Shown: positions 1 through 64,000 of the stretch, in pieces
How positions within the stretch are numbered: position 1 is the stretch's first letter
Layout: each line of letters begins with the position of its first letter
Assembly (NCBI GenBank): GCA_965237955.1
Contig: OZ250169.1
Span: forward strand, 7,840,001 to 7,904,000
Source: Candidatus Marinacidobacterales bacterium
GTDB taxonomy: Bacteria > Acidobacteriota > Vicinamibacteria > Marinacidobacterales > SMYC01
Length of the DNA stretch: 64,000 bases
Direction: 5' to 3'
Notes under the pieces: generated by a model
The model's input: the letters and a program-made list of their open reading frames with translations, nothing else
Database searches by the model: none
What the model was told of the DNA's origin: nothing
Position numbers and translations under genes: made by a program

Positions 1-1662
1 TCGACTCTCACTCGGGATAGCATCGCCCTTTCTGTCGTGAATCAGCTCCAAGAACCGATTCAATCGCCGCAACACGCGACGCACCTGAAGCACCTCGACG
101 GTGTCCTGCAAGTGTGGGTAGTACACCTGCAGCCATTCCGAGGGGAGGGGCGTCGTCTCGCGGCCGTCCAGGTTTCTCTGAATCAGTCCCCCGATGCGGT
201 CGACCCTACCCGTACGCTGCTCCATGGCGGATGGCGTCCACGTGATGCCGTAGTGCACGACACGGCGGCAGAACGTATGTAAGTCCTCCCCTTCCTGCAG
301 CACATCGGTCGTGACGAGTACGAGCGGGAACGCGGGCATCCGAAACTGCCGAACGAGACGCCTGTTCACACCACCCGACATGCGCCCAACCGGAACCTGA
401 CGCTGCAGTGTTGCTCCATACCTCTTGGCGAGCGCCTGCAAGGAGCCACTCGGGATGTCCGGAAAGTTCACCGCGAGCAACAGGTCGAAGGTCTCGGAGG
501 CCTGCGACAATTCGTAGAAGGCGTGGAAGCCGGGCGCGTGCATCTGCCCTTCCAAGAGATCGACATAGCTTGTTGCCAAGTCGGCACCCGCGGTGTCAGA
601 CGAGCTCTCCTGACGCAAGTCGAAGGAACCGAGTCTCGCTATGGCCAGCACGTAGAGGTCGATGTAGGACAGACCCAGTCGTGCAAGAGCGCTGATCAAT
701 TCGCGGCGCTGTTCGCGGTGGCGGAACCGCTGCGTGAAGTCCGTGTTCTCTTGGGTCGGCCAGATTCGACGCCGTAGCCCGCCACGCTTGACCAGCTCGG
801 TGAAGAACGTGGTGAGCCCGATGGCCTGGTCAGGATCAGGAAATCCTGGCGGGGCCGAATCGTCACCGGGTTCCAGTGGGGGAAAGCGCTCATCCAGAAT
901 CACTCGTGCCTGTTCGCCGATCTCGCCACTGGCCTCTTGCATGCGTTCCAAGGCGGCGGCCTGATACGCCTGAAAGACGAGAATCCTCGGATATCCGGCT
1001 TCTCGGCTGGTAAGTTGCCTGAAGATAGCGAAGGCTCTGTGGCGGAGTCCCCGCTCGAGCGCAGGCTGATTCAGCGCGAGGTGCGAGCCCAAGGCGCGCA
1101 GGACGTCATCAGGTCGATTAAGCAGCCATCCGACGTAGTCGTCCTCAAAAAGTGTGGAGAACACCGACGCCTGACCGGATAGTCGATTCTTCTGAAACGC
1201 AGCGCCTGAGAGCACGCCACCTGGACCATCGCCACGGAAAAACCACGCGAAGAAGGTCTCCGAGCCTCCGGCATCGCCATCCTCCTCCCCCGACCGAGCA
1301 TCTTGCAGGTCCTCCAGCTCAGGCTCCTTCTCGTCGACCGGAGATCGATGGAGGCGCTCTTCAGGACGAAGGGCGCGTTCACGCTCATACTGATCGAACA
1401 GCTCGTTGAGCTGTGGATGAAGCTGGGAAGGAAGCCCCCCAACGAGACGCTGGCGGATCCACCGATCGAAGTGACCATCCAACTTGGACGCTAGCTCATC
1501 CACGGTCCGGATACGCCGTACGAAGACCAGGGTCTTCTCGCCGCTTTCGAATGCTGATGCGAAGGCGTCGGCCGTGGCGTCCAGCTTGGGATGCGGCAAT
1601 GACCGACCGAACCGACGTCGGTAGGAACTCACGACATCCTCGACCGCCTCCGTGTCGATGCC
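1..1662 (-). pseudogene. SNF2/SF2-like helicase, C-terminal half (5'-truncated by a MITE; runs off the window edge)
   Basis: Not in the ORF track. Manual minus-strand translation gives HPKLD...GEKTLVFVRRI (motif IV) and LVTTDVLQEGEDLH...HYGITWTPSAMEQRTGRVDRIG (motifs V/VI). Confidence 0.85.
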
Positions 1663-1663
1663 T

Positions 1664-1778
1664 TGCCTTGGTGCATAACTCCGGACAACTCTAAAGGAAT
1701 CAGCAGGTTACGTTTTTGAGCCAAAAATAGCAGAGTCAATGGAATCAATGACTTACCTGTATTTATGCACCAAGGCAG
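1664..1778. mobile_element. MITE 'D', ~115 bp
   Basis: TIR TGCCTTGGTGCATAA/TTATGCACCAAGGCA; near-identical inverted copy at 41901-42016. Confidence 0.8.
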
Positions 1779-2131
1779 GTATTTCGCGCCGCAGGGCTGG
1801 CTTCCGACCCCTGGGCTGCGGGTGGCGGGCGACAGGCCCACCGGGGGTGCGCACGGCCGGCTCAAATCGGCTGCGGGGCGAGCTTGCAGGCAACGAACTA
1901 CGCACCCGGAAGGAATACGTATCCGACCGCGATGCCGGATTCAAGCAGCCCTTGGAAAGGTGCAAACTGCTGACCCGCTGGGCGTTCGAGTATTTTGACC
2001 AGACGAGATCTAAACCGCGCAATCGATGCTGGATCGACTTTTTGCGGAGCACAACTCCCACAGGAAACGGGGAGAAACAGATAGGCCGCGCCTACGGAGC
2101 ACCGCGCCAGCCCTCGACCCTACCGGGAACG

Positions 2132-2165
2132 AAAAAAGCCCGGGCCGCCTGAGCGACCCGGGCTC
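2132..2165 (-). terminator. Intrinsic terminator of groEL
   Basis: AGCCCGGG...CCCGGGCT hairpin followed by a U6 tract on the minus strand, just after the groEL stop. Confidence 0.8.
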
Positions 2166-2181
2166 TCGGAAAGTATGTAGC

Positions 2182-3840
<1,659 letters not shown>

Positions 3841-3856
3841 TTAAAATACCTCCAAG

Positions 3857-4147
3857 CTATTCCACGATGCCGAGTACGTCGTCCTCTTTAAGGATGAGGT
3901 ACTCAGTTCCGTCCAGTTTCACTTCCGAGCCCGAGTACTTGCCGATGAGCACTCTGTCGTCCACCTTCACCTCGAGCGCAACCTTCTTTCCGTCCTTCAA
4001 GGTCCGACCCGATCCGATAGCTATGACTTCGGCCGTCATCGGCTTTTCCTTCGCGGTGTCGGGGATGATGATGGACCCGACGTTCTTCTCGTCCCTCTCC
4101 TCGATCCGCTTTACGACAATGTTGTCCTTTATCGGTTTGATCTTCAT
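3857..4147 (-). CDS. groES: Co-chaperonin GroES
   Basis: 96 aa; IIIPDTAKEKP, YSGSEVK; directly upstream of groEL. Confidence 0.98.
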   Translation of the reverse strand: MKIKPIKDNIVVKRIEERDEKNVGSIIIPDTAKEKPMTAEVIAIGSGRTLKDGKKVALEVKVDDRVLIGKYSGSEVKLDGTEYLILKEDDVLGIVE

Positions 4148-4208
4148 CTCTCGATTACTCCTCCTTGTTTTTCAGGACCTGTCGGCGGGGTCGAGCTCCC
4201 GACGGCGG

Positions 4209-4657
4209 TCAACTACTGATGGGAATCTGACGGCTTTTCTCGCTCGCCTTCTTCGGTATGGTCACCGTCAGCAGAATGCCCTTCTTAAAATCGGCCTTTA
4301 CTCTGTCCGTTTCGATGCTCGTCGGGAGCTCGAACGTACGATGGAACGGGCCGTAGGAACGTTCCATCGTACGAACCGTTTCTCGTTGATGGCTTCGTTG
4401 ACCGGGCGCTTGCCTTACAGCGTCACTCGACCGTCGTCGATGTGAAGCTCGATGTCGTCTTGATCTACTTCGGCGAGCTCGGCCTTGAGAACGAGGCTCT
4501 TTTCGGCTTCGTAGAGATCCACGGCGGGGGACCATGCCCCTGTGGTCGAGAACCCCCCCTCGGAGCGCGTGCGCGACAGCGTCTGATCGATTAGCCGGTT
4601 CATCCGTTCTTGGAGAGCAAGAAGCTCACGCACGGGGTCCCAATGGGCGAGTGGCAT
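4209..4657 (-). pseudogene. Hsp20/alpha-crystallin, disrupted
   Basis: WSPAVDLYE and ERSYGPFHRTFELP lie in different frames; in-frame TAA at 4415-4417 plus a frameshift near 4370. Confidence 0.88.
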
Positions 4658-4681
4658 GTGTAATTCATCAACCTCGACATA

Positions 4682-4708
4682 TTAGCACTCTACACACCCG
4701 AGCGCTAA
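4682..4708. promoter_or_regulatory. CIRCE (HrcA operator)
   Basis: TTAGCACTC-N9-GAGCGCTAA, one mismatch to consensus, upstream of hsp20-groES-groEL. Confidence 0.92.
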
Positions 4709-5085
4709 TCGTACGAGATAGTAGTTATTTGGTACTTTCGAGTGAACGAACGATTTCGGTCACTCCCCGATGACCTCCGCCCACGCGGGCGGTGCCATTG
4801 CTGTCAAGTTTTCCACGGCCTGACGGCCACCGCGTCCTGTGCCAAAGCTCGGCCCAGCCGGTATCGACGAAAGAACTGCGCCTCTCAAAATCAGGCGAAA
4901 CTCTAGCACACGAACAGGTTACGCGGCGGCTACCAACACTTGACTGCGGAAGCACCTTCGAGCGGCCTTCACGAGCTTCTCCAGGATGCCATCGCTGTCC
5001 TCGTATTGGAGGGTCAGGCGATGCCGCTCTACGTCTTCACCCGTCTTGGGATCCGAATAGGCGTCGGAGAGTTGCGCCTCAAGGA

Positions 5086-6170
5086 GGCGTTGTTGCACCG
5101 CTCTGGCTGAGAGCGAAATCCGCCTATGGTGGTGGCCGAGGTATGTTCGAGCATGAAGTATCCCAAGGGCTGCCAGTACAAGCACGCGAAGCAGAAGAAG
5201 TACCACGTTCGCAACTGGCCGGAATACAACGAAGGGCTGCGCCGCCGGGGCGATTTGACGGTCTGGTTTGACGAGGAGGCAATCGCGAACTGGAAGGCCG
5301 ACAAGACCGGTAAGCCTGGCGGTCAACGGGTCTATTCAGACATGGCGATTGAAACGGGCCTGGTTGTCCGGATGGTGTACAAGCTCGCCTACCGACAAAC
5401 CGAAGGCTTCTTGCACTCGATCGCCTCGCTGCTCGGGCTCGGTATCGAGATCCCGGACTACTCGACGTTGTGTCGGCGCTCGAGGTTGCTCCGCAAGAAG
5501 CTGCGGATTCCGAAAGCCGCGAGCACTCAACCCATCCACCTGATGATCGATAGCACGGGCTTGAGGATTCATGTTGGAACCGCCCGCAAACCGCCAAAGC
5601 TGCGTGCATGGCGCAAGTTGCACATCGCCGTTGATCGCGAGACAGGGAACATTGTTGCGTCCGAACTGACGGCGTCACGCGCTCGCGACGCAACCCGAGT
5701 CCCCGCTTTGCTAACACAGATTCAAGCACCTCTAGTGTCGGTGGCGGCGGACAGTGCATACGACAAGGAAGCGGTCTACGAAGCCATCGAAGCGCACAGT
5801 CCTGGACGAAGGACGCGCGTGGTGATTCCGCCGCAACGAAACGCGACGCTCAGTCAGAATTCGAACACCGCCATGCAGGAGCGCGATCGCCATATTCGTG
5901 CAATCGAAAGACACGGCCGACGTGAATGGTACAAGCTCTCAGGCTACACCAAGCGAAGCATGGCGGAGAACGCGGTCTATCGTTACAAGGCGATCATCGG
6001 GCCGGAGATGCGGGCTCGAACGTTGGCGAGGCAACGAGTTGAACACCGAATTGGGTGCGAGATACTCAACAAGATGGCTGCGCTCGGGATGCCCGATACG
6101 TACTGCGCCGGGTGACTCTGCAGCCGGCACAGGGAGGTCAGCGATTTGCTCCGGGCCGTGCAACAACGCC
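5086..6170 (+). mobile_element. IS5 family, IS903 group, copy 1 (transposase 5126-6115)
   Basis: TIR GGCGTTGTTGCAC; 329-aa DDE protein with NW..YN..L..RG, IDSTG, WRKLH, SGY..RS..E motifs. Confidence 0.93.
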
Positions 6171-6369
6171 CAGGCATAGTGCTGGCAGACCGGAGACTAA
6201 TCAAGTTCGGGGCGCGCGGATAAATAAACAGAAGGTGCAGCGCTGATGGCTTTCCACGCAGCCGCGTCTACCAGCGTACTGCGCATAACAGGATGACCCT
6301 AGCATCATCACAAGGGCTCGACGGATCGGCCACAACGCTCGCCGCCCTGAAGATCCAAGTCGAAGAACT

Positions 6370-7860
6370 CTAATCCACTCCGCGGGCCGCGATAGTGAGG
6401 ATCTGCTGGATGAACCGCGGGTTGACTCCGACATTCTCGCAGAGCCAAACGAGGCAATCCATTTCCTGCTGGTCGATCGAGCCGTCCGCATAGGAAATCA
6501 CAACAATGTCCCGAATCAGCTGAAGCCTCTGGAGACCGGTCATCATGTAGGCAATGTCCTTGGAAAGCTCAACTACCTGTTCGCGAACCACATCGACGGG
6601 CTGGTTGAAGACTTCACGAATCTCGTCCAGTGAGACGGCAAGCCCCACCAAACTCTCGAGTGCCTCGACCTCGGAACGCTCGAAGACTCCGTTGGCGGCC
6701 GCCACGAGAAACTTTGCCTTCAGCAGATACGAGCGCCCCTTGTCGCCGACGTCGCCGGTGTCGGTCAGGTATGTCGGCTCCATGATGCTCATGAGCTCGG
6801 TTACCTGATCGGCGACTTCGTCGGCGGTGAGGGTTCCTCCGTTGGAGCCGATCAGCTCGCGGTAGGGCTGGCCCTTGGTGAAGACTTCAAGCGCTTTCAG
6901 CCGCATGGGATTGAAGGGATGCGGGCTGAACCAGTCCTGTGGATCGGACTCCTGCGAGGCTACCTCGCTTCGAAGATCATCGAGCTGCGCCAGGTACTCC
7001 TTCACGCTGAACTGGAAAACGGACGACGTGATGCCCGAAGACAGCTTGAAGAACGTATTGGCCGCGACGTCGAAGCTGCGGCAGCAAACCATGCCTACTC
7101 GATCTGCGGTAATTTCCGAGTTCCGCATCCACGCGTACAATTTCATCGCATGGAGAGGGGCCAACCGGCCGCCGTTGTTCTTAAGAATGTAGTCGACGGG
7201 GAAACGAGTGTGCTCAAAAAGATAGTGGCCGAGCTCGTGCCCTATGACGAAAGTCAGCTCCTCTCCCGAGAACTTCTCGAGAAGCGAGCTCGTCAGCATC
7301 AGAAGCACCTTATCCTTGGTAGGCGGGTAGCAGGCCGCATTGAAGTGGCTGTCCTGATTGACGTAGACCTCGATATCGGAGGTCAGCTCAAGCGTACGGG
7401 CGCAGTGATCGACCACTTGATAGACCGTTGGCATCATGCCGCGAGAAATCTTGAGCGCCTTGGTGAGAAGCTCTTTGCGCGCGTTGTGAGGTTTCAGCTC
7501 GGCCAATAGACAATTGACCGTCGAGGAAAACTCCGCATCTGCAAGAAGCTCGGCGAGCGCGCGTCGGTCGCCGCGGAAAACGAGCCGATGCATGTCGATA
7601 CCGGCAAGCGTCTGGTCGTAGAGCGTCTCGTCGCGAGTCTGCTCGTCCTCCGACATGCGCTCGAGATGCGTTCGATAGCTCGTCTGAATCGATTCGACGA
7701 TCTGGCTCAGACGGGCTCTCAAACGGCCCATCTCGTCTTGGCCACGCGCAGTGGAAGCACGCTGCTCGAACTGGCGGGTCACGCGGGCGATCTTGTCTCG
7801 GAGCTCTTCGCCGAGAGCGACGAGATTGGTCGCTCGCCATTCGATAGCGGTATCAGTCAT
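6370..7860 (-). CDS. M48-family Zn peptidase with C-terminal TerB-like domain
   Basis: FNAAC, IGHELGH, EITADR; AAANG..E and ADGSID..E repeats. Confidence 0.8.
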   Translation of the reverse strand: MTDTAIEWRATNLVALGEELRDKIARVTRQFEQRASTARGQDEMGRLRARLSQIVESIQTSYRTHLERMSEDEQTRDETLYDQTLAGIDMHRLVFRGDRRALAELLADAEFSSTVNCLLAELKPHNARKELLTKALKISRGMMPTVYQVVDHCARTLELTSDIEVYVNQDSHFNAACYPPTKDKVLLMLTSSLLEKFSGEELTFVIGHELGHYLFEHTRFPVDYILKNNGGRLAPLHAMKLYAWMRNSEITADRVGMVCCRSFDVAANTFFKLSSGITSSVFQFSVKEYLAQLDDLRSEVASQESDPQDWFSPHPFNPMRLKALEVFTKGQPYRELIGSNGGTLTADEVADQVTELMSIMEPTYLTDTGDVGDKGRSYLLKAKFLVAAANGVFERSEVEALESLVGLAVSLDEIREVFNQPVDVVREQVVELSKDIAYMMTGLQRLQLIRDIVVISYADGSIDQQEMDCLVWLCENVGVNPRFIQQILTIAARGVD

Positions 7861-8101
7861 GGCTACAGCCGCGGCCTGTATCTAGAGATCTCCCCACGCA
7901 GAAGCAAAGCTTGGAATAGCGCTTCTTAATTTGGGCCGAAGACCTTCCGCTACGACCGTTTGGGGGTGGCGGTCGCAAAGTCCTCGATCCTTTTCCATGT
8001 TTGAAACCCCGCAAGCGCGGAGAATCGCCGTCTCCCCTTGTAACCTGTAGCAGGCAACTGGTCCATACCCGCAGCCTGCGCGTGGGACGGTCAACCAAGG
8101 T

Positions 8102-9124
8102 TCAGCCGATATCCTTCAGCTTGGGCTGGGCGGCCCGGCGTATCTCTGTAGCAGCGACGGCCGCGCGCTCAGCCATGAATTGGCCAATCTGAACTACACT
8201 CACGTTCTCCGTCGCCTTGTTGATGAGAATACCCGCGGATAGTCCAACCAACAAAGCCACGCCCGCCGGGCCACCGACAACCCCGACCTGCGAGACCGCC
8301 ACGAGCGTGCCACCCGCGCCGATGCCACCTTTGAGACTACCGTCAACGAAGTCGGTATAGTCACCCGTCTGATGTGCCTTGTGAAACGCTTTGGCCAGAG
8401 CGACGACCGTGACGATCAGCAGTAATGGATTCGCGCTCATGACCGCGGACACGCCCATCCCGCCGACGAGCTTGGAGAAGCTCTCGGTGTCGGCGCGATT
8501 CCAACGCAGTGCCGTAGCGACAACACCAATGACTCCGCCGAGCAACTCGGAGGCATCGTAGCTGTTGAGATCGTAGAACCAGTCTCTCGGGATGCGGAAT
8601 TGCGCTTCCAGAAATCCGGCGACTTGGTCATATGTTGCTTTGTCCCAGTTCGCCAGCGGCAAACCCTTGACGGTCGTCATGTCCCGGAAGATTCCCTGGA
8701 GGAATCCCATCGCCTCCTCAAGGATGGTGTCCTCGGGCGATGCATCCCGAACCGCTTTGATAGCCCCCGCAATGGTGTGTCCTTCGTCGAATAATCTGTG
8801 GTTGCCGCGGCCAATGTGGGTCGCGCTGTACACGGCATCCATCGCCTTGTCGTAGATGGTCGCCGATCCACTTACCATGTCTTGCAACAGCCCATTCAGG
8901 TCGCTGGAGAGAGCACTGGCCAACAGCGCCTGCGATGTCGTCAGCAACCCGTCGGCGAGGGAGATTGCCGAATCCCGAGCCTTGCTGGATCCGGCCGTTA
9001 CCCCGCCCAAAACCGCATGGGCCGCTTCCGAGGTTCTCTTCAGGGCGGCCTGAATGGACTCCCACACCGACGATGTCGCGTCCTTGATCTTCAGCGGACT
9101 TACCGTGTTCTTGAGCTTCCTCAT
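8102..9124 (-). CDS. Hypothetical membrane protein
   Basis: 340-aa ORF with RBS and Gly-rich hydrophobic C-terminal helices. Confidence 0.65.
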   Translation of the reverse strand: MRKLKNTVSPLKIKDATSSVWESIQAALKRTSEAAHAVLGGVTAGSSKARDSAISLADGLLTTSQALLASALSSDLNGLLQDMVSGSATIYDKAMDAVYSATHIGRGNHRLFDEGHTIAGAIKAVRDASPEDTILEEAMGFLQGIFRDMTTVKGLPLANWDKATYDQVAGFLEAQFRIPRDWFYDLNSYDASELLGGVIGVVATALRWNRADTESFSKLVGGMGVSAVMSANPLLLIVTVVALAKAFHKAHQTGDYTDFVDGSLKGGIGAGGTLVAVSQVGVVGGPAGVALLVGLSAGILINKATENVSVVQIGQFMAERAAVAATEIRRAAQPKLKDIG

Positions 9125-9395
9125 ACGACGCCCCTTTCAATGCGGTTCGAACACGCTCAGACCGGTACAATGGATGCTGGGCCGGATGGATGAGCCGATG
9201 TAGAGAAGAATTCGGCGTCGGGCATGTTTCCACCCAGCGCGGCGATGCGCGCCGCGCACGCGAGCCCCGTCCTGTGCCAAAACTCAACAGAATAGAACCG
9301 CCGCCGTCGATTTCTTTTGACGCCGACTCATTTAGTTCATCATCATCAATTGCTCCTCCTGCGTCAGTCCTTTCATCAAAAGCAAGTCATCCATT

Positions 9396-9848
9396 TCAGT
9401 CCTCGCATCCCCAGTCGGCGGTGATCGGCATGATCGCGCCAGGATAACTTTGGAGCGTCGCCCTATAGGTGTATCTGCTTCCCTGCTTCCACTTCATTAG
9501 ATTTTCCTTCTCTGATTTTGGAGCGGAAACCAGAACATCGTAGGTGAACGTCTCATTACGGTGCTTGAATCCGACACTGATTCCGCCGAAGAATCCTTGA
9601 TCCAGATGCTCCAGTCGCCCGTTCCATTGCACGCATTTCCCTTTGTACTCTTTCCAGAGTTCATCTTTCTGTAGGTCCGTAAGAGAACTTTCGACGCTGA
9701 ATTTGTTGTGAACCTCGTTGAAGGTGATCTTGGAAACTTCCTGCGCACTGGCGGCAAAAGCCGAAAGCAGAATGGTAATGACGAACGAACGCCTAAGCAT
9801 GTTTCTAATCTCCCGTTTTACCCGGAACCGGAAATGGAGCCGGGCCAT
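9396..9848 (-). CDS. Hypothetical exported protein (possible OB fold); start may be MLRRSF
   Basis: Signal-peptide-like ITILLSAFAASAQ; lower GC than flanks. Confidence 0.6.
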   Translation of the reverse strand: MARLHFRFRVKREIRNMLRRSFVITILLSAFAASAQEVSKITFNEVHNKFSVESSLTDLQKDELWKEYKGKCVQWNGRLEHLDQGFFGGISVGFKHRNETFTYDVLVSAPKSEKENLMKWKQGSRYTYRATLQSYPGAIMPITADWGCED

Positions 9849-10222
9849 GCAAACATTCTCTGTGTAGAGGAAGCTCTCACCTATTCGCCTGGGCTTCGGG
9901 AGCTACCCGAGGCCTGATGCAAGGCTGTTATATTCAGTGAGCAACCCGACTCGATGCGGGGCTACACAGAAAACGTTTGCGGGAGGATTGTCTTAGGCCG
10001 GCTCTAGAAAGTCAACTGGCTTATTCGTGCGTGGTTGGTCTTTGACGACCTCGTCCTGTGCCAAAACTAGGCCCTCTTGAAATAGACCACAAATCAGCAG
10101 CTTAGACGCCCTTGGAATCCGCCGACCCTTGGGCTGCGTGGCGAGCTACAGGCAGTGAACTTCGCACCCGGAAGTCCTTTATTGGACTGGACTTTATCGA
10201 GCACAAGAGCGAACGTTCGGTG

Positions 10223-10660
10223 ATGCCGCAGGATACAGGGGTTGGCCGGAACGTCGTTTTGGACGGTTTGGACTTCGCCAGCTTGCGGCGGGTCTGGGAG
10301 CAGGCCTTCGGGGCTGCTCCCCCACGCTCGCTCTCTCGCGTTTTCATGTGCCGCGTTCTTGCGTACGAACGCCAGTGCCGGACCCATGGCGGGCATTCGG
10401 CCGCAACCCGGCGCGCTCTGGCTGCCATGGCGAACGGGACGCCAGGCAACGGCGCCGGCGCTCCCGCAGGGTCCGTTTCTGCCGGCACCCATCTCGTCCG
10501 CGAGTGGAATGGCCGGACCTACCAGGTCGAGGTACTCGACAGCGGCTATCGGTTCGATGGCAAAACCTATCCGTCCCTCACTACCATCGCAAAGCGAATC
10601 ACCGGAACCCACTGGTCAGGACCACGCTTTTTCGGTCTGACGCCCAAGCGCAAGGCCTAA
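10223..10660 (+). CDS. DUF2924-family protein
   Basis: GTHLVREWNG...Y.SL..IA..ITGTHWSGPRFFGL; precedes a serine recombinase. Confidence 0.88.
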   Translation: MPQDTGVGRNVVLDGLDFASLRRVWEQAFGAAPPRSLSRVFMCRVLAYERQCRTHGGHSAATRRALAAMANGTPGNGAGAPAGSVSAGTHLVREWNGRTYQVEVLDSGYRFDGKTYPSLTTIAKRITGTHWSGPRFFGLTPKRKA

Positions 10661-10661
10661 C

Positions 10662-11380
10662 ATGAAGAAAATCCGTTGCGCCATCTATACGCGAAAGAGT
10701 GCGGAAGAGGGTCTCGAACAGGAGTTCAACTCCCTCGATGCGCAGCGAGAAGCCTGCGCCGCGTATGTCGCGAGCCAGAAAGCGGAGGGCTGGGTGCTGC
10801 TGCCAACCGTCTACGAGGACGCGGGGCTCTCGGGAGGAACCCTGGAGCGCCCGGGCCTACAGCGCTTGCTCGACGACATCGATGCCGGTCTCGTCGACCA
10901 GATTGTGGTCTACAAGGTCGACCGGCTGACCCGTTCCCTCTCCGACTTTGCAAAGCTCGTCGAGCGGCTCGAGGCGGCCGGCGCGGTTTTCGTCTCGGTG
11001 ACTCAGTCCTTCAACACCGCGACCAGCATGGGACGACTGACGCTGCATATGCTGCTGTCCTTCGCACAATTCGAACGCGAGGTCACGGCCGAGCGGATCC
11101 GCGATAAGGTCGCTGCCTCCAAGCGCAAGGGACTATGGATGGGCGGCCGCGTACCGCTCGGCTATGAGAAGGACATTCGCGAGGATGCACTCCGCATCCT
11201 CGCACCGTTCCGCTTGCGTCGACGCGGCGTCGAGACCAAGCTCGTTCTGGGCAACCCCACGAAATCCGTCGACCGCACACTCCTGCGCAATATCAGAAAC
11301 GCCCTCTCCTGGCTCGACCGAATCAAAGCAGGCAAAACCTATGAGCAGATTGCCAACGAAGACGCCATCCCAACGGACCG
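10662..11380 (+). pseudogene. Large serine recombinase, internally deleted and 3'-truncated
   Basis: CAIYTRKS, YKVDRLTRS; diverges from the 56506 copy after GYEKD and jumps to a C-terminal-type segment; cut by repeat end at 11381. Confidence 0.88.
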
Positions 11381-11543
11381 CGTCCTGTGCCAAAACTCGG
11401 CCCATTTGAAATAGACCATAAATCAGTAGCTTAGTGTCTGTGTTTCCGACTGGGCAGCGAGTTGCGATCTTCTTTATTGCGGACGACAGCCGGTCTGATC
11501 TCCACCTTCGGCCAGCCCGGCGCGGATCGCCTATAATCCGGCC

Positions 11544-12035
11544 ATGCGCTCATTGCTGAAGATTGCCCTTGGCATTGCCGCACTAGTCGTGGCGTTCGGG
11601 GCCGGGTGGCTCGTCGCGATCACCGGCACCGGTCAAGCCATCCCCCTGGAGTCACTCTCGGAACTCGAGCGGGGGTTCGCCGAGCGGATGCAGAACGTGG
11701 TGCTTACCGGCCACTACACGCTCAAAGGCCGTGAGCGTCGCGACGACAAGCCGGAACGCTACGAGATCACCAGAGTGGCAAAGGTCGGCGAGCACCGGTG
11801 GCGGTTCGACGTTCACATGACCTACGGGAGTGTCGACATGACGCTGCCGGTCGTCGTGCCCATCCGGTGGGCGGGTGATACCCCCATAGTCACCATTACG
11901 GACATGGTCATCCCAGGGCTCGACGGTACCTTCACGGCGCGGGTCATGTTTTACGCGGAACGGTACGCTGGCAGCTGGCAGCACGGCGAGTGCGGTGGGC
12001 TCATGTACGGCACGATCGCGCCGCTGAGCGACTAG
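11544..12035 (+). CDS. Hypothetical protein with N-terminal TM/signal segment
   Basis: 163-aa ORF; TATAAT just upstream. Confidence 0.7.
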   Translation: MRSLLKIALGIAALVVAFGAGWLVAITGTGQAIPLESLSELERGFAERMQNVVLTGHYTLKGRERRDDKPERYEITRVAKVGEHRWRFDVHMTYGSVDMTLPVVVPIRWAGDTPIVTITDMVIPGLDGTFTARVMFYAERYAGSWQHGECGGLMYGTIAPLSD

Positions 12036-12050
12036 TCGGAGACGCCACAC

Positions 12051-13229
12051 GTGGGGAAACCAGTTACGGGGATAAATCCCGCCGTCCTGAAATGGGCGAG
12101 AGAACGTGCGGGATACACGATCCAAGAGATCGCCGCCAGATTCGGCTACGACTCCGGTATTGTGGTGGCTTGGGAAGCCGGTGACGGTGCGCCCACGTAT
12201 GCTCAACTGGAAAAGTTAGCCTACCAACTCTACAAACGGCCGCTCGCCGTCTTTTTTTTCCCCCAGCCACCAAGCGAACCCGACCTGACCTCCGAATTTC
12301 GTACGCTACCGGAATCCGAGATCGAGGAATTGGAGCCCGACGTCTTCTATGCGCTTCGCGAAGCAGCCGCGATGCAGCTGTCGCTCATCGAACTGAACGA
12401 AGGGATAAATCCAGCTGAGGAGAAGATTTTCGCAGACGTAAAGGCGCATGCTACGGCAGCGCGCCCTACGGCTAACGCCATTCGCGCATACCTGGGAGTT
12501 GAGATTTCCGACCAAACGAATTGGAAATCTGACGAGGACGCCTTAAAGGAGTGGCGCTCGCTCGTCCAGGAACACGGGGTTTTCGTGTTCAAACGTTCCT
12601 TCACGACCGACGACATCTCTGGCTTCTCGCTCATGCACGACGAGTTCCCGCTTATCTATCTTAACAACGGTTCGTCAACGCGGCGCCAGATCTTCACGCT
12701 GTTTCATGAACTGGGACATGTTCTTCTCCAATTTAGCGGGGTCACGAGAATGGACGATCGGTACATAGAAATTCTTAGGGGCCTACCGCGCCGTGTGGAA
12801 GTGTTCTGCAATCAATTCGCTAGCGAGTTCTTGGTTCCGTCACAAGGCCTCCAGCAATGGCTTCGGCCGGAACGCGTAGACGATGAGGACATTGCGTCGC
12901 TTGCCGATCGCTATTGGGTAAGTCGGGAGGTCGTACTCCGCAAATTTCTTGACAGAGGCCTCGTATCAGCTGATTTTTATCGCCAGAAAGCGGACGAGTG
13001 GAACGAGGAGTACAGAGCCCAGAAGAAGGCACGTAAGGCACAAAGAAAGGGCAGCGGGAACTACTACGCGACTCAGGCAACCTACCTTGGTGACCGATAC
13101 TTGAATCTCGTGTTTCGCAAGTACCACCAAGGCCGGTTTAATCGAGACCAACTCGCCGACTACTTGAACGTTAAGGTGCCGAGCGTGAGTGGCCTAGAGC
13201 ATTTCATGCTCGGCAAGGCGACCAAGTAA
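12051..13229 (+). CDS. XRE HTH + ImmA/IrrE metallopeptidase (antitoxin-like)
   Basis: INPAVLKWARE HTH; FTLFHELGH; EVFCNQFA. Confidence 0.9.
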   Translation: MGKPVTGINPAVLKWARERAGYTIQEIAARFGYDSGIVVAWEAGDGAPTYAQLEKLAYQLYKRPLAVFFFPQPPSEPDLTSEFRTLPESEIEELEPDVFYALREAAAMQLSLIELNEGINPAEEKIFADVKAHATAARPTANAIRAYLGVEISDQTNWKSDEDALKEWRSLVQEHGVFVFKRSFTTDDISGFSLMHDEFPLIYLNNGSSTRRQIFTLFHELGHVLLQFSGVTRMDDRYIEILRGLPRRVEVFCNQFASEFLVPSQGLQQWLRPERVDDEDIASLADRYWVSREVVLRKFLDRGLVSADFYRQKADEWNEEYRAQKKARKAQRKGSGNYYATQATYLGDRYLNLVFRKYHQGRFNRDQLADYLNVKVPSVSGLEHFMLGKATK

Positions 13230-13699
13230 CCGTCTACATATTCGATAGTAGCAGTTTTCGGGTGCTAAACCACTACTTTCCAGAGAGGTTCCCCACGTTT
13301 TGGACAAAGTTCGACGAGGCGACGTCCGGGGGAACAATTGTCTCGGTTCGCGAAGTAAGAAGGGAACTGGATCGACAGGTCGTGAGCCAGCATGTGAAAG
13401 ATTGGATCAAGGCAAACAAGTCGATTTTCCACACACCCAACGGCGCGGAAACGGATTTCGTCAAGGATATATTCGCAGTCCCTCACTTCCAATATCTCGT
13501 CAAGAAAGAGCAGACGTTGCGCGGTAGGCCGGTAGCGGATCCATTTGTCATCGCTGCAGCCAAGGTCAGAAACGGTGTGGCAGTGACAGAGGAAGCAATG
13601 AAGAAGAACGCGGCGAAGATCCCAAATGTTTGTGCCCATTTCGGAATCGAGTGTACTGACGCCGAAGGATTCATGGAGCAGCAGGGTTGGTCGTTCTGA
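13226..13699 (+). CDS. DUF4411 PIN-domain protein (start codon anomalous)
   Basis: YIFDSS, ADPFVIAAA, VTEE, KIPNVC motifs; the frame extends upstream of the called GTG at 13262. Confidence 0.85.
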   Translation, partial: VTVYIFDSSSFRVLNHYFPERFPTFWTKFDEATSGGTIVSVREVRRELDRQVVSQHVKDWIKANKSIFHTPNGAETDFVKDIFAVPHFQYLVKKEQTLRGRPVADPFVIAAAKVRNGVAVTEEAMKKNAAKIPNVCAHFGIECTDAEGFMEQQGWSF

Positions 13700-13977
13700 C
13701 GGACGGCCAGCTGCGCTACGCGCGACTGGCTGAGGATTTATGTTTCCAATGCTCGAGTGTCGTTGAGTGCCAGCAGGCCCTCTGCCCGCAGACGCGCTAT
13801 CCACCCCGTCCTGTGCCAAAACTCGGCCCTTTTGAAATAGACCACAAATCAGCAACTTAGACGCCCTTGGAATCCGCCGACCCTTGGGCTGCGTGGCGAG
13901 CTACGGCCAGTGAACTTCGCACCCGGAAGTCCTTTATTAGACTGGACTTTATCGAGCACAAGAGCGAACGTTCGGGG

Positions 13978-14360
13978 ATGCCGCCAGGATACAGGGGTTG
14001 GCCGGAACGTCGTTTTGGACGGTTTGGACTTCGCCAGCTTACGGCGGGTCTGGGAGCAGACCTTTGGGGCTGCTCCTCCAAGCTCGCTCTCGCGTGTTTT
14101 CCTGCGCCGCGTTCTCTTGCACGAACGCCAGTGCCGGACCCATGGCGGGCTTTCGGCCGCAACCCGGCGCGCTCTGGCTGCCATGGCGAACGAGACACCA
14201 AGCTCCGGCGCTCCCGCAGGGTCCGTTTCTGCCGGCACCCATCTCGTCCGCGAGTGGAATGGCCGGACCTACCAGGTCGAGGTAGTCGACAACGGCTATC
14301 GGTTCGATGGCAAAACCTATCCGTCCCTCACTACCATCGCAAAGCGAATCACCGGCACCC
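13978..14360 (+). pseudogene. DUF2924 copy, frameshifted and truncated
   Basis: Near-identical to the 56073 copy; extra C after the start; ends at repeat tip 14361. Confidence 0.85.
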
Positions 14361-14912
14361 CGTCCTGTGCCAAAACTCGGCTGTGCCTTCTATTTATTCA
14401 TCCGCGCGCCCCGACCTTGATCGGTCTCCGGTCTGCCGGGACGATGCCTACATGATTTCGTCGTTTGTTCGCGCTCGGCCCTTGGCACGGCCGCAAACAC
14501 AGACACTAAGCTACTGATTTATGCTCTATTTCAAAAGGGCCGAGTTTTGGCACAGGACGGGGTAGCCGAAGCACGGCTCTTGACCCCGTCCTGTGCCAAA
14601 ACTCGGCCCTTTTGAAATAGGCCATAAATCAGCAACTTAGTGTCTGTGTTTGCGACCGGGCCAAGGGCCGTGGGCTTTACAATCGTCTTGGGCGGGCGGG
14701 TCGTCACCATGCAGATGACCACCTAGTCGAGAGCGAATATCGAAGCGTGTTCCTGAAGCGGTTTCCACGCTACGCCGGTCGAGCCCGCCGAGGGGCTACC
14801 GTCGCCGGCGACCATCTACGCGGCACGGCAGTAGTAGTTGAGAATGCCCCCAAGTCGCTCTCGCGACACGATGGGGCCAGCGTTATTCGCGCTTGCCGGC
14901 AGAGGTGTGATG

Positions 14913-16224
<1,312 letters not shown>

Positions 16225-16712
16225 GTGGAGTTCAAGATGAGCTTGCTGGCGGGAGTCCAGGGAGACTTGCTCGCCATTGGAGAACTCGTACGTAAGGGAC
16301 GTACGCTGGACGCCTGCCGGCTCGAGGTCGTCGAGGGCAGCGACCGTGTGGTGGCGATCGGGCTTGCCACTTACGCCCTCCAGGCCGGTTAGCTATCTGC
16401 ACCCGTTTGTTGCAGCCCCAGCCGTGGATCGCGTCGTGTCCAAAAACACAAACGATAGCGGCCTGTTGGTCACGCTGGAGCCAGCCAGCGATGGCGACGA
16501 CCAACAAGGTTCAGGGCTGGCTCTGCCTCCTCATGACCGAGGATTCTAGCTTCCATTGGCCAACCAAGCCTCAGACGTCTCTGATCCGAAACGTCCCGGC
16601 GCGCCAGTCTTGAGTTCGTTTGTGTTTTTGGACAGAAGGCGCATGAGTATTTTGATCTCACGAGGACCGCGGCCCTTCAGACAAAGTAGTCCCTCAAGAG
16701 CGGAGGCGACCC

Positions 16713-16990
16713 ATGTACGGGAGGGAGAAACGAGTGTTGCTGCGAGAGCATTTGCAGGAGGGATTGACGAAGGCAGCCCTGGCAGACAAGCTGAGAATAA
16801 GCCGCTTGCATACCCGGTCTTCGAGGCAATCGACGTCAGCGACGCCCATTGCGATTCGTACTCGTCCCGATGCTCCAACACCATCCCGACGGCACGCTCA
16901 CGAACTTCTGAAGAATATCACGTTGATCTTCCCATAATGACTCCCATCCTCTCAAGAAATAGAGCCTCCGGAAAACCCGGAGCGGATCAC
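16713..16990. pseudogene. IS remnants: IstA-like (IS21) N-terminus on +, IS3 left end/orfA fragment on -
   Basis: MYGREKRVLLREHL..G HTH start; TCCGGAAAACCCGGAGCGGATCA resembles the IS3 TIR. Confidence 0.6.
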
Positions 16991-17032
16991 CGGGCGCGGT
17001 ACAATGTACGCATGAGTATTTCGACAAAAGTA

Positions 17033-18117
17033 GGCGTTGTTGCACCGCTCTGGCTGAGAGCGAAATCCGCCTATGGTGGTGGCCGAGGTATGTTCGAGCA
17101 TGAAGTATCCCAAGCGCTGCCAGTACAAGCACGCGAAGCAGAAGAAGTACCACGTTCGCAACTGGGCGGAATACAACGAAGGGCTGCGCCGCCGGGGCGA
17201 TTTGACAGTCTGGTTTGACGAGGAGGCAATCGCGAACTGGAAGGCCGACAAGACCGGTAAGCCTGGCGGTCAACGGGTCTATTCAGACATGGCGATTGAA
17301 ACGGGCCTGGTTGTCCGGATGGTGTACAAGCTCGCCTACCGACAAACCGAAGGCTTCTTGCACTCGATCGCCTCGCTTCTCGGGCTCGGTATCGAGATCC
17401 CGGACTACTCGACGTTGTGTCGGCGCTCGAGGTTGCTCCGCAAGAAGCTGCGGATTCCGAAAGCCGCGAGCACTCAACCCATCCACCTGATGATCGATAA
17501 CACGGGCTTGAGGATTCATGTTGGAAACGCTCGCAAACCGCCAAAGCAGCGCGCATGGCGCAAGTTGCACATCGCCGTTGATCGCGAGACAGGGAACATT
17601 GTTGCGTCCGAACTGACGGCGTCACGAGCTCGCGACGCAACCCGAGTCCCCGCTTTGCTAACACAGATTCAAGCACCTCTAGTGTCGGTGGCGGCGGACA
17701 GTGCATACGACAAGGAAGCGGCCTACGAAGCCATCGAAGCGCACAGTCCTGGACGAAGGACGCGCGTGGTGATTCCGCCGCAACGAAACGCGACGCTCAG
17801 TCAGAATTCGAACACCGCCATGCAGGAGCGCGATCGCCATATTCGTGCAATCGAAAGACACGGCCGACGTGAATGGTACAAGCTCTCAGGCTACACCAAG
17901 CGAAGCATGGTGGAGAACGCGGTCTATCGTTACAAGGCGATCATCGGGCCGGAGATGCGGGCTCGAACGTTGGCGAGGCAACGAGTTGAACACCGAATTG
18001 GGTGCGAGATACTCAACAAGATGGCTGCGCTCGGGATGCCCGATACGTACTGCGCCGGGTGACTCTGCAACCGGCACAGGGAGGTCAGCGATTTGCTCCG
18101 GGCCGTGCAACAACGCC
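17033..18117 (+). mobile_element. IS903-group copy 2 (transposase 17073-18062)
   Basis: Same TIRs, near-identical to copy 1. Confidence 0.93.
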
Positions 18118-18151
18118 TCTTCGACATCAGATTCGGTGAATCGGGAAGGGC

Positions 18152-20356
18152 TCATGAGTCCCTGCGGGCGTCGAAATCGCGAAGGGATTGTTCCGCTTGG
18201 GCCACTATCTTTGCATTGCCACCTTTCCTTGCCAGTTCGCGCGCGATCTCGAAGTCCTCCCGCGCCTCGTCGTTGAGACCCAATGCAGCCTTCGCGGTGC
18301 CCCGTTTGCAATAGGCTTCGGCGTAGTCCGGATTCAGGCGGACCGCCCCGTCATAGTCGGTGATGGCGTCCTCATTCTGTTCCAGTGTTGCCTTTAGGAA
18401 GCCCCGGAGAAACCAGACTTCAGGCAGTTCCGGATTCAGGCGGACCGCTTCGTTGTAATCGGCGATGGCGTCTTCATGCTGGTATAGTGCTGCCTTCGTA
18501 TTGCCCCGGTTGAGGTAGGCTCCGGCATAGTTCGGATTCAGGCGGATCGCTTCGTTGTAATCGGCGATGGCGTCTTCATGCTGGTATAGTGCTGCCTTCG
18601 TATTGCCCCGGTTGAGGTAGGCTCCGGCATAGTTCGGATTCAGGCGGATCGCTTCGTTGTAATCGGCGATGGCATGTTCGTGCCGGTTCAGTACTGCTTT
18701 TACACCGCCCCGGTTGTTGTAAGCTATGGCATAGTCCGGATTCAGACGGATCGCTTCGTTGTAATCGGCGATGGCGTCTTCATGCTGGTTCAGTGCTGCC
18801 TTCGTATTGCCCCGGTTGAGGTAGGCTTCGGCATCGTTCAGATCCAGGCGGATCGCTTCGTTGTAATCGGCGATGGCATGTTCGTGCCGGTTCACTGCTG
18901 CTTTTACGAAGCCCCGGGCGTGGTAGGCTTCGGCATAGTCTGGATCTAGGCGGATCGCTTGGTCGTAATCGGTGAGGGCATCTTCATGCCGGTTCAGTTC
19001 TGCCTTTCCATTACCCCGGCTGATGTAGGCTAAAGGATAGTCTGGTTTCAGCTGGATCGCTTGGTCGTAATCGGTGAAAGCGCCCTCATGCTGGTTCAGT
19101 GCTCTCTTCGTGTTGCCCCGGTTGTTGTAGGCTCTGGCATCTTTCGGATTTAGGCGAATCGCTTGGTCGTAATCGGCGATGGCGTCTTCATGCTGGTTCA
19201 GTGCTGCCTTTCCAGTACCCCGATTGAGGTAGGCTTCGGCATAGTCCGGATTCAGGCGGATCGCTTCGTTGTAATCGGCGATGGCGTCTTCATGCCGGTT
19301 TAGTGCAGCCTTTTCAATGCCTCGGTTGTTGTAGACTACGGCATCGTCCGGTTTCAGCTGGAGCGCTTGGTCAAAATCGGCGATGGCGTCTTCATGCTGG
19401 TTTAGTGCAGCCTTTTCAATGCCTCGGTTGTTGTAGACTACGGCATCGTCCGGTTTCAGCTGGAGCGCTTGGTCAAAATCGGCGATGGCGTCTTCATGCT
19501 GGTTCAGTGCTGCTTTTCCAGCACCCCGGTTGTTGTAGGTGTCATAGGCCGGTTCCAGGCGGAGCGCTTGGTCATAGGCCGATACACTGCCTTTCGGGTC
19601 TTTGTCCTGAAGCAGATAACCGATTGAAAACCAAGCTCTGGCGGCGAGAGCGTGATCTCCTTCTTCTGCGATGTGGACGATGGCACGCCATTTCTCAATG
19701 GCATCGTCTCGGTTGCCTTCCTGCTGGAGAGAAATAGCGTGAGCAATTGCCTTATCTATCAGTGATGCTTCAGGATTTTCACGGACACTTTCAACGGCCT
19801 GATTCGCTTCTTCAGGGTTATCCGCAGCAGTCTCGGCATTCATGCGCCGGATGATCTCGTTGGATTTATAGCGGTTCCCCTCAATTTCTCTTACGTAGCG
19901 CTCAGCGGCTACGGTATGCTCGGCGGCGGTCTTGACACTATTTTTCGCCTCACTTTCGATTTCTCGGAATCGACTGAAACCTATATAACCGCCCAGGACA
20001 ACGACGATGGCAAAGAATCCAAGGACCACGGTCAGGGCAGCCAGCCACCAGTCGACGGTGCCCGCCCGATCATCTAGAAGTTCACTTCGGAGTTCGTTGA
20101 TGTAGCGCTGGATTTCGACTTCGATTGCGGGAGACATCGTCGGTCCGGCGGGCGAACCGGGTTGCCCAGACGCGTCGTCATCCGTGCTGTTCTCGTCGTC
20201 CGTTGACCTGGCGTTGACTTCCGCTCCCTCGGACTCTACAGGAACGCTTTCAATGGTGGATTCGGTTGTTTGTGCCAACGAAACCATCGGAACAGCCCCC
20301 GCCATTGCAGCAACGACAAGCCCAAGCCGAGTTCGGGCCGTAACCCACCGAATCAT
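18152..20356 (-). CDS. Membrane-anchored TPR protein (~14 repeats)
   Basis: 34-aa repeats AYxNRG..AIADYxxAIRLNP; TM segment WWLAALTVVLGFF. The first residues of the track ORF come from the repeat end. Confidence 0.92.
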   Translation of the reverse strand: MIRWVTARTRLGLVVAAMAGAVPMVSLAQTTESTIESVPVESEGAEVNARSTDDENSTDDDASGQPGSPAGPTMSPAIEVEIQRYINELRSELLDDRAGTVDWWLAALTVVLGFFAIVVVLGGYIGFSRFREIESEAKNSVKTAAEHTVAAERYVREIEGNRYKSNEIIRRMNAETAADNPEEANQAVESVRENPEASLIDKAIAHAISLQQEGNRDDAIEKWRAIVHIAEEGDHALAARAWFSIGYLLQDKDPKGSVSAYDQALRLEPAYDTYNNRGAGKAALNQHEDAIADFDQALQLKPDDAVVYNNRGIEKAALNQHEDAIADFDQALQLKPDDAVVYNNRGIEKAALNRHEDAIADYNEAIRLNPDYAEAYLNRGTGKAALNQHEDAIADYDQAIRLNPKDARAYNNRGNTKRALNQHEGAFTDYDQAIQLKPDYPLAYISRGNGKAELNRHEDALTDYDQAIRLDPDYAEAYHARGFVKAAVNRHEHAIADYNEAIRLDLNDAEAYLNRGNTKAALNQHEDAIADYNEAIRLNPDYAIAYNNRGGVKAVLNRHEHAIADYNEAIRLNPNYAGAYLNRGNTKAALYQHEDAIADYNEAIRLNPNYAGAYLNRGNTKAALYQHEDAIADYNEAVRLNPELPEVWFLRGFLKATLEQNEDAITDYDGAVRLNPDYAEAYCKRGTAKAALGLNDEAREDFEIARELARKGGNAKIVAQAEQSLRDFDARRDS

Positions 20357-21271
20357 CTCGCTTCCCGTCCTGTGCCAAAACTCGGCTCGTTTGAAATAGA
20401 CCATAATCTATACCCAGACATCACACGGTGGAAATCTATCAATAACAGAGCAGAATACGAACGCAGGTACCCCGTCGTGTCCAAAAACACAAACGAACTC
20501 AAGACCCGCGATTCCAAATACTTGTAAGCAGGCGCTTCTGCACACGGGCGCCGCGACCTCGGCCGGCGCGCCCAGCACGAGACCAGGGTCAGCGGGTTGC
20601 GGTCCCTGTCGGGCGATGCGAGGTCGGTTGCGTGTCCTTCATCATCATTATAGTCGGCACCCTGGGCATCAGCGGGGGAACCGTCCGGCGCAGCGGGCTT
20701 CTGGTCAGGCTCCATCGTTGTCCTCCGCTGCGACCTGCCCGGCATTCCGTCGTGTCCAAAAATACAAACGAACTCAAGACCGGCGCGCCGGGATTTTTCG
20801 GATGAGAGGTTGTGAGGTCGGAATACTCATGCGGCTTTCCGATGATAGAAACGTAGCAACCCGCCAAGCCGTTCAAGGGAGCGGACCTTGCGCTCGGACT
20901 GAGGTAACTGGTCGCTGTCTGGGAACAGCAGCAGATCCTCCTTGCCTTGATGATTCCTCTCGTGGTGATGGTAGACAACGTACTCCCTAAGTGCATGACG
21001 GATTCAAGCGGCCCTTGAAAAGGTGCAAACTGCTGACCCGCTGGGTGTTCGAGTATTTTGACTAGACGGGTATCTTCCACGGCGCGAGCCTCGACTGGAT
21101 TCAGGAAGGGACGGTGCACAACCGGAACCGGTGGCACAACCTCAAGTACTACACCTGGGTCGAGCAGCAGGGAAAGAGTGTCGAGGAGCTCGATGCCCAG
21201 CGCAATCCGGAGTGGTGGCTTGCGCACCAGGCGAGAGTCAAAGAGCTCGACGAAGGAATCCTCTCGCTGCG

Positions 21272-22606
21272 TTAGCCGGCAAAGCCCAAGAGCTTCGGCA
21301 AATTCTCCGTGACGGCGCGCTCCGCCTCCTCTTGGCGCGGCGCGAGTGCAACCACGTCGAGCTTGCCGGAACGCTCGAGCGGCCCGACGTTGTAGAAGAT
21401 GAACCGACCCCTGCGCTCCGCGGGATCGTAGAGCTCGTCCCCCGCCAATTGCAGAATCTCGGCGAATCTCGCTCCCACGAGCTTCTCGTGCACGAAATCC
21501 TGCGCGCGATAGGGAGGACGATGCCGGGACGTGAGCCTGTCGACGAGAGCCATGGGTATGCTCGTTCCACCCCAACGCCCGTTGCACTCGGTAAATCGGA
21601 TGACGTCCTCGTCGAGAACGAGGAAATCGAACGAGCAACGCCCCACGTAGCCGATCTCCTGAAGTGCGCCGGCTACGGCGAGACTCGCCTTCGAAAGCCG
21701 CGCGTCGATGGACGGGCCAAGGCCCGACGGACGGCTTCCCACGAAAACCTTCTCCTCACCTTCCAGGATCTGCTCGTAGATGCCCTCGACGAGGGGCGCG
21801 CCCTTGCCTCGCGGCGGAATCCAGGTTTGCGTCGACGGCGACCGCTCCGTATCTTCCCAGGCAACGGCGAGCACCTCCTCCTTTCCGTCCCACTCGGTGC
21901 GCTCGAGAAACTCTCGGACGATATGAACGACCTCCTCTTCGTCCCGACCGCGCAACTGACGGGCGTCGAAGACCTGGTTGCCCATTCCCGAGGCACAACA
22001 GCTACGCTTGAGACCAACCCTTTGGTGGTCGGAGGCGAGCCGCGAGAGGTTGCGGGCAATGGCCTCGGCTGAGCCCGCAAACAACGTCGGTCCGATCCAC
22101 TCTCGACCGAGGACACTCGCTACGAGCTCTGTGAAGCGCTTCTTGTCGTTCGCGATCCAGGTCACGGGCGGCGGGGGTCCGATGACGCGCACCGATGCCT
22201 GGGCGTCTCGCGCCAGACGAGCGGCAAGCTCCCAGACGGGATCGATACTCATGTAGGGATGTAGAAGCACCTCGCCCGCGTCCCTCGCCCAGGCCGCGAT
22301 CCTTTCGTACGCGCTGCCGCTGGAGCAGGCTCGAGCTACCTCGATCGGCTCGCCCACCGGATCGGCGAGCACGAGCCCCGGGCGTCCGAGACCCAGGATC
22401 TTCCGGCAGTACTCCTCGTAATCTTCCGTCGGTGGAGTCACCGTCGCAAAGAGATCGCCGTCTCCGGCGCGGGTTCGCGCGCGGTGCTGATAGGCCTCGA
22501 CGCCAGCGATATTGACGAGAAAGGGGATCGCGGAAACGTCGTCGAGGTAGAGCGTAGGGAGCCCTCGGTCGCCCGTCCATAGGTGGGCTTCGAGCTCGTT
22601 CGGCAT
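21272..22606 (-). CDS. ATP-grasp-like (preATP-grasp/peptide ligase-like) protein
   Basis: ASGMGN, GYVGRCSFDF, FTECNGRWGG. Confidence 0.7.
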   Translation of the reverse strand: MPNELEAHLWTGDRGLPTLYLDDVSAIPFLVNIAGVEAYQHRARTRAGDGDLFATVTPPTEDYEEYCRKILGLGRPGLVLADPVGEPIEVARACSSGSAYERIAAWARDAGEVLLHPYMSIDPVWELAARLARDAQASVRVIGPPPPVTWIANDKKRFTELVASVLGREWIGPTLFAGSAEAIARNLSRLASDHQRVGLKRSCCASGMGNQVFDARQLRGRDEEEVVHIVREFLERTEWDGKEEVLAVAWEDTERSPSTQTWIPPRGKGAPLVEGIYEQILEGEEKVFVGSRPSGLGPSIDARLSKASLAVAGALQEIGYVGRCSFDFLVLDEDVIRFTECNGRWGGTSIPMALVDRLTSRHRPPYRAQDFVHEKLVGARFAEILQLAGDELYDPAERRGRFIFYNVGPLERSGKLDVVALAPRQEEAERAVTENLPKLLGFAG

Positions 22607-22626
22607 GAGGCTACAATCCTAGCACC

Positions 22627-22860
22627 ATGCAAAGATTCGCCCTGTACCTTCAGGACAAACACCAGCTTTCCGACTGCATCCGCTATGCGAAATATGCGGA
22701 AGAAAACGGATTCGAAGCCGTCTGGCAGGCGGAGAGCCCGACGAGCTCGTCCTCGGGATCACCGCGACGGGAACCCTGCGGAAGAGCACAAGCGGGTTCA
22801 GGAGTACATCGCCCGAGGATGCACCTGCCCCGTGCTCTACCCACTGGGCGACCCTTATTT
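22627..22860 (+). pseudogene. LLM-class flavin oxidoreductase, internally deleted
   Basis: N-terminus [15 protein letters not shown] joined out of frame to the C-terminal [18 protein letters not shown]. Confidence 0.7.
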
Positions 22861-22912
22861 AAGGGTCTACGCGGATTCGTGTGGGCTGAAGACGGCATTT
22901 CTGGGTAATGTT

Positions 22913-23070
22913 AGAGGTGTCTAGGCTTGGTTGGCAATGGAAGCTCAAAGCCTGACAATCATTGGGATTCCTGTGGGTGCTTCCGCCATCAAGAGGTGTC
23001 TAGGCTTGGTTGGCAATGGAAGCTCAAAGCCTGACAATCATTGGGATTCCTGTGGGTGCTTCCGCCATCA
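22913..23070 (+). repeat. 79-bp tandem duplication
   Basis: 22913-22991 = 22992-23070. Confidence 0.95.
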
Positions 23071-23074
23071 AGTG

Positions 23075-24499
23075 ATGGAATGGACTCCTCCGCTGACATA
23101 GACGGCATCGATGTGCCAAAGTCAGTCGAATACGCATCGAAAAGGAGGAGTCCGAATGAAAGATACGACGATCGCTGTGGATCTTGCAAAGAACGTCTTC
23201 GAGATTGCCATCTCGGGAGAAGCGGGGAAGGTGTCCAAGCAACTCCGTGTGAGTCGACCCAAGTTGGTGTCGTTTTTTGCCAAACAGAGCGCTGCCACCG
23301 TGCTTCTCGAAGCCTGCGGCTCTGCTCACTTCTGGGCAAGGACGTTCCGAAGGTTGGGACACGACGTCGTCCTGCTCCCACCTCACCTCGTGAGGCCCTA
23401 TCGACGCGGGAGCAAGAACGACCGCGCCGACGCCAAAGCGTTGCTCGAGGCCTACAGGAACGAGGAGATTCTTCCCGTGCCCATTAAGTCCGTGCACCAG
23501 CACAGCCTCGCCGCGCTCCATCGCCTGCGCTCAGGATGGCTCTCCACACGGACCGCACGCATCAATGCCGTACGCGGGATCCTGCGCGAACTCGGATTCA
23601 TCATCCCAAAGGGCGCTCACTTCGTCGTGCCCGCCCTCTTCGAACTCGTCGAAGACGCTGATTCTGATTTGCCCGACGTGCTCCGTTCGCATCTCCGTGA
23701 TGCCTGCTCCGAGATTCGAGAACTCAAGGACAAGTGCGCTGGCATCGAGCACGAGCTCAAGGCGCTCACCAAGCAGCTTCCTGAAGTCCAACGACTTCTC
23801 GCCATTCCCGGCATCGGACTTCTGACCGCGACCGCCATCGTGGGCTTCGTCGGCGATCTTCGCCGCTTCCCATCGGGGCGCCGCTTCTCGAGCTACCTCG
23901 GCCTAGTTCCCAAGGAAAACTCCAGTGGCGACATTCGCCGCCTCGGACGCATCACCAAGCGTGGCGACTCCTACCTCCGTATGCTCCTCACCCAGGGCGG
24001 GCGCGCCGTGCTCCGCGCGGCGAACGTCAGTAAGAGCCCGCCCGACAAGCTCCGCGCCTGGGCTCGGAAGGTCCACCGCTCGCGGGGACACAACAAGGCC
24101 GTGATTGCTGTCGCCAACAAACTCGCCCGGATCGTCTGGGCCGTCTCCACCCGCGAGAGTGAATTCCAGTCGCCGATGGCCGCTTAGACTTAGAGGCTCC
24201 ACTTTCGTGTTTTCCTTTTTCCCTTCCAAAAGAGGCTGCGACGATACCCATCCAACTGATGGCGTACCGGTCGGACCGGCGCGGGGTCAAGCCGATAGCA
24301 ACACTGGCCCTAAGAGGTCGTTCAAAGTGATTGGCTCCTCGCGCGCGGATTTTCCATCATGGCCCGGAGCACCCAAGACGCTCCTCACTGAGGCCGAAGA
24401 TACGTTTGCAGTCTGACCCACTCGTCACGACGCGATGGATGCGCAGCTTCGATGGAAGATTTATTAAGAAAGGGGCTTGACTAGAGGAGTCCAGATATG
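23075..24499 (+). mobile_element. IS110 family, IS1111 type, copy 1 (transposase 23156-24187)
   Basis: DEDD motifs VDLAK/LEAC/KNDRADA and PKENSSG serine; subterminal IR TGGACTCCTC/GAGGAGTCCA; ~310-bp 3' NCR. Confidence 0.95.
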
Positions 24500-24837
24500 A
24501 ATTCCAGTCGCCGATGGCCGCTTAGACTTAGAGGCTCCACTTTCGTGTTTTCCTTTTTCCCTTCCAAAAGAGGCTGCGACGATACCCATCCAACTGATGG
24601 CGTACCGGTCGGACCGGCGCGGGGTCAAGCCGATAGCAACACTGGCCCTAAGAGGTCGTTCAAAGTGATTGGCTCCTCGCGCGCGGATTTTCCATCATGG
24701 CCCGGAGCACCCAAGACGCTCCTCACTGAGGCCGAAGATACGTTTGCAGTCTGACCCACTCGTCACGACGCGATGGATGCGCAGCTTCGATGGAAGATTT
24801 ATTAAGAAAGGGGCTTGACTAGAGGAGTCCAGATATG
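24162..24837 (+). repeat. 338-bp tandem duplication of the IS110 3' end and NCR
   Basis: 24162-24499 = 24500-24837. Confidence 0.95.
24230..24420 (+). ncRNA. Putative bridge/seek RNA in the IS1111 3' NCR (boundaries approximate; also at ~24568-24758 and in copy 2)
   Basis: Segments match the target (TCAAG 24287-24291, TAGCAACACT 24296-24305) and the donor junction (TTCCATCAT 24352-24360, AGATA 24398-24402). Confidence 0.8.
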
Positions 24838-26020
24838 TTGCTACGCGGCTGCGGGCAGTGGTACAGGTGCGGAAGAGACCGGGTTGCGCGCCCTAGTGAG
24901 CAGGAAAACCTCGATCCGCAACCACAAAGGAATCGTCGTCGCCAAGAAGATGTCTCGAAAGGTGAGCCGTCGCGTCGTCAGACCAGCCTGCATAGCCGGA
25001 GTTCGGATCTCACGTCCGAACTTCAGAGCTCCGTGCGGTCGGACGAAGTTGTAATAGCAACGGAGCAACTCCAGGTGCTCATCGAGCCTCTCCGTCGAGC
25101 GAGCGTGGGAAAGCGTTCGTCTCGAAAGGTATGCCGAGCTTTGCCGGATGGTCAGATTCAACCGCTCGATGAACGACGTGTTCAATGTCGAAGAGTCCTC
25201 GGAGTTATTGAGCGCGTCTTCGAATCGCCACGCGGCTCCGTGCAGCGCTCTCCGTTCGACCTTGATGATACGATCGTTCCTGCGAGTTTTGAGGACTTGG
25301 CCGTAGAGACACGCTGGCCCGAAGAAGCGACGGATGACCTTCTGGTAGAATTCGAATCCATCCGTAACGATCAAGGGAAGATGCTCGAAATTCATCCGCC
25401 TCGAAAGGTCGTGAAACAGAGCGTGAGTGTTCCGGTAGCTTCGCCTTCCCGTCACCGTCGATGGCCAGAGCCGAGACCAGACCTCGATCGTAACGAAGAC
25501 CCAACTCGGCGTCTTCTTGTCGCCCGCGAACGTGCGAATCTCGTCGGCTTGAAGCTCTTCGGCAGCGAAGCCGGCGATCCTTGTGTGGTTGAATTGACGA
25601 CACACTTGGGCTGCCTTCTCGAGCCAGCGGGCGACGGTGTTCCAGGCAATCCCTTCGATCCGGGAAATCGCGGAAATGCTGATACCCTCGACTCTGAGAG
25701 CGATGACCACATCGAAAGTAGCTCTTCGATGTTGGAGACGGTAGTAGGGCGTGCCTTTCGTCGAGGAGAACGTCTTTCCGCACTCGCCGCACCGGTATCG
25801 ACGGCGTTTCCCGGACCTGGTTCGGTAGAATCCGTGGCGAACGATGTTTCCGGAACTGACTTTGCCCCGCAACGGACATGCGGGATTGAGACATCTGCTA
25901 TTCTTCACTTCGGCTCGGCCCTGACGATGAGAGAACTGTGTCTTCAGAATTCTGGTTCAAACTCTAGCACGCGAACGGGTTACGCGGCAGCCACCAACAC
26001 TTCATGGCGGAAGCACCCAC

Positions 26021-26356
26021 ATGCGAGTGAAGTCGGTCATCGCCCGCGTGAGCCGCGAGGGCGACACGTACAAAGCGCTCGGTTTCGTCTTGAACGACGG
26101 GACGCCGCTCGAATCCGTCGAGGTGCGCGTCGATGACGGCCCGTGGCAAAAAGCGTCGATGGAGCCCTCGGCAGGCAAATATGCGTGGAAGCTCTTCACG
26201 TATATTTGGACGGGCGCAAGCCCTGGAGAGCATACGTTGGTCTCGAGGGCAACGGATACAGAAGGTCGGGTCCAGCCGGTTCGCGAAGACCTCGCGAACA
26301 AGAAGACTTTCTTGGAAGACAACTCCCAGCATCCGCGCACGATCATGATTTCCTGA
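26021..26356 (+). pseudogene. Sulfite-oxidase-like Mo enzyme, C-terminal dimerisation fragment
   Basis: VEVRVDDGPW..A, YAWKLF, GEHTLVSRATD..G..QP; begins at the IS1 end. Confidence 0.75.
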
Positions 26357-26374
26357 TCGACGCGCCCACCGCGT

Positions 26375-27067
26375 GTGTCGAAAAAGAACAAGGCGCCCTG
26401 GATTCTTGCGGGCGCCATCGTCGGTACGTTAGCTCTCTACGTGGCGCCCTATGGGCGCTACGTTGCCTATCCACTTTTGCTGCTCTCGACCTACGCCCAC
26501 GAAATGGGCCATGGGCTGACCGCCCTCCTGGTGGGGGGCACATTCGAGTCGCTCGTCATATTCGCAGACGGCTCGGGCGTCGCTTATTTGGGCATCCCGG
26601 ATAGCCGGCTCGCCCGCGCGGCCACGTCCGCGGGTGGATTGGTGGGACCTGCTCTTCTCGCGGCGGTGTTTTTCTGGCTCGCCAAGCGACCTAAAACCGC
26701 CCATGCCGGCCTCATGATCTTTGGGGTCGCGAGTCTCGTGGCGCTCGTGCTCGTCGTACGAAACCCTGTCGGATGGTTTCTCGTCGGCGCGCTCGGCGCC
26801 GGCTCGGTCGTCTTGGCGGTGAAGTCGAGCCCTCATGCGGCGCAAGTCGTCCTCGCGTTCATGGCCGTACAGCTGAGCCTCAGTGTCTTCTCGCGCGGCG
26901 ACTATCTCTTCACGCAATCGACCGGGGTCGGCCCGTCAGACGTCGCCCAGATGGCAGAGGCGCTCTGGCTCCCCTATTGGTTCTGGGGCTTCGTTTGCGG
27001 GGCCATTTCGGTGGCCGTATTGATGACGGGAATGCGCAGCTTCCTGCGAGCCGCGCCGAGCGGCTGA
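26375..27067 (+). CDS. M50B-like membrane metallopeptidase
   Basis: HEMGH, AGGLVGP, SD..MA; multiple TM helices. Confidence 0.85.
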   Translation: MSKKNKAPWILAGAIVGTLALYVAPYGRYVAYPLLLLSTYAHEMGHGLTALLVGGTFESLVIFADGSGVAYLGIPDSRLARAATSAGGLVGPALLAAVFFWLAKRPKTAHAGLMIFGVASLVALVLVVRNPVGWFLVGALGAGSVVLAVKSSPHAAQVVLAFMAVQLSLSVFSRGDYLFTQSTGVGPSDVAQMAEALWLPYWFWGFVCGAISVAVLMTGMRSFLRAAPSG

Positions 27068-27131
27068 GCTAAGACTCGGCGCGCGCAGCATGGTGCTTGC
27101 GCTGTTTACTGTTGGTAATATGTACGCATCC

Positions 27132-27653
27132 CGTCCTGTGCCAAAACTCGGCCCTCTTGAAATAGACCACAAATCAGCAACTTAGACGCCCTTGGAATCC
27201 GCCGACCCTTGGGCTGCGGGGCGAGCTGCGGGCAGCGGACTGCGCACCCGGAAGCCCCCGTCGTGTCCGCAAATACGAACGAACTCACCACCTCGGGCCT
27301 TTGGAAAGGTGCAAACTGCTGACCCGTTGGGCGTTCGAGTATTTGGACTAGACGGGCTCCTTCATCACTATTATAGTCGGCACCCTGGGCATCAGCGGGG
27401 GAACTGTCCGGCCCAGCAGGCTTCTGGTCAGGCTCCATCGCGGTAGGGTCGAGGGCTGGCACGGTGCTCCGTAGGCGCGGCCTATCTGTTTCTCCCCGTT
27501 TCCTGTGGGAGTGTCCGTAAGGTCAAAATACTCATGCGGCTTCCCTATGGTAGAAACGTAGCAACCCGCCAAGCCGTTCACGGGAGCGCACCATAGACAC
27601 TAAGCTGCTGATTTATGGTCTATTTCAAAAGGGCCGAGTTTTGGCACAGGACG
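27132..27653. mobile_element. Non-autonomous mosaic element bounded by inverted 'A' ends
   Basis: CGTCCTGTGCC...GGCACAGGACG; interior shared with 42226-42617, 20630-20890 and 1949-2124. Confidence 0.75.
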
Positions 27654-28462
27654 GGCTACCTATAGTCAACGGTTATAGCACCAACTACCCATTGGCTCAC
27701 TACTTCATTCTGGATCAGCTCGTCACGATGTTCCCCAACATCGACTCGTTGCGGCTTCTCCGGGCTCTGGGAGTACGCTACGTGGTCTTTCACCCCGACT
27801 ACGGACGCTACCCGGAGGTAAGGCATGCAGCGAGACGCTTCGAGCGCAGGCTGGCTGCCTACAGTGAAAATCTCGAGCTGGTCAAGGAGTTCGGCGACCG
27901 GGGTGTGTTCGACTCTGACCTCGGCGCTTTGGGTGGCGAACGCATCTACCGCATTTCGCCCCAGGAGCCTCCCTCAGTCAAGGTCGAGACAGACGATTGG
28001 CCTCGACTGGAACTGAACAGGTGGCGATGCGAGACGCTGAGCCGCCACAGCGGCTGCGAAGCGGCATTCGACGGGCGGCTCGACACCTACTTCACCACCA
28101 AGGTCGCGCAGACGAGTGGCGATTTCGTCCGGCTGCGACTTCCCCGGCCCGTGCGCCTGAGAGGCGTCTCGATCGTCATGGGGAGTTATTCTCACGAGTA
28201 TCCCCGCCGACTCGAGTTGTTCGCGGAGACCAAAGGCACGCTGCGACTACTCGCCGACTGGAAGGATCTCGACAGCGTAGAGTATCTCGGTGACCTGCTC
28301 GAATCGCCCGAGCGTGCCTCGATGGACTACAGCTTCGAGCCGGTCGAGGTCACTGTGTTGCTCGCCAGGATAGGTCCGGGCGTGGACGGTTCGCGACCAC
28401 TGCACCACCACGTTATGCACCCGTGGATTCTTCCAGAGATCGAGCTACTGCCTGCTCCTTGA
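27654..28462 (+). pseudogene. 5'-truncated protein with discoidin-like C-terminus
   Basis: IVNGYS, LGVRYVVFH, AFDGRLDT; begins at the repeat tip. Confidence 0.6.
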
Positions 28463-28724
28463 AGTGAACCTGGCATGTTGGAGGGGTCGGTCAGCCCGGC
28501 TCTACTCGACTTGATAATACCAGCGAAGTCTTCATCGACGCCGGCGTGTCCGAAACCTGGAACCGGTGGGGTGAGCGTGGAGTCGTAACAGCGCCGACTA
28601 CGAATTCACCGAAGCATCAGCCCACGGTCTGGGCAGCCTGACCCCGATCCAAGGAGGCCAGATTGACGCCGATTTATGTCTCGCGCCTCGCGAGTGGCTG
28701 GCCCGGCCCAATTGTCGAGTATCT

Positions 28725-29538
28725 CGTCGTGTCCGAAAATGCGAACGGAGCCGAAAGCTCGAATCCTGGAGGCGTTCTCGAGATTCGCGGAGACCAGCCG
28801 ACGCGGTACTGGCTCTGCGATAGGCGACCTCGAGCAGACCTCTCCTGCAGACCATCCGTTTCGTCCAGCTGGCGCGCCCGAACTCCTATGCGGCGTCGCG
28901 GTGGTAATAGCTGAGCAAGCCGCCCAATCGCTTACGACATCGCACCTTCCCGTGAGGACTGCCGACGCATTCTTCCGCTTCTAGCAACGCGTTCCCGAGC
29001 CCTTGATGGTTGCGCTCTCCGTGATAATGATGGATGAACTCAGCGACGGCACGGCGCAGCGATTGCTCACTGAAGAAGATCATCCGCTCCAAGCACTCGC
29101 TCTTGATCGACAAAACAAACCTTTCGACGTAAGCGTTCAGATTCGGCGAACGGTGCGGCAGCCGAATGACGTCCGTTCCGGCGTGCTCGAGTAAATCGCG
29201 AAACTCCGTGGTGAACTTCTTGTCGCGGTCCAGGATGAGGAATCGCTTGCCGCGCAGAAAGCCGTCGAATGGGTCGGTGAGATTCCGACCGACCTGCATC
29301 ATGAACGGGCCATCCGGCCCCGGAGTGATTCCGGCAATGTGCGCTTTTCGCGAAGACAGCTCGATGACGACGAGCACATAGTAGGTCACGAGCCTGCGAA
29401 CTGTGGCGACCTCGACGGTGAAGAAGTCGGTCGCAGCAACGGTTTCCCAATGGGCGGCGAGAAACGTGCGCCATGGCGTTCGCTCACTTCGCTCCGGCGC
29501 AGGCTCGATGCCATGTTCTCGCTGAATATTGGCGATGG
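28725..29538 (-). mobile_element. Second rve-type IS, right part (transposase fragment 28886-29538)
   Basis: ATDFFTVEV, ILDRD, YVERF, RLGGLLSYYHRDAA; 'C'-type end at 28725. Confidence 0.85.
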
Positions 29539-30357
29539 CGTCCTGTGCCAAAACTCGGCCTTTTTGAAATAGGCCATAAATCAGAAACTTAGTGTCTGTG
29601 TTTGCGACCGGGCCAAGGGCCGTGGGCTTTACAATCGTCTTGGGCGGGCGGGTCGTCACCATGCAGATGACCACCTAGTCGAGAGCGAATATCGAAGCGT
29701 GTGCCTGAAGCTGTTTTCACGCTACGCCGAGCGGGCCCACCAAGGGGCTACCGTCGCCGGCGACCATCTACGCGGCACGGCAGTAGTAGTTGAGAATGCC
29801 CTCAAGTCGCGCTTGCCGGCAGAGGTGTAATGAGCTCGTTGCCGAGACCTTGGTGGTTCCGTTCTGTGTGATAGTGCACTACGTATTCGGTTATCGCTGT
29901 CCGCAAGTGTCGCTCATTGAGAGGTACGAAGCGGTCGAAACACTCTCGACGTATGGAGAGAACGAATCTTTCCGCGTATGCGTTCAGATTCGGACTATTG
30001 GCGGGAAGGCGGAGGGCGTCCTGTGCCAAAACTCGGCCCTTTTGAAATAGGCCATAAATCAGCAACTTAGTGTCTGTGTTTGCGACCGGGCCAAGGGCCG
30101 TGGGCTTGACAATCGTCTTGGGCGGGCGGGTCGTCACCATGCAGATGACCACCTAGTCGAGAGCGAATATCGAAGCATGTTCCTGAAGCTGTTTCCACGC
30201 TACGCCGGTCGAGCCCGCCGAGGGGCTACCGTCGCAGGCGACAATCTACGCGGCACGGCAGTAGTAGTTGAGAATGCCCCCAGGTCGCTCTCGCGACACG
30301 ATGGGGCCAGTGTCATTCGCGCTTGCCGGCAGAGGTGTGAGGAGCTCGTTGCCGAGA
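29539..30357 (-). mobile_element. Two tandem right-end fragments of the 'A' IS
   Basis: Tips at 29539 and 30017, each followed by sequence matching 34799 onward. Confidence 0.85.
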
Positions 30358-31095
30358 TGTGCCTTCTATTTATTCATCCGCGCGCCCCGAACTTGATTAG
30401 TCTCCGGTCTGCCAGCACCATGCCGGCATGATTTCGTCGTTTGTTCGCGCTCTCATCTCTGCCTTCAAGGCTCGTCGCAAGCTAGCTCTTGAGAATGTCG
30501 CTCTTCGGCAGCAGCTCGCCGTTCTCCGTCGTTCGGTGAAACGGACGCGGCTCTCGAATGTCGACCGCGGGTTTTGGGTGCTGTTGCGTAGAATCTGGAC
30601 TGACTGGGAGAGCGTCCTCGTCATCGTGAAACCTGAGACGGTCGTCCGCTGGCACCGTTGTGGGTTCAGACGATATTGGGTGTGGAAGAGTCGACGGCGT
30701 AGGCCCGGACGACCAGGCGTCGCTCCCGAAATACGTGAGCTGATACGGAACATGAGCAGGGCCAACCCTCTCTGGGGAGCTCCCCGCGTGTATGGCGAGC
30801 TGGCAAAGCTGGGCATCTCCATTTCCCAGGCCGCCGTCTCCAAGTATATGGTTCGCCATCGCACGCCACCGTCCCCTACTTGGCGGAGCTTTCTTGATAA
30901 TCATGCAAACGACTTGGTGTCGCTCGACTTTTTCACTTTGCCGACCGCAACCTTCAGAGTTCTGTTCGTCTTCATCGTCCTTCGCCACGACCGTCGCCGT
31001 ATCGTTCATTTCAATGTCACCGAACATCCTTCTGCTGAGTGGACGGCGCAGCAAATGGTCAATGCTTTTCCATGGGACACGGCGCCTCGGTACCT
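30358..31095 (+). mobile_element. Third rve-type IS, left part (TGT end 'E'; transposase fragment from 30428)
   Basis: LENVALRQQL, VKPETVVRWHR, NPLWGAPR, SLDFF. The same left end recurs at 14382, 32271, 62001 (+) and ~6239, 42790 (-). Confidence 0.85.
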
Positions 31096-31353
31096 CGTCC
31101 TGTGCCAAAACTCGGCCCTTTTGAAATAGACCATAAATCAGCAGTTTAGTGTCTGTGTTTGCGACCGGGCCAAGGCGGCGCAAGGGTCGTGAGTTCGTTT
31201 GTGTTTTTGGACACGACGGGCAACACCGCGCTCCAAGAGATGAGCGAATCCGCGACAACGAATCCAGGAAGTCCACAACGGACGCCACAGGAAACCCGGT
31301 ACAGCAGGAAACCCGGAACTCGGGAAACCCAGAGAGTGAAGGGAGAGCCTATA

Positions 31354-31545
31354 TCAGAAGAGCGTATAGATGAAGGGCGCAGCTCCGCTTCCGCTGAGAA
31401 AGACGAGAAAGCCGAGTCCGAGGATGACGACGAGGATGGGCAGCAGCCACCACTTCTTGTTGTATTTCAGGAAGTCCCGAAACTCGGAGGCGAGACTCTG
31501 GCGGTCTTCCTGAGCGAGCTGAGCCAGATCGTCGTCTTTTGGCAC
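31354..31545 (-). CDS. DUF5989/SxtK-like small membrane protein
   Basis: FLKYNKKWWLLPI...APFIYTLF. Confidence 0.85.
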   Translation of the reverse strand: MPKDDDLAQLAQEDRQSLASEFRDFLKYNKKWWLLPILVVILGLGFLVFLSGSGAAPFIYTLF

Positions 31546-31564
31546 CAACGTGTCCTCCCGTCCG

Positions 31565-32005
31565 CTAAAACTGACGGAAATAGTCCTTTTTGTCAAAAGC
31601 CTCCGGCAGATCGACCCAGTAGCTTTTCTGTTCGGGTTCCCACCGGCGCGTGAGGGGATCGCGACCGATCAGCCGAAAGAACAGTGCGATGGGCGTCAGT
31701 AGCCCGTAGAAAAGAACCGCGAGCACAACGTGCGAGAGGACCCATCCGATGGGAAAGGTCACGACCCCGAGAAGGACGAACAGCGGTCGGTTGGCGGCGG
31801 GCTTCAGCAGGGAGAACGCACCCGAAAGCAATCCGAGCCCCCACAAAACGTACGCCGTCGGCCGCGCCGCAGAGCCAAGCGCCACGCCGAAGATACTTCC
31901 CTTCCAGAGGATCAGGCCACCGAGGAGCGCAAAAGCTCCCAGAGCGATGAACCCGAACTGCCGTAGTTGCCGGCTCGATGGGTCGAGAGTTAGCTGGACG
32001 ATCAT
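31565..32005 (-). CDS. SxtJ-family membrane protein
   Basis: LRQFG, FY.LLTPI...R..GRDPL, SYW, RQF. Confidence 0.85.
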   Translation of the reverse strand: MIVQLTLDPSSRQLRQFGFIALGAFALLGGLILWKGSIFGVALGSAARPTAYVLWGLGLLSGAFSLLKPAANRPLFVLLGVVTFPIGWVLSHVVLAVLFYGLLTPIALFFRLIGRDPLTRRWEPEQKSYWVDLPEAFDKKDYFRQF

Positions 32006-32008
32006 GAT

Positions 32009-32209
32009 CTAGTCCAGCTGGAACCGTGCCAGATACATGTCGATTTCGTGCCGGGTGGCTTGCGGCTGGTCGTCCTTCTCAAGGAGGACGTTCCCGATGA
32101 CGAGCGCATCCATGTTGGTGGCCATGAAGCAACGATAGGCGTCCTCCGGCGTACACACGATCGGCTCTCCCCTCACGTTGAAGCTTGTATTGATGATCAC
32201 CGGGCACCC
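32009..32209 (-). pseudogene. Carbamoyltransferase C-terminal fragment
   Basis: GCPVIINTSFNVRGEPIVCTPEDA; cut at tip 32210. Confidence 0.9.
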
Positions 32210-32666
32210 CGTCCTGTGCCAAAACTCGGCCCTTTTGAAATAGACCATTAATCAGCAGCTTAGTGTCTGTTGTGCCTTCTATTTATTCATCCGCGCGTCC
32301 CGAACTTGATTGATCTTCGGTCTACCAGCACCATGCCGGCATGATTTCGTCGTTGGTTCCCGCTCTCATCTCTGCCTTCAAGGTTCGTCGCGAGCTAGCT
32401 CTCGAGAATGTCACTCTTCGGGAGCAGCTCGCCGTCCTCCACCATTCCGTGAAACGGCCGCTGGTTTTGGTGCCGCGTAACCCGCTCGTGTGCTAGAGTT
32501 TGAGCCTGATTTCGAGAGACGCAGTTCTTTCGGCGATGCGGGCTGGGCTGACCACACGGTGCCTGACGTTCAGAGACACCTTCGTGTGCACGCCGACATC
32601 CTCATTAATGGCGTTCGCCGACACAGGCAGACCAGCTGACACTAGCATTCAAACACGGCGTAGCAA

Positions 32667-34091
32667 CATATCTGGACTCCTCTAGTCAAGCCCCTTTCTT
32701 AATAAATCTTCCATCGAAGCTGCGCATCCATCGCGTCGTGACGAGTGGGTCAGACTGCAAACGTATCTTCGGCCTCAGTGAGGAGCGTCTTGGGTGCTCC
32801 GGGCCATGATGGAAAATCCGCGCGCGAGGAGCCAATCACTTTGAACGACCTCTTAGGGCCAGTGTTGCTATCGGCTTGACCCCGCGCCGGTCCGACCGGT
32901 ACGCCATCAGTTGGATGGGTATCGTCGCAGCCTCTTTTGGAAGGGAAAAAGGAAAACACGAAAGTGGAGCCTCTAAGTCTAAGCGGCCATCGGCGACTGG
33001 AATTCACTCTCGCGGGTGGAGACGGCCCAGACGATCCGGGCGAGTTTGTTGGCGACAGCAATCACGGCCTTGTTGTGTCCCCGCGAGCGGTGGACCTTCC
33101 GAGCCCAGGCGCGGAGCTTGTCGGGCGGGCTCTTACTGACGTTCGCCGCGCGGAGCACGGCGCGCCCGCCCTGGGTGAGGAGCATACGGAGGTAGGAGTC
33201 GCCACGCTTGGTGATGCGTCCGAGGCGGCGAATGTCGCCACTGGAGTTTTCCTTGGGAACTAGGCCGAGGTAGCTCGAGAAGCGGCGCCCCGATGGGAAG
33301 CGGCGAAGATCGCCGACGAAGCCCACGATGGCGGTCGCGGTCAGAAGTCCGATGCCGGGAATGGCGAGAAGTCGTTGGACTTCAGGAAGCTGCTTGGTGA
33401 GCGCCTTGAGCTCGTGCTCGATGCCAGCGCACTTGTCCTTGAGTTCTCGAATCTCGGAGCAGGCATCACGGAGATGCGAACGGAGCACGTCGGGCAAATC
33501 AGAATCAGCGTCTTCGACGAGTTCGAAGAGGGCGGGCACGACGAAGTGAGCGCCCTTTGGGATGATGAATCCGAGTTCGCGCAGGATCCCGCGTACGGCA
33601 TTGATGCGTGCGGTCCGTGTGGAGAGCCATCCTGAGCGCAGGCGATGGAGCGCGGCGAGGCTGTGCTGGTGCACGGACTTAATGGGCACGGGAAGAATCT
33701 CCTCGTTCCTGTAGGCCTCGAGCAACGCTTTGGCGTCGGCGCGGTCGTTCTTGCTCCCGCGTCGATAGGGCCTCACGAGGTGAGGTGGGAGCAGGACGAC
33801 GTCGTGTCCCAACCTTCGGAACGTCCTTGCCCAGAAGTGAGCAGAGCCGCAGGCTTCGAGAAGCACGGTGGCAGCGCTCTGTTTGGCAAAAAACGACACC
33901 AACTTGGGTCGACTCACACGGAGTTGCTTGGACACCTTCCCCGCTTCTCCCGAGATGGCAATCTCGAAGACGTTCTTTGCAAGATCCACAGCGATCGTCG
34001 TATCTTTCATTCGGACTCCTCCTTTTCGATGCGTATTCGACTGACTTTGGCACATCGATGCCGTCTATGTCAGCGGAGGAGTCCATTCCAT
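32667..34091 (-). mobile_element. IS1111-type copy 2 (transposase 32979-34010), inserted in the right IR of an IS1 deletion derivative (~32465-34127)
   Basis: Identical protein to copy 1; same target AAG-TG-TTGCTAC. Confidence 0.95.
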
Positions 34092-34138
34092 CACTTGATG
34101 GCGGAAGCACTTGATGGCGGAAGCACCGAATAGAGTCC

Positions 34139-34798
34139 ATGCCGACGGCAAGAACCAGCGAGAGCCACCCACTGCGCATCACGGCTATGACCCTGGGCGA
34201 CGGCCGTGGCCGGATCGGCTTCTCGCAGTGCCCCGGTAGGATCGATCACTACGCAATATCCGGGCCCTGGAAGCGGGATCTCGACACCGACCTCGACGCG
34301 ATTCAGCGCTGGGGAGCGACTGCGGTGGTCAGCCTGATCACCCACGAAGAGATCCCCGATCTGAAGGTGCACGATCTCCCGAGGGCGGTTCGAGACCGGC
34401 ACATGGAGTGGTGGCATGCCCCGATTCCCGACGGAGAGGCACCGGAACAGGACTTCGAGCACGCCTGGAAGGCCACCGGCGAGTCCATCAGGAACCGGCT
34501 GCGGCTCGGCTTCGACGTGCTGCTCCACTGCCGGGGTGGTCTGGGACGCGCCGGGACCATCACAGCCCGCCTGCTGGTGGAGTTGGGCGTGCAACCGGAC
34601 GATGCGATCCGCCGCGTGCGCGACGCCCGCGAATGGACCATCGAGAACGGCTCCCAGCTGGCTCACGTGAGGCAGTGTTCGGCACAAGCACCATCGGTTC
34701 CATCCCGGACCGCGGACGACATCCACGACCGGGCGCTCGGGGCCTTCCTCGGTCTGGCGGTGGGCGACGCGGTCGGCACGACGCTCGAATTCTGCTCC
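34139..34798 (+). pseudogene. CDKN3-like Cys phosphatase fused to ADP-ribosylglycohydrolase (truncated)
   Basis: HCRGGLGRAG; DRALGAFLGLAVGDAVGTTLEF cut at tip 34799. Confidence 0.88.
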
Positions 34799-36226
34799 CG
34801 TCCTGTGCCAAAACTCGGCCCTTTTAAAATAGGCCATAAATCAGCAACTTAGTGTCTGTGTTTGTGACCGGGCCAAGGGCCGTGGGCTTTACAATCGTCT
34901 TGGGCGGGCGGGTCGTCACCATGCAGATGACCACCTAGTCGAGAGCGAATATCGAAGCGTGTTCCTGAAGCTGTTTCCACGCTACGCCGGTCGAGCCCGC
35001 CGAGGGGCTACCGTCGCCGGCGACAATCTACGCGGCACGGCAGTAGTAGTTGAGAATGCCCCCAAGTCGCTCTCGCGACACGATGGGGCCAGCGTCATTC
35101 GCGCTTGCCGGCAGAGGTGTGAGGAGCTCGTTGCCGAGACCTTGGTGGTTCCGTTCTGTGTGATAGTGCACTACGTATTCGGTTACCGCTGTGCGCAGGT
35201 GTCGCTCACTGAGAGGTACGAAGCGGTCGAGACACTCTCGACGTATGGAGAGAACGAATCTTTCCGCATATGCGTTCAGATTCGGACTATTGGCGGGAAG
35301 GCGCAGGGGCTTCACGCCTGAATCTCTCAACAGCCCACGTACCGCCTCGGTGAATAGCGGGTCCCGGTCGTGGATGAGGTATCGCTTGCCAAGGAGGAAA
35401 CCATCCCACATGTCAGTGAGGTTTCTTGCCACCTGCTTCATCCACTCCCCGTTGGGGTCCGACGTTATCCCACCGATGCACACGCAGCGAGTGGCGATAT
35501 CGATGACAAACAGGACATGGTAGCGGACGAGCCCGAACGGGTTCACAACCTCGACGGTGAACAGGTCTGTCGCAGCGATGGCGCCCCAATGAGCCTTGAT
35601 GAAGGTGCTCCACGACATGCTCTTGCCCCGCTCCGGCGCAGGCGCGATACCGTGCTCGGCGAGGATCCTCTTGATAGTGTTGCGTCCGAGTTCATGTCCT
35701 AGGTTCTTGAGTGCGCCTCGCAGGCGCGTATATCCCCACGTCGGGTTCTCCTGCGCCACGCGCACAATGAGCTCACGGATGTCCTTCGCCGTCGGAGGCC
35801 GGCCTGGGCTCCGGTTCTTGCTGCCATCGTACTTGGCTGCGATGAGGCAGCGGTACCAACGCAGAAGCGTAGCGGGTGTGGCAACGGACGCAATCTGGGC
35901 CAGCGCCTCGCGGCCCAAAGCCTGGGCCTTGACGGCGAGCCTGCGCCGCTCGTCGTCCGAGAGCCTGAGACGCTTGCCCCGAAGCCCGGCTCGGAGCACA
36001 CGGTTCTCCTCTTGCAGGTAGTCGATCACATCCTGCTGCTGGCGGTTGACCCAGCCAGCTAGAACGAGCAGTAGGAATTGCACGTGGTACGTCATCATGG
36101 ATCTGAAGATAACACCCTCGGGCCAGACGATTGTAAAGCCTACGGCCCTTGGCCCCGGCGCAAACACAGACACTAAGCTGCTGATTTATGGTCTATTTCA
36201 AAAGGGCCGAGTTTTGGCACAGGACG
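34799..36226 (-). mobile_element. Complete rve-type DDE IS ('A' element; transposase 35028-36098)
   Basis: ~100-bp imperfect TIRs starting CGTCCTGTGCCAAAACTC; ATDLF/HDRD/AERF triad; RLGGILNYY. Confidence 0.9.
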
Positions 36227-36509
36227 GGGAGCGGGCCGCTGACAAGGCCGTGCAGCGTCGGAAAAGAAGCCATCCGGGAGGCCCAAGAATCGAGCTCGGG
36301 GCTACCGCGGCGTAGCTGGCCTAGCCCGTTCTGGTCCAGGTGCGGCCCTGGCCTTATGGATATCCCGTCCTGTGCCAAAACTCGGCGCTTTTGAAATAGA
36401 CCATAAATCAGCAGCTCAGTACCTGTGTTTGCGACCGGACCAAGGGCCCATCGATAGGCGATCTTCTTTTATGCGGATCACAACGAGGCATGGCATACTC
36501 TGTAAGCGT

Positions 36510-37037
36510 ATGCATACCTTTGCTGAACGCGTCGTTGGCGCTGCCCGTCTGAAACCAAACATCTACGAGGAGGTCGAGGCGGATCCGAGAGCCACCGCGC
36601 AGGCGATGGGTGTGGTTGTCCTCTCGAGCGTGGCCGGCGGTATCGGCCTGGCGGGGGGCCAGGGCGCGGACTTCATCGTCGGCACCCTGGGGGCGCTGCT
36701 CGGCTGGCTCATCTGGGCTGTCCTGATCTACGTCCTCGGCACCAAGGTCTTCGCGCAGCCCCAGACGCGCTCCGATGTGGGGGAGTTGCTCCGGACCACC
36801 GGCTTCGCGGCGGCCCCAGGCGTGGTGCGCGTGCTTGGCATCGTGCCAGGGCTGCTCGGCGACCTGCTTCTTCTGGTGGTAGCGATCTGGATGCTCGTCG
36901 CGATGGTGGTGGCGGTGCGGCAGGCGCTTGATTTCACGACGACATGGCGCGCGGTGGTGGTGTGCGTGGCCGGGTGGGGTGTCATGCTCGTGCTGATCGC
37001 CGTGAGCGGCGGCTTCATGAGCCCTGTCGGCCAATAG
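36510..37037 (+). CDS. Yip1-like membrane protein
   Basis: YEEVEAD..AT.QA, LLRTTGFA..PG, AVRQALD. Confidence 0.75.
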   Translation: MHTFAERVVGAARLKPNIYEEVEADPRATAQAMGVVVLSSVAGGIGLAGGQGADFIVGTLGALLGWLIWAVLIYVLGTKVFAQPQTRSDVGELLRTTGFAAAPGVVRVLGIVPGLLGDLLLLVVAIWMLVAMVVAVRQALDFTTTWRAVVVCVAGWGVMLVLIAVSGGFMSPVGQ

Positions 37038-37368
37038 CCGGATGGGGCACGCGGGCTGCACGGTGCCGCCGTGGTCGAGGACGGCATTGATGTCCGGGGA
37101 GTCAGACCGCAGGGGTTGCTTGAGTTGCACCTGTTGGGCTTCCGGCCTATCGCGGATGATGTCGATGACAAGAAGCTGCGAACGTGCAAATAAAACCCTG
37201 TGTTGCACGTTCGCATGTGGGAGGCTGGGTGTACGGCATTTTCACCCGCCTTCCCTCACAAGGGCGTCGTTGGGTCTTCGTCATACCCGCGACGCTATCA
37301 AGGGGCGCGGCGTCTCCCTGTTTCTCCTTAGGCGCTGCGCTCCTACCCCCTCTTGAAAGGAGAGTCGA

Positions 37369-37656
37369 ATGATGAAACGTGAGGAACGCGATCTACAGCA
37401 AGTCCTTGTAGGTGACGGTGTGGAATCGGCTGTGTTCGACAAGTCTCGAGCAATAGAACACAAGGTCGAACCGGGGACAGGGTTCGATCACACTCCGGGC
37501 GAGTCCCTTTGGGAAACCGAGTTTCACAATTATGTGCGCCCGGCCGACGGCAACGTGTGGGTGCAGATTAGCAAGAGCAAGGCTCATGCTTGGCTGTCTC
37601 ATCATGGCAAACACGAACACGTAAACGATGATGAGTTCAATAGGATTCTCATCTAA
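37369..37656 (+). CDS. Hypothetical protein (phage-like context)
   Basis: 95-aa ORF with strong RBS AAAGGAG. Confidence 0.5.
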   Translation: MMKREERDLQQVLVGDGVESAVFDKSRAIEHKVEPGTGFDHTPGESLWETEFHNYVRPADGNVWVQISKSKAHAWLSHHGKHEHVNDDEFNRILI

Positions 37657-37747
37657 GCCAGAGCATGAGGGGGGGACCCTGTTCGTGCATATAGAGGTTC
37701 CCTACAACGCTTTGGGGCTTGATTCCATAAACGGGGGTATCTGAGGG

Positions 37748-39187
37748 GTGCTGGACAGCCAGTTGAGGTCGTTTCAACGGACGTGGATTCGACGTTCTCT
37801 GGCTCCTGGTATTGACTTGGGAGTCCTGAGTATTCCGCGTGGAAACGGAAAAACGGCGTTAGCAGCCCACGTTGTTGCGCTGGCGATGACACCTGGCTCC
37901 AGTCTCTACAAGCCCAACAACGAGGTCGTGTTGATTAGCGGTAGCACGGCTCAAAGCAGGTTCGCTCACAAGTTTGTGAAACGGGAGCTTGAAGAACTGG
38001 GCCTGTACCGTTGGAGCTCGTCTCTAACTTCGATGGGCGCTCGGGACACTAAGAACGGCGTCGAGCTCCGGGTGATGTCGAGCAATCCGCGAACGGCTCA
38101 CGGGCTTGTCGGTGTGTCTATGGTTTTCTGCGACGAACCTTCAAGTTGGGAAAACCAAGCGGGCTCCGATATGTGGGACGCGATTCTCACGGCGCAAGGG
38201 AAGCCGTCGAGCAAACTCCGTGTTCTGGCCGTTGGCACTCGTGCGCCTTCGCGGCCGGGCTCATGGTGGCTTGCGCTTATCGACAAGGGCTCGGGCGGGA
38301 GCGTGTACGTTCAAGAGCTCCGCGGCCGTCTCGATCGCTGGGATTCATGGGCAGAGATTAGACGGTGCAATCCGCTCACTGAAATCTCGTCGGAGTTTCG
38401 CAAGAAGCTGTTGCAAGAGAGAGACGCAGCAAGAAAAGACGAGAGGTTGAAAGCCAGATTTTTGAGTTTTCGGTTGAACCTGGAAAGCACCGACGAATCC
38501 ACAATGCTGCTTACCGTTCCCGAGTGGCGAAAGTGCGAGGGCCGCGAGCTCGGGCCGGACTGCGGTGCGCCAGTGGTCGGCGTCGATTTGGGCTCGGGTA
38601 GGTCGTGGAGTGCAGCCACCGCCGTTTTTCCTGGTGGGCGTGTTGAAGCGGTCGCGATCACAAGCGGGCTTCCCGATATCGCAGCACAGGAAAAAAGAGA
38701 CGTTGCGGTGAGAGGAGCCTATCAACGGCTTGTTGATGAGGGCTCGTTGTTGGTAGACCGTGGCAGGAATATTCCACGGGTTTCCGTTCTGGCCGATGAA
38801 GTTCTTAGGCGATGGCCGGGGCTCGCGTTCTTGGTGTGCGATAGGTTTAGACTCCCCGAGCTCCTGGACGCCTTCGCCGGCAAGGTTCGCATTTTCCCAA
38901 GGGTAACTCGATGGTCGGAAAGCTCCGCCGATATACGCGCTGTACGTGCGCTTGCCTTGGATGGCGAGCTCAGTGTTGAGCCTTCGTCTCGGGCGTTGAT
39001 GCGCGTTGCGCTGGCGGCCGCGACGGTGCAGAGCGACACATCCGGGAATTGCAGACTTATCAAGGCTGGTACAAACCAAACCGAGCGAGATGATCCAGCA
39101 CATGCTTTTGTTCTAGCGGCGGGCGCGTTGTCGAGGTTTCGGAAGTCCGCTCCTCCGGTCCTTCATATCGTGAGGCGGACGGGTTGA
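37748..39187 (+). CDS. Phage terminase large subunit
   Basis: Walker A PRGNGKT, Walker B FCDE, nuclease VGVDLG and DD..A. Confidence 0.85.
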   Translation: MLDSQLRSFQRTWIRRSLAPGIDLGVLSIPRGNGKTALAAHVVALAMTPGSSLYKPNNEVVLISGSTAQSRFAHKFVKRELEELGLYRWSSSLTSMGARDTKNGVELRVMSSNPRTAHGLVGVSMVFCDEPSSWENQAGSDMWDAILTAQGKPSSKLRVLAVGTRAPSRPGSWWLALIDKGSGGSVYVQELRGRLDRWDSWAEIRRCNPLTEISSEFRKKLLQERDAARKDERLKARFLSFRLNLESTDESTMLLTVPEWRKCEGRELGPDCGAPVVGVDLGSGRSWSAATAVFPGGRVEAVAITSGLPDIAAQEKRDVAVRGAYQRLVDEGSLLVDRGRNIPRVSVLADEVLRRWPGLAFLVCDRFRLPELLDAFAGKVRIFPRVTRWSESSADIRAVRALALDGELSVEPSSRALMRVALAAATVQSDTSGNCRLIKAGTNQTERDDPAHAFVLAAGALSRFRKSAPPVLHIVRRTG

Positions 39188-39456
39188 GGCGTTCCCGTGA
39201 TAGGCGCTGGCAAGCGGGCTGGCAGCGGACAAGGCGCAAGGCGAAGGATAGAGACGATTGGCGCTGCCAGCGGTGCGGTCGCGTAGGCGGAAGCGTCGGC
39301 GGAAGATTGGAAGTTCACCACTTGCGGCCGGTGAAGGATGGCGGGGGGGACGAGCTCTCGAACCTCACTGTTTTGTGTAGAAGCTGCCATATCGACGGCC
39401 ATCGTTCCGAACCCAAAGGGAAAGCAGAGTGGAGGCGGTGGCTTCGTGCGTGTTGA
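39184..39456 (+). CDS. HNH endonuclease
   Basis: RD.WRCQRCG, LEVHH, NL..LCRSCH; 4-nt overlap with TerL. Confidence 0.88.
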   Translation: MRRSRDRRWQAGWQRTRRKAKDRDDWRCQRCGRVGGSVGGRLEVHHLRPVKDGGGDELSNLTVLCRSCHIDGHRSEPKGKAEWRRWLRAC

Positions 39457-39506
39457 GGTTGCACATTTTTTGTGCATGTGCACATTTTTTGTGCTATCGT
39501 CTTTTC

Positions 39507-39773
39507 ATGACCGCAAGCCAAAAATCGACCATCAAGCTGAGCTCCGCTCGGCAGAAGTTGAACGAATTACTAGCCATCGAAGAGCGCTCAGAAGAACAGA
39601 ACACCGAGCTTGAAACCCTGACGGATTCGGTGCAATCGCTCGAACCCGAGCTCAGGGCGAGCATCGCGGCCGCAGGTGAGGATGTAGTCGAGACGACGGT
39701 CGAGACTCCAGAGGGCCGCGAGCTCCGGTCGCTCATCGACAAGGCGAGCATCGGCGGGATCGTCTCTCACTGA
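39507..39773 (+). pseudogene. Probable major capsid protein N-terminus (coiled scaffold-like region), truncated
   Basis: Coiled-coil N-terminus after TerL-HNH; cut by an 'A' IS fragment. The call relies mainly on context. Confidence 0.55.
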
Positions 39774-39778
39774 GGTGG

Positions 39779-40154
39779 CGGTACCAGCGCAGAAGCGTAG
39801 CGGGTGTGGCAACGGACGCAATCTGGGCCAGCGCCTCGCGGCCCAAAGCCTGGGCCTTGACCGCGAGCCTGCGCCGCTCGTCGTCCGAGAGCCTGAGACG
39901 CTTGCCCCGAAGCCCGGCTCGGAGCACACGGTTCTCCTCTTGCAGGTAGTCGATCACATCCTGCTGCTGGCGGTTGACCCAGCCAGCTAGAACGAGCAGT
40001 AGGAATTGCACGTGGTACGTCATCATGGAGCTGAAGATAACACCCTCGGGCCAGACGATTGTAAAGCCTACGGCCCTTGGCCCCGGCGCAAACACAGACA
40101 CTAAGCTGCTGATTTATGGCCTATTTCAAAAGGGCCGAGTTTTGGCACAGGACG
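39779..40154 (-). mobile_element. Left-end fragment of the 'A' IS
   Basis: Matches ~35850-36226. Confidence 0.9.
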
Positions 40155-40161
40155 AGGTCCG

Positions 40162-40291
40162 CGTCGTGTTCAAAAAACACAAACGCGTTGCCAAGCCCTT
40201 GATGGTGGCGCTCTCCATGATAATGATAGATGAACTCGGCGACGGCCCCGCGCGCAGGTCTTAGAGTTCGTTTGTATTTTTGGACACGACG
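40162..40291. mobile_element. 130-bp MITE with inverted 'C' ends
   Basis: CGTCGTGTTCAAAAA...TTTTTGGACACGACG enclosing a piece of the 28886 transposase. Confidence 0.75.
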
Positions 40292-40298
40292 CGCTCGA

Positions 40299-41495
40299 CT
40301 AGGCGGGCTTGCTCCACCACCATCTCGGCGCACGCCGCGCGCCGCCGGCCAAGAGCGTATCCAGCAAGAGCATGGGTCGTCTCAGAAACGACCCCATGAG
40401 TCGGAAGCGGATCTTGTTCACCCAACGCGGGTAGCCCCGGTTGTAAGGACAGACTCTCAAGCAAATGGAACAATCGGTGACTTGCTTCACCCAAAAGCTG
40501 AAGCATTTTTCGGCGTCGGTGGTCCACTTCTTGACGCCGCGGATGTTGGATCGGTTGTATATCCGCTTCGATGGGTCGTCCCAGGTAATCGCCTGAGGGG
40601 GACACTCCGCGCTGCAGCGTCGGCATGTGTTGCAGAACTCTTTTACACCGAACCTCTTCGGCCGGTCGTGACCGAGCGGCAGATCGGTAAACACCTTTCC
40701 GATTCGTAAGCGCGGTCCCAGCTCTTCGGTGATGAGCAGACCGTGGCGGCCGTATTCGCCGAGTCCCGCCTTGATCGCGTAAGGAATGCTAGCCGCAGTG
40801 TCGTTCATACTGGCGTAGGCCCGATACCCCAGGTTGCGGATGTATTGCGCGAGTGCCAGCAAAGTCACTGCGTCTTTAGAATAGCCGACCCCGGTCGCGG
40901 TCCCGCTGAGAGCCGAGGGGACGGTCTTGAGGAGGTCATGATCCATCTCATGCACCACCACGATGACCGAGGTCATCCCCTCCGGGAGATCCATGGGCGC
41001 CTCGCCCTCGGTGGCCCGGTTATATTTGTGGCTATAGACCCATCGTTCGTCGTAATAGGTGATACCTGTCAGATCGGCCCCCATTAGCTTGGCGACCTTC
41101 TTGATCTCCCGACTCATCTCCTCCGGGTCGCGGATCTCGCGCTGCTCGCTCGCGCCCTCACGGTGTGCGGTCAGATAGTCGAGAAAACCCTCGCGTCGAT
41201 CTTCGTGAAGAAGCCTCTCGGCGAAAAAGTCTGCGACGTGCCAACCTGCGTTACGGAGGGCGAAGTCCTTTTGGTGATAGCCATCGACGTGACGCCATTC
41301 CTCCAAGGGGAGACGATAGGATTGATAGAACTTATCGGTGTCTTTCGACCGAATGGTGGAATCCCAGAAGGAACGGCTGAAGATGTCCTCTCTTTGATTG
41401 AAGCGGCGGAAATCTTCGCTGATTTCGAACCGGGCGTCCTCGTCGGTGGCACAAGGGCGTCGGCACGTCGTGCATTTCGAGTGGTGTTTGCTCAT
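40299..41495 (-). CDS. rdhA: Reductive dehalogenase family protein (cobalamin, 2x4Fe-4S; no TAT signal)
   Basis: GADLTGI..D.RWVY, IRNLGY.A, AGLGEYGR, FC..C..C...CP and C..C...CP. Confidence 0.88.
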   Translation of the reverse strand: MSKHHSKCTTCRRPCATDEDARFEISEDFRRFNQREDIFSRSFWDSTIRSKDTDKFYQSYRLPLEEWRHVDGYHQKDFALRNAGWHVADFFAERLLHEDRREGFLDYLTAHREGASEQREIRDPEEMSREIKKVAKLMGADLTGITYYDERWVYSHKYNRATEGEAPMDLPEGMTSVIVVVHEMDHDLLKTVPSALSGTATGVGYSKDAVTLLALAQYIRNLGYRAYASMNDTAASIPYAIKAGLGEYGRHGLLITEELGPRLRIGKVFTDLPLGHDRPKRFGVKEFCNTCRRCSAECPPQAITWDDPSKRIYNRSNIRGVKKWTTDAEKCFSFWVKQVTDCSICLRVCPYNRGYPRWVNKIRFRLMGSFLRRPMLLLDTLLAGGARRAPRWWWSKPA

Positions 41496-41900
41496 CTCAG
41501 GAATCGACTCCCGTTTCGCGACGGTAGGTGCTTCCGCAATTAAGTGTTGGCGGCCAGACCGTAACCGGTCTGCGTGCTAGAGTTTGAACCAGAATTCTGA
41601 AGACACAGTTCTCTCATCGTCAGGGCCGAGCCGAAGTGAAGAATAGCAGATGTCTCAATCCCCGTCGTGTCCAAAAACACGAACGAACTCAAGACCTGCA
41701 TCAGCCGGAGCGTTTCGGATAGACGCGTCTACGCTTGCTTCGCCAAGGGAAGCTGGAATGCTCGGTCATGAGCACGCCGATCCAACCCTGGGACGTTCTT
41801 GGTCGTCGCGGTAGAGGTATTTGAATGCTAGTGTCAGTTGGCCCAGGTGTGTCGGCGAACGCCATCGCCATTAATAAGGATGTCGGCGTGCACACAGACA

Positions 41901-42016
41901 CTGCCTTGGTGCATAAATACAGGTAAGTCATTGATTCCATTGACTCTGCTATTTTTGCACCAAAAACGTAACCTGCTGATTCCTTTAGAGTTGTCCAGAG
42001 CTATGCACCAAGGCAG
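41901..42016. mobile_element. MITE 'D' copy 2
   Basis: Reverse complement of 1664-1778. Confidence 0.8.
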
Positions 42017-42225
42017 GTCGTTGGTGGTGAGGTCTGGACTGATCAGGGTCCAGGTCGTTCCCATGTCCGTGCTGCGATGGACGAACTGGCTCCCGAAATA
42101 GAGCGCCCCGTCGTGCGGGTCGATCGCCATCCCTGGGTTCCAGTTGAACCGGAGCTTGGTCGCCTCGGGATGGGCCGGCACGATGGATTTGCGCTCGCCG
42201 GTTTGAAGATCGGACCGGACGACCC
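42017..42225 (-). pseudogene. Internal fragment of a BNR/VPS10-like glycosyl hydrolase
   Basis: RFNWN...HRSTDMGTTWTLISPDLT between two mobile ends. Confidence 0.75.
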
Positions 42226-42617
42226 CGTCCTGTGCCAAAACTCGGCCCTTTTGAAATAGACCATAAATCAGCAGCTTAGTGTCTATGGTGCGCTCCCGTG
42301 AACGGCTTGGCGGGTTGCTACGTTTCTACCATAGGGAAGCCGCATGAGTATTTTGACCTTACGGGCACTCCCACAGGAAACGGGGAGAAACAGATAGGGC
42401 GCGCCTACGGAGCACCGTGCCAGCCCTCGACCCTACCGCGATGGAGCCTGACCAGAAGCCTGCTGGGCCGGACAGTTCCCCCGCTGATGCCCAGGGTGCC
42501 GACTATAATAGTGAGGGAGCCTCATCGGTGGGCCTTTTATTGGCCCGGTCGCAAACACAGACACTAAGCCGGTGATTTATGGTCTATTTCGAAAGGGTCG
42601 AGTTTTGGCACAGGACG
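42226..42617. mobile_element. Non-autonomous element with inverted 'A' ends
   Basis: Left ~290 bp is the reverse complement of ~27365-27653. Confidence 0.78.
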
Positions 42618-42861
42618 GGGACCCCGAATCGCCGACATCGCCTCCGACACGCCCCAGAACTGGGGCTCGCCACAAGTCGATGACGATCGAAACGGCCCGG
42701 CGCGCCAGTCTTGAGTTCGTTTGTGTTTTTGGACAGGACGCCGGAGACTAATCAAGTTCGGTGCGCGCGGATGAATAAATAGAAGGCACAGCCATGCTAC
42801 GATGGGCTCGCATTTGTTTCCCGCGCGACGTTGTTGTAAGAGCAGGCTGAACTAAGCTGTC

Positions 42862-44073
42862 ATGCCAGATGTCAATCCAGAGATTTTGCGTTGGGCCCGC
42901 GAGACTGCGGGACTTGAGTCGGAGGAAGCGGTGGAGAAGCTGCAGCTCCGAGCAGCACGCGGCCAATCCGCTCTTGAGCGGTTAGCGGCGCTGGAGGCTG
43001 GTGACTATAAGCCGTCTCGGACCATGCTCGTAAGGATGGCGAGGCACTATCGACGCCCGCTCCTTGCTTTCTACTTGTCCGCTCCGCCTCGGCGCGGTGA
43101 CCGCGGCCAGGATTTCCGAACACTTCCGGAAAGCCACTCAGGTGCTGACGACGCACTGCTCGATGTTCTGATTCGCGATGTCCGGGCCCGTCAGAGCATG
43201 GTTCGGGCGCTAATGGAAGATGAAGAGGAGGCTGAACTGCTTCCCTTCATCTCATCCTTGAAGCTTTCCGACTCGCCGTCAATTTTCGTGAAGTCGATTC
43301 GTTCAACACTTCAGGTTAGCGTAGAAGATTTCCATTCTCAGCCGTCTCCACAGAAGGCCTTCGGTCTACTACGTCGCCAAGCTGAGAGCGTTGGCGTTTT
43401 CGTGCTCTTGATGGGCAACGTTGGTACTTACCACACAGCCATAGATCTTGAGACGTTCCGAGGGTTCGCACTGGCGGACGACGTTGCCCCGTTCGTCGTC
43501 ATCAACGATCAGGATTCAAGGGCCGCGTGGTCATTCACCCTCGTGCACGAACTGACGCATTTGTGGCTCGGACAAACCGGGGTCAGCGGCTATTTTGCAG
43601 AGCTCGCAGTCGAACGGTTCTGCAACGATGTCGCAGGCGAATTCCTTCTCCCAGCGGATGAGCTGCAGCAACTGCAGCTTGACGATAGACCCGATGAAGC
43701 AACACTCCAGGAGCGGATTGGTGAATTCGCTGCGGGAAGGAACGTGAGTGGATCGATGGTTGCCTACAGCCTGTATCGGAAGCGGATGATTGAGCAAGAA
43801 GTCTGGAAGCGACTCAGCGCGGCATTTCGCACTTTTTGGTCACGAGAACGGACATCCCAGCGAGACCGCGCGCGCGATGAAGAAGGCGGGCCGAACTATT
43901 ACGTTGTACGACGACATCGTCTCGGTCGCGCGTTGACTGATCTGGTCGGCCAGATGGTTACGGCAGGAGCGCTCACGTCCACTAAAGCAGCTAAGGTTCT
44001 CGGAGTCAAGCCCAAGCAGGTCCAGGTCCTGCTCGACACGGGCGAGCAGGGCGGTAAGCGGTCGCTGGCGTAG
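42862..44073 (+). CDS. XRE HTH + ImmA/IrrE metallopeptidase, second divergent copy
   Basis: VNPEILRWARE; FTLVHELTH; ERFCNDVA. Confidence 0.9.
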   Translation: MPDVNPEILRWARETAGLESEEAVEKLQLRAARGQSALERLAALEAGDYKPSRTMLVRMARHYRRPLLAFYLSAPPRRGDRGQDFRTLPESHSGADDALLDVLIRDVRARQSMVRALMEDEEEAELLPFISSLKLSDSPSIFVKSIRSTLQVSVEDFHSQPSPQKAFGLLRRQAESVGVFVLLMGNVGTYHTAIDLETFRGFALADDVAPFVVINDQDSRAAWSFTLVHELTHLWLGQTGVSGYFAELAVERFCNDVAGEFLLPADELQQLQLDDRPDEATLQERIGEFAAGRNVSGSMVAYSLYRKRMIEQEVWKRLSAAFRTFWSRERTSQRDRARDEEGGPNYYVVRRHRLGRALTDLVGQMVTAGALTSTKAAKVLGVKPKQVQVLLDTGEQGGKRSLA

Positions 44074-44082
44074 AGACCACAA

Positions 44083-44586
44083 GTGCACTTGCTTGACTCT
44101 AACGTTCTCATCGACGCGAACCGCGACTATTATTCTATCTCTCGGGTACCAGAGTTCTGGAATTGGCTCGTCGATCTCGGCGCGAGGGAACTTGTCAAGA
44201 TACCACTGGAGATGTTTGAGGAGATCAAAGACGGCGACGATGATTTGGGAGAATGGATTCGGCAAGACGAAATCAAAGGTGCACTTCTGCTTCACGAGGA
44301 GGCTGATGTTGCGTTGGTTTCTCTGGTCACCAACGAAGGCTATGCACCTGATCTTACCGACGACGAGATAGAAAAGATTGGTCGTGACCCATTCCTAGTT
44401 GCGTACGGCCTCGGTAACGAAAACGAGCGCTGTATTGTTACTACGGAGACTTCCAGACCGTCTCGACGCCGCGCGAACCGACATGTCCCAGATGTTTGCA
44501 GTGGTCTGGGTGTTCGCTGTTGCAACACCTTTGAGTTCGTCCGCGAGTTCGACTTCACAACAAATTGGAAGCTGGGGCGGCGGTGA
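44083..44586 (+). CDS. DUF4411 PIN-domain protein
   Basis: LLDSNVLI, FW.WL, DPFLVAY, VTTE, VPDVC. Confidence 0.9.
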   Translation: MHLLDSNVLIDANRDYYSISRVPEFWNWLVDLGARELVKIPLEMFEEIKDGDDDLGEWIRQDEIKGALLLHEEADVALVSLVTNEGYAPDLTDDEIEKIGRDPFLVAYGLGNENERCIVTTETSRPSRRRANRHVPDVCSGLGVRCCNTFEFVREFDFTTNWKLGRR

Positions 44587-44841
44587 AACGTGCTCCGATG
44601 CTGAATCCCGTCCTGTGCCAAAACTCAGCCCTTTTGAAATAGACCATAAACCAGCAGCATAGTTCACTTGATGGCGGAAGCACCGCACAGGACGAAGTCC
44701 GAATCGGAACTAGTTCATCTCCCTAACTATATATCCAAGAACTCGGCGAAACTGTCCGAACCATCGGACTGAATGGCGTATCGGAAACGGAGTTCGTCTT
44801 TGTCGTCACCACAGCTATCGTCCTTGATCTCAAGCGGAACG

Positions 44842-46537
44842 TGTCAACAACTTTGAGACACCCGCGGACTGCATTTAGTGAGCCTCAATCAATGCAGTAA
44901 GACTCGTGGGCCCGGGGCGGTCACCGTCTGCGTGCGGCGAGATCTGGTCGCGTTGGCCTGAATCCGGGGGTACCCCAGGTGTGGACCACCTCGAGAAAGT
45001 GGCTCCGGCGGCCTCCTGGCGCGTCGTTTTCTCCGGCGGCGGGTTGATCCAGGCCTGAGGAGGCAAAACGGGGGGCTGTGGCATTCCGCGAACGAAGCGT
45101 TCGGGATGAGCCCGATGAGCTTCGAGGAGGATTTGGCGCCGGGCAGTGGTGAGCTGTTCCGCGAGACCATCGTGAACGGCGGCCGGTGTCATGAGGCCGA
45201 TTCCCGAGTGCCGGCGTTCGTGATTGTAGTAGTCGAGGAAGCCGCCGCAGAACAGCCGGCCGTCTTCGATGGAACCAAAACGGCTCGGAAACTGAGGGCA
45301 ATACTTCAGAGTCTTGAACTGGGACTCGGAGTAGGGGTTATCGTTCGAGACGTAAGGTCTGGAGTGGGTCTTGGTAACGCCGAGGTCAGCCAGGAGCATA
45401 GCTACGGACTTGCTTCGCATCGAGCTGCCACGGTCGGCGTGGATGGTGAGCTGGTCTGGTTCGATGTTCTGTTTGCGGCAGCTCTCGCTGATGAGACGAC
45501 GAGCGAGCTCAGCGCTTTCTCGTCGAGCCAACATCCACCCGGTCACGTAACGGGAGAAGATGTCCAGAATCACGTAGAGGTAGTAGTAGGTCCACTTGAC
45601 GGGGCCACGCAGCTTGGTGATATCCCACGACCAAACCTGGTTCGGCGCTTCGGCCAGCAGCTCCGGCTTTTGATAATTCGGATGTCGCAGCTGGTTCCGG
45701 CGCTCTCGGACCTCTCCGTTCTCCGCCAGAATCCGATACATCGTGCGGATCGAGCAGTAGTAGATTCCCTCGTCCAGGAGCGTGGCCCACACCTGAGCGG
45801 GCGCCTTGTCGACGAACCGCTCGGAGTGCAAGGCACCGAGAACCAGCTCACGTTCGGTCACATCGAGGGCTCGGTGCGACCGGCGTTTCGCATTGGACGT
45901 CACCGTCTGGCGCCTGCGATACAACGTGGAGCGAGCTATTCCAAGGGCCTCGCAGGCTTCCGCCGTCTGTCCAATTCGTCCCGCCAGCTCCTCGGCCGCC
46001 ACCATCAATCGTTCTCGTCGCTGTCTGGTGGATTCAGGGGGACCCCCAGAAGTTCGGAGGTTTTTTTTTGGATCTCTAGCATCGTCTCCACCCGAGCCAG
46101 GCGATGCTTCAATCGCGCGTTCTCGCGCTCGAGCTCCTTGACCCGTGGATCCTCTGCCTTCGCCTTCCGTCCTCGCTTCCTCGATGTCAACCCCGCCTTG
46201 GCAATCTTGTCACGTTGGCGACGCCAACTCGAAAGATGCGACGAGTACAGTCCCTCTCGACGCAGAAGAGCCGCAACATCCCCGTCACCCTTGCAAGCAT
46301 CGGCCTCGCGCACTATCCGCAGCTTGTACTCTGCGGTAAAGCGTCGACGCTTCGCTTGCTCACTCACTTCGGGATCCGGGACCCCTGCCGCATCGCGGCC
46401 GGCGCGATCTGCAGTCGCCCTACGGGCTCCTTCCGATCCCGCCGGGGTCATTCTCTCAATCAACGTAGTCATTCATGATCCTCCTCCGCCCTCTACACTA
46501 ATTTCAAGGGGCGAAGTGTCTCAAGGAGGTTGGCACA
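44842..46537 (-). mobile_element. IS3-like element; orfA 46005-46472, orfB 44875-46008
   Basis: TGT...ACA ends; RRRFTAEYK; WSWDIT, HADRG, DNPYSE; ATGA overlap. Confidence 0.88.
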
Positions 46538-47295
46538 GAGGGAAGCAAGTGAACGGCGGCGTAGAAGCCTTTCACGTTGCGCCACACAACGATCTGTCCG
46601 AGACAAGGCGTCCGAACGCGAGATGTGTAGTCCAGCGACCCAGCATTTACTACTTGTGCGATGGACGTGCACCCTCGGGCCAGTGCAATACCGTTGATTG
46701 ACTGAGGATCGTTGTACACATGGATGCTCGTGTCGCTCGCTTTGGTCCATTCCGTTTCGAATTTCAGCACTTCAGAACCGATGACATAGCGACCGTTATG
46801 GCTACTGTAGTCAAACACAACCTCGCCGGCCGGGGAAGTCATTCTCGGGGGAGGCATTTCGGAAGCCTTACCATTGAAACGCTCGATTCCGAGCTTTTCC
46901 GCTATCGTCGCCGCAAGTTGTGAAGGCGTGTGTTCTTCGGCGCGTAAGAAGATAACGTCTTCCTGCAATCCAGGGACCGAAGTGTCATCGAAGCGCACCG
47001 GAAGAACATATTCTCTCTGTGCTCCGAGCGCGCGGCTCATGGCGGACCGTCTCTCATGACGCGTCCAAGCCTTGTCGACATATGCTTGGGAAATGAACAT
47101 CACGACATAGGCGGCCTGTTGCTCGAATGCTTGATGAAAGGCCTCCGCGCCGTTCTGGCCCCATAACGACACCTTCTCGAAGCCGTCGTAGAACACCGCG
47201 ATAGATCGCTCGTGAAGACACCGCGCTACCTCTTCAACGTAGCTCCGTTGTTCACCGGCAAAGGATAACGCCACTTGATACTGCATGTTCCTCAT
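46538..47295 (-). CDS. TIR-domain protein, C-terminus clipped by IS
   Basis: YQVALSFAGEQR, VFYD, FIS..Y....WT..E, LPVRFD. Confidence 0.85.
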
Positions 47296-47337
47296 CGTTC
47301 AGTGCTTGCGTCATTGACTGTTGCGGGGGTGCTTGCG

Positions 47338-47670
47338 GGGATGTCCCGGCCGCTGTTGAATTTGGTCGGGTAGCGGCGGCACCTGTGAATACTCTTAGGC
47401 AGCAAACTCATCGCTGTCAAGAGATTTCTGTTTGCTTCTAAGCGCGTGAACGAGAGCGCCCATATGGCGATAGCCTTTGATACGCCGGAACTCTTTCTCC
47501 GCCGTGACGACGCCGAGAGCGGTCCATCGGCGAACCATCGAAGGACTCTTCCAACGCTTGACGTTTCTCGATACTCTGCGAATGGTTCCGTTGAGATTCT
47601 CAATGGCGTTCGTCGTGGCAAGAGACTGGCGAAGTAAGGCGGGCAGCGTGAGCTTCACGACCGTGAGTGT
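47338..47670 (-). pseudogene. IS256-family 3' remnant
   Basis: TTNAIENLN, RNVKRW, FRRIKGY; end AAATTCAACAGCGGCCGGGACATCCC. Confidence 0.85.
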
Positions 47671-48141
47671 CGCCTGCGAAGGTCCGGGCTCGCTGAGGCC
47701 GGACTCAACTAAAACACTCTCCGGAAAATCTGAGGGGTTCACCCTTTTCGTTTGTGATTTCTCCTTTGGGTTCCTCGGTGTTAGCGAATGGCCACAATAG
47801 TACTCGTTGCCATACTTTGGGCACCGTTATACTGTTTTGCCAGTCCTTTACTTCTTCTTGAAAGCTCTCTTTAAAGTACATGTCTGGGATGCGGCTCACC
47901 AGTGCTAGCCAACATTTGCAATCCGGATGTGTCTCTTTCCATTCGATGGCCTTTGGCGTCTTCTTCTCTATTGCGTCCACGATTGCTCTCCGCACCTCTA
48001 CTCCGGGTATGCATCCTTCGTAGCTCATTTCGATACCTATTCGTGGCACTAGCCCTCGTTCTGACTGCGTTTGATGCTGAACCTGCACTAGACCTAGTCG
48101 TACTCCACACTCTAGGGGTGCTTCCGCCATTAAGTGTTGGT

Positions 48142-48263
48142 GGGTACTGTCAAGTTGAGGCATTCAGGGCCGATCCGACCCCAAGATGTTGGCAACGCTG
48201 TGCGCTCAAGCCCCATCATCTAGCGGCCCGCTTCGAGCTTGAGACCTCAACTTGACAATACCC
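48142..48263. mobile_element. 122-bp MITE
   Basis: 19-bp TIR GGGTAYTGTCAAGTTGAGG with one mismatch. Confidence 0.75.
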
Positions 48264-48306
48264 TCCGGTCACCGACCGGCAGTGTAGAATCGGCACCGGG
48301 GGGAAT

Positions 48307-49140
48307 GTGGCTCTCATACACGGCATCGATTTTTCCGGAGACGTACGGATGTGGAGGCCAGGCGTTCGGGGCTCAAACGTCTGGGTCTCAACGGCGCAGG
48401 TACACGAGCAGCTCATGGAGATCATGGAGCTACGGCCGGTCCAGAATCTACCAGGCGGGTCACACCCATTCCAGCGGCTAGTGACATTGCTCGTTAGAGA
48501 CGAATACCGCGCAGCAGGGATTGACGCACCCTTCGCTCTTCCGGCCCGTCACATGCCAGCGGGCGGGTTTCCGATGCTGCTGCAGGATGTCGCACAGTTC
48601 CCGACGGGGAATCGCCCGTTCGCCAAAGGGAAGGAGCTGGTCGCCTACGGGGAAGCGAACGCCTCTCTTGAAGAGCGAAAGCCAATGCGTAAGACGGAGC
48701 ACTTCTGGAGAAAAAGAGGCGTCAATGTCCGGTCGACCTTGTGGAACGGTCCTCGCGGCGGGGCACCCTTCACGGTAGCCAACCTTACACTCCTCGCCCA
48801 GGTAAGACGATCAGTTTGGCCTTGGTCCCGTGCCGTTCCGGGTCTTCTCGTTGAGTCCTTCCCAGCGGGCCAGCTACATCACTGGAACCTACCGCACGAG
48901 GGGTATGACGGACCGGACGGTAAGAGCGCACGAACGACTATTCTCGATGCGCTCTCGCCACGTATCCAGATTCCCGGCTACTTGCGGACGCTCTGCCAAG
49001 ACAGCGCTGATGCACTTGACGCGGTGCTCTGCCTGTTTTCGGCGAAGGCCGCGGCTGATGGCCTCGCAGTCGTTGACGATCCCGCAGCTGCTGAACGCGA
49101 GGGTTGGATCGCCGTACATCCGAGGATAGCGAATGAGTGA
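48307..49140 (+). CDS. DUF429-like RNase H-fold predicted nuclease
   Basis: GIDFSG, GIDAPF, ESFP, DALDAVLC, EGWI. Confidence 0.75.
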   Translation: MALIHGIDFSGDVRMWRPGVRGSNVWVSTAQVHEQLMEIMELRPVQNLPGGSHPFQRLVTLLVRDEYRAAGIDAPFALPARHMPAGGFPMLLQDVAQFPTGNRPFAKGKELVAYGEANASLEERKPMRKTEHFWRKRGVNVRSTLWNGPRGGAPFTVANLTLLAQVRRSVWPWSRAVPGLLVESFPAGQLHHWNLPHEGYDGPDGKSARTTILDALSPRIQIPGYLRTLCQDSADALDAVLCLFSAKAAADGLAVVDDPAAAEREGWIAVHPRIANE

Positions 49141-49860
49141 ATCACAAGATGGAATGCGAAAAGGACTCTCGCTAGGTGTGCTGATTATCGGGTCGCTTTA
49201 CTGGGACCCCGTCCTGTGCCAAAACTCGGCCCTTTTGAAATAGGCCATAAATCAGCAACTTAGTGTCTGTGTTTGCGACCGGGCCAAGGGACGTGGGCTT
49301 TACAATCGTCTTGGGCGGGCGGGTCGTCACCATGCAGATGACCTCCTAGTCGAGAGCGAATATCGAAGCGTGTTCCTGAAGCTGTTTCCACGCTACGCCG
49401 GTCGATCCCGCCGAGGGGCTACCGTCGCCGGCGACCATCTACGCGGCACGGCAGTAGTAGTTGAGAATGCCCCCAAGTCGCTCTCGCGACACGATGGGGC
49501 CAGCGTCATTCGCGCTTGCCGGCAGAGGTGTGAGGAGCTCGTTGCCGAGACCTTGGTGGTTCCGTTCTGTGTGATAGTGCACTACGTATTCGGTTTTATT
49601 TCACCAACACTTAATGGCGGAAGCACCGTCTATTTCAAAAGAGCCGAGTTTCGGCACAGGACACGGTCAAGTACAAGTACAAGGGCGGCAAAGTTCTGAC
49701 CGAAAAGTTATTTATTCGGAGATAGTTATAGAGATTCGGCCTCCCACGACGAAGGGCGCCGGAAATGATTTAGTTGAAACTGGCTCCGCTCCCGGCGAGC
49801 TGGTCTTGAGTTCGTTTGTGTTTTTGGACACGACGCGCATGAGTATTTTGACCTCACGCC

Positions 49861-49890
49861 TTGACATGCTAGACATTTGTCTGGTACGGT
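49861..49890 (+). promoter_or_regulatory. lexA promoter with candidate operator
   Basis: TTGACA-18-TACGGT with palindrome AGACA-TT-TGTCT at 49871-49882. Confidence 0.6.
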
Positions 49891-49895
49891 TAAAC

Positions 49896-50528
49896 GTGCC
49901 CAAGACACCTCCAGGTGAGACACGCGAACGGGTCTACGAGTTCGTCCGGGAGCGCCTGTGGAGCGGCCGACCGCCGACGATCCGGGAAGTGCAACACGCC
50001 TTTCACTTCCGCGCCGTCGAAACGGCACGGGCTCACCTCGAAGCCCTCGTCCAACAAGGTCTCCTGGTGAAACGAAACGGAGAGGCACGCGGGTATGCCC
50101 TCCCCGAGCTCGAGAGCAACCATTTGCCGAGGCTCGTTCCTATTCTGGGGCACGTCCAAGCGGGCGCTCTCAGCACCGCGGTCGAAGATCTCGAAGGCTA
50201 CGTTCCGGTCGAAGCCACCGGCTCCTCGCAAGAGCTCTTCGCTCTTCGGGTCCAGGGCGAGAGTATGACTGGGGCGGGCATCTACCCGAACGATCTCGTC
50301 ATCGTAAAAAGGCAAGCCACGGCGCACTCTGGAGAAATCATCGTTGCACTCGTCGAGGACGAGGCCACGATCAAGCGCCTCCGGATCCGAAACGGCCACA
50401 TCGAGCTCCATCCGGAGAATCCAGATTTCGACATCATCGTCCCGACCCGCTTTCAAAGCTCGATTCTGGGCCGGGTCATCGAGATTCGCAGGTTTTTGGA
50501 CAAAGCCTCGTCACCCATTCGCGATTGA
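49896..50528 (+). CDS. lexA: LexA repressor
   Basis: PPTIREV, LG.V.AG cleavage site, V.GESM, ATIKR; GTG start at 49896. Confidence 0.93.
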   Translation: MPKTPPGETRERVYEFVRERLWSGRPPTIREVQHAFHFRAVETARAHLEALVQQGLLVKRNGEARGYALPELESNHLPRLVPILGHVQAGALSTAVEDLEGYVPVEATGSSQELFALRVQGESMTGAGIYPNDLVIVKRQATAHSGEIIVALVEDEATIKRLRIRNGHIELHPENPDFDIIVPTRFQSSILGRVIEIRRFLDKASSPIRD

Positions 50529-50540
50529 AGTATTACCTTC

Positions 50541-51212
50541 ATGTTCATCTCGCGCGCTTTCGCCAAGGGACTTCTCTCCTCGTCTCCCTCTCTCGCCGAG
50601 AGCGTCAAGCAAGATTGGGGGCTCGCGCAGATGGCGGGCCGCCTCGTTGAGATTTCCGGAGAGCGTGCGTCGGCGAATTTGACGGTCGCGATAGGTCTCG
50701 TGCTCGAAGCCCAACAACGTGGTGAGCATGCGTCCTGGGTGACATTACGGCACAGTACGTTTTTTCCGCCCGATGTGGCCGCCTGCGGCGTTTCATTGAG
50801 GCATTTGGTCACCGTCCGCGTGGAGACGCTTCGTGACGCCACTCGAGCCGTCGTCGAGCTGACGCGCTCGGGCGGCTTCGACCTCGTCGTGCTCGACCGG
50901 GGTCCCGAAGCGCTCCTCGTGGGCAGAAGCTTTTCTCGGCTTTCAAAAAAGAAGCAGTATCGCGAGCGATTCTCGACTCCGCTTCTCACTAAGCTCGCCG
51001 GTTTAGCTCGAAAACATCGAACCGCCGTCGTCGTTCTGACGGAGAAAAACGAGCGGGCGAGCTCATTGAGTTCGCTCATTTCGCTGCGCGCCGAAACCAA
51101 ACGCGACAAGGACGAGCCTTGTCGACTGGAGATTCACTTGTTGAAAGACAAAAGGCGTGGGCCAGGACGACGTCATCACGAGGTATGCCATGCACCGGAT
51201 GGCCTGCGTTGA
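50541..51212 (+). CDS. imuA: ImuA/RecA-like protein
   Basis: GRLVEISG, FFPPD, RSGGFDLVVLD; cassette position. Confidence 0.82.
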   Translation: MFISRAFAKGLLSSSPSLAESVKQDWGLAQMAGRLVEISGERASANLTVAIGLVLEAQQRGEHASWVTLRHSTFFPPDVAACGVSLRHLVTVRVETLRDATRAVVELTRSGGFDLVVLDRGPEALLVGRSFSRLSKKKQYRERFSTPLLTKLAGLARKHRTAVVVLTEKNERASSLSSLISLRAETKRDKDEPCRLEIHLLKDKRRGPGRRHHEVCHAPDGLR

Positions 51213-52686
51213 TATCCCGGCTTTCCCGTTACAGCTCCTGTTCAAGGAGCATCCCGATTGGCGCGAATTTCCCGCCGCCGTCGTCGCCGAAGAAAAGCCT
51301 CAAGCCTTCATCCTTTGGGTCAACGAGAAAGCGAGACATTTCGGGATCCGTCCGGGCCATCGTTACGCCTCCGGGCTCGCACTTTCACGAGAGCTGCGCG
51401 CAGGGGCCATCGGCGACGAGTTTGTTCGAAGAGAAGTTGCAGCGCTCACGGAAAGACTTCGCCAATTCACGCCCGAAGTCGAGCCCGCAGACGAAAAGTG
51501 GCACTCTCCCGGCCTTTTCTGGCTGAACGCTTCGGGTCTCGAGCGGCTGTTCTCCTCGCTTTCCACGTGGGGGCGCAACATCCGTGCCGCGCTCGACGCC
51601 ATGGAGTTTTTTTCTTCGGTAAGCGTGGGCTATACCCGCTTCGGCAGCTATGCCGTGGCTCGTGCTCATCGAGGCCTCACAGTCCTCAAAAGCCGCGACG
51701 AAGAAGAAAGCGCGGCACGCCGCGTGCCGCTCTCACGTCTCGACATTCCACCGGACGCCCAGGAATCCTTTCTCAAGCTCGGGGTGCGCACCGTCGCCGA
51801 TCTGCTCCACTTGCCCGCCAAAGGGCTTTCGAAACGATTCGGTCCCGAAGTCCATGACCTGCATCGTCTCGCGCGCGGAGATCTTTTTGGTCCGCTCGCA
51901 CCCAAGCCTCCGATCGAGCCTCTCGAAGAGCGGATGGAGCTTCCGGGGCCGGAGATCGACAGCGAGCGCCTGTTGTTCTTCATCAAGCGGCTCGTCGATG
52001 CCTTGCTCGAAAAACTCGACGCCAAGAGCCTCGCGTTGACCAGGCTCACCCTGAAGCTCGTGCTCGACGATCGAAGCACTTGTCAAGAAGAGCTTCGCCC
52101 CGACACGCCCACGCTCGATGGCCCCAAACTCTTGGGACTCATCCGGCTGCGGCTCGAGAGCGTGCAGCTTCCTGCTGGAGCGGTCGAGCTCGCCATCGGT
52201 GCCAAAGCATCCCGCAAGAAGAACGAACAACTGTCCTTAGTCACCGATAACCCGAAACGCGATCCTGAGAAAAGGGGGTTGGCCTTAGCGCGACTGCGCG
52301 CCGAGCTCGGAGACCACGCGGTCGTCTGCGCCCAGCTCACCGATGGGCACCTTCCCCGGGCTCGGTTTCAATGGACGCCTCTTACGAGCGCGGTCACCGC
52401 GGAAGTTCCAGCGACCAAGAGTCGTCGAACGCTGATTCGGCGCATCTACGACGCTCCCACGGCGCTTCCTCCGCGTTCCCGTCACGAGCCGGACGGCTGG
52501 ATGCTGCGCGGGCTCGAGTTCGGTCCGGTCCGCGATTTTCTGGGCCCCTACATTCTTTCAGGAGGCTGGTGGAAGCGTACCGTTCAGCGCGAGTACTACT
52601 TCGTGACCATGCAGCAAGGCGACATCTATTGGGTTTTCTACGATCGGTTCCGCCGCTGGTGGTTTCTGGAAGGACACGTGGAATAA
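51190..52686 (+). CDS. imuB: ImuB (inactive Y-family polymerase-like)
   Basis: [16 protein letters not shown]....GWW...REYY; start MHRMAC after RBS. Confidence 0.88.
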
Positions 52687-52711
52687 GCCGCCTGGCACGA
52701 TCCTCTCTCTC

Positions 52712-55756
<3,045 letters not shown>

Positions 55757-56072
55757 TAATGTTGCGCCTTTACATAAGCTTGATCGGCGAGAACCACGTG
55801 TCCCTTCCCGTCCTGTGCCAAAACTCGGCCCTTTTGAAATAGACCACAAATCAGCAGCTTAGACGCCCTTGGAATCCGCGCAGAATCGAGGGCATTTCGC
55901 GCCGCAGGGCTGACTTACGACCCCTGGGCTGCGGGTGGCGAGCGACAGGCCCACCGGGGGTGCGCACGGCTGGCTCAAATCGGCTGCCGGGCGAGCTACG
56001 GGCAGCGGACTGCGCACCCGGAAGTCCCTCATTAGACTGGACTTTATCGAGCACAAGAGCGAACGTTCGGGG

Positions 56073-56504
56073 ATGCCGCAGGATACAGGGGTTGGCCGGA
56101 ACGTCGTTTTGGACGGTTTGGACTTCGCCAGCTTGCGGCGGGTCTGGGAGCAAACCTTTGGGGCTGCTCCCCCACGCTCGCTCTCGCGTGTTTTCCTGCG
56201 CCGCGTTCTTGCGTACGAACGCCAGTGCCGGACCCATGGCGGGCTTTCGGCTACAACCCGGCGCGCTCTGGCTGCCATGGCGAACGAGACACCAAGCTCC
56301 GGCGCTCTCGCAGGGTCCGTTTCTCCCGGCACCCATCTCGTCCGCGAGTGGAATGGCCGGACCTACCAGGTCGAGGTAATCGACAACGGCTATCGGTTCG
56401 ATGGCAAAACCTATCCGTCCCTCACTACCATCGCAAAGCGAATCACCGGCACCCACTGGTCTGGACCACGCTTTTTCGGTCTGACGCCCAAGCGCAAGGC
56501 CTAA
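56073..56504 (+). CDS. DUF2924-family protein, copy 3
   Basis: Near-identical to the 10223 copy. Confidence 0.88.
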   Translation: MPQDTGVGRNVVLDGLDFASLRRVWEQTFGAAPPRSLSRVFLRRVLAYERQCRTHGGLSATTRRALAAMANETPSSGALAGSVSPGTHLVREWNGRTYQVEVIDNGYRFDGKTYPSLTTIAKRITGTHWSGPRFFGLTPKRKA

Positions 56505-56505
56505 C

Positions 56506-57551
56506 ATGAAGAAGATCCGCTGTGCCATCTATACGCGAAAGAGTGCGGAAGAGGGTCTCGAACAGGAGTTCAACTCCCTCGATGCGCAGCGAGAAGCCTG
56601 CGCCGCGTATGTCGCGAGCCACAAGGCGGAGGGCTGGGTGCTGCTGCCGACTGTCTACGAGGACGCGGGGCTCTCGGGAGGAACCCTGGAGCGCCCGGGC
56701 CTCCAGCGCTTGCTCGCCGACATCGACGCAGGTCTCGTCGAGCAGATCGTGGTCTACAAGGTCGACCGGCTGACCCGTTCCCTCTCCGACTTTGCAAAGC
56801 TCGTCGAGCGGCTCGAGGCGGCCGGCGCGGTTTTCGTCTCGGTGACTCAGTCCTTCAACACCGCGACCAGCATGGGACGACTGACGCTGCATATGCTGCT
56901 GTCCTTCGCACAATTCGAACGCGAGGTCACGGCCGAGCGGATCCGCGATAAGGTCGCTGCCTCCAAGCGCAAGGGACTATGGATGGGCGGCCGCGTACCG
57001 CTCGGCTATGAGAAGGACGAGCGCACGCTGCGCATCAACGAGGCTGAGGCCGAAACGGTCCGGACGCTCTATGCGCTGTACCGAAAGCACGAAACGCTCC
57101 GGCAGGTGAAGGCCGAGGCGGACCGTCTGAGACTGCGCACCAAGCAACGCTTCACCGCTGATGGAACCCGAACGGGCGGGCTGCCGTTCCGTCGCGGACA
57201 CCTCCACTGCCTGCTGACCAATCCTCTCTACGCCGGCCGCATCCGGCACCAGAGGCGTGTCTACGAGGGCCAGCATCCATCGATCATTGCTCCGGAGCTC
57301 TGGGACGCGGTCCAAACGCAGCTGCAGGCAGGGGCTGCCAAACCAAGGAGACGCACGACGAAGGGCCGTGCAGCCCGTTCCCCACTGGCAGGCAAGCTCT
57401 TCGACGAGACCGCGGACCGGCTGACGCCGAGCCACACCAAAAAGAAAAACGGGCAACGGCTCCGCTACTACGTCTCCCGGCGCCTCATCCAGCACAGTGG
57501 CCAAAAGGACCTCTCCGGCTGGCGACTGCCCGCACCCATGCTGGAACAGAC
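56506..57551 (+). pseudogene. Large serine recombinase truncated by IS3
   Basis: YTRKS, NPLYAG, GQH..II, LAGKLFD, RYYVS. Confidence 0.9.
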
Positions 57552-58863
<1,312 letters not shown>

Positions 58864-59237
58864 GTACCAACGCAGAAGCGTAGCGGGTGTGGCAACGGAC
58901 GCAATCTGGGCCAGCGCCTCGCGGCCCAAAGCCTGGGCCTTGACCGCGAGCCTGCGCCGGTCGTCGTCCGAGAGCCTGAGACGCTTGCCCCGAAGCCCGG
59001 CTCGGAGCACACGGTTCTCCTCTTGCAGGTAGTCGATCACATCCTGCTGCTGGCGGTTGACCCAGCCAGCTAGAACGAGCAATAGGAATTGCACGTGGTA
59101 CGTCATCATGGATCTGAAGATAACACCCTCGGGCCAGACGATTGTAAAGCCTACGGCCCTTGGCCCCGGCGCAAACACAGACACTAAGCTGCTGATTTAT
59201 GGCCTATTGCAAAAGGGCCGAGTTTTGGCACAGGACG
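58864..59237 (-). mobile_element. Left-end fragment of the 'A' IS
   Basis: Matches ~35853-36226. Confidence 0.9.
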
Positions 59238-59314
59238 CGGTCAAACCTCTGCGAGTCACCCCGGCAGAGCCGGGGGTTTACCTGTGATAATTAAAGATCC
59301 AGGGGACTAGTGGC

Positions 59315-60778
59315 ATGAGCACATCCAAAGAAGAGTTCACGTCTCGATGGGGGATCCTGCTGACCTCGATCGGCATGGCGGTCGGCACCGGGAACATCTG
59401 GCGTTTTCCACGAGTTGCCGCCGCGAATGGAGGAGGATCGTTTCTCATCCCCTGGGTGATCTTCCTGTTCGCGTGGGCGATCCCGCTGCTTCTCGTCGAG
59501 TTCGCTCTCGGCAAGACCACCCGCCGCGGCCCGGCGGGCGCCGTTGGAACGTTGATAGGAGAACGCTACAACTGGTTGGGCGTTTTCGTGGGACTGGTGA
59601 CGTGCTTCATCATGTTCTATTACTCCGTCGTCACCGGGTGGTGTCTGAAGTACTTTACCGTTTCCTTGGGCACGGTGTTCTCCGCCGACAATGCCGAGAG
59701 TTACTGGACGCGATTCACTAGTGATCCCATCCAACCGGTCATCTTCCACGCCATAGCACTCGCTATAGGATGCTCCATCATTTATAGAGGCGTCGTCCGT
59801 GGTATCGAGCGGACCAACCGCATCCTCATCCCGGCGCTTTTCGTGCTCCTCATCATCGCGGCCATCCGTGCGGTCACTCTTCCCGGGGCCGTGAAAGGCC
59901 TGGCCTATCTGTTCACGCCGAACTGGGAAGACCTCGGAAACTACCAAGTCTGGCTGGCAGCGCTAACCCAATCCGCGTGGAGCACCGGGGCGGGCTGGGG
60001 CCTGGTGACGACCTATGGCGTGTACTTCCGCAAGAAAGACACGTTCACGCTGACGACGCTCACGACCGCGTTCGGCAACAGTTCGGCTTCGCTTCTCGCC
60101 GGCATCGCGGTGATGTGTACCGTCTTCGCCCTTCTTCCCGAAGACCAGGCCTCGGCCGCTCTCGCTGCCGGCAACGAAGGCCTGACGTTCATCTGGATGC
60201 CGCAGCTTTTCTCGTCGATGCCCGGAGGGCGAATCTTTCTCCCCATTTTCTTCCTCGCGCTGAGCTTCGCGGCGATTTCTTCGCTCATCGCCATGCTCGA
60301 AATGGCGTCCCGCATGATGATGGACCTGGGTTTTTCGCGCGCCCGCGCCGTGCCCACGGTCGGCGTGGTGTCGTTCGTGCTCGGCCTTCCCTCGGCGTTT
60401 TTCATGGGCTTTTTCAAGAATCAGGATTGGGTCTGGGGCATCGGCCTCATGTTCTCCGGTTTCTTCATCGCGGTGACCGTCATCAAGTATGGAGCGGCGA
60501 AATTCCGGGAGGAGCTCATCAACACCGAAGATGAGAAGCATCCGATCGGTAGCTGGTTCGTGTGGGCCATCTCGATCGTCGTGCCGCTCGAGTTTCTTGC
60601 CATGCTGGCATGGTGGTTCTACCAATCGGCGACGCAATTCGATCCCGATGGCTGGTGGAAGCTCCGGAGTGAATCGAGCGTTGGGACCGCCGTCATCCAA
60701 ATTTCGGTGCTCGTCGTCGTGGTTGTCATCACCAACACCTACTGGGTCCACCGCCTGAAAAAGAGTAGCGGATCGTGA
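59315..60778 (+). CDS. Sodium-dependent transporter (NSS/SNF family)
   Basis: GMAVGTGNIWRFP, GGGSFL, FYYSVV.GW. Confidence 0.95.
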   Translation: MSTSKEEFTSRWGILLTSIGMAVGTGNIWRFPRVAAANGGGSFLIPWVIFLFAWAIPLLLVEFALGKTTRRGPAGAVGTLIGERYNWLGVFVGLVTCFIMFYYSVVTGWCLKYFTVSLGTVFSADNAESYWTRFTSDPIQPVIFHAIALAIGCSIIYRGVVRGIERTNRILIPALFVLLIIAAIRAVTLPGAVKGLAYLFTPNWEDLGNYQVWLAALTQSAWSTGAGWGLVTTYGVYFRKKDTFTLTTLTTAFGNSSASLLAGIAVMCTVFALLPEDQASAALAAGNEGLTFIWMPQLFSSMPGGRIFLPIFFLALSFAAISSLIAMLEMASRMMMDLGFSRARAVPTVGVVSFVLGLPSAFFMGFFKNQDWVWGIGLMFSGFFIAVTVIKYGAAKFREELINTEDEKHPIGSWFVWAISIVVPLEFLAMLAWWFYQSATQFDPDGWWKLRSESSVGTAVIQISVLVVVVVITNTYWVHRLKKSSGS

Positions 60779-60960
60779 GCTTGGAGCTCGCGGAGAAGGA
60801 CAAAGCACTCCTCGCGGGCGAACTCGGTCGTGCTGCGAAGATGGCGATGTCCATCCTCGTGCGCATGGCCGACGTGTACCGCGCGGAGCGCATGCTCGAC
60901 ATCACCGGCGCTCACGTCGACAGCACCATCTACGTTGGCGACGCTGGGCTCGAGTTCAGA
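60775..60960 (+). pseudogene. Aconitase X (DUF521) N-terminal fragment
   Basis: G.AAKMAM.IL, ITGAHVDSTIY.G.AGLEF, then divergence. Confidence 0.75.
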
Positions 60961-61182
60961 TCAGATCCTCTTCGGTCTGGCTTTCATTGGGCGTCTTCCT
61001 CGTCGGAAAAAGGTTGAAAACGTCCCGGACGGAGGCTTCGATGGCGTCCTGTGCCAAAACTCGGCCCTTTTGAAATAGGCCATAAATCAGCAACTTAGTG
61101 TCTGTGTTTGCGACCGTGCCAAGGGCCGTGGGCTTTACAATCGTCTTGGGGCGTAGCCTCGTCTTAGCCCCAAAGTTCATGA

Positions 61183-61907
61183 TTACACTGCCTCAGCTTT
61201 CCAACGAACCGAGCCCAGTTCGATTGGCAACGCCTTGATCAGATCGTTAAGCCCATCAAGGTCATTGGTCACCTTTTTGTGAACGTAGGGAGTCAAAAGC
61301 CCAGGCACTGGTGCCACGTCGGCGTAGCGGAGAGTGATAATCGCGAACTTCTTGCCCTTCTTGCGCTTCTGAAGGACCGCATAGTCAACCTCTGTAGCCA
61401 AGTATTTTTCGTCGGTGAAACGTTCGGTGATGAAAAATATCGCGGCGCAAGACTCTTCGAATCCTTGCAAAAGCTCCCGCTCTAAGTTCGCACCAGCGGA
61501 CATTTCCGGCTCATCAAGCCAAGGATTGAAGCCGAGGGTTTTCAGAGCGTGGTAGTAGCGGTAGACGAGTGGCTTGTCGATGGACTTGTGGCTTAGAAAA
61601 ATTCGAACTTGGCGAGGGCGCGGAATACGACTGAGGGGAACGGCCTGCACAGCGCGCGCCTCCGGCGTCGCCAAATCGGCGGCGTCGCCAAGTCGCTGGG
61701 ACAGAACTTCTGCAAACGGGCGGAGCACGAGCGTCTGGAAAAACTCAACTGCCTCATCACGCTCGCGCTTCCCGTAGACAAGGCCCAATTCGAAGATCCG
61801 GATATCGTTTTCCCTAGCAGATCTAATAACCCGATAGCGCAGCACGAGCTCCTCATCTTGATCTGAAGGGAACGAAATTTTCGTCCTGCGATCTGTCGCA
61901 CCGACCC
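61183..61907 (-). CDS. TIR-domain protein, 5'-truncated
   Basis: RIFLSHKS.DK, GFNPWLDE, EVDYA; begins at tip 61908. Confidence 0.82.
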
Positions 61908-62107
61908 CGTCCTGTGCCAAAACTCGGCTCTTTTGAAATAGGCTACAAATCAGCAACTTAGTGTCTGTGTTTGCGACATCCCAAAGGGCCGTAGGCCGGC
62001 TGTGCCTTCTATTTATTCATCCGGGCGCCCCAAACTTGATTAGTCTCCGGTCTGCCGGCACCATGCCTGCTTGATTTCGTCGTTTGTTCGCGCTCTCATC
62101 TCCGCCT

Positions 62108-63192
62108 GGCGTTGTTGCACGGCCCGGAGCAAATCGCTGACCTCCCTGTGCCGGTTGCAGAGTCACCCGGCGCAGTACGTATCGGGCATCCCGAGCGCAG
62201 CCATCTTGTTGAGTATCTCGCACCCAATTCGGTGTTCAACTCGTTGCCTCGCCAACGTTCGAGCCCGCATCTCCGGCCCGATGATCGCCTTGTAACGATA
62301 GACCGCGTTCTCCGCCATGCTTCGCTTGGTGTAGCCTGAGAGCTTGTACCATTCACGTCGGCCGTGTCTTTCGATTGCACGAATATGGCGATCGCGCTCC
62401 TGCATGGCGGTGTTCGAATTCTGACTGAGCGTCGCGTTTCGTTGCGGCGGAATCACCACGCGCGTCCTTCGTCCAGGACTGTGCGCTTCGATGGCTTCGT
62501 AGACCGCTTCCTTGTCGTATGCACTGTCCGCCGCCACCGACACTAGAGGTGCTTGAATCTGTGTTAGCAAAGCGGGGACTCGGGTTGCGTCGCGAGCGCG
62601 TGACGCCGTCAGTTCGGACGCAACAATGTTCCCTGTCTCGCGATCAACGGCGATGTGCAACTTGCGCCATGCGCGCTGCTTTGGCGGTTTGCGGGCGTTT
62701 CCAACATGAATCCTCAAGCCCGTGCTATCGATCATCAGGTGGATGGGTTGAGTGCTCGCGGCTTTCGGAATCCGCAGCTTCTTGCGGAGCAACCTCGAGC
62801 GCCGACACAACGTCGAGTAGTCCGGGATCTCGATACCGAGCCCGAGAAGCGAGGCGATCGAGTGCAAGAAGCCTTCGGTTTGTCGGTAGGCGAGCTTGTA
62901 CACCATCCGGACAACCAGGCCCGTTTCAATCGCCATGTCTGAATAGACCCGTTGACCGCCAGGCTTACCGGTCTTGTCGGCCTTCCAGTTCGCGATTGCC
63001 TCCTCGTCAAACCAGACTGTCAAATCGCCCCGGCGGCGCAGCCCTTCGTTGTATTCCGCCCAGTTGTGAACGTGGTACTTCTTCTGCTTCGCGTGCTTGT
63101 ACTGGCAGCGCTTGGGATACTTCATGCTCGAACATACCTCGGCCACCACCATAGGCGGATTTCGCTCTCAGCCAGAGCGGTGCAACAACGCC
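62108..63192 (-). mobile_element. IS903-group copy 3 (transposase 62163-63152)
   Basis: Same TIRs and protein as copies 1 and 2. Confidence 0.93.
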
Positions 63193-63209
63193 GATGAAAG
63201 TCGTCGAGC

Positions 63210-63337
63210 ATCGAACACTGCACCCGTATCCCGAACAGCGACTGCGCGTCATGACCTGAGGTAGGAGCCCAGTGCGTTAGCAGCGCTCGCTGGGATCTGT
63301 GCGGGGGGCCGCCCGTAAGGGCGGTCCCTACCGCGAA
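63210..63337 (+). ncRNA. Group II intron 3' remnant (IEP tail + domains V-VI)
   Basis: LHPYP...stop, then GAGCCCAGTGCG..CGCTCGCTGGGATC (DV, AGC triad) and GGGGGCCGCCC-GTAA-GGGCGGTCCCTACCGCGA (DVI). Confidence 0.85.
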
Positions 63338-63438
63338 AGACCGACCCCCAAGATACTAGGCTCAAGCCCGTGGTGAACCCACCATGCTGCGCATCAGAAA
63401 CGGCCGTCAGCCTCAACTTGACGATGCCGGTAAAAAGG

Positions 63439-63960
63439 CTAGGGCGCGGTGGGTAGCAACGCCCAGCCAATGCACCGCTCAGCATCATCAAGCAAACTTG
63501 CCGCTACGGGGTCCTCAAGCAGTGGTACTCCAAGCCTGACCAGACAACAGGGCAAGTCCAGCTCCGCCGGTAGCTCCGCCGCCAACCAGCGCACGCCCTT
63601 CGCTGCGCCCCCGACCGTCCAGGCCGTCACGCAACGAACCATGACTCGGCGCTCGGTTCCCTCAATGAGCCAGCCCACCGCGCCGATCCAGGTGTTCCTG
63701 ATGCTTAGAAAGTATTCGGTGAATCCGGGCAACGGCACCACATGGCCGCTGGTGGCCACCTTGATAATGGGCCGCAACGCGGCCAGCGTCTCAGGGCGAA
63801 CATCCGAGCGTGGCATCTGGGCCATGTGGCCCGTCGATAGGTGGTAGTGGTGCATCACCCCGTCGGCGAAACAACGCCCAAGGGTAGCAACCCGTTCGCC
63901 AACATCTCCCTCGCCCGTTAGCACCTCCGGTCGGATTGGTGGGGGCTCCGCAACCTGCAA
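63439..63960 (-). CDS. Hypothetical protein
   Basis: 173-aa ORF with no recognised motif. Confidence 0.4.
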   Translation of the reverse strand: MQVAEPPPIRPEVLTGEGDVGERVATLGRCFADGVMHHYHLSTGHMAQMPRSDVRPETLAALRPIIKVATSGHVVPLPGFTEYFLSIRNTWIGAVGWLIEGTERRVMVRCVTAWTVGGAAKGVRWLAAELPAELDLPCCLVRLGVPLLEDPVAASLLDDAERCIGWALLPTAP

Positions 63961-64000
63961 TGCTTTGGTTTTCGTCGGCTTCCCAGTGCTCGCCTTTGCC

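Follow-up and report, generated by a model that had tools for sequence, protein, structure and literature searches.

Background

DDE transposases are defined by paired-end integration and a fixed target duplication, and to our knowledge the transfer of a single end has been known only as an intermediate step or a side reaction. Members of the IS481 family pass through a circular copy-out intermediate. IS91 uses an HUH enzyme and rolling-circle transfer, and ISEcp1, which pairs with a surrogate for its second end, produces a duplication of 5 bp. The termini of the IS481 family are given as 5'-TGT in 10.1101/2022.12.17.520857, and the target duplications of its members as 2-15 bp, mostly 6, in PMC10045372. 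In PMC7885326, IS26 is described as having repeats of 14 bp, and its cointegrate as carrying an 8-bp duplication. In the figure-eight of IS30 and IS911, as outlined in PMC9333248, strand transfer by the DDE enzyme is one-ended and is resolved by host replication. The case presented in PMC11708052 concerns IS481 and IS5 insertions without duplication, in which the new copy bridges a large duplication or deletion; it is treated there as rare and ascribed to existing breaks, and four resident IS481 copies have 4-bp duplications.

The locus described here is a stretch of 64,000 nucleotides, referred to below as the window. Its element resembles the IS481 family in having a single ORF with an N-terminal HTH and an integrase core, a DD35E motif and a length of ~1.4 kb, and its best NCBIfam match is NF033577 (99.3 bits, below the cut-off of 224). 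It differs from that family in its ends, which start CGTNNTGT with the junction before CGT and TGT at positions 6-8, and in having no target duplication. Transposases of the IS1202 family have 400-500 aa and their duplications are 5-6, 16-17 or 27-28 bp, whereas the protein here has 356 aa and no such duplications were found. With the islands of IS26/IS6 the locus shares mosaics in which IS ends and gene fragments lack flanking duplications, and cargo between copies, but the transposase is a different one (no IS6 model match), the repeats are ~126 bp long, the target is polar, the partner half was not found and there is no split 8-bp duplication. In IS30 and IS911 the single end attacks beside its partner end and later integration is two-ended; here the attack by one end would be directed at numerous sites across the genome, and the two-ended product was not seen. 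Unlike the insertions described in PMC11708052, those here lack duplications as a rule, and a sequence preference at the junction points to cutting by an enzyme. Short two-ended derivatives and passenger units moved in trans recall MITEs, TIMEs and TIME-COMP structures, although the units here have hybrid ends of two sister ISs and no duplication. The variable capture of flanking DNA is reminiscent of IS91/IS1294 and ISEcp1, but the transposase is not of the HUH (Y2) type, being DDE by its motifs and predicted fold.

Tips and elements in the window

The initial annotation reported 28 copies of one IS terminus and a single complete element in the window, and we recovered all of these tips at the same positions and strands (21 plus and 7 minus, the one placed near 49662 lying at 49663) as well as the single element. 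The four nucleotides outside the tip were described as mostly ACCN or WTCC; of the 28 tips, 15 have ACCN and 5 have WTCC. We refer to this element as type A; its ends read 5'-CGTCCTGTG, and the copy at 34799..36226 has no target duplication. A sister family (type B ends, CGTCGTGTCCAAAAA) contributes 11 further ends to the window, which had been overlooked. The features are as follows.

4833..4855, plus: tip with 23 nt of the end; inner class 9 times in the genome, with 8 different flanks
9268..9285, plus: tip with 18 nt of the end; inner sequence unique
10052..11380, plus: left part of the DUF2924-recombinase unit, truncated by tip 11381
11381..13806, plus: tip (75 nt), then an HTH-IrrE and DUF4411 pair; single copy in the genome
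13807..14360, plus: second copy of the DUF2924 unit; tip 14361 cuts inside DUF2924
14361..14559, no strand: two-ended mini-element, 199 bp; 27-bp spacer to the back-to-back tip 14587
14587..14910, plus: first 324 bp of the type A IS; an IS3 element is next
16432..16639, no strand: sister-family MITE, 208 bp, type B ends
20366..20406, plus: tip (41 nt) interrupting a TPR frame; type B tips next at 20473 and 20748
27132..27653, no strand: DUF2924-unit end, cut by type B tip 27259; converging type A tip 27653
29539..30357, plus: nested pair of IS ends (478 bp and 341 bp)
31096..31218, no strand: hybrid MITE, 123 bp, one end type A and one type B
32210..34798, plus: remnant of a 3520-bp two-ended cargo unit, truncated by tip 34799
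34799..36226, minus: complete type A IS, 1428 bp, imperfect inverted repeats of ~126 bp
35028..36098, minus: IS481-like DDE transposase, 356 aa, HTH_32/HTH_21 and rve_3
36366..36448, plus: tip (83 nt); inner class 3 times
39771..40154, minus: last 384 bp of the type A IS
40292..41662, minus: reductive dehalogenase segment, outward-facing family ends on both sides
42226..42617, no strand: MITE, 392 bp; type B tip at 42740
44609..44663, plus: tip (55 nt), preceded by the second IrrE-DUF4411 pair
49210..49663, no strand: IS end (386 bp) and short converging tip 49663; type B tip at 49835
55809..59237, no strand: DUF2924-recombinase unit with an IS3 interruption; the final 374 bp of the IS close it
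59238..61044, plus: sodium symporter segment, outward-facing tips on both sides
61045..61150, plus: first 106 bp of the type A IS
61908..61980, plus: tip opening onto a TIR frame

The tips are the ends of the 1428-bp IS481-like element, of its MITEs, of cargo units and of cut IS copies, and three in the window (4833, 9268 and 14361) retain only 18-23 nt of the end. The DUF2924-recombinase unit is non-autonomous, measures 3.5 kb (a 54-nt end, DUF2924 and a large serine recombinase) and accounts for 80 tips in the genome. The 3520-bp cargo unit, which contains a nested IS110, a phosphatase and an ADP-ribosylglycohydrolase, is intact at two other loci. Three segments with family ends at both borders recur; the reductive dehalogenase segment is repeated at genome positions 3359996-3361366 with identical borders (99.9%), and the sodium symporter segment has a 99.7% copy in another island and a 96% copy at 4.26 Mb. 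The two IrrE pairs, and likewise the lexA-imuABC(dnaE2) cassette that comes after the ends at 49210..49663, are single copy in the genome.

The claim that tips cut genes mid-frame was confirmed for the serine recombinase at 11381 (uninterrupted in 44 copies), DUF2924 at 14361 (43), the ADP-ribosylglycohydrolase at 34799 (8), a carbamoyltransferase at 32210, of which only positions 126-170 of the PF16861 profile are left, and family transposases at 29539 (sister), 30017 (type A) and 31096. It was not confirmed for the TIR gene, whose frame is open to tip 61908 but whose domain is complete and for which a search gave no empty copy, or for the glycosidase, which has no Pfam support. When the missing halves of the cut genes were searched for, as had been suggested, no partner tip lay beside them.

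Genome-wide mapping of the motif gave 506 type A tips (262 plus, 244 minus), clustered in islands and without overall strand bias; other 64-kb windows hold up to 35. The sister family adds ~220 ends. The motif is not a chance occurrence, because the reversed 18-mer has no match in any of the 41 genomes. There are 22 full type A copies, and the transposase frame is intact in 18. Transposase-less two-ended units with differing flanks, that is, MITEs or non-autonomous cargo units, include a 317-bp unit (33 copies, 31 flank pairs), a 129-bp unit (19 copies on 18 flank pairs), the 392-bp MITE (6 copies, 6 flank pairs) and the 3520-bp cargo unit (2 copies, 2 flank pairs).

The catalytic residues of the transposase are D178, D244 and E279, invariant in 17 sequences. 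Its predicted fold resembles retroviral integrases and IstA in a model of modest quality (pLDDT 62) whose N-terminal third is unreliable; a PDB sequence search gave no significant match. For an IS excision enhancer (IEE), the candidate profile PF22548 had no match, and PF08800 was discarded as a wrong accession. Plasmid matches reach only 30-41% identity. A literature search covering mainly open-access papers gave no description of the family.

Insertion junctions

Flanks were compared with empty copies at 226 sites. The agreement was 91-99% up to position -1 and 40% at +1; the junction is sharp. The target, AYCC|NGT, is polar and similar to the junction of the element itself, AYCC|CGT. At 192 type A sites the frequencies were A 0.66 at -4, C 0.89 at -2, C 0.71 at -1, G 0.68 at +2 and T 0.64 at +3, and the preference was seen again in 98 sites from relatives. 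No mirror centre fits the target logo: an A or T occupies position -2 in 8 of 984 type A tips, but +1 in 47/111 and 48/98 targets. The outer bases (A..T, Y..G) have an approximate symmetry about -1, as expected of a 1-bp stagger, and among symmetric centres one of 1 bp fits best. CG was rejected as a duplicated dinucleotide (empty sites continue with CG in 61/220). With regard to the clusters of directly oriented copies and the end-to-end conservative exchange known for IS26/IS6 elements, the local strand bias is weak, and differing inner sequences occur on 18 of 35 shared flanks, which both end swapping and target hot spots explain. Spacers between back-to-back ends range from 12 to 112 bp with no fixed length, and neither circles nor branched intermediates were seen in the assembled contigs.

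Target duplications

An empty reference copy was available for 733 of 1401 ends, and among these no facing pair rebuilding a target site was found within 20 kb. The corresponding ends in rebuilt pairs for control ISs were 18/56 for IS3, 12/18 for a TGTATT-ended IS and 4/91 for an IS5-type element. No excess duplication at 1-10 bp was seen in 173 recurrent two-ended copies, none of the 65 copies with both flanks mapped was contiguous within 49 bp (MITEs of 129-395 bp included), and no overlap-length peak appeared at any distance between ends. Long duplications of the IS1202 type, hinted at by 24-27 bp spacers, were rejected in a search at 5-45 bp, which gave 3 matches of 6-7 bp in 2299 pairs. 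A 1-2 bp repeat was present in 7 of 12 low-copy relatives, but the excess was gone in 50 relatives (45-87% protein identity), with 13 duplications of 1 bp against 14.2 expected, 6 of 2 bp against 7.6 and none of at least 4 bp, many of these relatives being metagenome contigs in which mis-joining across a repeated IS is possible. The 50 relatives share the flank logo.

One composite with type B ends in core DNA has an 88-bp flanking duplication, and both borders match the flank consensus. The 88-bp site is single in genome G002 and in a contig of run X1; since parts of this run match the genome exactly, its independence is doubtful. This is a single example; the other 3 long duplications in 3429 pairs sit in multi-copy DNA. 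Duplications near low-copy flanks are rare (3/104 within 10 kb, on the inner side). Islands erode control duplications, with IS3 retaining them in 1 of 8 island copies; the TGTATT-ended IS retains them in 5 of 6. The IS5-type control has a duplication in 0/50 full copies, 4 pairs at 9 bp and a roughly symmetric logo, and because it too lacks duplications their absence alone is not decisive. Synteny of isolated copies with relatives did not reveal a lost stretch, and comparison with empty sites demonstrated no deletion accompanying arrival. Following reading frames across four isolated copies of the family was uninformative, and an apparent join at 4.92 Mb was unsupported by the G009 orthologue.

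Discussion

The element and its derivatives have a sharp junction, a polar target, no duplications of fixed length and unrelated flanks on the two sides. Because no checkable end sits in a clean duplicated site, the two ends likely join new DNA singly. On these sequence patterns we lean towards single-end strand transfer as the usual reaction of the IS481-like transposase, which would act on the polar target AYCC|NGT and, in place of clean insertions, give rise to deletions, duplications of variable length and the capture of genes. One strand of a site resembling the element's own junction would be attacked by the 3' end of a single tip, the branch would be resolved by host replication or repair, and the copy at its new place would bridge two sites that had been chosen independently. 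Over many rounds this would swap flanks, truncate adjacent genes and earlier copies, and move DNA between ends. Because dispensable DNA would be the main place where such events are tolerated, the islands would be accounted for. The one-ended or adjacent-deletion transposition put forward in the initial annotation agrees with the appearance of the junctions, and it is probably carried out by the DDE enzyme encoded at 35028-36098.

If this is true, a family using single-end transfer as a rule would be a natural engine of deletion, duplication and capture and would explain how large mosaic islands are built in these genomes; it would also bear on the open question of IS copies that never have duplications. 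More tentatively, a widespread clade of single-gene DDE ISs with CGTNNTGT ends may have abandoned concerted integration, its normal route being single-end transfer into a polar, self-mimicking site; each new copy would therefore bridge, deleting or duplicating host DNA, and hundreds of such ends would build shuffled islands at megabase scale. The single-end idea is directly testable because the element is small, has 18 intact copies and has a defined target. Annotation tools relying on TGT ends or duplications will miss the borders of the element.

Two-ended replicative transposition of the IS26-like copy-in type, with cointegrates, inversions and adjacent deletions, and with target halves later separated or lost by deletion or by recombination between hundreds of ends, is the main rival, though an unlikely one. 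IS26 makes no direct simple insertions with duplication in the account of PMC7885326, the IS5-type control shows such a pattern, and the differing inner sequences on shared flanks fit swapping at ends. However, two-ended attack predicts a strand-symmetric target and one overlap-length peak, neither of which was seen, and low-copy relatives also lack duplications. We consider it improbable that ordinary copy-out/paste-in with a 0-2 bp stagger was followed by scrambling through homologous recombination between repeats and other ISs. Although the 1-bp centre and the 1-2 bp repeats in the 12 relatives examined first would fit, the excess vanished in the larger set, none of the 65 mapped copies, short MITEs included, rebuilt its site, and the TGTATT-ended IS retains duplications in the same islands. 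Assembly chimeras at the repeat, which would also yield unrelated flanks, receive almost no credence from us: public-run contigs are short and none spans the stretch, so that the order of tips is unconfirmed by them, but in this assembly the flanks of control ISs of 1.3-1.6 kb are correct, short MITEs also lack matching flanks, mis-joining cannot produce a target logo, and the same pattern is present in other assemblies.

Single-end transfer remains our preferred reading also against an ordered, integron-like cassette system on the type A end with polarity as a designed feature, which we regard as very improbable. A polarised array with an integron-like outcome had been proposed initially, and its polarity survives weakly in the window (21:7, nominal p=0.013) and not genome-wide (262:244). 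In favour of it, 16 of 18 unpaired tips in the window share one direction, the strands of unpaired tips are overdispersed (p=0.0003), and three recurring segments are bordered on both sides by family ends. An integron would hold whole cassettes with fixed borders in one orientation, but here most tips belong to MITEs, non-autonomous units and cut IS copies, they cut genes and one another on both strands, cargo borders vary without a single insertion site, the IrrE pairs and the dnaE2 cassette do not recur, and a Pfam scan of the 62 window ORFs gave no tyrosine integrase (IntI). Over 24 windows the strand bias is overdispersed (p=0.018; most extreme window p=0.054), and the signal is gone when sister ends are added (p=0.69). 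The polarity in the window is local and weakly supported. An apparent all-plus array in G021 was not borne out; 160 kb there hold 44 plus and 27 minus tips.

Family ends in the window

In order to assess the claim of the initial annotation that one IS terminus occurs 28 times in the window, we located the type A tips, that is, the ends of a 1428-bp IS481-like element and of its MITEs and cargo units. All 28 were found (21 on +, 7 on -), together with the single complete element (34799-36226), and the outer 4 nt, described as mostly ACCN or WTCC, are so at 20 of the 28. The window also has 11 ends of a sister IS. Among the genes said to be cut by tips, uninterrupted copies or truncated Pfam matches bear out the recombinase, DUF2924, ADP-ribosylglycohydrolase, carbamoyltransferase and family transposases; the glycosidase is unsupported, and no part of the TIR domain itself is missing.

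Features discussed in the text (window coordinates unless stated).
10052-11380, 13807-14360, 55809-59237, also fetched locus L279: unit of DUF2924 and a large serine recombinase, the most amplified unit (80 tips)
12051-13699 and 42862-44586: two IrrE-type peptidase and DUF4411 pairs, unrelated to each other (RmrA/CapP-like PADLOC hits)
40299-41495: reductive dehalogenase (TIGR02486 above cut-off)
46504-47295 and 61183-61907: TIR genes
49614-55756: lexA-imuA-imuB-dnaE2 cassette, complete and lying between family ends
5084-6171, 17031-18121, about 62100-63198: IS5-type element, 1085 bp, GGCGTTGTTGCAC ends
G000:C1:3640927-3642277 (the genome's contig) and 15 more copies: another IS, CTGTCC/TGTGCA ends, islands only
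L096:2010-5028 (fetched locus): composite of two sister-IS remnants and a membrane protein gene, at the end of a SurA-like gene

The genome carries another dnaE2 (84% aa) at 5.95 Mb, and the reductive dehalogenase segment has a 99.9% copy with identical borders in a second island. Both IrrE-DUF4411 pairs are possible toxin-antitoxin or defence modules. A groEL copy (2182-3837) lies in a segment found about four further times in the genome, and a terminase large subunit gene (37748-39187) has a 99.95% copy at 0.90 Mb.

Distribution and strand of the ends

The 8.13-Mb contig carries 506 type A tips (262 +, 244 -); when it is divided into 163 bins of 50 kb, 38 bins hold 482 of these tips and 110 have none. 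Of the 22 full copies, 18 keep the frame intact. No more than 100 nt of the end is kept in 331 tips, which form 111 inner classes, and many tips terminate MITEs (134-733 bp), a 3520-bp cargo unit or the 3.5-kb DUF2924-serine recombinase unit. Another 221 ends, of type B, come from the sister IS, whose protein is about 55% identical, and some units are A/B hybrids.

The array had been described as polarised. The 21:7 ratio has a nominal p=0.013, strand is overdispersed across 24 windows (p=0.018; most extreme window p=0.054), and the same holds for unpaired tips when the null takes the removal of pairs into account (p=0.0003); 16 of the 18 unpaired tips in the window are on +. A different 64-kb window has a ratio of 2:16. 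Strand bias therefore exists locally, and nested same-direction deletions would give such a bias. The claim does not extend further: with the near-even genome ratio, and p=0.69 once sister ends are added, polarity is not a genome-wide design.

Ten of 40 relatives, from 5 other genera and 2 families, carry the exact 18-mer end, with up to 447 occurrences, on both strands; among named records, those whose transposase is 95-99% identical (L013-L083) are Ca. Marinacidobacterales. This identity, with the exact end in those relatives, suggests that spread was horizontal and recent.

Transposase and family placement

The 356-aa transposase has HTH and rve_3 domains, with D178, D244 and E279 invariant in the alignment; more than 8000 relatives were found. 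A modest structure model (pLDDT 62) resembles retroviral integrases and IstA. In how it works it resembles an IS481/IS3-type DDE element. However, its top NCBIfam match, IS481, reaches 99 bits where the cut-off is 224, its ends (consensus CGTNNTGT[GC]C) are without the TGT given as a criterion in 10.1101/2022.12.17.520857, and it is without the target duplication given in PMC10045372. Although the landscape it produces is IS26-like, it fails the IS26 tests of transposase, terminal repeats and 8-bp duplication (PMC7885326) and those run for IS1202 and IS91. No published description of this IS family was found in the literature searched, ISfinder being outside that search.

Junction, target and partner halves

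The flank matches empty copies (the same sequence without the IS end) through the last flank base, -1, and the match ends at +1. Ends join at A-Y-C-C|N-G-T, a target that closely resembles the filled junction AYCC|CGT, and 98 sites from relatives show the same target. Although the best mirror centre is -1, the target is polar, because A or T stands at -2 in 8 of 984 tips and at +1 in 95 of 209 targets.

We examined 1401 family ends from the genome and fetched loci, 733 of them with an empty copy. Among these 733, no two facing ends within 20 kb rebuild one target; the sole pair within that distance is on the same strand with a 12-bp overlap, and a blunt pair at a distance of 25 kb points outward and combines two end types. 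The same pipeline paired 18/56 ends of IS3, 12/18 of a TGTATT-ended IS, 4/91 of the IS5-type element and 0/22 of the CTGTCC/TGTGCA-ended IS. In 173 recurrent two-ended copies, repeats of 1/2/3 bp number 41/16/4 against 44/13/3 expected, with nothing longer; duplications of 5-45 bp gave just 3 short hits among 2299 pairs, and the minimum same-strand gap in 65 two-ended copies with both flanks mapped is 50 bp. Distant genomes and metagenomes gave 111 matches: 50 have both ends, 21 none, and the remainder have one end or are duplicates. The 50 show no excess of duplications and an unchanged flank logo; metagenome contigs may be mis-joined across repeats.

Mechanism and alternatives

The junction, the target and the missing partner halves support the proposal of one-ended transposition, and we lean towards single-end strand transfer as how family ends join. 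IS26-like copy-in plus deletion is a less likely but serious alternative: islands also strip other ISs of their duplications, which IS3 keeps in 1/8 island copies versus 10/17 outside and the IS5-type element in 0/50 (the TGTATT-ended IS in 5/6). Missing duplications alone therefore do not separate it from single-end chemistry, and the argument for the latter rests on the polar target, which speaks against replicative transposition with deletion. The IS5-type element itself, with 50 full copies, no 8-9 bp duplication, 4 split 9-bp pairs and a roughly symmetric target logo, looks replicative or deletion-prone. Ordinary insertion followed by scrambling is improbable. The integron-like array of the initial annotation is mostly unsupported, and such a system is very improbable; the type A element fails the integron tests for a tyrosine integrase (among 62 window ORFs) and for whole cassettes with fixed borders in one orientation. 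The tip feature is real, and assembly error is the least credible reading.

For single-end transfer, we infer the steps beyond the observed anatomy, junction, target and missing partner halves. One 3' end would attack a single strand at a junction-like site. Replication would then resolve the resulting branch, leaving an adjacent deletion, a duplication or a circle that carries flanking cargo. A copy at a new location would join two sites chosen separately. Synteny comparison of isolated copies with relatives did not reveal a stretch lost at arrival. PMC11708052 reports insertions of IS481 and IS5 without duplication at large rearrangements as rare events. In IS30, one-ended transfer occurs as the figure-eight step (PMC9333248); here, if the reading is true, it would be the normal reaction of the family and not a side step.

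One case has the outcome expected of two separate attacks 88 bp apart. A direct duplication of 88 bp borders the 2843-bp composite at L096, which lies in core DNA and has type B ends; the duplicated segment is single in the relative genome G002 and in a divergent contig, skipping 2935 bases, of public sequencing run X1, which may not be independent of the genome. The SurA-like gene stays whole because the duplication covers its 3' end.

What the first reader, a model, noticed from the sequence alone, without database searches (positions are those of the whole stretch)
23055..24846. IS1111 bridge/seek RNA appears programmed against the right IR of an IS1 element; guides are readable
Seen: both IS110 copies sit at CCATCAAG-TG-TTGCTACG inside the IS1 right IR. 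The 3' NCR carries TCAAG (24287, target left, top strand) and TAGCAACACT (24296, reverse complement of AGTGTTGCTA). It also carries TTCCATCAT (24352) and AGATA (24398), matching the predicted circle junction CAGATA-TG-ATGGAA. Five unoccupied IS1 IRs (tips 4956, 26017, 41527, 48117, 49627) read TG-TTGG, mismatching the guide. Established: IS110/IS1111 use NCR-encoded guide RNAs, and IS4321/IS5075 target Tn21 IRs. Inference: an RNA-guided parasite that immobilises or rides an IS1 element, and a candidate recombinase with a TG core.
Basis: partly seen in the sequence, partly recalled or inferred. Interest (0 to 1): 0.82.

Follow-up and report, generated by a model that had tools for sequence, protein, structure and literature searches.

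The report
Guide-RNA transposon retargeted onto transposon ends
A small jumping gene sits at the same spot in one end of another jumping gene in all 25 of its copies in this genome, a predicted guide RNA matching that spot likely steers it there, and a near-identical sister copy with a slightly different predicted guide sits in an integron-type site instead, so this is a known mechanism with a new target.

Summary
The element (23073-24497, plus a 338-bp tail duplication) is an IS1111-family IS with the same ends and RNA scaffold as the attC-targeting ISPa25 (46% aa). All 25 left ends of this type in the genome follow TCAAG in an IS1-like terminal repeat. All 18 target-side right ends read TGTTGCTA. 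No intact empty right end remains, while four related genomes keep 11-71.

Corrections:
- The left target guide is AAG(TG) at 24325-24329, not TCAAG at 24287.
- TG is not an obligate core: the two junction dinucleotides differ in 17 of 21 elements.
- Most hosts are 244-bp MITEs. Riding has no support, and immobilising is untested.

Added here: a 91%-identical sister copy in the same genome sits in an attC-like site, and its guides match that site. This likely marks a recent attC-to-IS-end retargeting by guide edits.

The mechanism, IR targeting (IS4321/IS5075), natural reprogramming and half-match duplications are all published. This scan noted the same element in other genomes (e1-6378549, e1-780204). 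Verdict: new member of a known kind.

The parts
22915..23072 (+). 79-bp tandem duplication of the left flank; each unit ends at the target-left half CCATCAAG
23055..23072 (+). outer 18 bp of the host IS1-like right inverted repeat (left half of the target, ends TCAAG)
23073..24497 (+). IS1111-family element, 1425 bp, TGATGGA...ATA
23081..23090 (+). left subterminal inverted repeat TGGACTCCTC
23156..24187 (+). DEDD recombinase, 343 aa (D9, E52, D89, D92 and GLVPKENSSG by motif)
   Evidence: PF01548 + PF02371; NF033542 308.9 bits over cut-off 140; motifs
24234..24414 (+). predicted bridge / long seek RNA, closed by a GGCTGC...GCAGTC stem; target loop 5', donor loop 3'
   Evidence: alignment of 25 relatives, 9 of 26 consensus pairs with two-sided changes; no Rfam match
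24296..24305 (+). predicted right target guide (complement of the top strand, AGTGTTGCTA)
24325..24329 (+). predicted left target guide AAG plus TG (may extend to 24322 with a one-base bulge)
   Evidence: covariation 50/54 vs null 16.4
24352..24360 (+). predicted right donor guide TTCCATCAT (complement of A|TGATGGAA)
24398..24404 (+). predicted left donor guide AGATA followed by CG
   Evidence: covaries with the right end in L119, L120, L123
24477..24482 (+). TTGACT, predicted -35 box of the circle-junction promoter
   Evidence: sequence; function inferred from PMC11187229
24484..24493 (+). right subterminal inverted repeat GAGGAGTCCA
24498..24835 (+). 338-bp tandem copy of the element's 3' end (second RNA gene and second right end), joined at AGATA|TGAATT
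   Evidence: the same duplication is at C1:1134010
24836..24843 (+). right half of the target TGTTGCTA; CTA is the complement of the host transposase stop codon
24841..25908 (-). host IS1-like single-ORF transposase (zinc-ribbon cysteines, D122/D183/E248 by motif), intact
25995..26017 (-). host left inverted repeat (TG-TTGG type, unoccupied)
32669..34093 (-). second, identical IS1111 copy in a MITE-type right end, with a 16-bp left-flank duplication

Best explanation
This is an IS1111-family insertion sequence that sits 18 bp inside the right inverted repeat of an IS1-like element and its MITEs, and its 3' non-coding region is predicted to make a bridge/seek RNA that likely guides the DEDD recombinase to (TC)AAG|TGTTGCTA. 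Shown: the fixed site, the ends, the empty site in relatives, and guide-target covariation. Inferred from characterised relatives: copy-out to a circle joined at ATA|TGATGG, a junction promoter, and insertion just 5' of the TG without a duplication. The long 5' guide reads the right half, including the host stop codon, and so tells the right repeat (TTGCTA) from the left (TTGG). The short 3' guide reads AAG. The lineage likely arose from an attC-targeting ancestor by a few guide edits and now uses the abundant host ends as neutral landing sites. The tandem repeats at both junctions are likely one-ended (half-match) by-products.
For: 25 of 25 main-type left ends follow TCAAG in an IS1-like tip, and 18 of 18 target-side right ends read TGTTGCTA. 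None of 38 tips with TCAAG-TG-TTGG is occupied. Of 48 right-end bodies, 15 are occupied, 19 are empty with an altered site, 14 lack a tip and 0 are empty and intact. The empty site occurs 71, 0, 18, 11 and 48 times in five relatives and 0 times here; one empty/filled pair shares a flank (L185/L004). Covariation: left guide 50/54 (0 of 20000 shuffles), right guide 112/190 vs 64 (0 of 20000). The sister copy (91% nt, 93% aa) lies in a 113-bp attC-like hairpin; its right guide matches 10 of 10 and its left guide reads CAG as its flank does. The top-ranked plasmid match is ISPa25-family, with the same ends and scaffold, inserted in an attC. The published ISKpn4 insertion point is AA*CG (PMC13604230 Table 1), the same register.
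Against: No RNA, circle or recombination was observed; the circle junction is absent from the assembly. One perfect 13-bp site that has lost its outer tip is empty (C1:3549650), as are two other AAGTGTTGCTA 11-mers, so the guide may not be the only determinant. In relatives one copy has a left-IR-type right flank (L001), and in G004 6 of 11 parsed left ends are outside IS1-like repeats, though all 6 end in AG and 3 in TCAAG. The direct left-guide match is only 3 nt, and the right-guide register shifts by one base between elements. The sister is a single copy at a single site. The direction attC to IR rests on a quick tree with support 81 for the IS1-IR group.
Confidence: 0.88

Rival explanations
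1. The composite IS1::IS1111 moves as a unit (the IS1111 rides), because its left end TGATG nearly rebuilds the host repeat.
For: After insertion 22 of 23 IR positions are unchanged.
Against: The nine occupied MITEs with both tips differ by 5-48 edits, while ten full IS1111 copies are 100% identical. In G003, 0 of 435 pairs of occupied hosts are identical over 244 bp, while the IS1111 falls into haplotypes of 16 and 8. 0 of 29 occupied ends has an identical occupied twin.
Confidence: 0.15
2. The IS1111 acts as an RNA-guided suppressor that immobilises the host IS, and empty host ends with altered sites are escape variants.
For: No intact empty right end is left. Of four close long host transposase matches, one is occupied and three have altered sites. 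In G003, 16 of 62 empty ends have an identical empty twin at another flank, against 0 of 29 occupied-occupied.
Against: Only about 1.4 occupied twin pairs were expected from the rate among empties (11 of 946 IS-type pairs, applied to 120; my arithmetic), so zero is uninformative. Survivor bias alone leaves only mutated sites empty. The host ORF and 22 of 23 IR bases stay intact.
Confidence: 0.25
3. One reading: TCAAG at 24287 is the left target guide and TG is a shared core.
For: TCAAG precedes 25 of 25 insertions here and 3 of 6 off-repeat insertions in G004, while the alternative guide needs a bulge to explain the TC. TG flanks both junctions in this lineage.
Against: That position matches left flanks at 26/90 vs null 25.2 (9220 of 20000 shuffles). 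The sister keeps CAAG although its flank is CCAG. The order contradicts the IS1111 pattern (PMC11187229). Junction dinucleotides agree in only 4 of 21, and empty sites in L047 read CATC|CCCTTGTT.
Confidence: 0.07
4. Site choice is mainly by protein or DNA structure (for example host transposase bound at the repeat, or a hairpin), with the RNA match secondary.
For: The three isolated perfect 11-mers are empty. A target stem-loop adds specificity for ISPpu10 (abstract of 10.64898/2026.03.19.712850).
Against: Guides covary with targets across the clade. Off-repeat insertions L033 and L034 keep TCAAG|TGTTGCT in unrelated DNA. Left repeats with the same outer 20 bp are not used here.
Confidence: 0.1

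Closest known systems
ISPa25 / ISKpn4 / ISPst6 / ISPa21 (IS1111-attC group)
   Same: ISPa25-family recombinase 46% identical over 343 aa, ISPa21-family 42%; same left end, same right-end layout, same RNA scaffold and guide order; same insertion register (PMC13604230 Table 1). The sister copy here sits in an attC-like site.
   Different: The window lineage targets an IS1-like right inverted repeat, not attC. Its right flank starts TG rather than CG/CC.
IS4321 / IS5075
   Same: IS1111 elements that insert at one position in the terminal inverted repeat of another mobile element, described as a safe harbour, with spill-over into look-alike sites (PMC8269217 passages).
   Different: Their host is Tn21-like Tn3-family transposons; here it is an IS1-like IS and its 244-bp MITEs.
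ISEc11 / ISXne4 natural redirection
   Same: Related recombinases with changed guide bases and a changed target (PMC11187229).
   Different: That pair is 72% identical; this pair is 93% identical, lies in one genome, switches target class, and includes a one-base register change.
Half-match tandem expansion of IS110 loci (bioRxiv 10.64898/2026.08.14.744561; 10.64898/2026.08.31.748434)
   Same: Tandem units that keep the left-donor boundary and duplicate part of the element; partial-match recombination.
   Different: Arrays anchored on the left target half (up to 8 tip copies in a row at C1:2861941-2862344) were not described in the passages I saw.

Membership tests
IS1111 family | DEDD (RuvC-like) recombinase of about 330-350 aa with GL-P----S(t)G motif | tested here: met
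   343 aa, PF01548 + PF02371, NF033542 over cut-off, motifs; definition from PMC11187229
IS1111 family | Subterminal inverted repeats with about 7 bp left and 3 bp right extensions | tested here: met
   10-bp perfect repeat at 23081 and 24484, one base under the usual 11-13; extensions are 7 and 3 if the mismatched outer pair is counted
IS1111 family | Long non-coding region downstream of tnp | tested here: met
   24188-24497, conserved fold in 25 relatives
IS1111 family | Top-strand-complementary guide 5' of the bottom-strand guide | tested here: met
   covariation; order as in PMC11187229
IS1111 family | Fixed site and orientation, no target duplication | tested here: met
IS1111 family | Circular intermediate with junction promoter; RNA bound by the recombinase and needed for movement | not testable with these tools
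   -35-like TTGACT present; junction absent from the assembly; no reads examined
IS1111-attC group | Inserts into attC sites | tested here: not met
   window lineage is in IS1-like repeats; only the sister copy is in an attC-like site
IS1 family (host element) | IS1-type DDE transposase with N-terminal zinc ribbon | tested here: inconclusive
   best NCBIfam hit NF033558 at 84.4 bits, under cut-off 100; 9 of 20 listed plasmid matches are annotated IS1 (family) transposase, at 23-31% identity; motifs present
IS1 family (host element) | About 23-bp terminal inverted repeats starting GG (recalled) | tested here: met
   23 bp with one mismatch in the window element
IS1 family (host element) | 8-9 bp target duplication (recalled; some single-ORF members are recalled to make none) | tested here: not met
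   longest duplication 3 bp in 37 tip pairs, 2 bp in 17, 3 bp in 13; the host is therefore called IS1-like only

The most novel reading that the evidence does not exclude
A recent jump of target class, from integron attC hairpins to the end of another IS, was made by a handful of guide edits on a nearly unchanged recombinase. The retargeted element now acts as an RNA-guided suppressor that has exhausted every intact right end of an IS1-like family, leaving only escape variants and spilling into half-match duplications: a guide-driven arms race between two insertion sequences, with both programmes present in one genome.
Probability: 0.2. Interest if true: 0.65.

Novelty: new member of a known kind. 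Interest (0 to 1): 0.42.

Why it matters
It gives a natural, testable pair: two recombinases 93% identical in one genome, one in an attC-like site and one in an IS end, with the guide differences readable base by base. The family-wide comparison also gives design rules for IS1111-type bridge RNAs: a long right guide, a 3-5 nt left guide, a junction 5' of the YG dinucleotide, and no need for donor and target to share that dinucleotide. That matters to those engineering these enzymes. The mechanism itself, targeting of another element's repeat, and natural reprogramming are already in print.

Tried and rejected
- TCAAG (24287) as left guide, and four shifted registers of it: no covariation.
- Shared TG core: rejected.
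- Target duplications as a marker of host or composite movement: none exist, so unusable.
- Twin test for immobilisation: no power.
- Rfam: 0 matches at E<=1.
- Promoter scan of the linear locus: 3 consensus hits, all in the duplicated left flank, none for the RNA.
- The careful tree did not finish; only the quick tree was used, and no clade test was run.
- The guide parser recovered 33 of 131 loci and missed the close relatives; their target loops were read.
- The right-end pattern fitted only G003, so duplication rates could not be counted in G004-G007. The contrast of 6 of 24 here against 1 of 32 in G003 (Fisher p 0.035) is weak because three of the six are at one locus.
- Assembly artefact as the source of the 338-bp duplication is unlikely: the same junction occurs at two loci in different hosts, and similar ones occur in G003 and G004. 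It was not checked against reads.
- A review on IS families was not held, so IS1 end and duplication rules are recalled.

Full report
Observation. The quoted strings are at the stated places. The element runs 23073-24497 (1425 bp) and encodes a 343-aa DEDD recombinase at 23156-24187. The copy at 32669-34093 is identical. The flagged copy also carries a tandem repeat of its last 338 bp and a 79-bp repeat of its left flank. In 5000 resamples of the 227-nt region, the 10-nt right-target match and the 9-nt donor match are beyond chance (P 0.0006, 0.0036), but 5-nt matches such as TCAAG and AGATA are not (0.59, 0.46).

Genome survey. The genome is one 8.13-Mb contig. A left-end search gave 27 hits: 25 follow TCAAG in an IS1-like tip, one is a divergent sister copy and one is an unrelated short hit. 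A right-end search gave 28 hits: 18 read TGTTGCTA next, 6 run into a repeat of the element's own tail, one is the sister and 3 are chance. Of 219 host-type tips, 25 are occupied and 117 are empty TG-TTGG ends, 38 of them with a perfect TCAAG. The 7 empty TGTTGCTA ends all have a changed left half. Found by inner sequence alone, 48 right ends split into 15 occupied, 19 empty with an altered 13-bp site, 14 without a tip and 0 empty and intact. Against this, one tipless end keeps a perfect 13-mer and is empty, and four identical empties differ only at the last base. The uninterrupted site is real: it occurs 71, 0, 18, 11 and 48 times in five related genomes (their records are titled Candidatus Marinacidobacterales) and 0 times here.

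The host. In the window it is a 1200-bp single-ORF element with 23-bp inverted repeats. The insertion lies 18 bp from the right tip and 5 bp past the stop codon, and the CTA read by the guide is the complement of that stop codon. Of the 11 occupied sites with an opposite tip within 3 kb, 10 are short MITE-type hosts of about 220-375 bp, mostly near 244, and only the window copy is full length. The transposase scores best against the IS1 model but under its cut-off; 9 of 20 listed plasmid matches are annotated IS1. No target duplication over 3 bp was found in 37, 17 and 13 tip pairs. I therefore call it IS1-like.

Guides. I fetched 76 genome and 53 metagenome loci. A parser recovered the target loop in 33 of 131 sequences (these loci plus the window and sister copies), 29 with a left flank, giving 18 distinct left targets. 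The three bases 5' of the conserved YGATTGG match the left flank at 50 of 54 (null 16.4; 0 of 20000 shuffles); by position from the junction the matches are 18, 17, 15, 8 and 9 of 18. The 5' side of the loop matches right flanks at 112 of 190 in the best fixed register (null 64.0; 0 of 20000; 19 distinct flanks), and the register slips by a base between elements. Some rows share a guide (L106/L116), so they are not fully independent. The left guide here is thus AAG at 24325-24327, after the right guide, which is the order reported for IS1111 seekRNAs (PMC11187229). The donor guides covary with the ends in L119, L120 and L123. The consensus fold of 25 RNAs has 26 pairs, 9 with two-sided changes.

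No obligate TG core. The two bases after the left and right junctions agree in 4 of 21 elements; 17 have TG on the left and CG, CC or CA on the right. In L047 two empty sites upstream of the element read CATC|CCCTTGTT; its own right end is off the contig, but relatives with the same left flank have that right flank. So TG belongs to the element's left end, and the junction lies 5' of the dinucleotide. The duplication junctions that lack microhomology break at the same point, and the published ISKpn4 site is AA*CG (PMC13604230 Table 1). My inference is that the geometry is flipped relative to IS621, with a long right guide and a short left guide.

Sister copy. At C1:5247238-5245814 lies one copy 91% identical in DNA and 93% in protein. 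Its rejoined site is a 113-bp imperfect palindrome closed by TAAC and GTTA boxes (-22.6 kcal/mol against -13.8 +/- 2.6 in 200 base shuffles). Seven related empty sites exist in the genome, two within 6 kb on the same strand. An integron integrase over its cut-off lies elsewhere; the attC consensus is recalled. The sister's right guide matches its right flank 10 of 10, and its left guide ends CAG like its flank. In a quick tree of 38 recombinases, 14 rows have attC-like right flanks by my pattern, 8 other, 4 IS1-repeat and 12 unknown. The IS1-repeat group (5 rows, support 81) has the sister as nearest row inside an 8-row clade (100). The top-ranked plasmid match is an ISPa25-family element, 46% identical, with the same left end and scaffold, inserted in an attC. 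The likely history is attC ancestor first, IS end later; this direction was not tested with a clade test.

Ride or immobilise. Insertion leaves 22 of 23 repeat bases unchanged, so the end may still work. But occupied hosts are all different (5-48 edits among 9 MITEs here; 0 of 435 identical pairs in G003), while the IS1111 copies are identical or nearly so. This points to independent insertions into already dispersed hosts. Using 62 of the 71 empty G003 sites, 16 had an identical twin at another flank, against 0 of 29 occupied-occupied; only about 1.4 such pairs were expected, so immobilisation is undecided.

By-products and exceptions. Across this genome and the close relatives, 15 of 77 right ends are followed by a repeat of upstream sequence and 53 by the target. 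Six of 87 left ends had a repeat of the left-flank 12-mer upstream; one of these is a neighbouring host tip rather than a duplication. Tandem units keeping the left-donor boundary, and half-match recombination, are described in two preprints. In G004, which also has no empty site, 6 of 11 parsed left ends lie outside host repeats, all ending in AG, and two keep TCAAG|TGTTGCT. One G003 copy has a left-repeat right flank (L001). A link between target exhaustion and misfiring is suggested by two genomes only.

Literature seen. PMC11187229: parts 1-5 of 9 of the text and a term search of its supplements (figures are pictures; one file unreadable). Passages only: PMC11208160, PMC12288879, 10.1101/2025.10.25.684509, PMC13626964, PMC8269217, PMC13604230. 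First part plus passages: 10.64898/2026.08.31.748434, 10.64898/2026.08.14.744561. Abstract and outline: 10.64898/2026.03.19.712850. Partridge and Hall 2003 and Post and Hall 2009 were seen only as titles in reference lists. Eight searches listed no paper whose title or abstract opening reports an IS1111 in IS1 repeats. The library lacks most subscription papers, ISfinder and preprint supplements, so this is weak evidence of absence.

Verdict. A real, well-supported IS1111 element with a target class I did not find in print, a correction to the guide map, and a useful sister pair. Mechanism and ecology follow known patterns, and this scan has noted the same element and the same kind of duplication in other genomes. 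New member of a known kind; interest 0.42.

Noticed in passing
G000 C1:2861941-2862344: Eight tandem copies of the host tip with 48-62 bp of left flank, each ending at CCATCAAG, directly upstream of an IS1111 copy; it looks like a repeat array but is likely recombinase misjoining.
   Followed up: partly
window D4 repeats, e.g. 13805-13877; genome-wide: A repeat end beginning CCCGTCCTGTGCCAAAACTC has 496 matches in the genome, and 8 of 219 IS1-like tips abut its position 12; two IS1-type units are flanked by this 12-mer on both sides (C1:743022-744248, 3051686-3054440), hinting at a third level of nesting.
   Followed up: partly
host IS1-like elements and MITEs, genome-wide: No target-site duplication in any of 67 tip pairs examined in this and related genomes, unusual for an IS1-like element.
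   Followed up: partly
L032:2576-2756: In this relative the left donor guide has changed from AGATA-CG to AGATA-TG, matching the TG right flank of the retargeted lineage.
   Followed up: no
L078, L091, L103, L106, L108, L111, L119, L120: Relatives with matching guides but right flanks that are neither attC-like nor IS1-like, so the clade has likely been retargeted several times; the targets were not identified.
   Followed up: no
G000 C1:3346207-3347146 and C1:5241392-5242211: An integron integrase over the family cut-off, and attC-like sites far from it.
   Followed up: partly
window 49614-55756: LexA-like, ImuB-like (IMS) and DnaE-like genes in a row, a likely SOS mutagenesis cassette.
   Followed up: no
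window 18152-20404, 37748-39187, 46504-47295: A TPR-repeat protein with 102-bp repeats, a terminase-like ORF and a TIR-domain ORF among many IS5, IS3 and IS481-like remnants.
   Followed up: no
G000 C1:4984342: A short IS1111-like left-end motif with its own inverted partner just upstream and no recombinase behind it.
   Followed up: no

Follow-up and report, generated by a model that had tools for sequence, protein, structure and literature searches.

Tandem duplications anchored at the core of an IS1111-group IS110 element in a Candidatus Marinacidobacterales genome

IS4321 and IS5075, which Partridge and Hall reportedly characterised in 2003, are said to be IS1111 elements that target the inverted repeats of Tn21. 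Partial duplications at the ends of IS110 elements are a more recent subject, treated in three preprints. In the available text of Hu et al. (10.64898/2026.08.14.744561), 468 partial tandem repeats beside IS110 transposases show a one-sided donor match, the unmatched boundary of partial circles lies no nearer the guide than expected by chance, 3' extensions are homologous to flanking DNA, and the origin of the asymmetry in tandem expansion is called unresolved. For CazIS110-1, the accessible part of Sun et al. (10.1101/2025.10.25.684509) describes direct transfer of the top strand only, in which joining of the right donor arm to a new left arm outpaces the second step about 10-fold, with tandem repeats in 3 of 96 colonies. 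For IS621, Xie et al. (10.64898/2026.08.31.748434) report, in the sections open to us, that the target scar is resealed 34-fold less and that half-matches suffice for single-strand copy-out.

Here we analyse a stretch of 64,000 nucleotides (the window; G000:C1:7840001-7904000) of an 8.13-Mb single-contig genome, a long-read metagenome assembly that is 98% complete and 6.2% contaminated. A reading of the letters alone had proposed that four rearrangement breakpoints, (i) to (iv), coincide with the core of an IS110 element, and that off-target bridge recombination creates tandem duplications there. The duplications are real, enriched at the core and probably biological, and they were mostly anticipated by the preprints of 2025-2026.

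The element, its target and its predicted guides

The window carries an intact IS110 of the IS1111 group, whose host is an IS1-like element interrupted in its inverted repeat (Table 1); we say IS1-like because the host's score against the IS1 profile stays below the cut-off. Inspection of the translated recombinase gave residues D9, E52, D89 and D92 and an SSG stretch at 256-258, and its predicted DEDD RuvC domain and Tnp domain with a putative catalytic serine place it in the IS110 family. Its assignment to the IS1111 group draws on a perfect 10-bp subterminal inverted repeat, set 6 and 4 bases inward of the cores, and on a long non-coding region 3' of the transposase gene, in which the matches to target and donor follow the IS1111 order; subterminal inverted repeats with a long downstream non-coding end are the IS1111 layout given in the accessible part of PMC11208160. 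Relatives of the transposase with 90-98% identity occur in five assemblies titled Candidatus Marinacidobacterales.

Table 1. Features of the window, in window positions
Feature	Position	Strand	Basis or remark
IS1111-group IS110 element, copy 1, from donor-derived TG to outer right end	23073..24835	+	subterminal inverted repeats TGGACTCCTC / GAGGAGTCCA
IS110 recombinase, 343 aa	23156..24187	+	NF033542 308.9 bits (cut-off 140); PF01548 and PF02371; translation
IS1111-group element, copy 2	32669..34093	-	identical to copy 1; inside IS1-like miniature element
Rest of IS1-like host element, with the other inverted repeat	24836..26017	-	355-aa ORF 24841-25908; NF033558 84.4 bits (cut-off 100)
Retained target arm, outer part of IS1-like inverted repeat	23055..23072	+	RT in guide orientation
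Predicted bridge/seek RNA guides, copy 1 (putative RNA)	24296..24406	+	sequence matches to target and donor junctions
Predicted target guides, copy 1	24296-24303, 24323-24331	+	
Predicted donor guides, copy 1	24352-24359, 24398-24406	+	
Predicted guides, copy 2	338 bp beyond copy 1	+	
79-bp exact tandem (ii): flank and outer 18 bp of IS1-like inverted repeat	22913..23072	+	target-arm anchored
338-bp exact tandem (i): last codons and whole right non-coding end	24160..24837	+	donor-arm anchored
16-bp exact tandem (iii) of target arm	34092..34126	-	3-bp GTG overlap; one event, multiplied with 2.6-kb segment
Orphan target arm and core (iv), joined to cut D4 repeat end	44665..44684	-	join only

The insertion point lies between AAG and TG-TTGCTA, in the inverted repeat of the IS1-like element and its miniatures. 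Across the genome there are 25 matches to the left end and 25 to the right end, one of each belonging to a 91% relative; the target arm is kept at 24 of the 25 left ends, the 25th being that of the relative, which has another target. The IS1111 element has 42 occupied junctions (24 left, 18 right), and at all 18 outer right ends the neighbour is TTGCTA, the variant of the target predicted from the guides. Occupied target sites number 23, next to 6 empty sites of the TTGCTA variant and 90 empty sites of other variants.

Between the target guides a hairpin is predicted (fold z = -2.45). The first guide segment is complementary to the top strand, its successor to the bottom strand; a top-strand guide in first place is the order that the available text of PMC11187229 reports for IS1111, and it equals the order of IS621 when the strand opposite the transposase is read. 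Both right guides run on for two bases that match the post-exchange junction, an extension known as the handshake rule from the accessible parts of PMC11208158 and PMC13626964. In IS621, according to the same part of PMC11208158, cleavage falls behind the core and a serine holds the right arm, from which one expects the core to go with the left arm. Normal insertions in relatives, sampled at 53 metagenome loci, carry TG at the left junction in 44 of the 47 that are readable there; at the right junction they carry CG, CC or CA in 25 of 25 and TG in none. Loci L031 and L046 show the same pattern; the core therefore travels with the incoming arm. Guide geometry and normal insertions together make the element's right end RD and the IS1-like arm retained at the left junction RT. 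By analogy with IS621, we infer that RD and RT would be the serine-linked arms.

The original prediction held that the element's own RNA module was duplicated, and both copies of the 338-bp tandem do hold the four predicted guide segments. It also held that such copies could allow guides to diversify, of which the element gives no sign: the four segments are unchanged in 23 of the 24 copies of this genome, and the lone variant, a 1-nt insertion in a donor guide, is located outside any duplication. Guide differences among relatives run between genomes, and one duplicate at L028 has lost 6 nt in the target-loop hairpin. No guide change was found in duplicated copies, which speaks against a guide-diversifying array; diversification by duplication is possible in principle and was not seen.

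Duplications at the core and the rule of their junctions

Three of the predicted breakpoints are exact tandems. The 338-bp tandem (i) breaks at the right-end TG as described (junction CCAGATA-TG-AATTCC at 24497-24500, 2-bp TG overlap). Its junction is also present at G000:1134011, that is, at two unrelated target sites, and at both loci the 338-bp form is identical to the consensus and carries no private marker that would tell one moved unit from two origins. The 79-bp tandem (ii) does break at the core edge, where the partner's AG replaces the TG: the junction reads CCATCAAG|AG-GTG at 22993/22994 (AAG|AG, 2-bp AG overlap), and the opposite boundary is 2-4 bp away from an older join of two other repeat families at 22910/22911. 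The 16-bp tandem (iii) and its break at the TG, within a GTG overlap, were likewise confirmed. For (iv) the half inverted repeat ends at the core, as claimed, but it marks a plain join to D4, an abundant repeat, at one of its cut ends. After the same letters a variant of D4 goes on with TTTC rather than TTCA, so the core came from the true site and (iv) is no duplication. Cases (i)-(iv) of the window cannot be counted as four independent occurrences of a single type.

The three window tandems were recovered both by Tandem Repeats Finder and by an exact scan. Genome-wide, the exact scan, which overlooked units of 396 and 475 bp, gave 15 unique exact tandems with a period of at least 40 and an overlap of at most 5 bp. 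Six of these lie at the arms of the IS1111 element, 2 at a second IS110, 3 at the end of an rve-type element and 4 elsewhere. Because the 42 occupied junctions, taken with 2 bp on either side, make up about 3e-5 of the genome, the association with the core is above chance. Duplications are found at 4 of the 18 right ends in this genome (338 bp at two targets, an array of 396-292-396, and 475 bp) and at 5 of the 24 left junctions (79 bp, 16 bp in three copies of a 2.6-kb segment, and one array). The left-junction array, 61-62-61-61-48-48-62, occupies the same insertion site in a fourth copy of the segment, which otherwise occurs three times in the genome with tandem (iii) inside it, counted here once. 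Both arrays mix unit lengths, which disfavours rolling-circle amplification of one small circle. A histogram of inverted-repeat truncations was set aside because array copies entered it repeatedly, and locus L047 was dropped as a duplication, being an empty target upstream. The unpublished genome G027 underlies none of the conclusions.

The search in other genomes that the original prediction suggested uncovered the same class, with new breakpoints, in two related genomes: in that of L023, one of the 30 near-complete copies has a right-end duplication (284 bp), and in that of L028-L031 four of nine do (19 to 793 bp). Breakpoints are in this sense enriched at the core, as predicted, in this genome and two relatives, and no duplications were found in the remaining three genomes. 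Flank-side duplications were seen in this genome only, the 20 non-canonical target arms of five relatives having none, and no tandem was present in the 53 metagenome loci, which are short and seldom resolve repeats. The relatives' copies also contain three off-core tandems (20, 41 and 172 bp).

Ordinary replication slippage or template switching at microhomologies of 2-4 bp, independent of the recombinase, would be in keeping with the GTG overlap of (iii) over 16 bp, with the many short tandems genome-wide (88 rows) and with the off-core tandems inside the element. All 11 duplication junctions at target arms, however, lie beside an occupied site, and none was found at the 96 empty sites bearing the same repeat; some junctions have an overlap of 0-1 bp (292, 284, 61 and 29 bp), and the core enrichment is strong. 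As a general cause slippage is thus highly improbable, and it may be the cause of (iii) alone.

The set of 17 distinct duplication junctions (9 from this genome, 1 from the genome of L023 and 7 from that of L028-L031) follows one rule: the right arm, in guide-RNA orientation, is intact in 17 of 17, and the core of the product is the partner's in 17 of 17. The second base of that core is always G (local G share 0.29), in the form of TG at 11 junctions and of CG, AG and GG at 2 each, and the two CG cores match the element's donor guide, which reads CG. The element's right end is the kept arm at 12 of the 17. No duplication headed by the opposite arm was found among 189 arms, and foreign DNA stands on that arm in one distinct non-duplication join (two copies). 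Joins other than duplications lack the G in 5 of 13 cases at target arms and at one right end (L129). The overlap is TG at 11 of the 17 junctions, and slippage could use such an overlap too.

Likeness of the partners to natural incoming arms is weak (50 matches against 37.5 expected, p = 0.005, best of two), and partners match the guide at about 3 of 7 arm positions. Handshake pairing of the partners (12 against 7.5 expected, p = 0.055) and their likeness to the kept arm (p = 0.085) were not established. That the partner is a "TG pseudo-site" is not borne out: G alone is constant, and the likeness to the guide arms is weak. A full reciprocal exchange between the true site and such a pseudo-site on sister chromosomes, the mechanism first put forward, would account for breakpoints at the core and for the weak guide likeness, and core-anchored deletions exist too. 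Yet reciprocal exchange should leave both arms, whereas one arm is kept throughout and the other appears in the single non-duplication join; 6 of the 17 partners lack TG, and their agreement with the guide is the low one just given. What survives of that mechanism is the recombinase as likely cause and the enrichment at the core; the full two-site exchange, set against duplications that are one-sided and polar, is unlikely.

The second IS110 (425 aa, G000:5882274-5889016) keeps its left arm and takes a foreign right arm. This shows that the other arm can be kept, a point in favour of reciprocal exchange; it also makes the polarity less than universal and rules out a right-arm rule for every IS110. 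An unrelated rve-type element of the same genome has three end-anchored partial tandems, which suggests that element ends attract such junctions whatever the enzyme.

That the joints are genuine is favoured by the occurrence of (i) at two unrelated targets and by a core-anchored deletion junction of this genome that is found again in two other genomes (L113 and L115); contigs of other runs bear on it as well. Junction (ii) occurs without a difference in a contig of run X5 (record 17), where its short side measures 28-30 letters, and is the sole junction with read-derived support. Junction (i) was not seen in contigs of X1, X2, X5 and X7, in which bin 24464-24547 is without cover, and no go-back joints for (iii) were seen on the single-copy reference in contigs of X1, X2, X3 and X5; in both cases contigs show presence only. 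Run X3 has an empty target at the locus of (iii), and the five runs, which differ from the window at several letters, are probably other strains. An assembly or consensus artefact at repeat boundaries of a long-read metagenome assembly would agree with the absence of (i) and (iii) from these contigs, with element ends being graph branch points, with another insertion sequence having end-anchored tandems, and with arrays L028 and L030, whose mosaic micro-deletions resemble consensus errors. Such an artefact fails to explain the one-sidedness, the constant G and partner cores that obey the rule of normal insertions; moreover, junction (ii) is present in an independently built contig and the class recurs with new breakpoints in two other assemblies. 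We regard this explanation, too, as having little probability.

How the duplications may arise

Our reading, which we consider likely, is that the RNA-guided recombinase of the element transfers a single strand at occupied sites and leaves the duplications as by-products, fixed by replication. The letters themselves show where the element inserts and ends, what its guides match, which arm is constantly retained, that the core derives from the partner, and how the repeats are arrayed; the choice of the cut strand, the serine linkage and resolution by replication would be expected from the work on IS621 and CazIS110. The recombinase would nick the strand opposite the transposase gene, directly past the 2-base core, and remain bound to the right arm; the held arm would be joined to a wrong 3' end that lies 16-793 bases further on in a sister copy of that strand, and replication would make the tandem permanent. 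At the right end such an event would duplicate the guide-RNA region, as an aborted end transfer or a partial circle resolved in place, and at the left junction it would duplicate host flank, with repeated rounds giving arrays of mixed unit length.

Single-strand transfer matches the top-strand-only chemistry, fast RD transfer and by-product tandems of CazIS110-1 together with the poorly resealed scar of IS621. It is further favoured by the orientation of the guides, by the core that goes with the incoming arm in normal insertions, by the intact true arm, partner core and constant G at all 17 junctions, by the weak likeness of the partners to natural incoming arms, and by duplications that are one-sided and, at target arms, confined to occupied sites. 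Against it speak the restriction of flank-side duplications to this genome, the off-core tandems, the opposite arm of the second IS110, the joins that lack G, the TG overlap at 11 of 17 junctions, the mosaic arrays at L028 and L030, the end-anchored tandems of the rve-type element, the short side of the X5 contig, and the failure of (i) and (iii) to appear in run contigs.

For the wrong 3' end the most likely source is weak cutting of a pseudo-site by the recombinase, a reading favoured by the weak arm likeness and by the second IS110; a paused end of repair synthesis has a nearly even chance and is favoured by the small units (16, 19 and 29 bp), by the closeness of the partners and by the unvarying side. 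We can only tentatively suggest the specific route of flap capture, in which no second site would be cut: the recombinase, still bound to the right arm after copy-out, would form a blocked 5' end, a host polymerase would extend the free 3' end beyond it by strand displacement, and the recombinase would ligate the paused end to its own flap when the second-last base pairs with the guide. If flap capture were true, bridge recombinases would be local duplication engines for tens to hundreds of bases of host flank, always on one side, and the duplications an uncharted class of by-products for bridge editing.

Independently of the route, the element offers junctions at base level and a simple, testable rule, namely a true right arm joined to a foreign left arm that brings its core. 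By this rule, bridge-edited sites should carry short duplications of flank on one side only, which assays of insertion sites would overlook. The rule bears on the fate of the unsealed target arm after copy-out, a point left unsettled in the accessible parts of the papers.

Comparison with described systems

Our literature searches, which covered few subscription papers and no bioRxiv supplements, returned no paper devoted to target-arm anchored flank duplications, which figures S5-S10 of Hu et al. may show, and none on IS1111 elements targeting IS1-like repeats; a base-level junction rule was not found in the text searched, preprint figures and supplements being outside its scope. As far as the available texts go, the element-end duplication (i) is of a known kind (the Hu 2026, Xie 2026 and Sun 2025 preprints), and the host-flank duplication much less so.

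Like IS4321 and IS5075, the element described here is an IS1111 element with its target in another transposon's terminal repeat, in this case that of an IS1-like element and its miniatures. With ISPpu9 and ssr9, as presented in the accessible part of PMC12288879, it shares an IS110 RNA module in tandem and stray core dinucleotides usable for recombination; ssr9, however, has end boxes of its own and moves as a unit, whereas the units here have one true end only. Judging from the parts available, IS621 (Xie et al.) and CazIS110-1 (Sun et al.) have in common with it a one-strand chemistry, an unsealed target scar, transfer of RD to the new left arm and tandem by-products, which there comprise the whole cargo; short flank duplications on the right target arm are not described in those parts. 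The half-match of Xie et al., which asks for a partner that pairs over the core and the full length of one arm, does not hold for the partners here (arm about 3 of 7, core 11 of 17), the full half-match being supplied by the true site alone.

The closest likeness is to the one-sided expansion of Hu et al., as far as their text is available: in both, the repeat unit has one true donor end and one unmatched boundary (12 of 17 junctions here). Hu et al. score donor arms only and name the kept arm "LD", whereas the kept arm here is RD or RT by guide orientation. The kept end is the element's 3' end, which is RD by its guides and LD in the second IS110; the convention of Hu et al. is not given in the available text, in whose main part the word IS1111 does not occur, and their "LD" label may reflect transposase orientation. 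What the present element adds to the accessible account of Hu et al. is duplications of host flank anchored at the target arm, resolved at base level, in which the partner supplies the core.

A tandem array of a second IS110 element

Besides the IS1111-group element, the 8.13-Mb genome G000 carries a second IS110 element (425 aa, core CT, RNA region upstream), which forms a four-copy tandem at G000:C1:5882274-5889016. In this array the true right end is joined to pseudo-sites with an AT core, one lying 137 bp outside and the other 56 bp inside the left end, and the true arm is the left one. The target consists of the codons for a C-terminal protein motif, NWFEELERLVP, and the left end of the element re-creates a near copy of that motif followed by a stop (NWHEELLRLVPVN); therefore the host protein would stay almost intact after insertion. 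Partial tandems anchored at an element end were also found for an rve-type element with GCACA ends, in three cases (954, 964 and 860 bp).

Variants and shortened arms of the IS1111 element

The duplicated copies at L028 and L030, two loci in the genome of one relative, contain many microhomology deletions as well as patches derived from the right end, which could reflect either error-prone synthesis or a consensus over mixed reads. At six loci (L030, L031, L033, L034, L036 and L046) a 93-95% variant of the element is located outside the IS1-like repeat, and its sites have little in common beyond AG-TG and TTGCT. Elsewhere, target arms or right ends are joined to a shortened opposite arm that has lost 3 bp, 7 bp or about 750 bp, the longest form being common to three genomes. 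These joins are possibly scars of imprecise excision or of repair.

Repeats and gene fragments around the element

A 1433-bp rve-type element (window 34797-36229) has the repeat family D4 as its long terminal inverted repeat. With one mismatch allowed, genome G000 holds ~502 D4 ends and ~203 ends of a further family, D18, concentrated in few regions (about 0-1.25, 2.0-2.5, 2.75-3.75 and 7.3-8.13 Mb). Many gene fragments are bounded by D4, and one D4-to-D4 segment (window 32207-34800) is found again at G000:C1:2972256 and 3010037. IS1-like tips are directly preceded by base 10 of D4 in 6 of 133 cases and by one 8-bp context in 17 of the 133. D4, IS1-like and IS1111 elements are nested in three tiers. 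Among the mobile fragments of the window there are genes for IrrE-like peptidases, one of them with DUF4411, for two proteins with a TIR domain and for an Fe-S protein that resembles reductive dehalogenases, as well as a TPR array; a mutagenesis cassette of lexA, imuB-like and dnaE2-like genes occupies window 49614-55756.

Coordinates of the features described
Feature	Position
Second IS110 target sites	G000:C1:3409549 (empty site), 4336980, 5209093, 5882430
End-anchored partial tandems, GCACA-ended rve-type element	G000:C1:691003, 692340, 803396
Joins to shortened opposite arm	G000:C1:3087635, 7995396, 3137926; L113, L115, L116, L129
D4 and D18 repeats in the window	window 10050-61978
IS1-like tips after base 10 of D4	window 44675-44694 and five other sites
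IrrE-like, TIR-domain, reductive-dehalogenase-like and TPR genes (as a set)	window 12051-13229, 42862-44586, 46504-47295, 61183-61956, 40299-41495, 18152-20404
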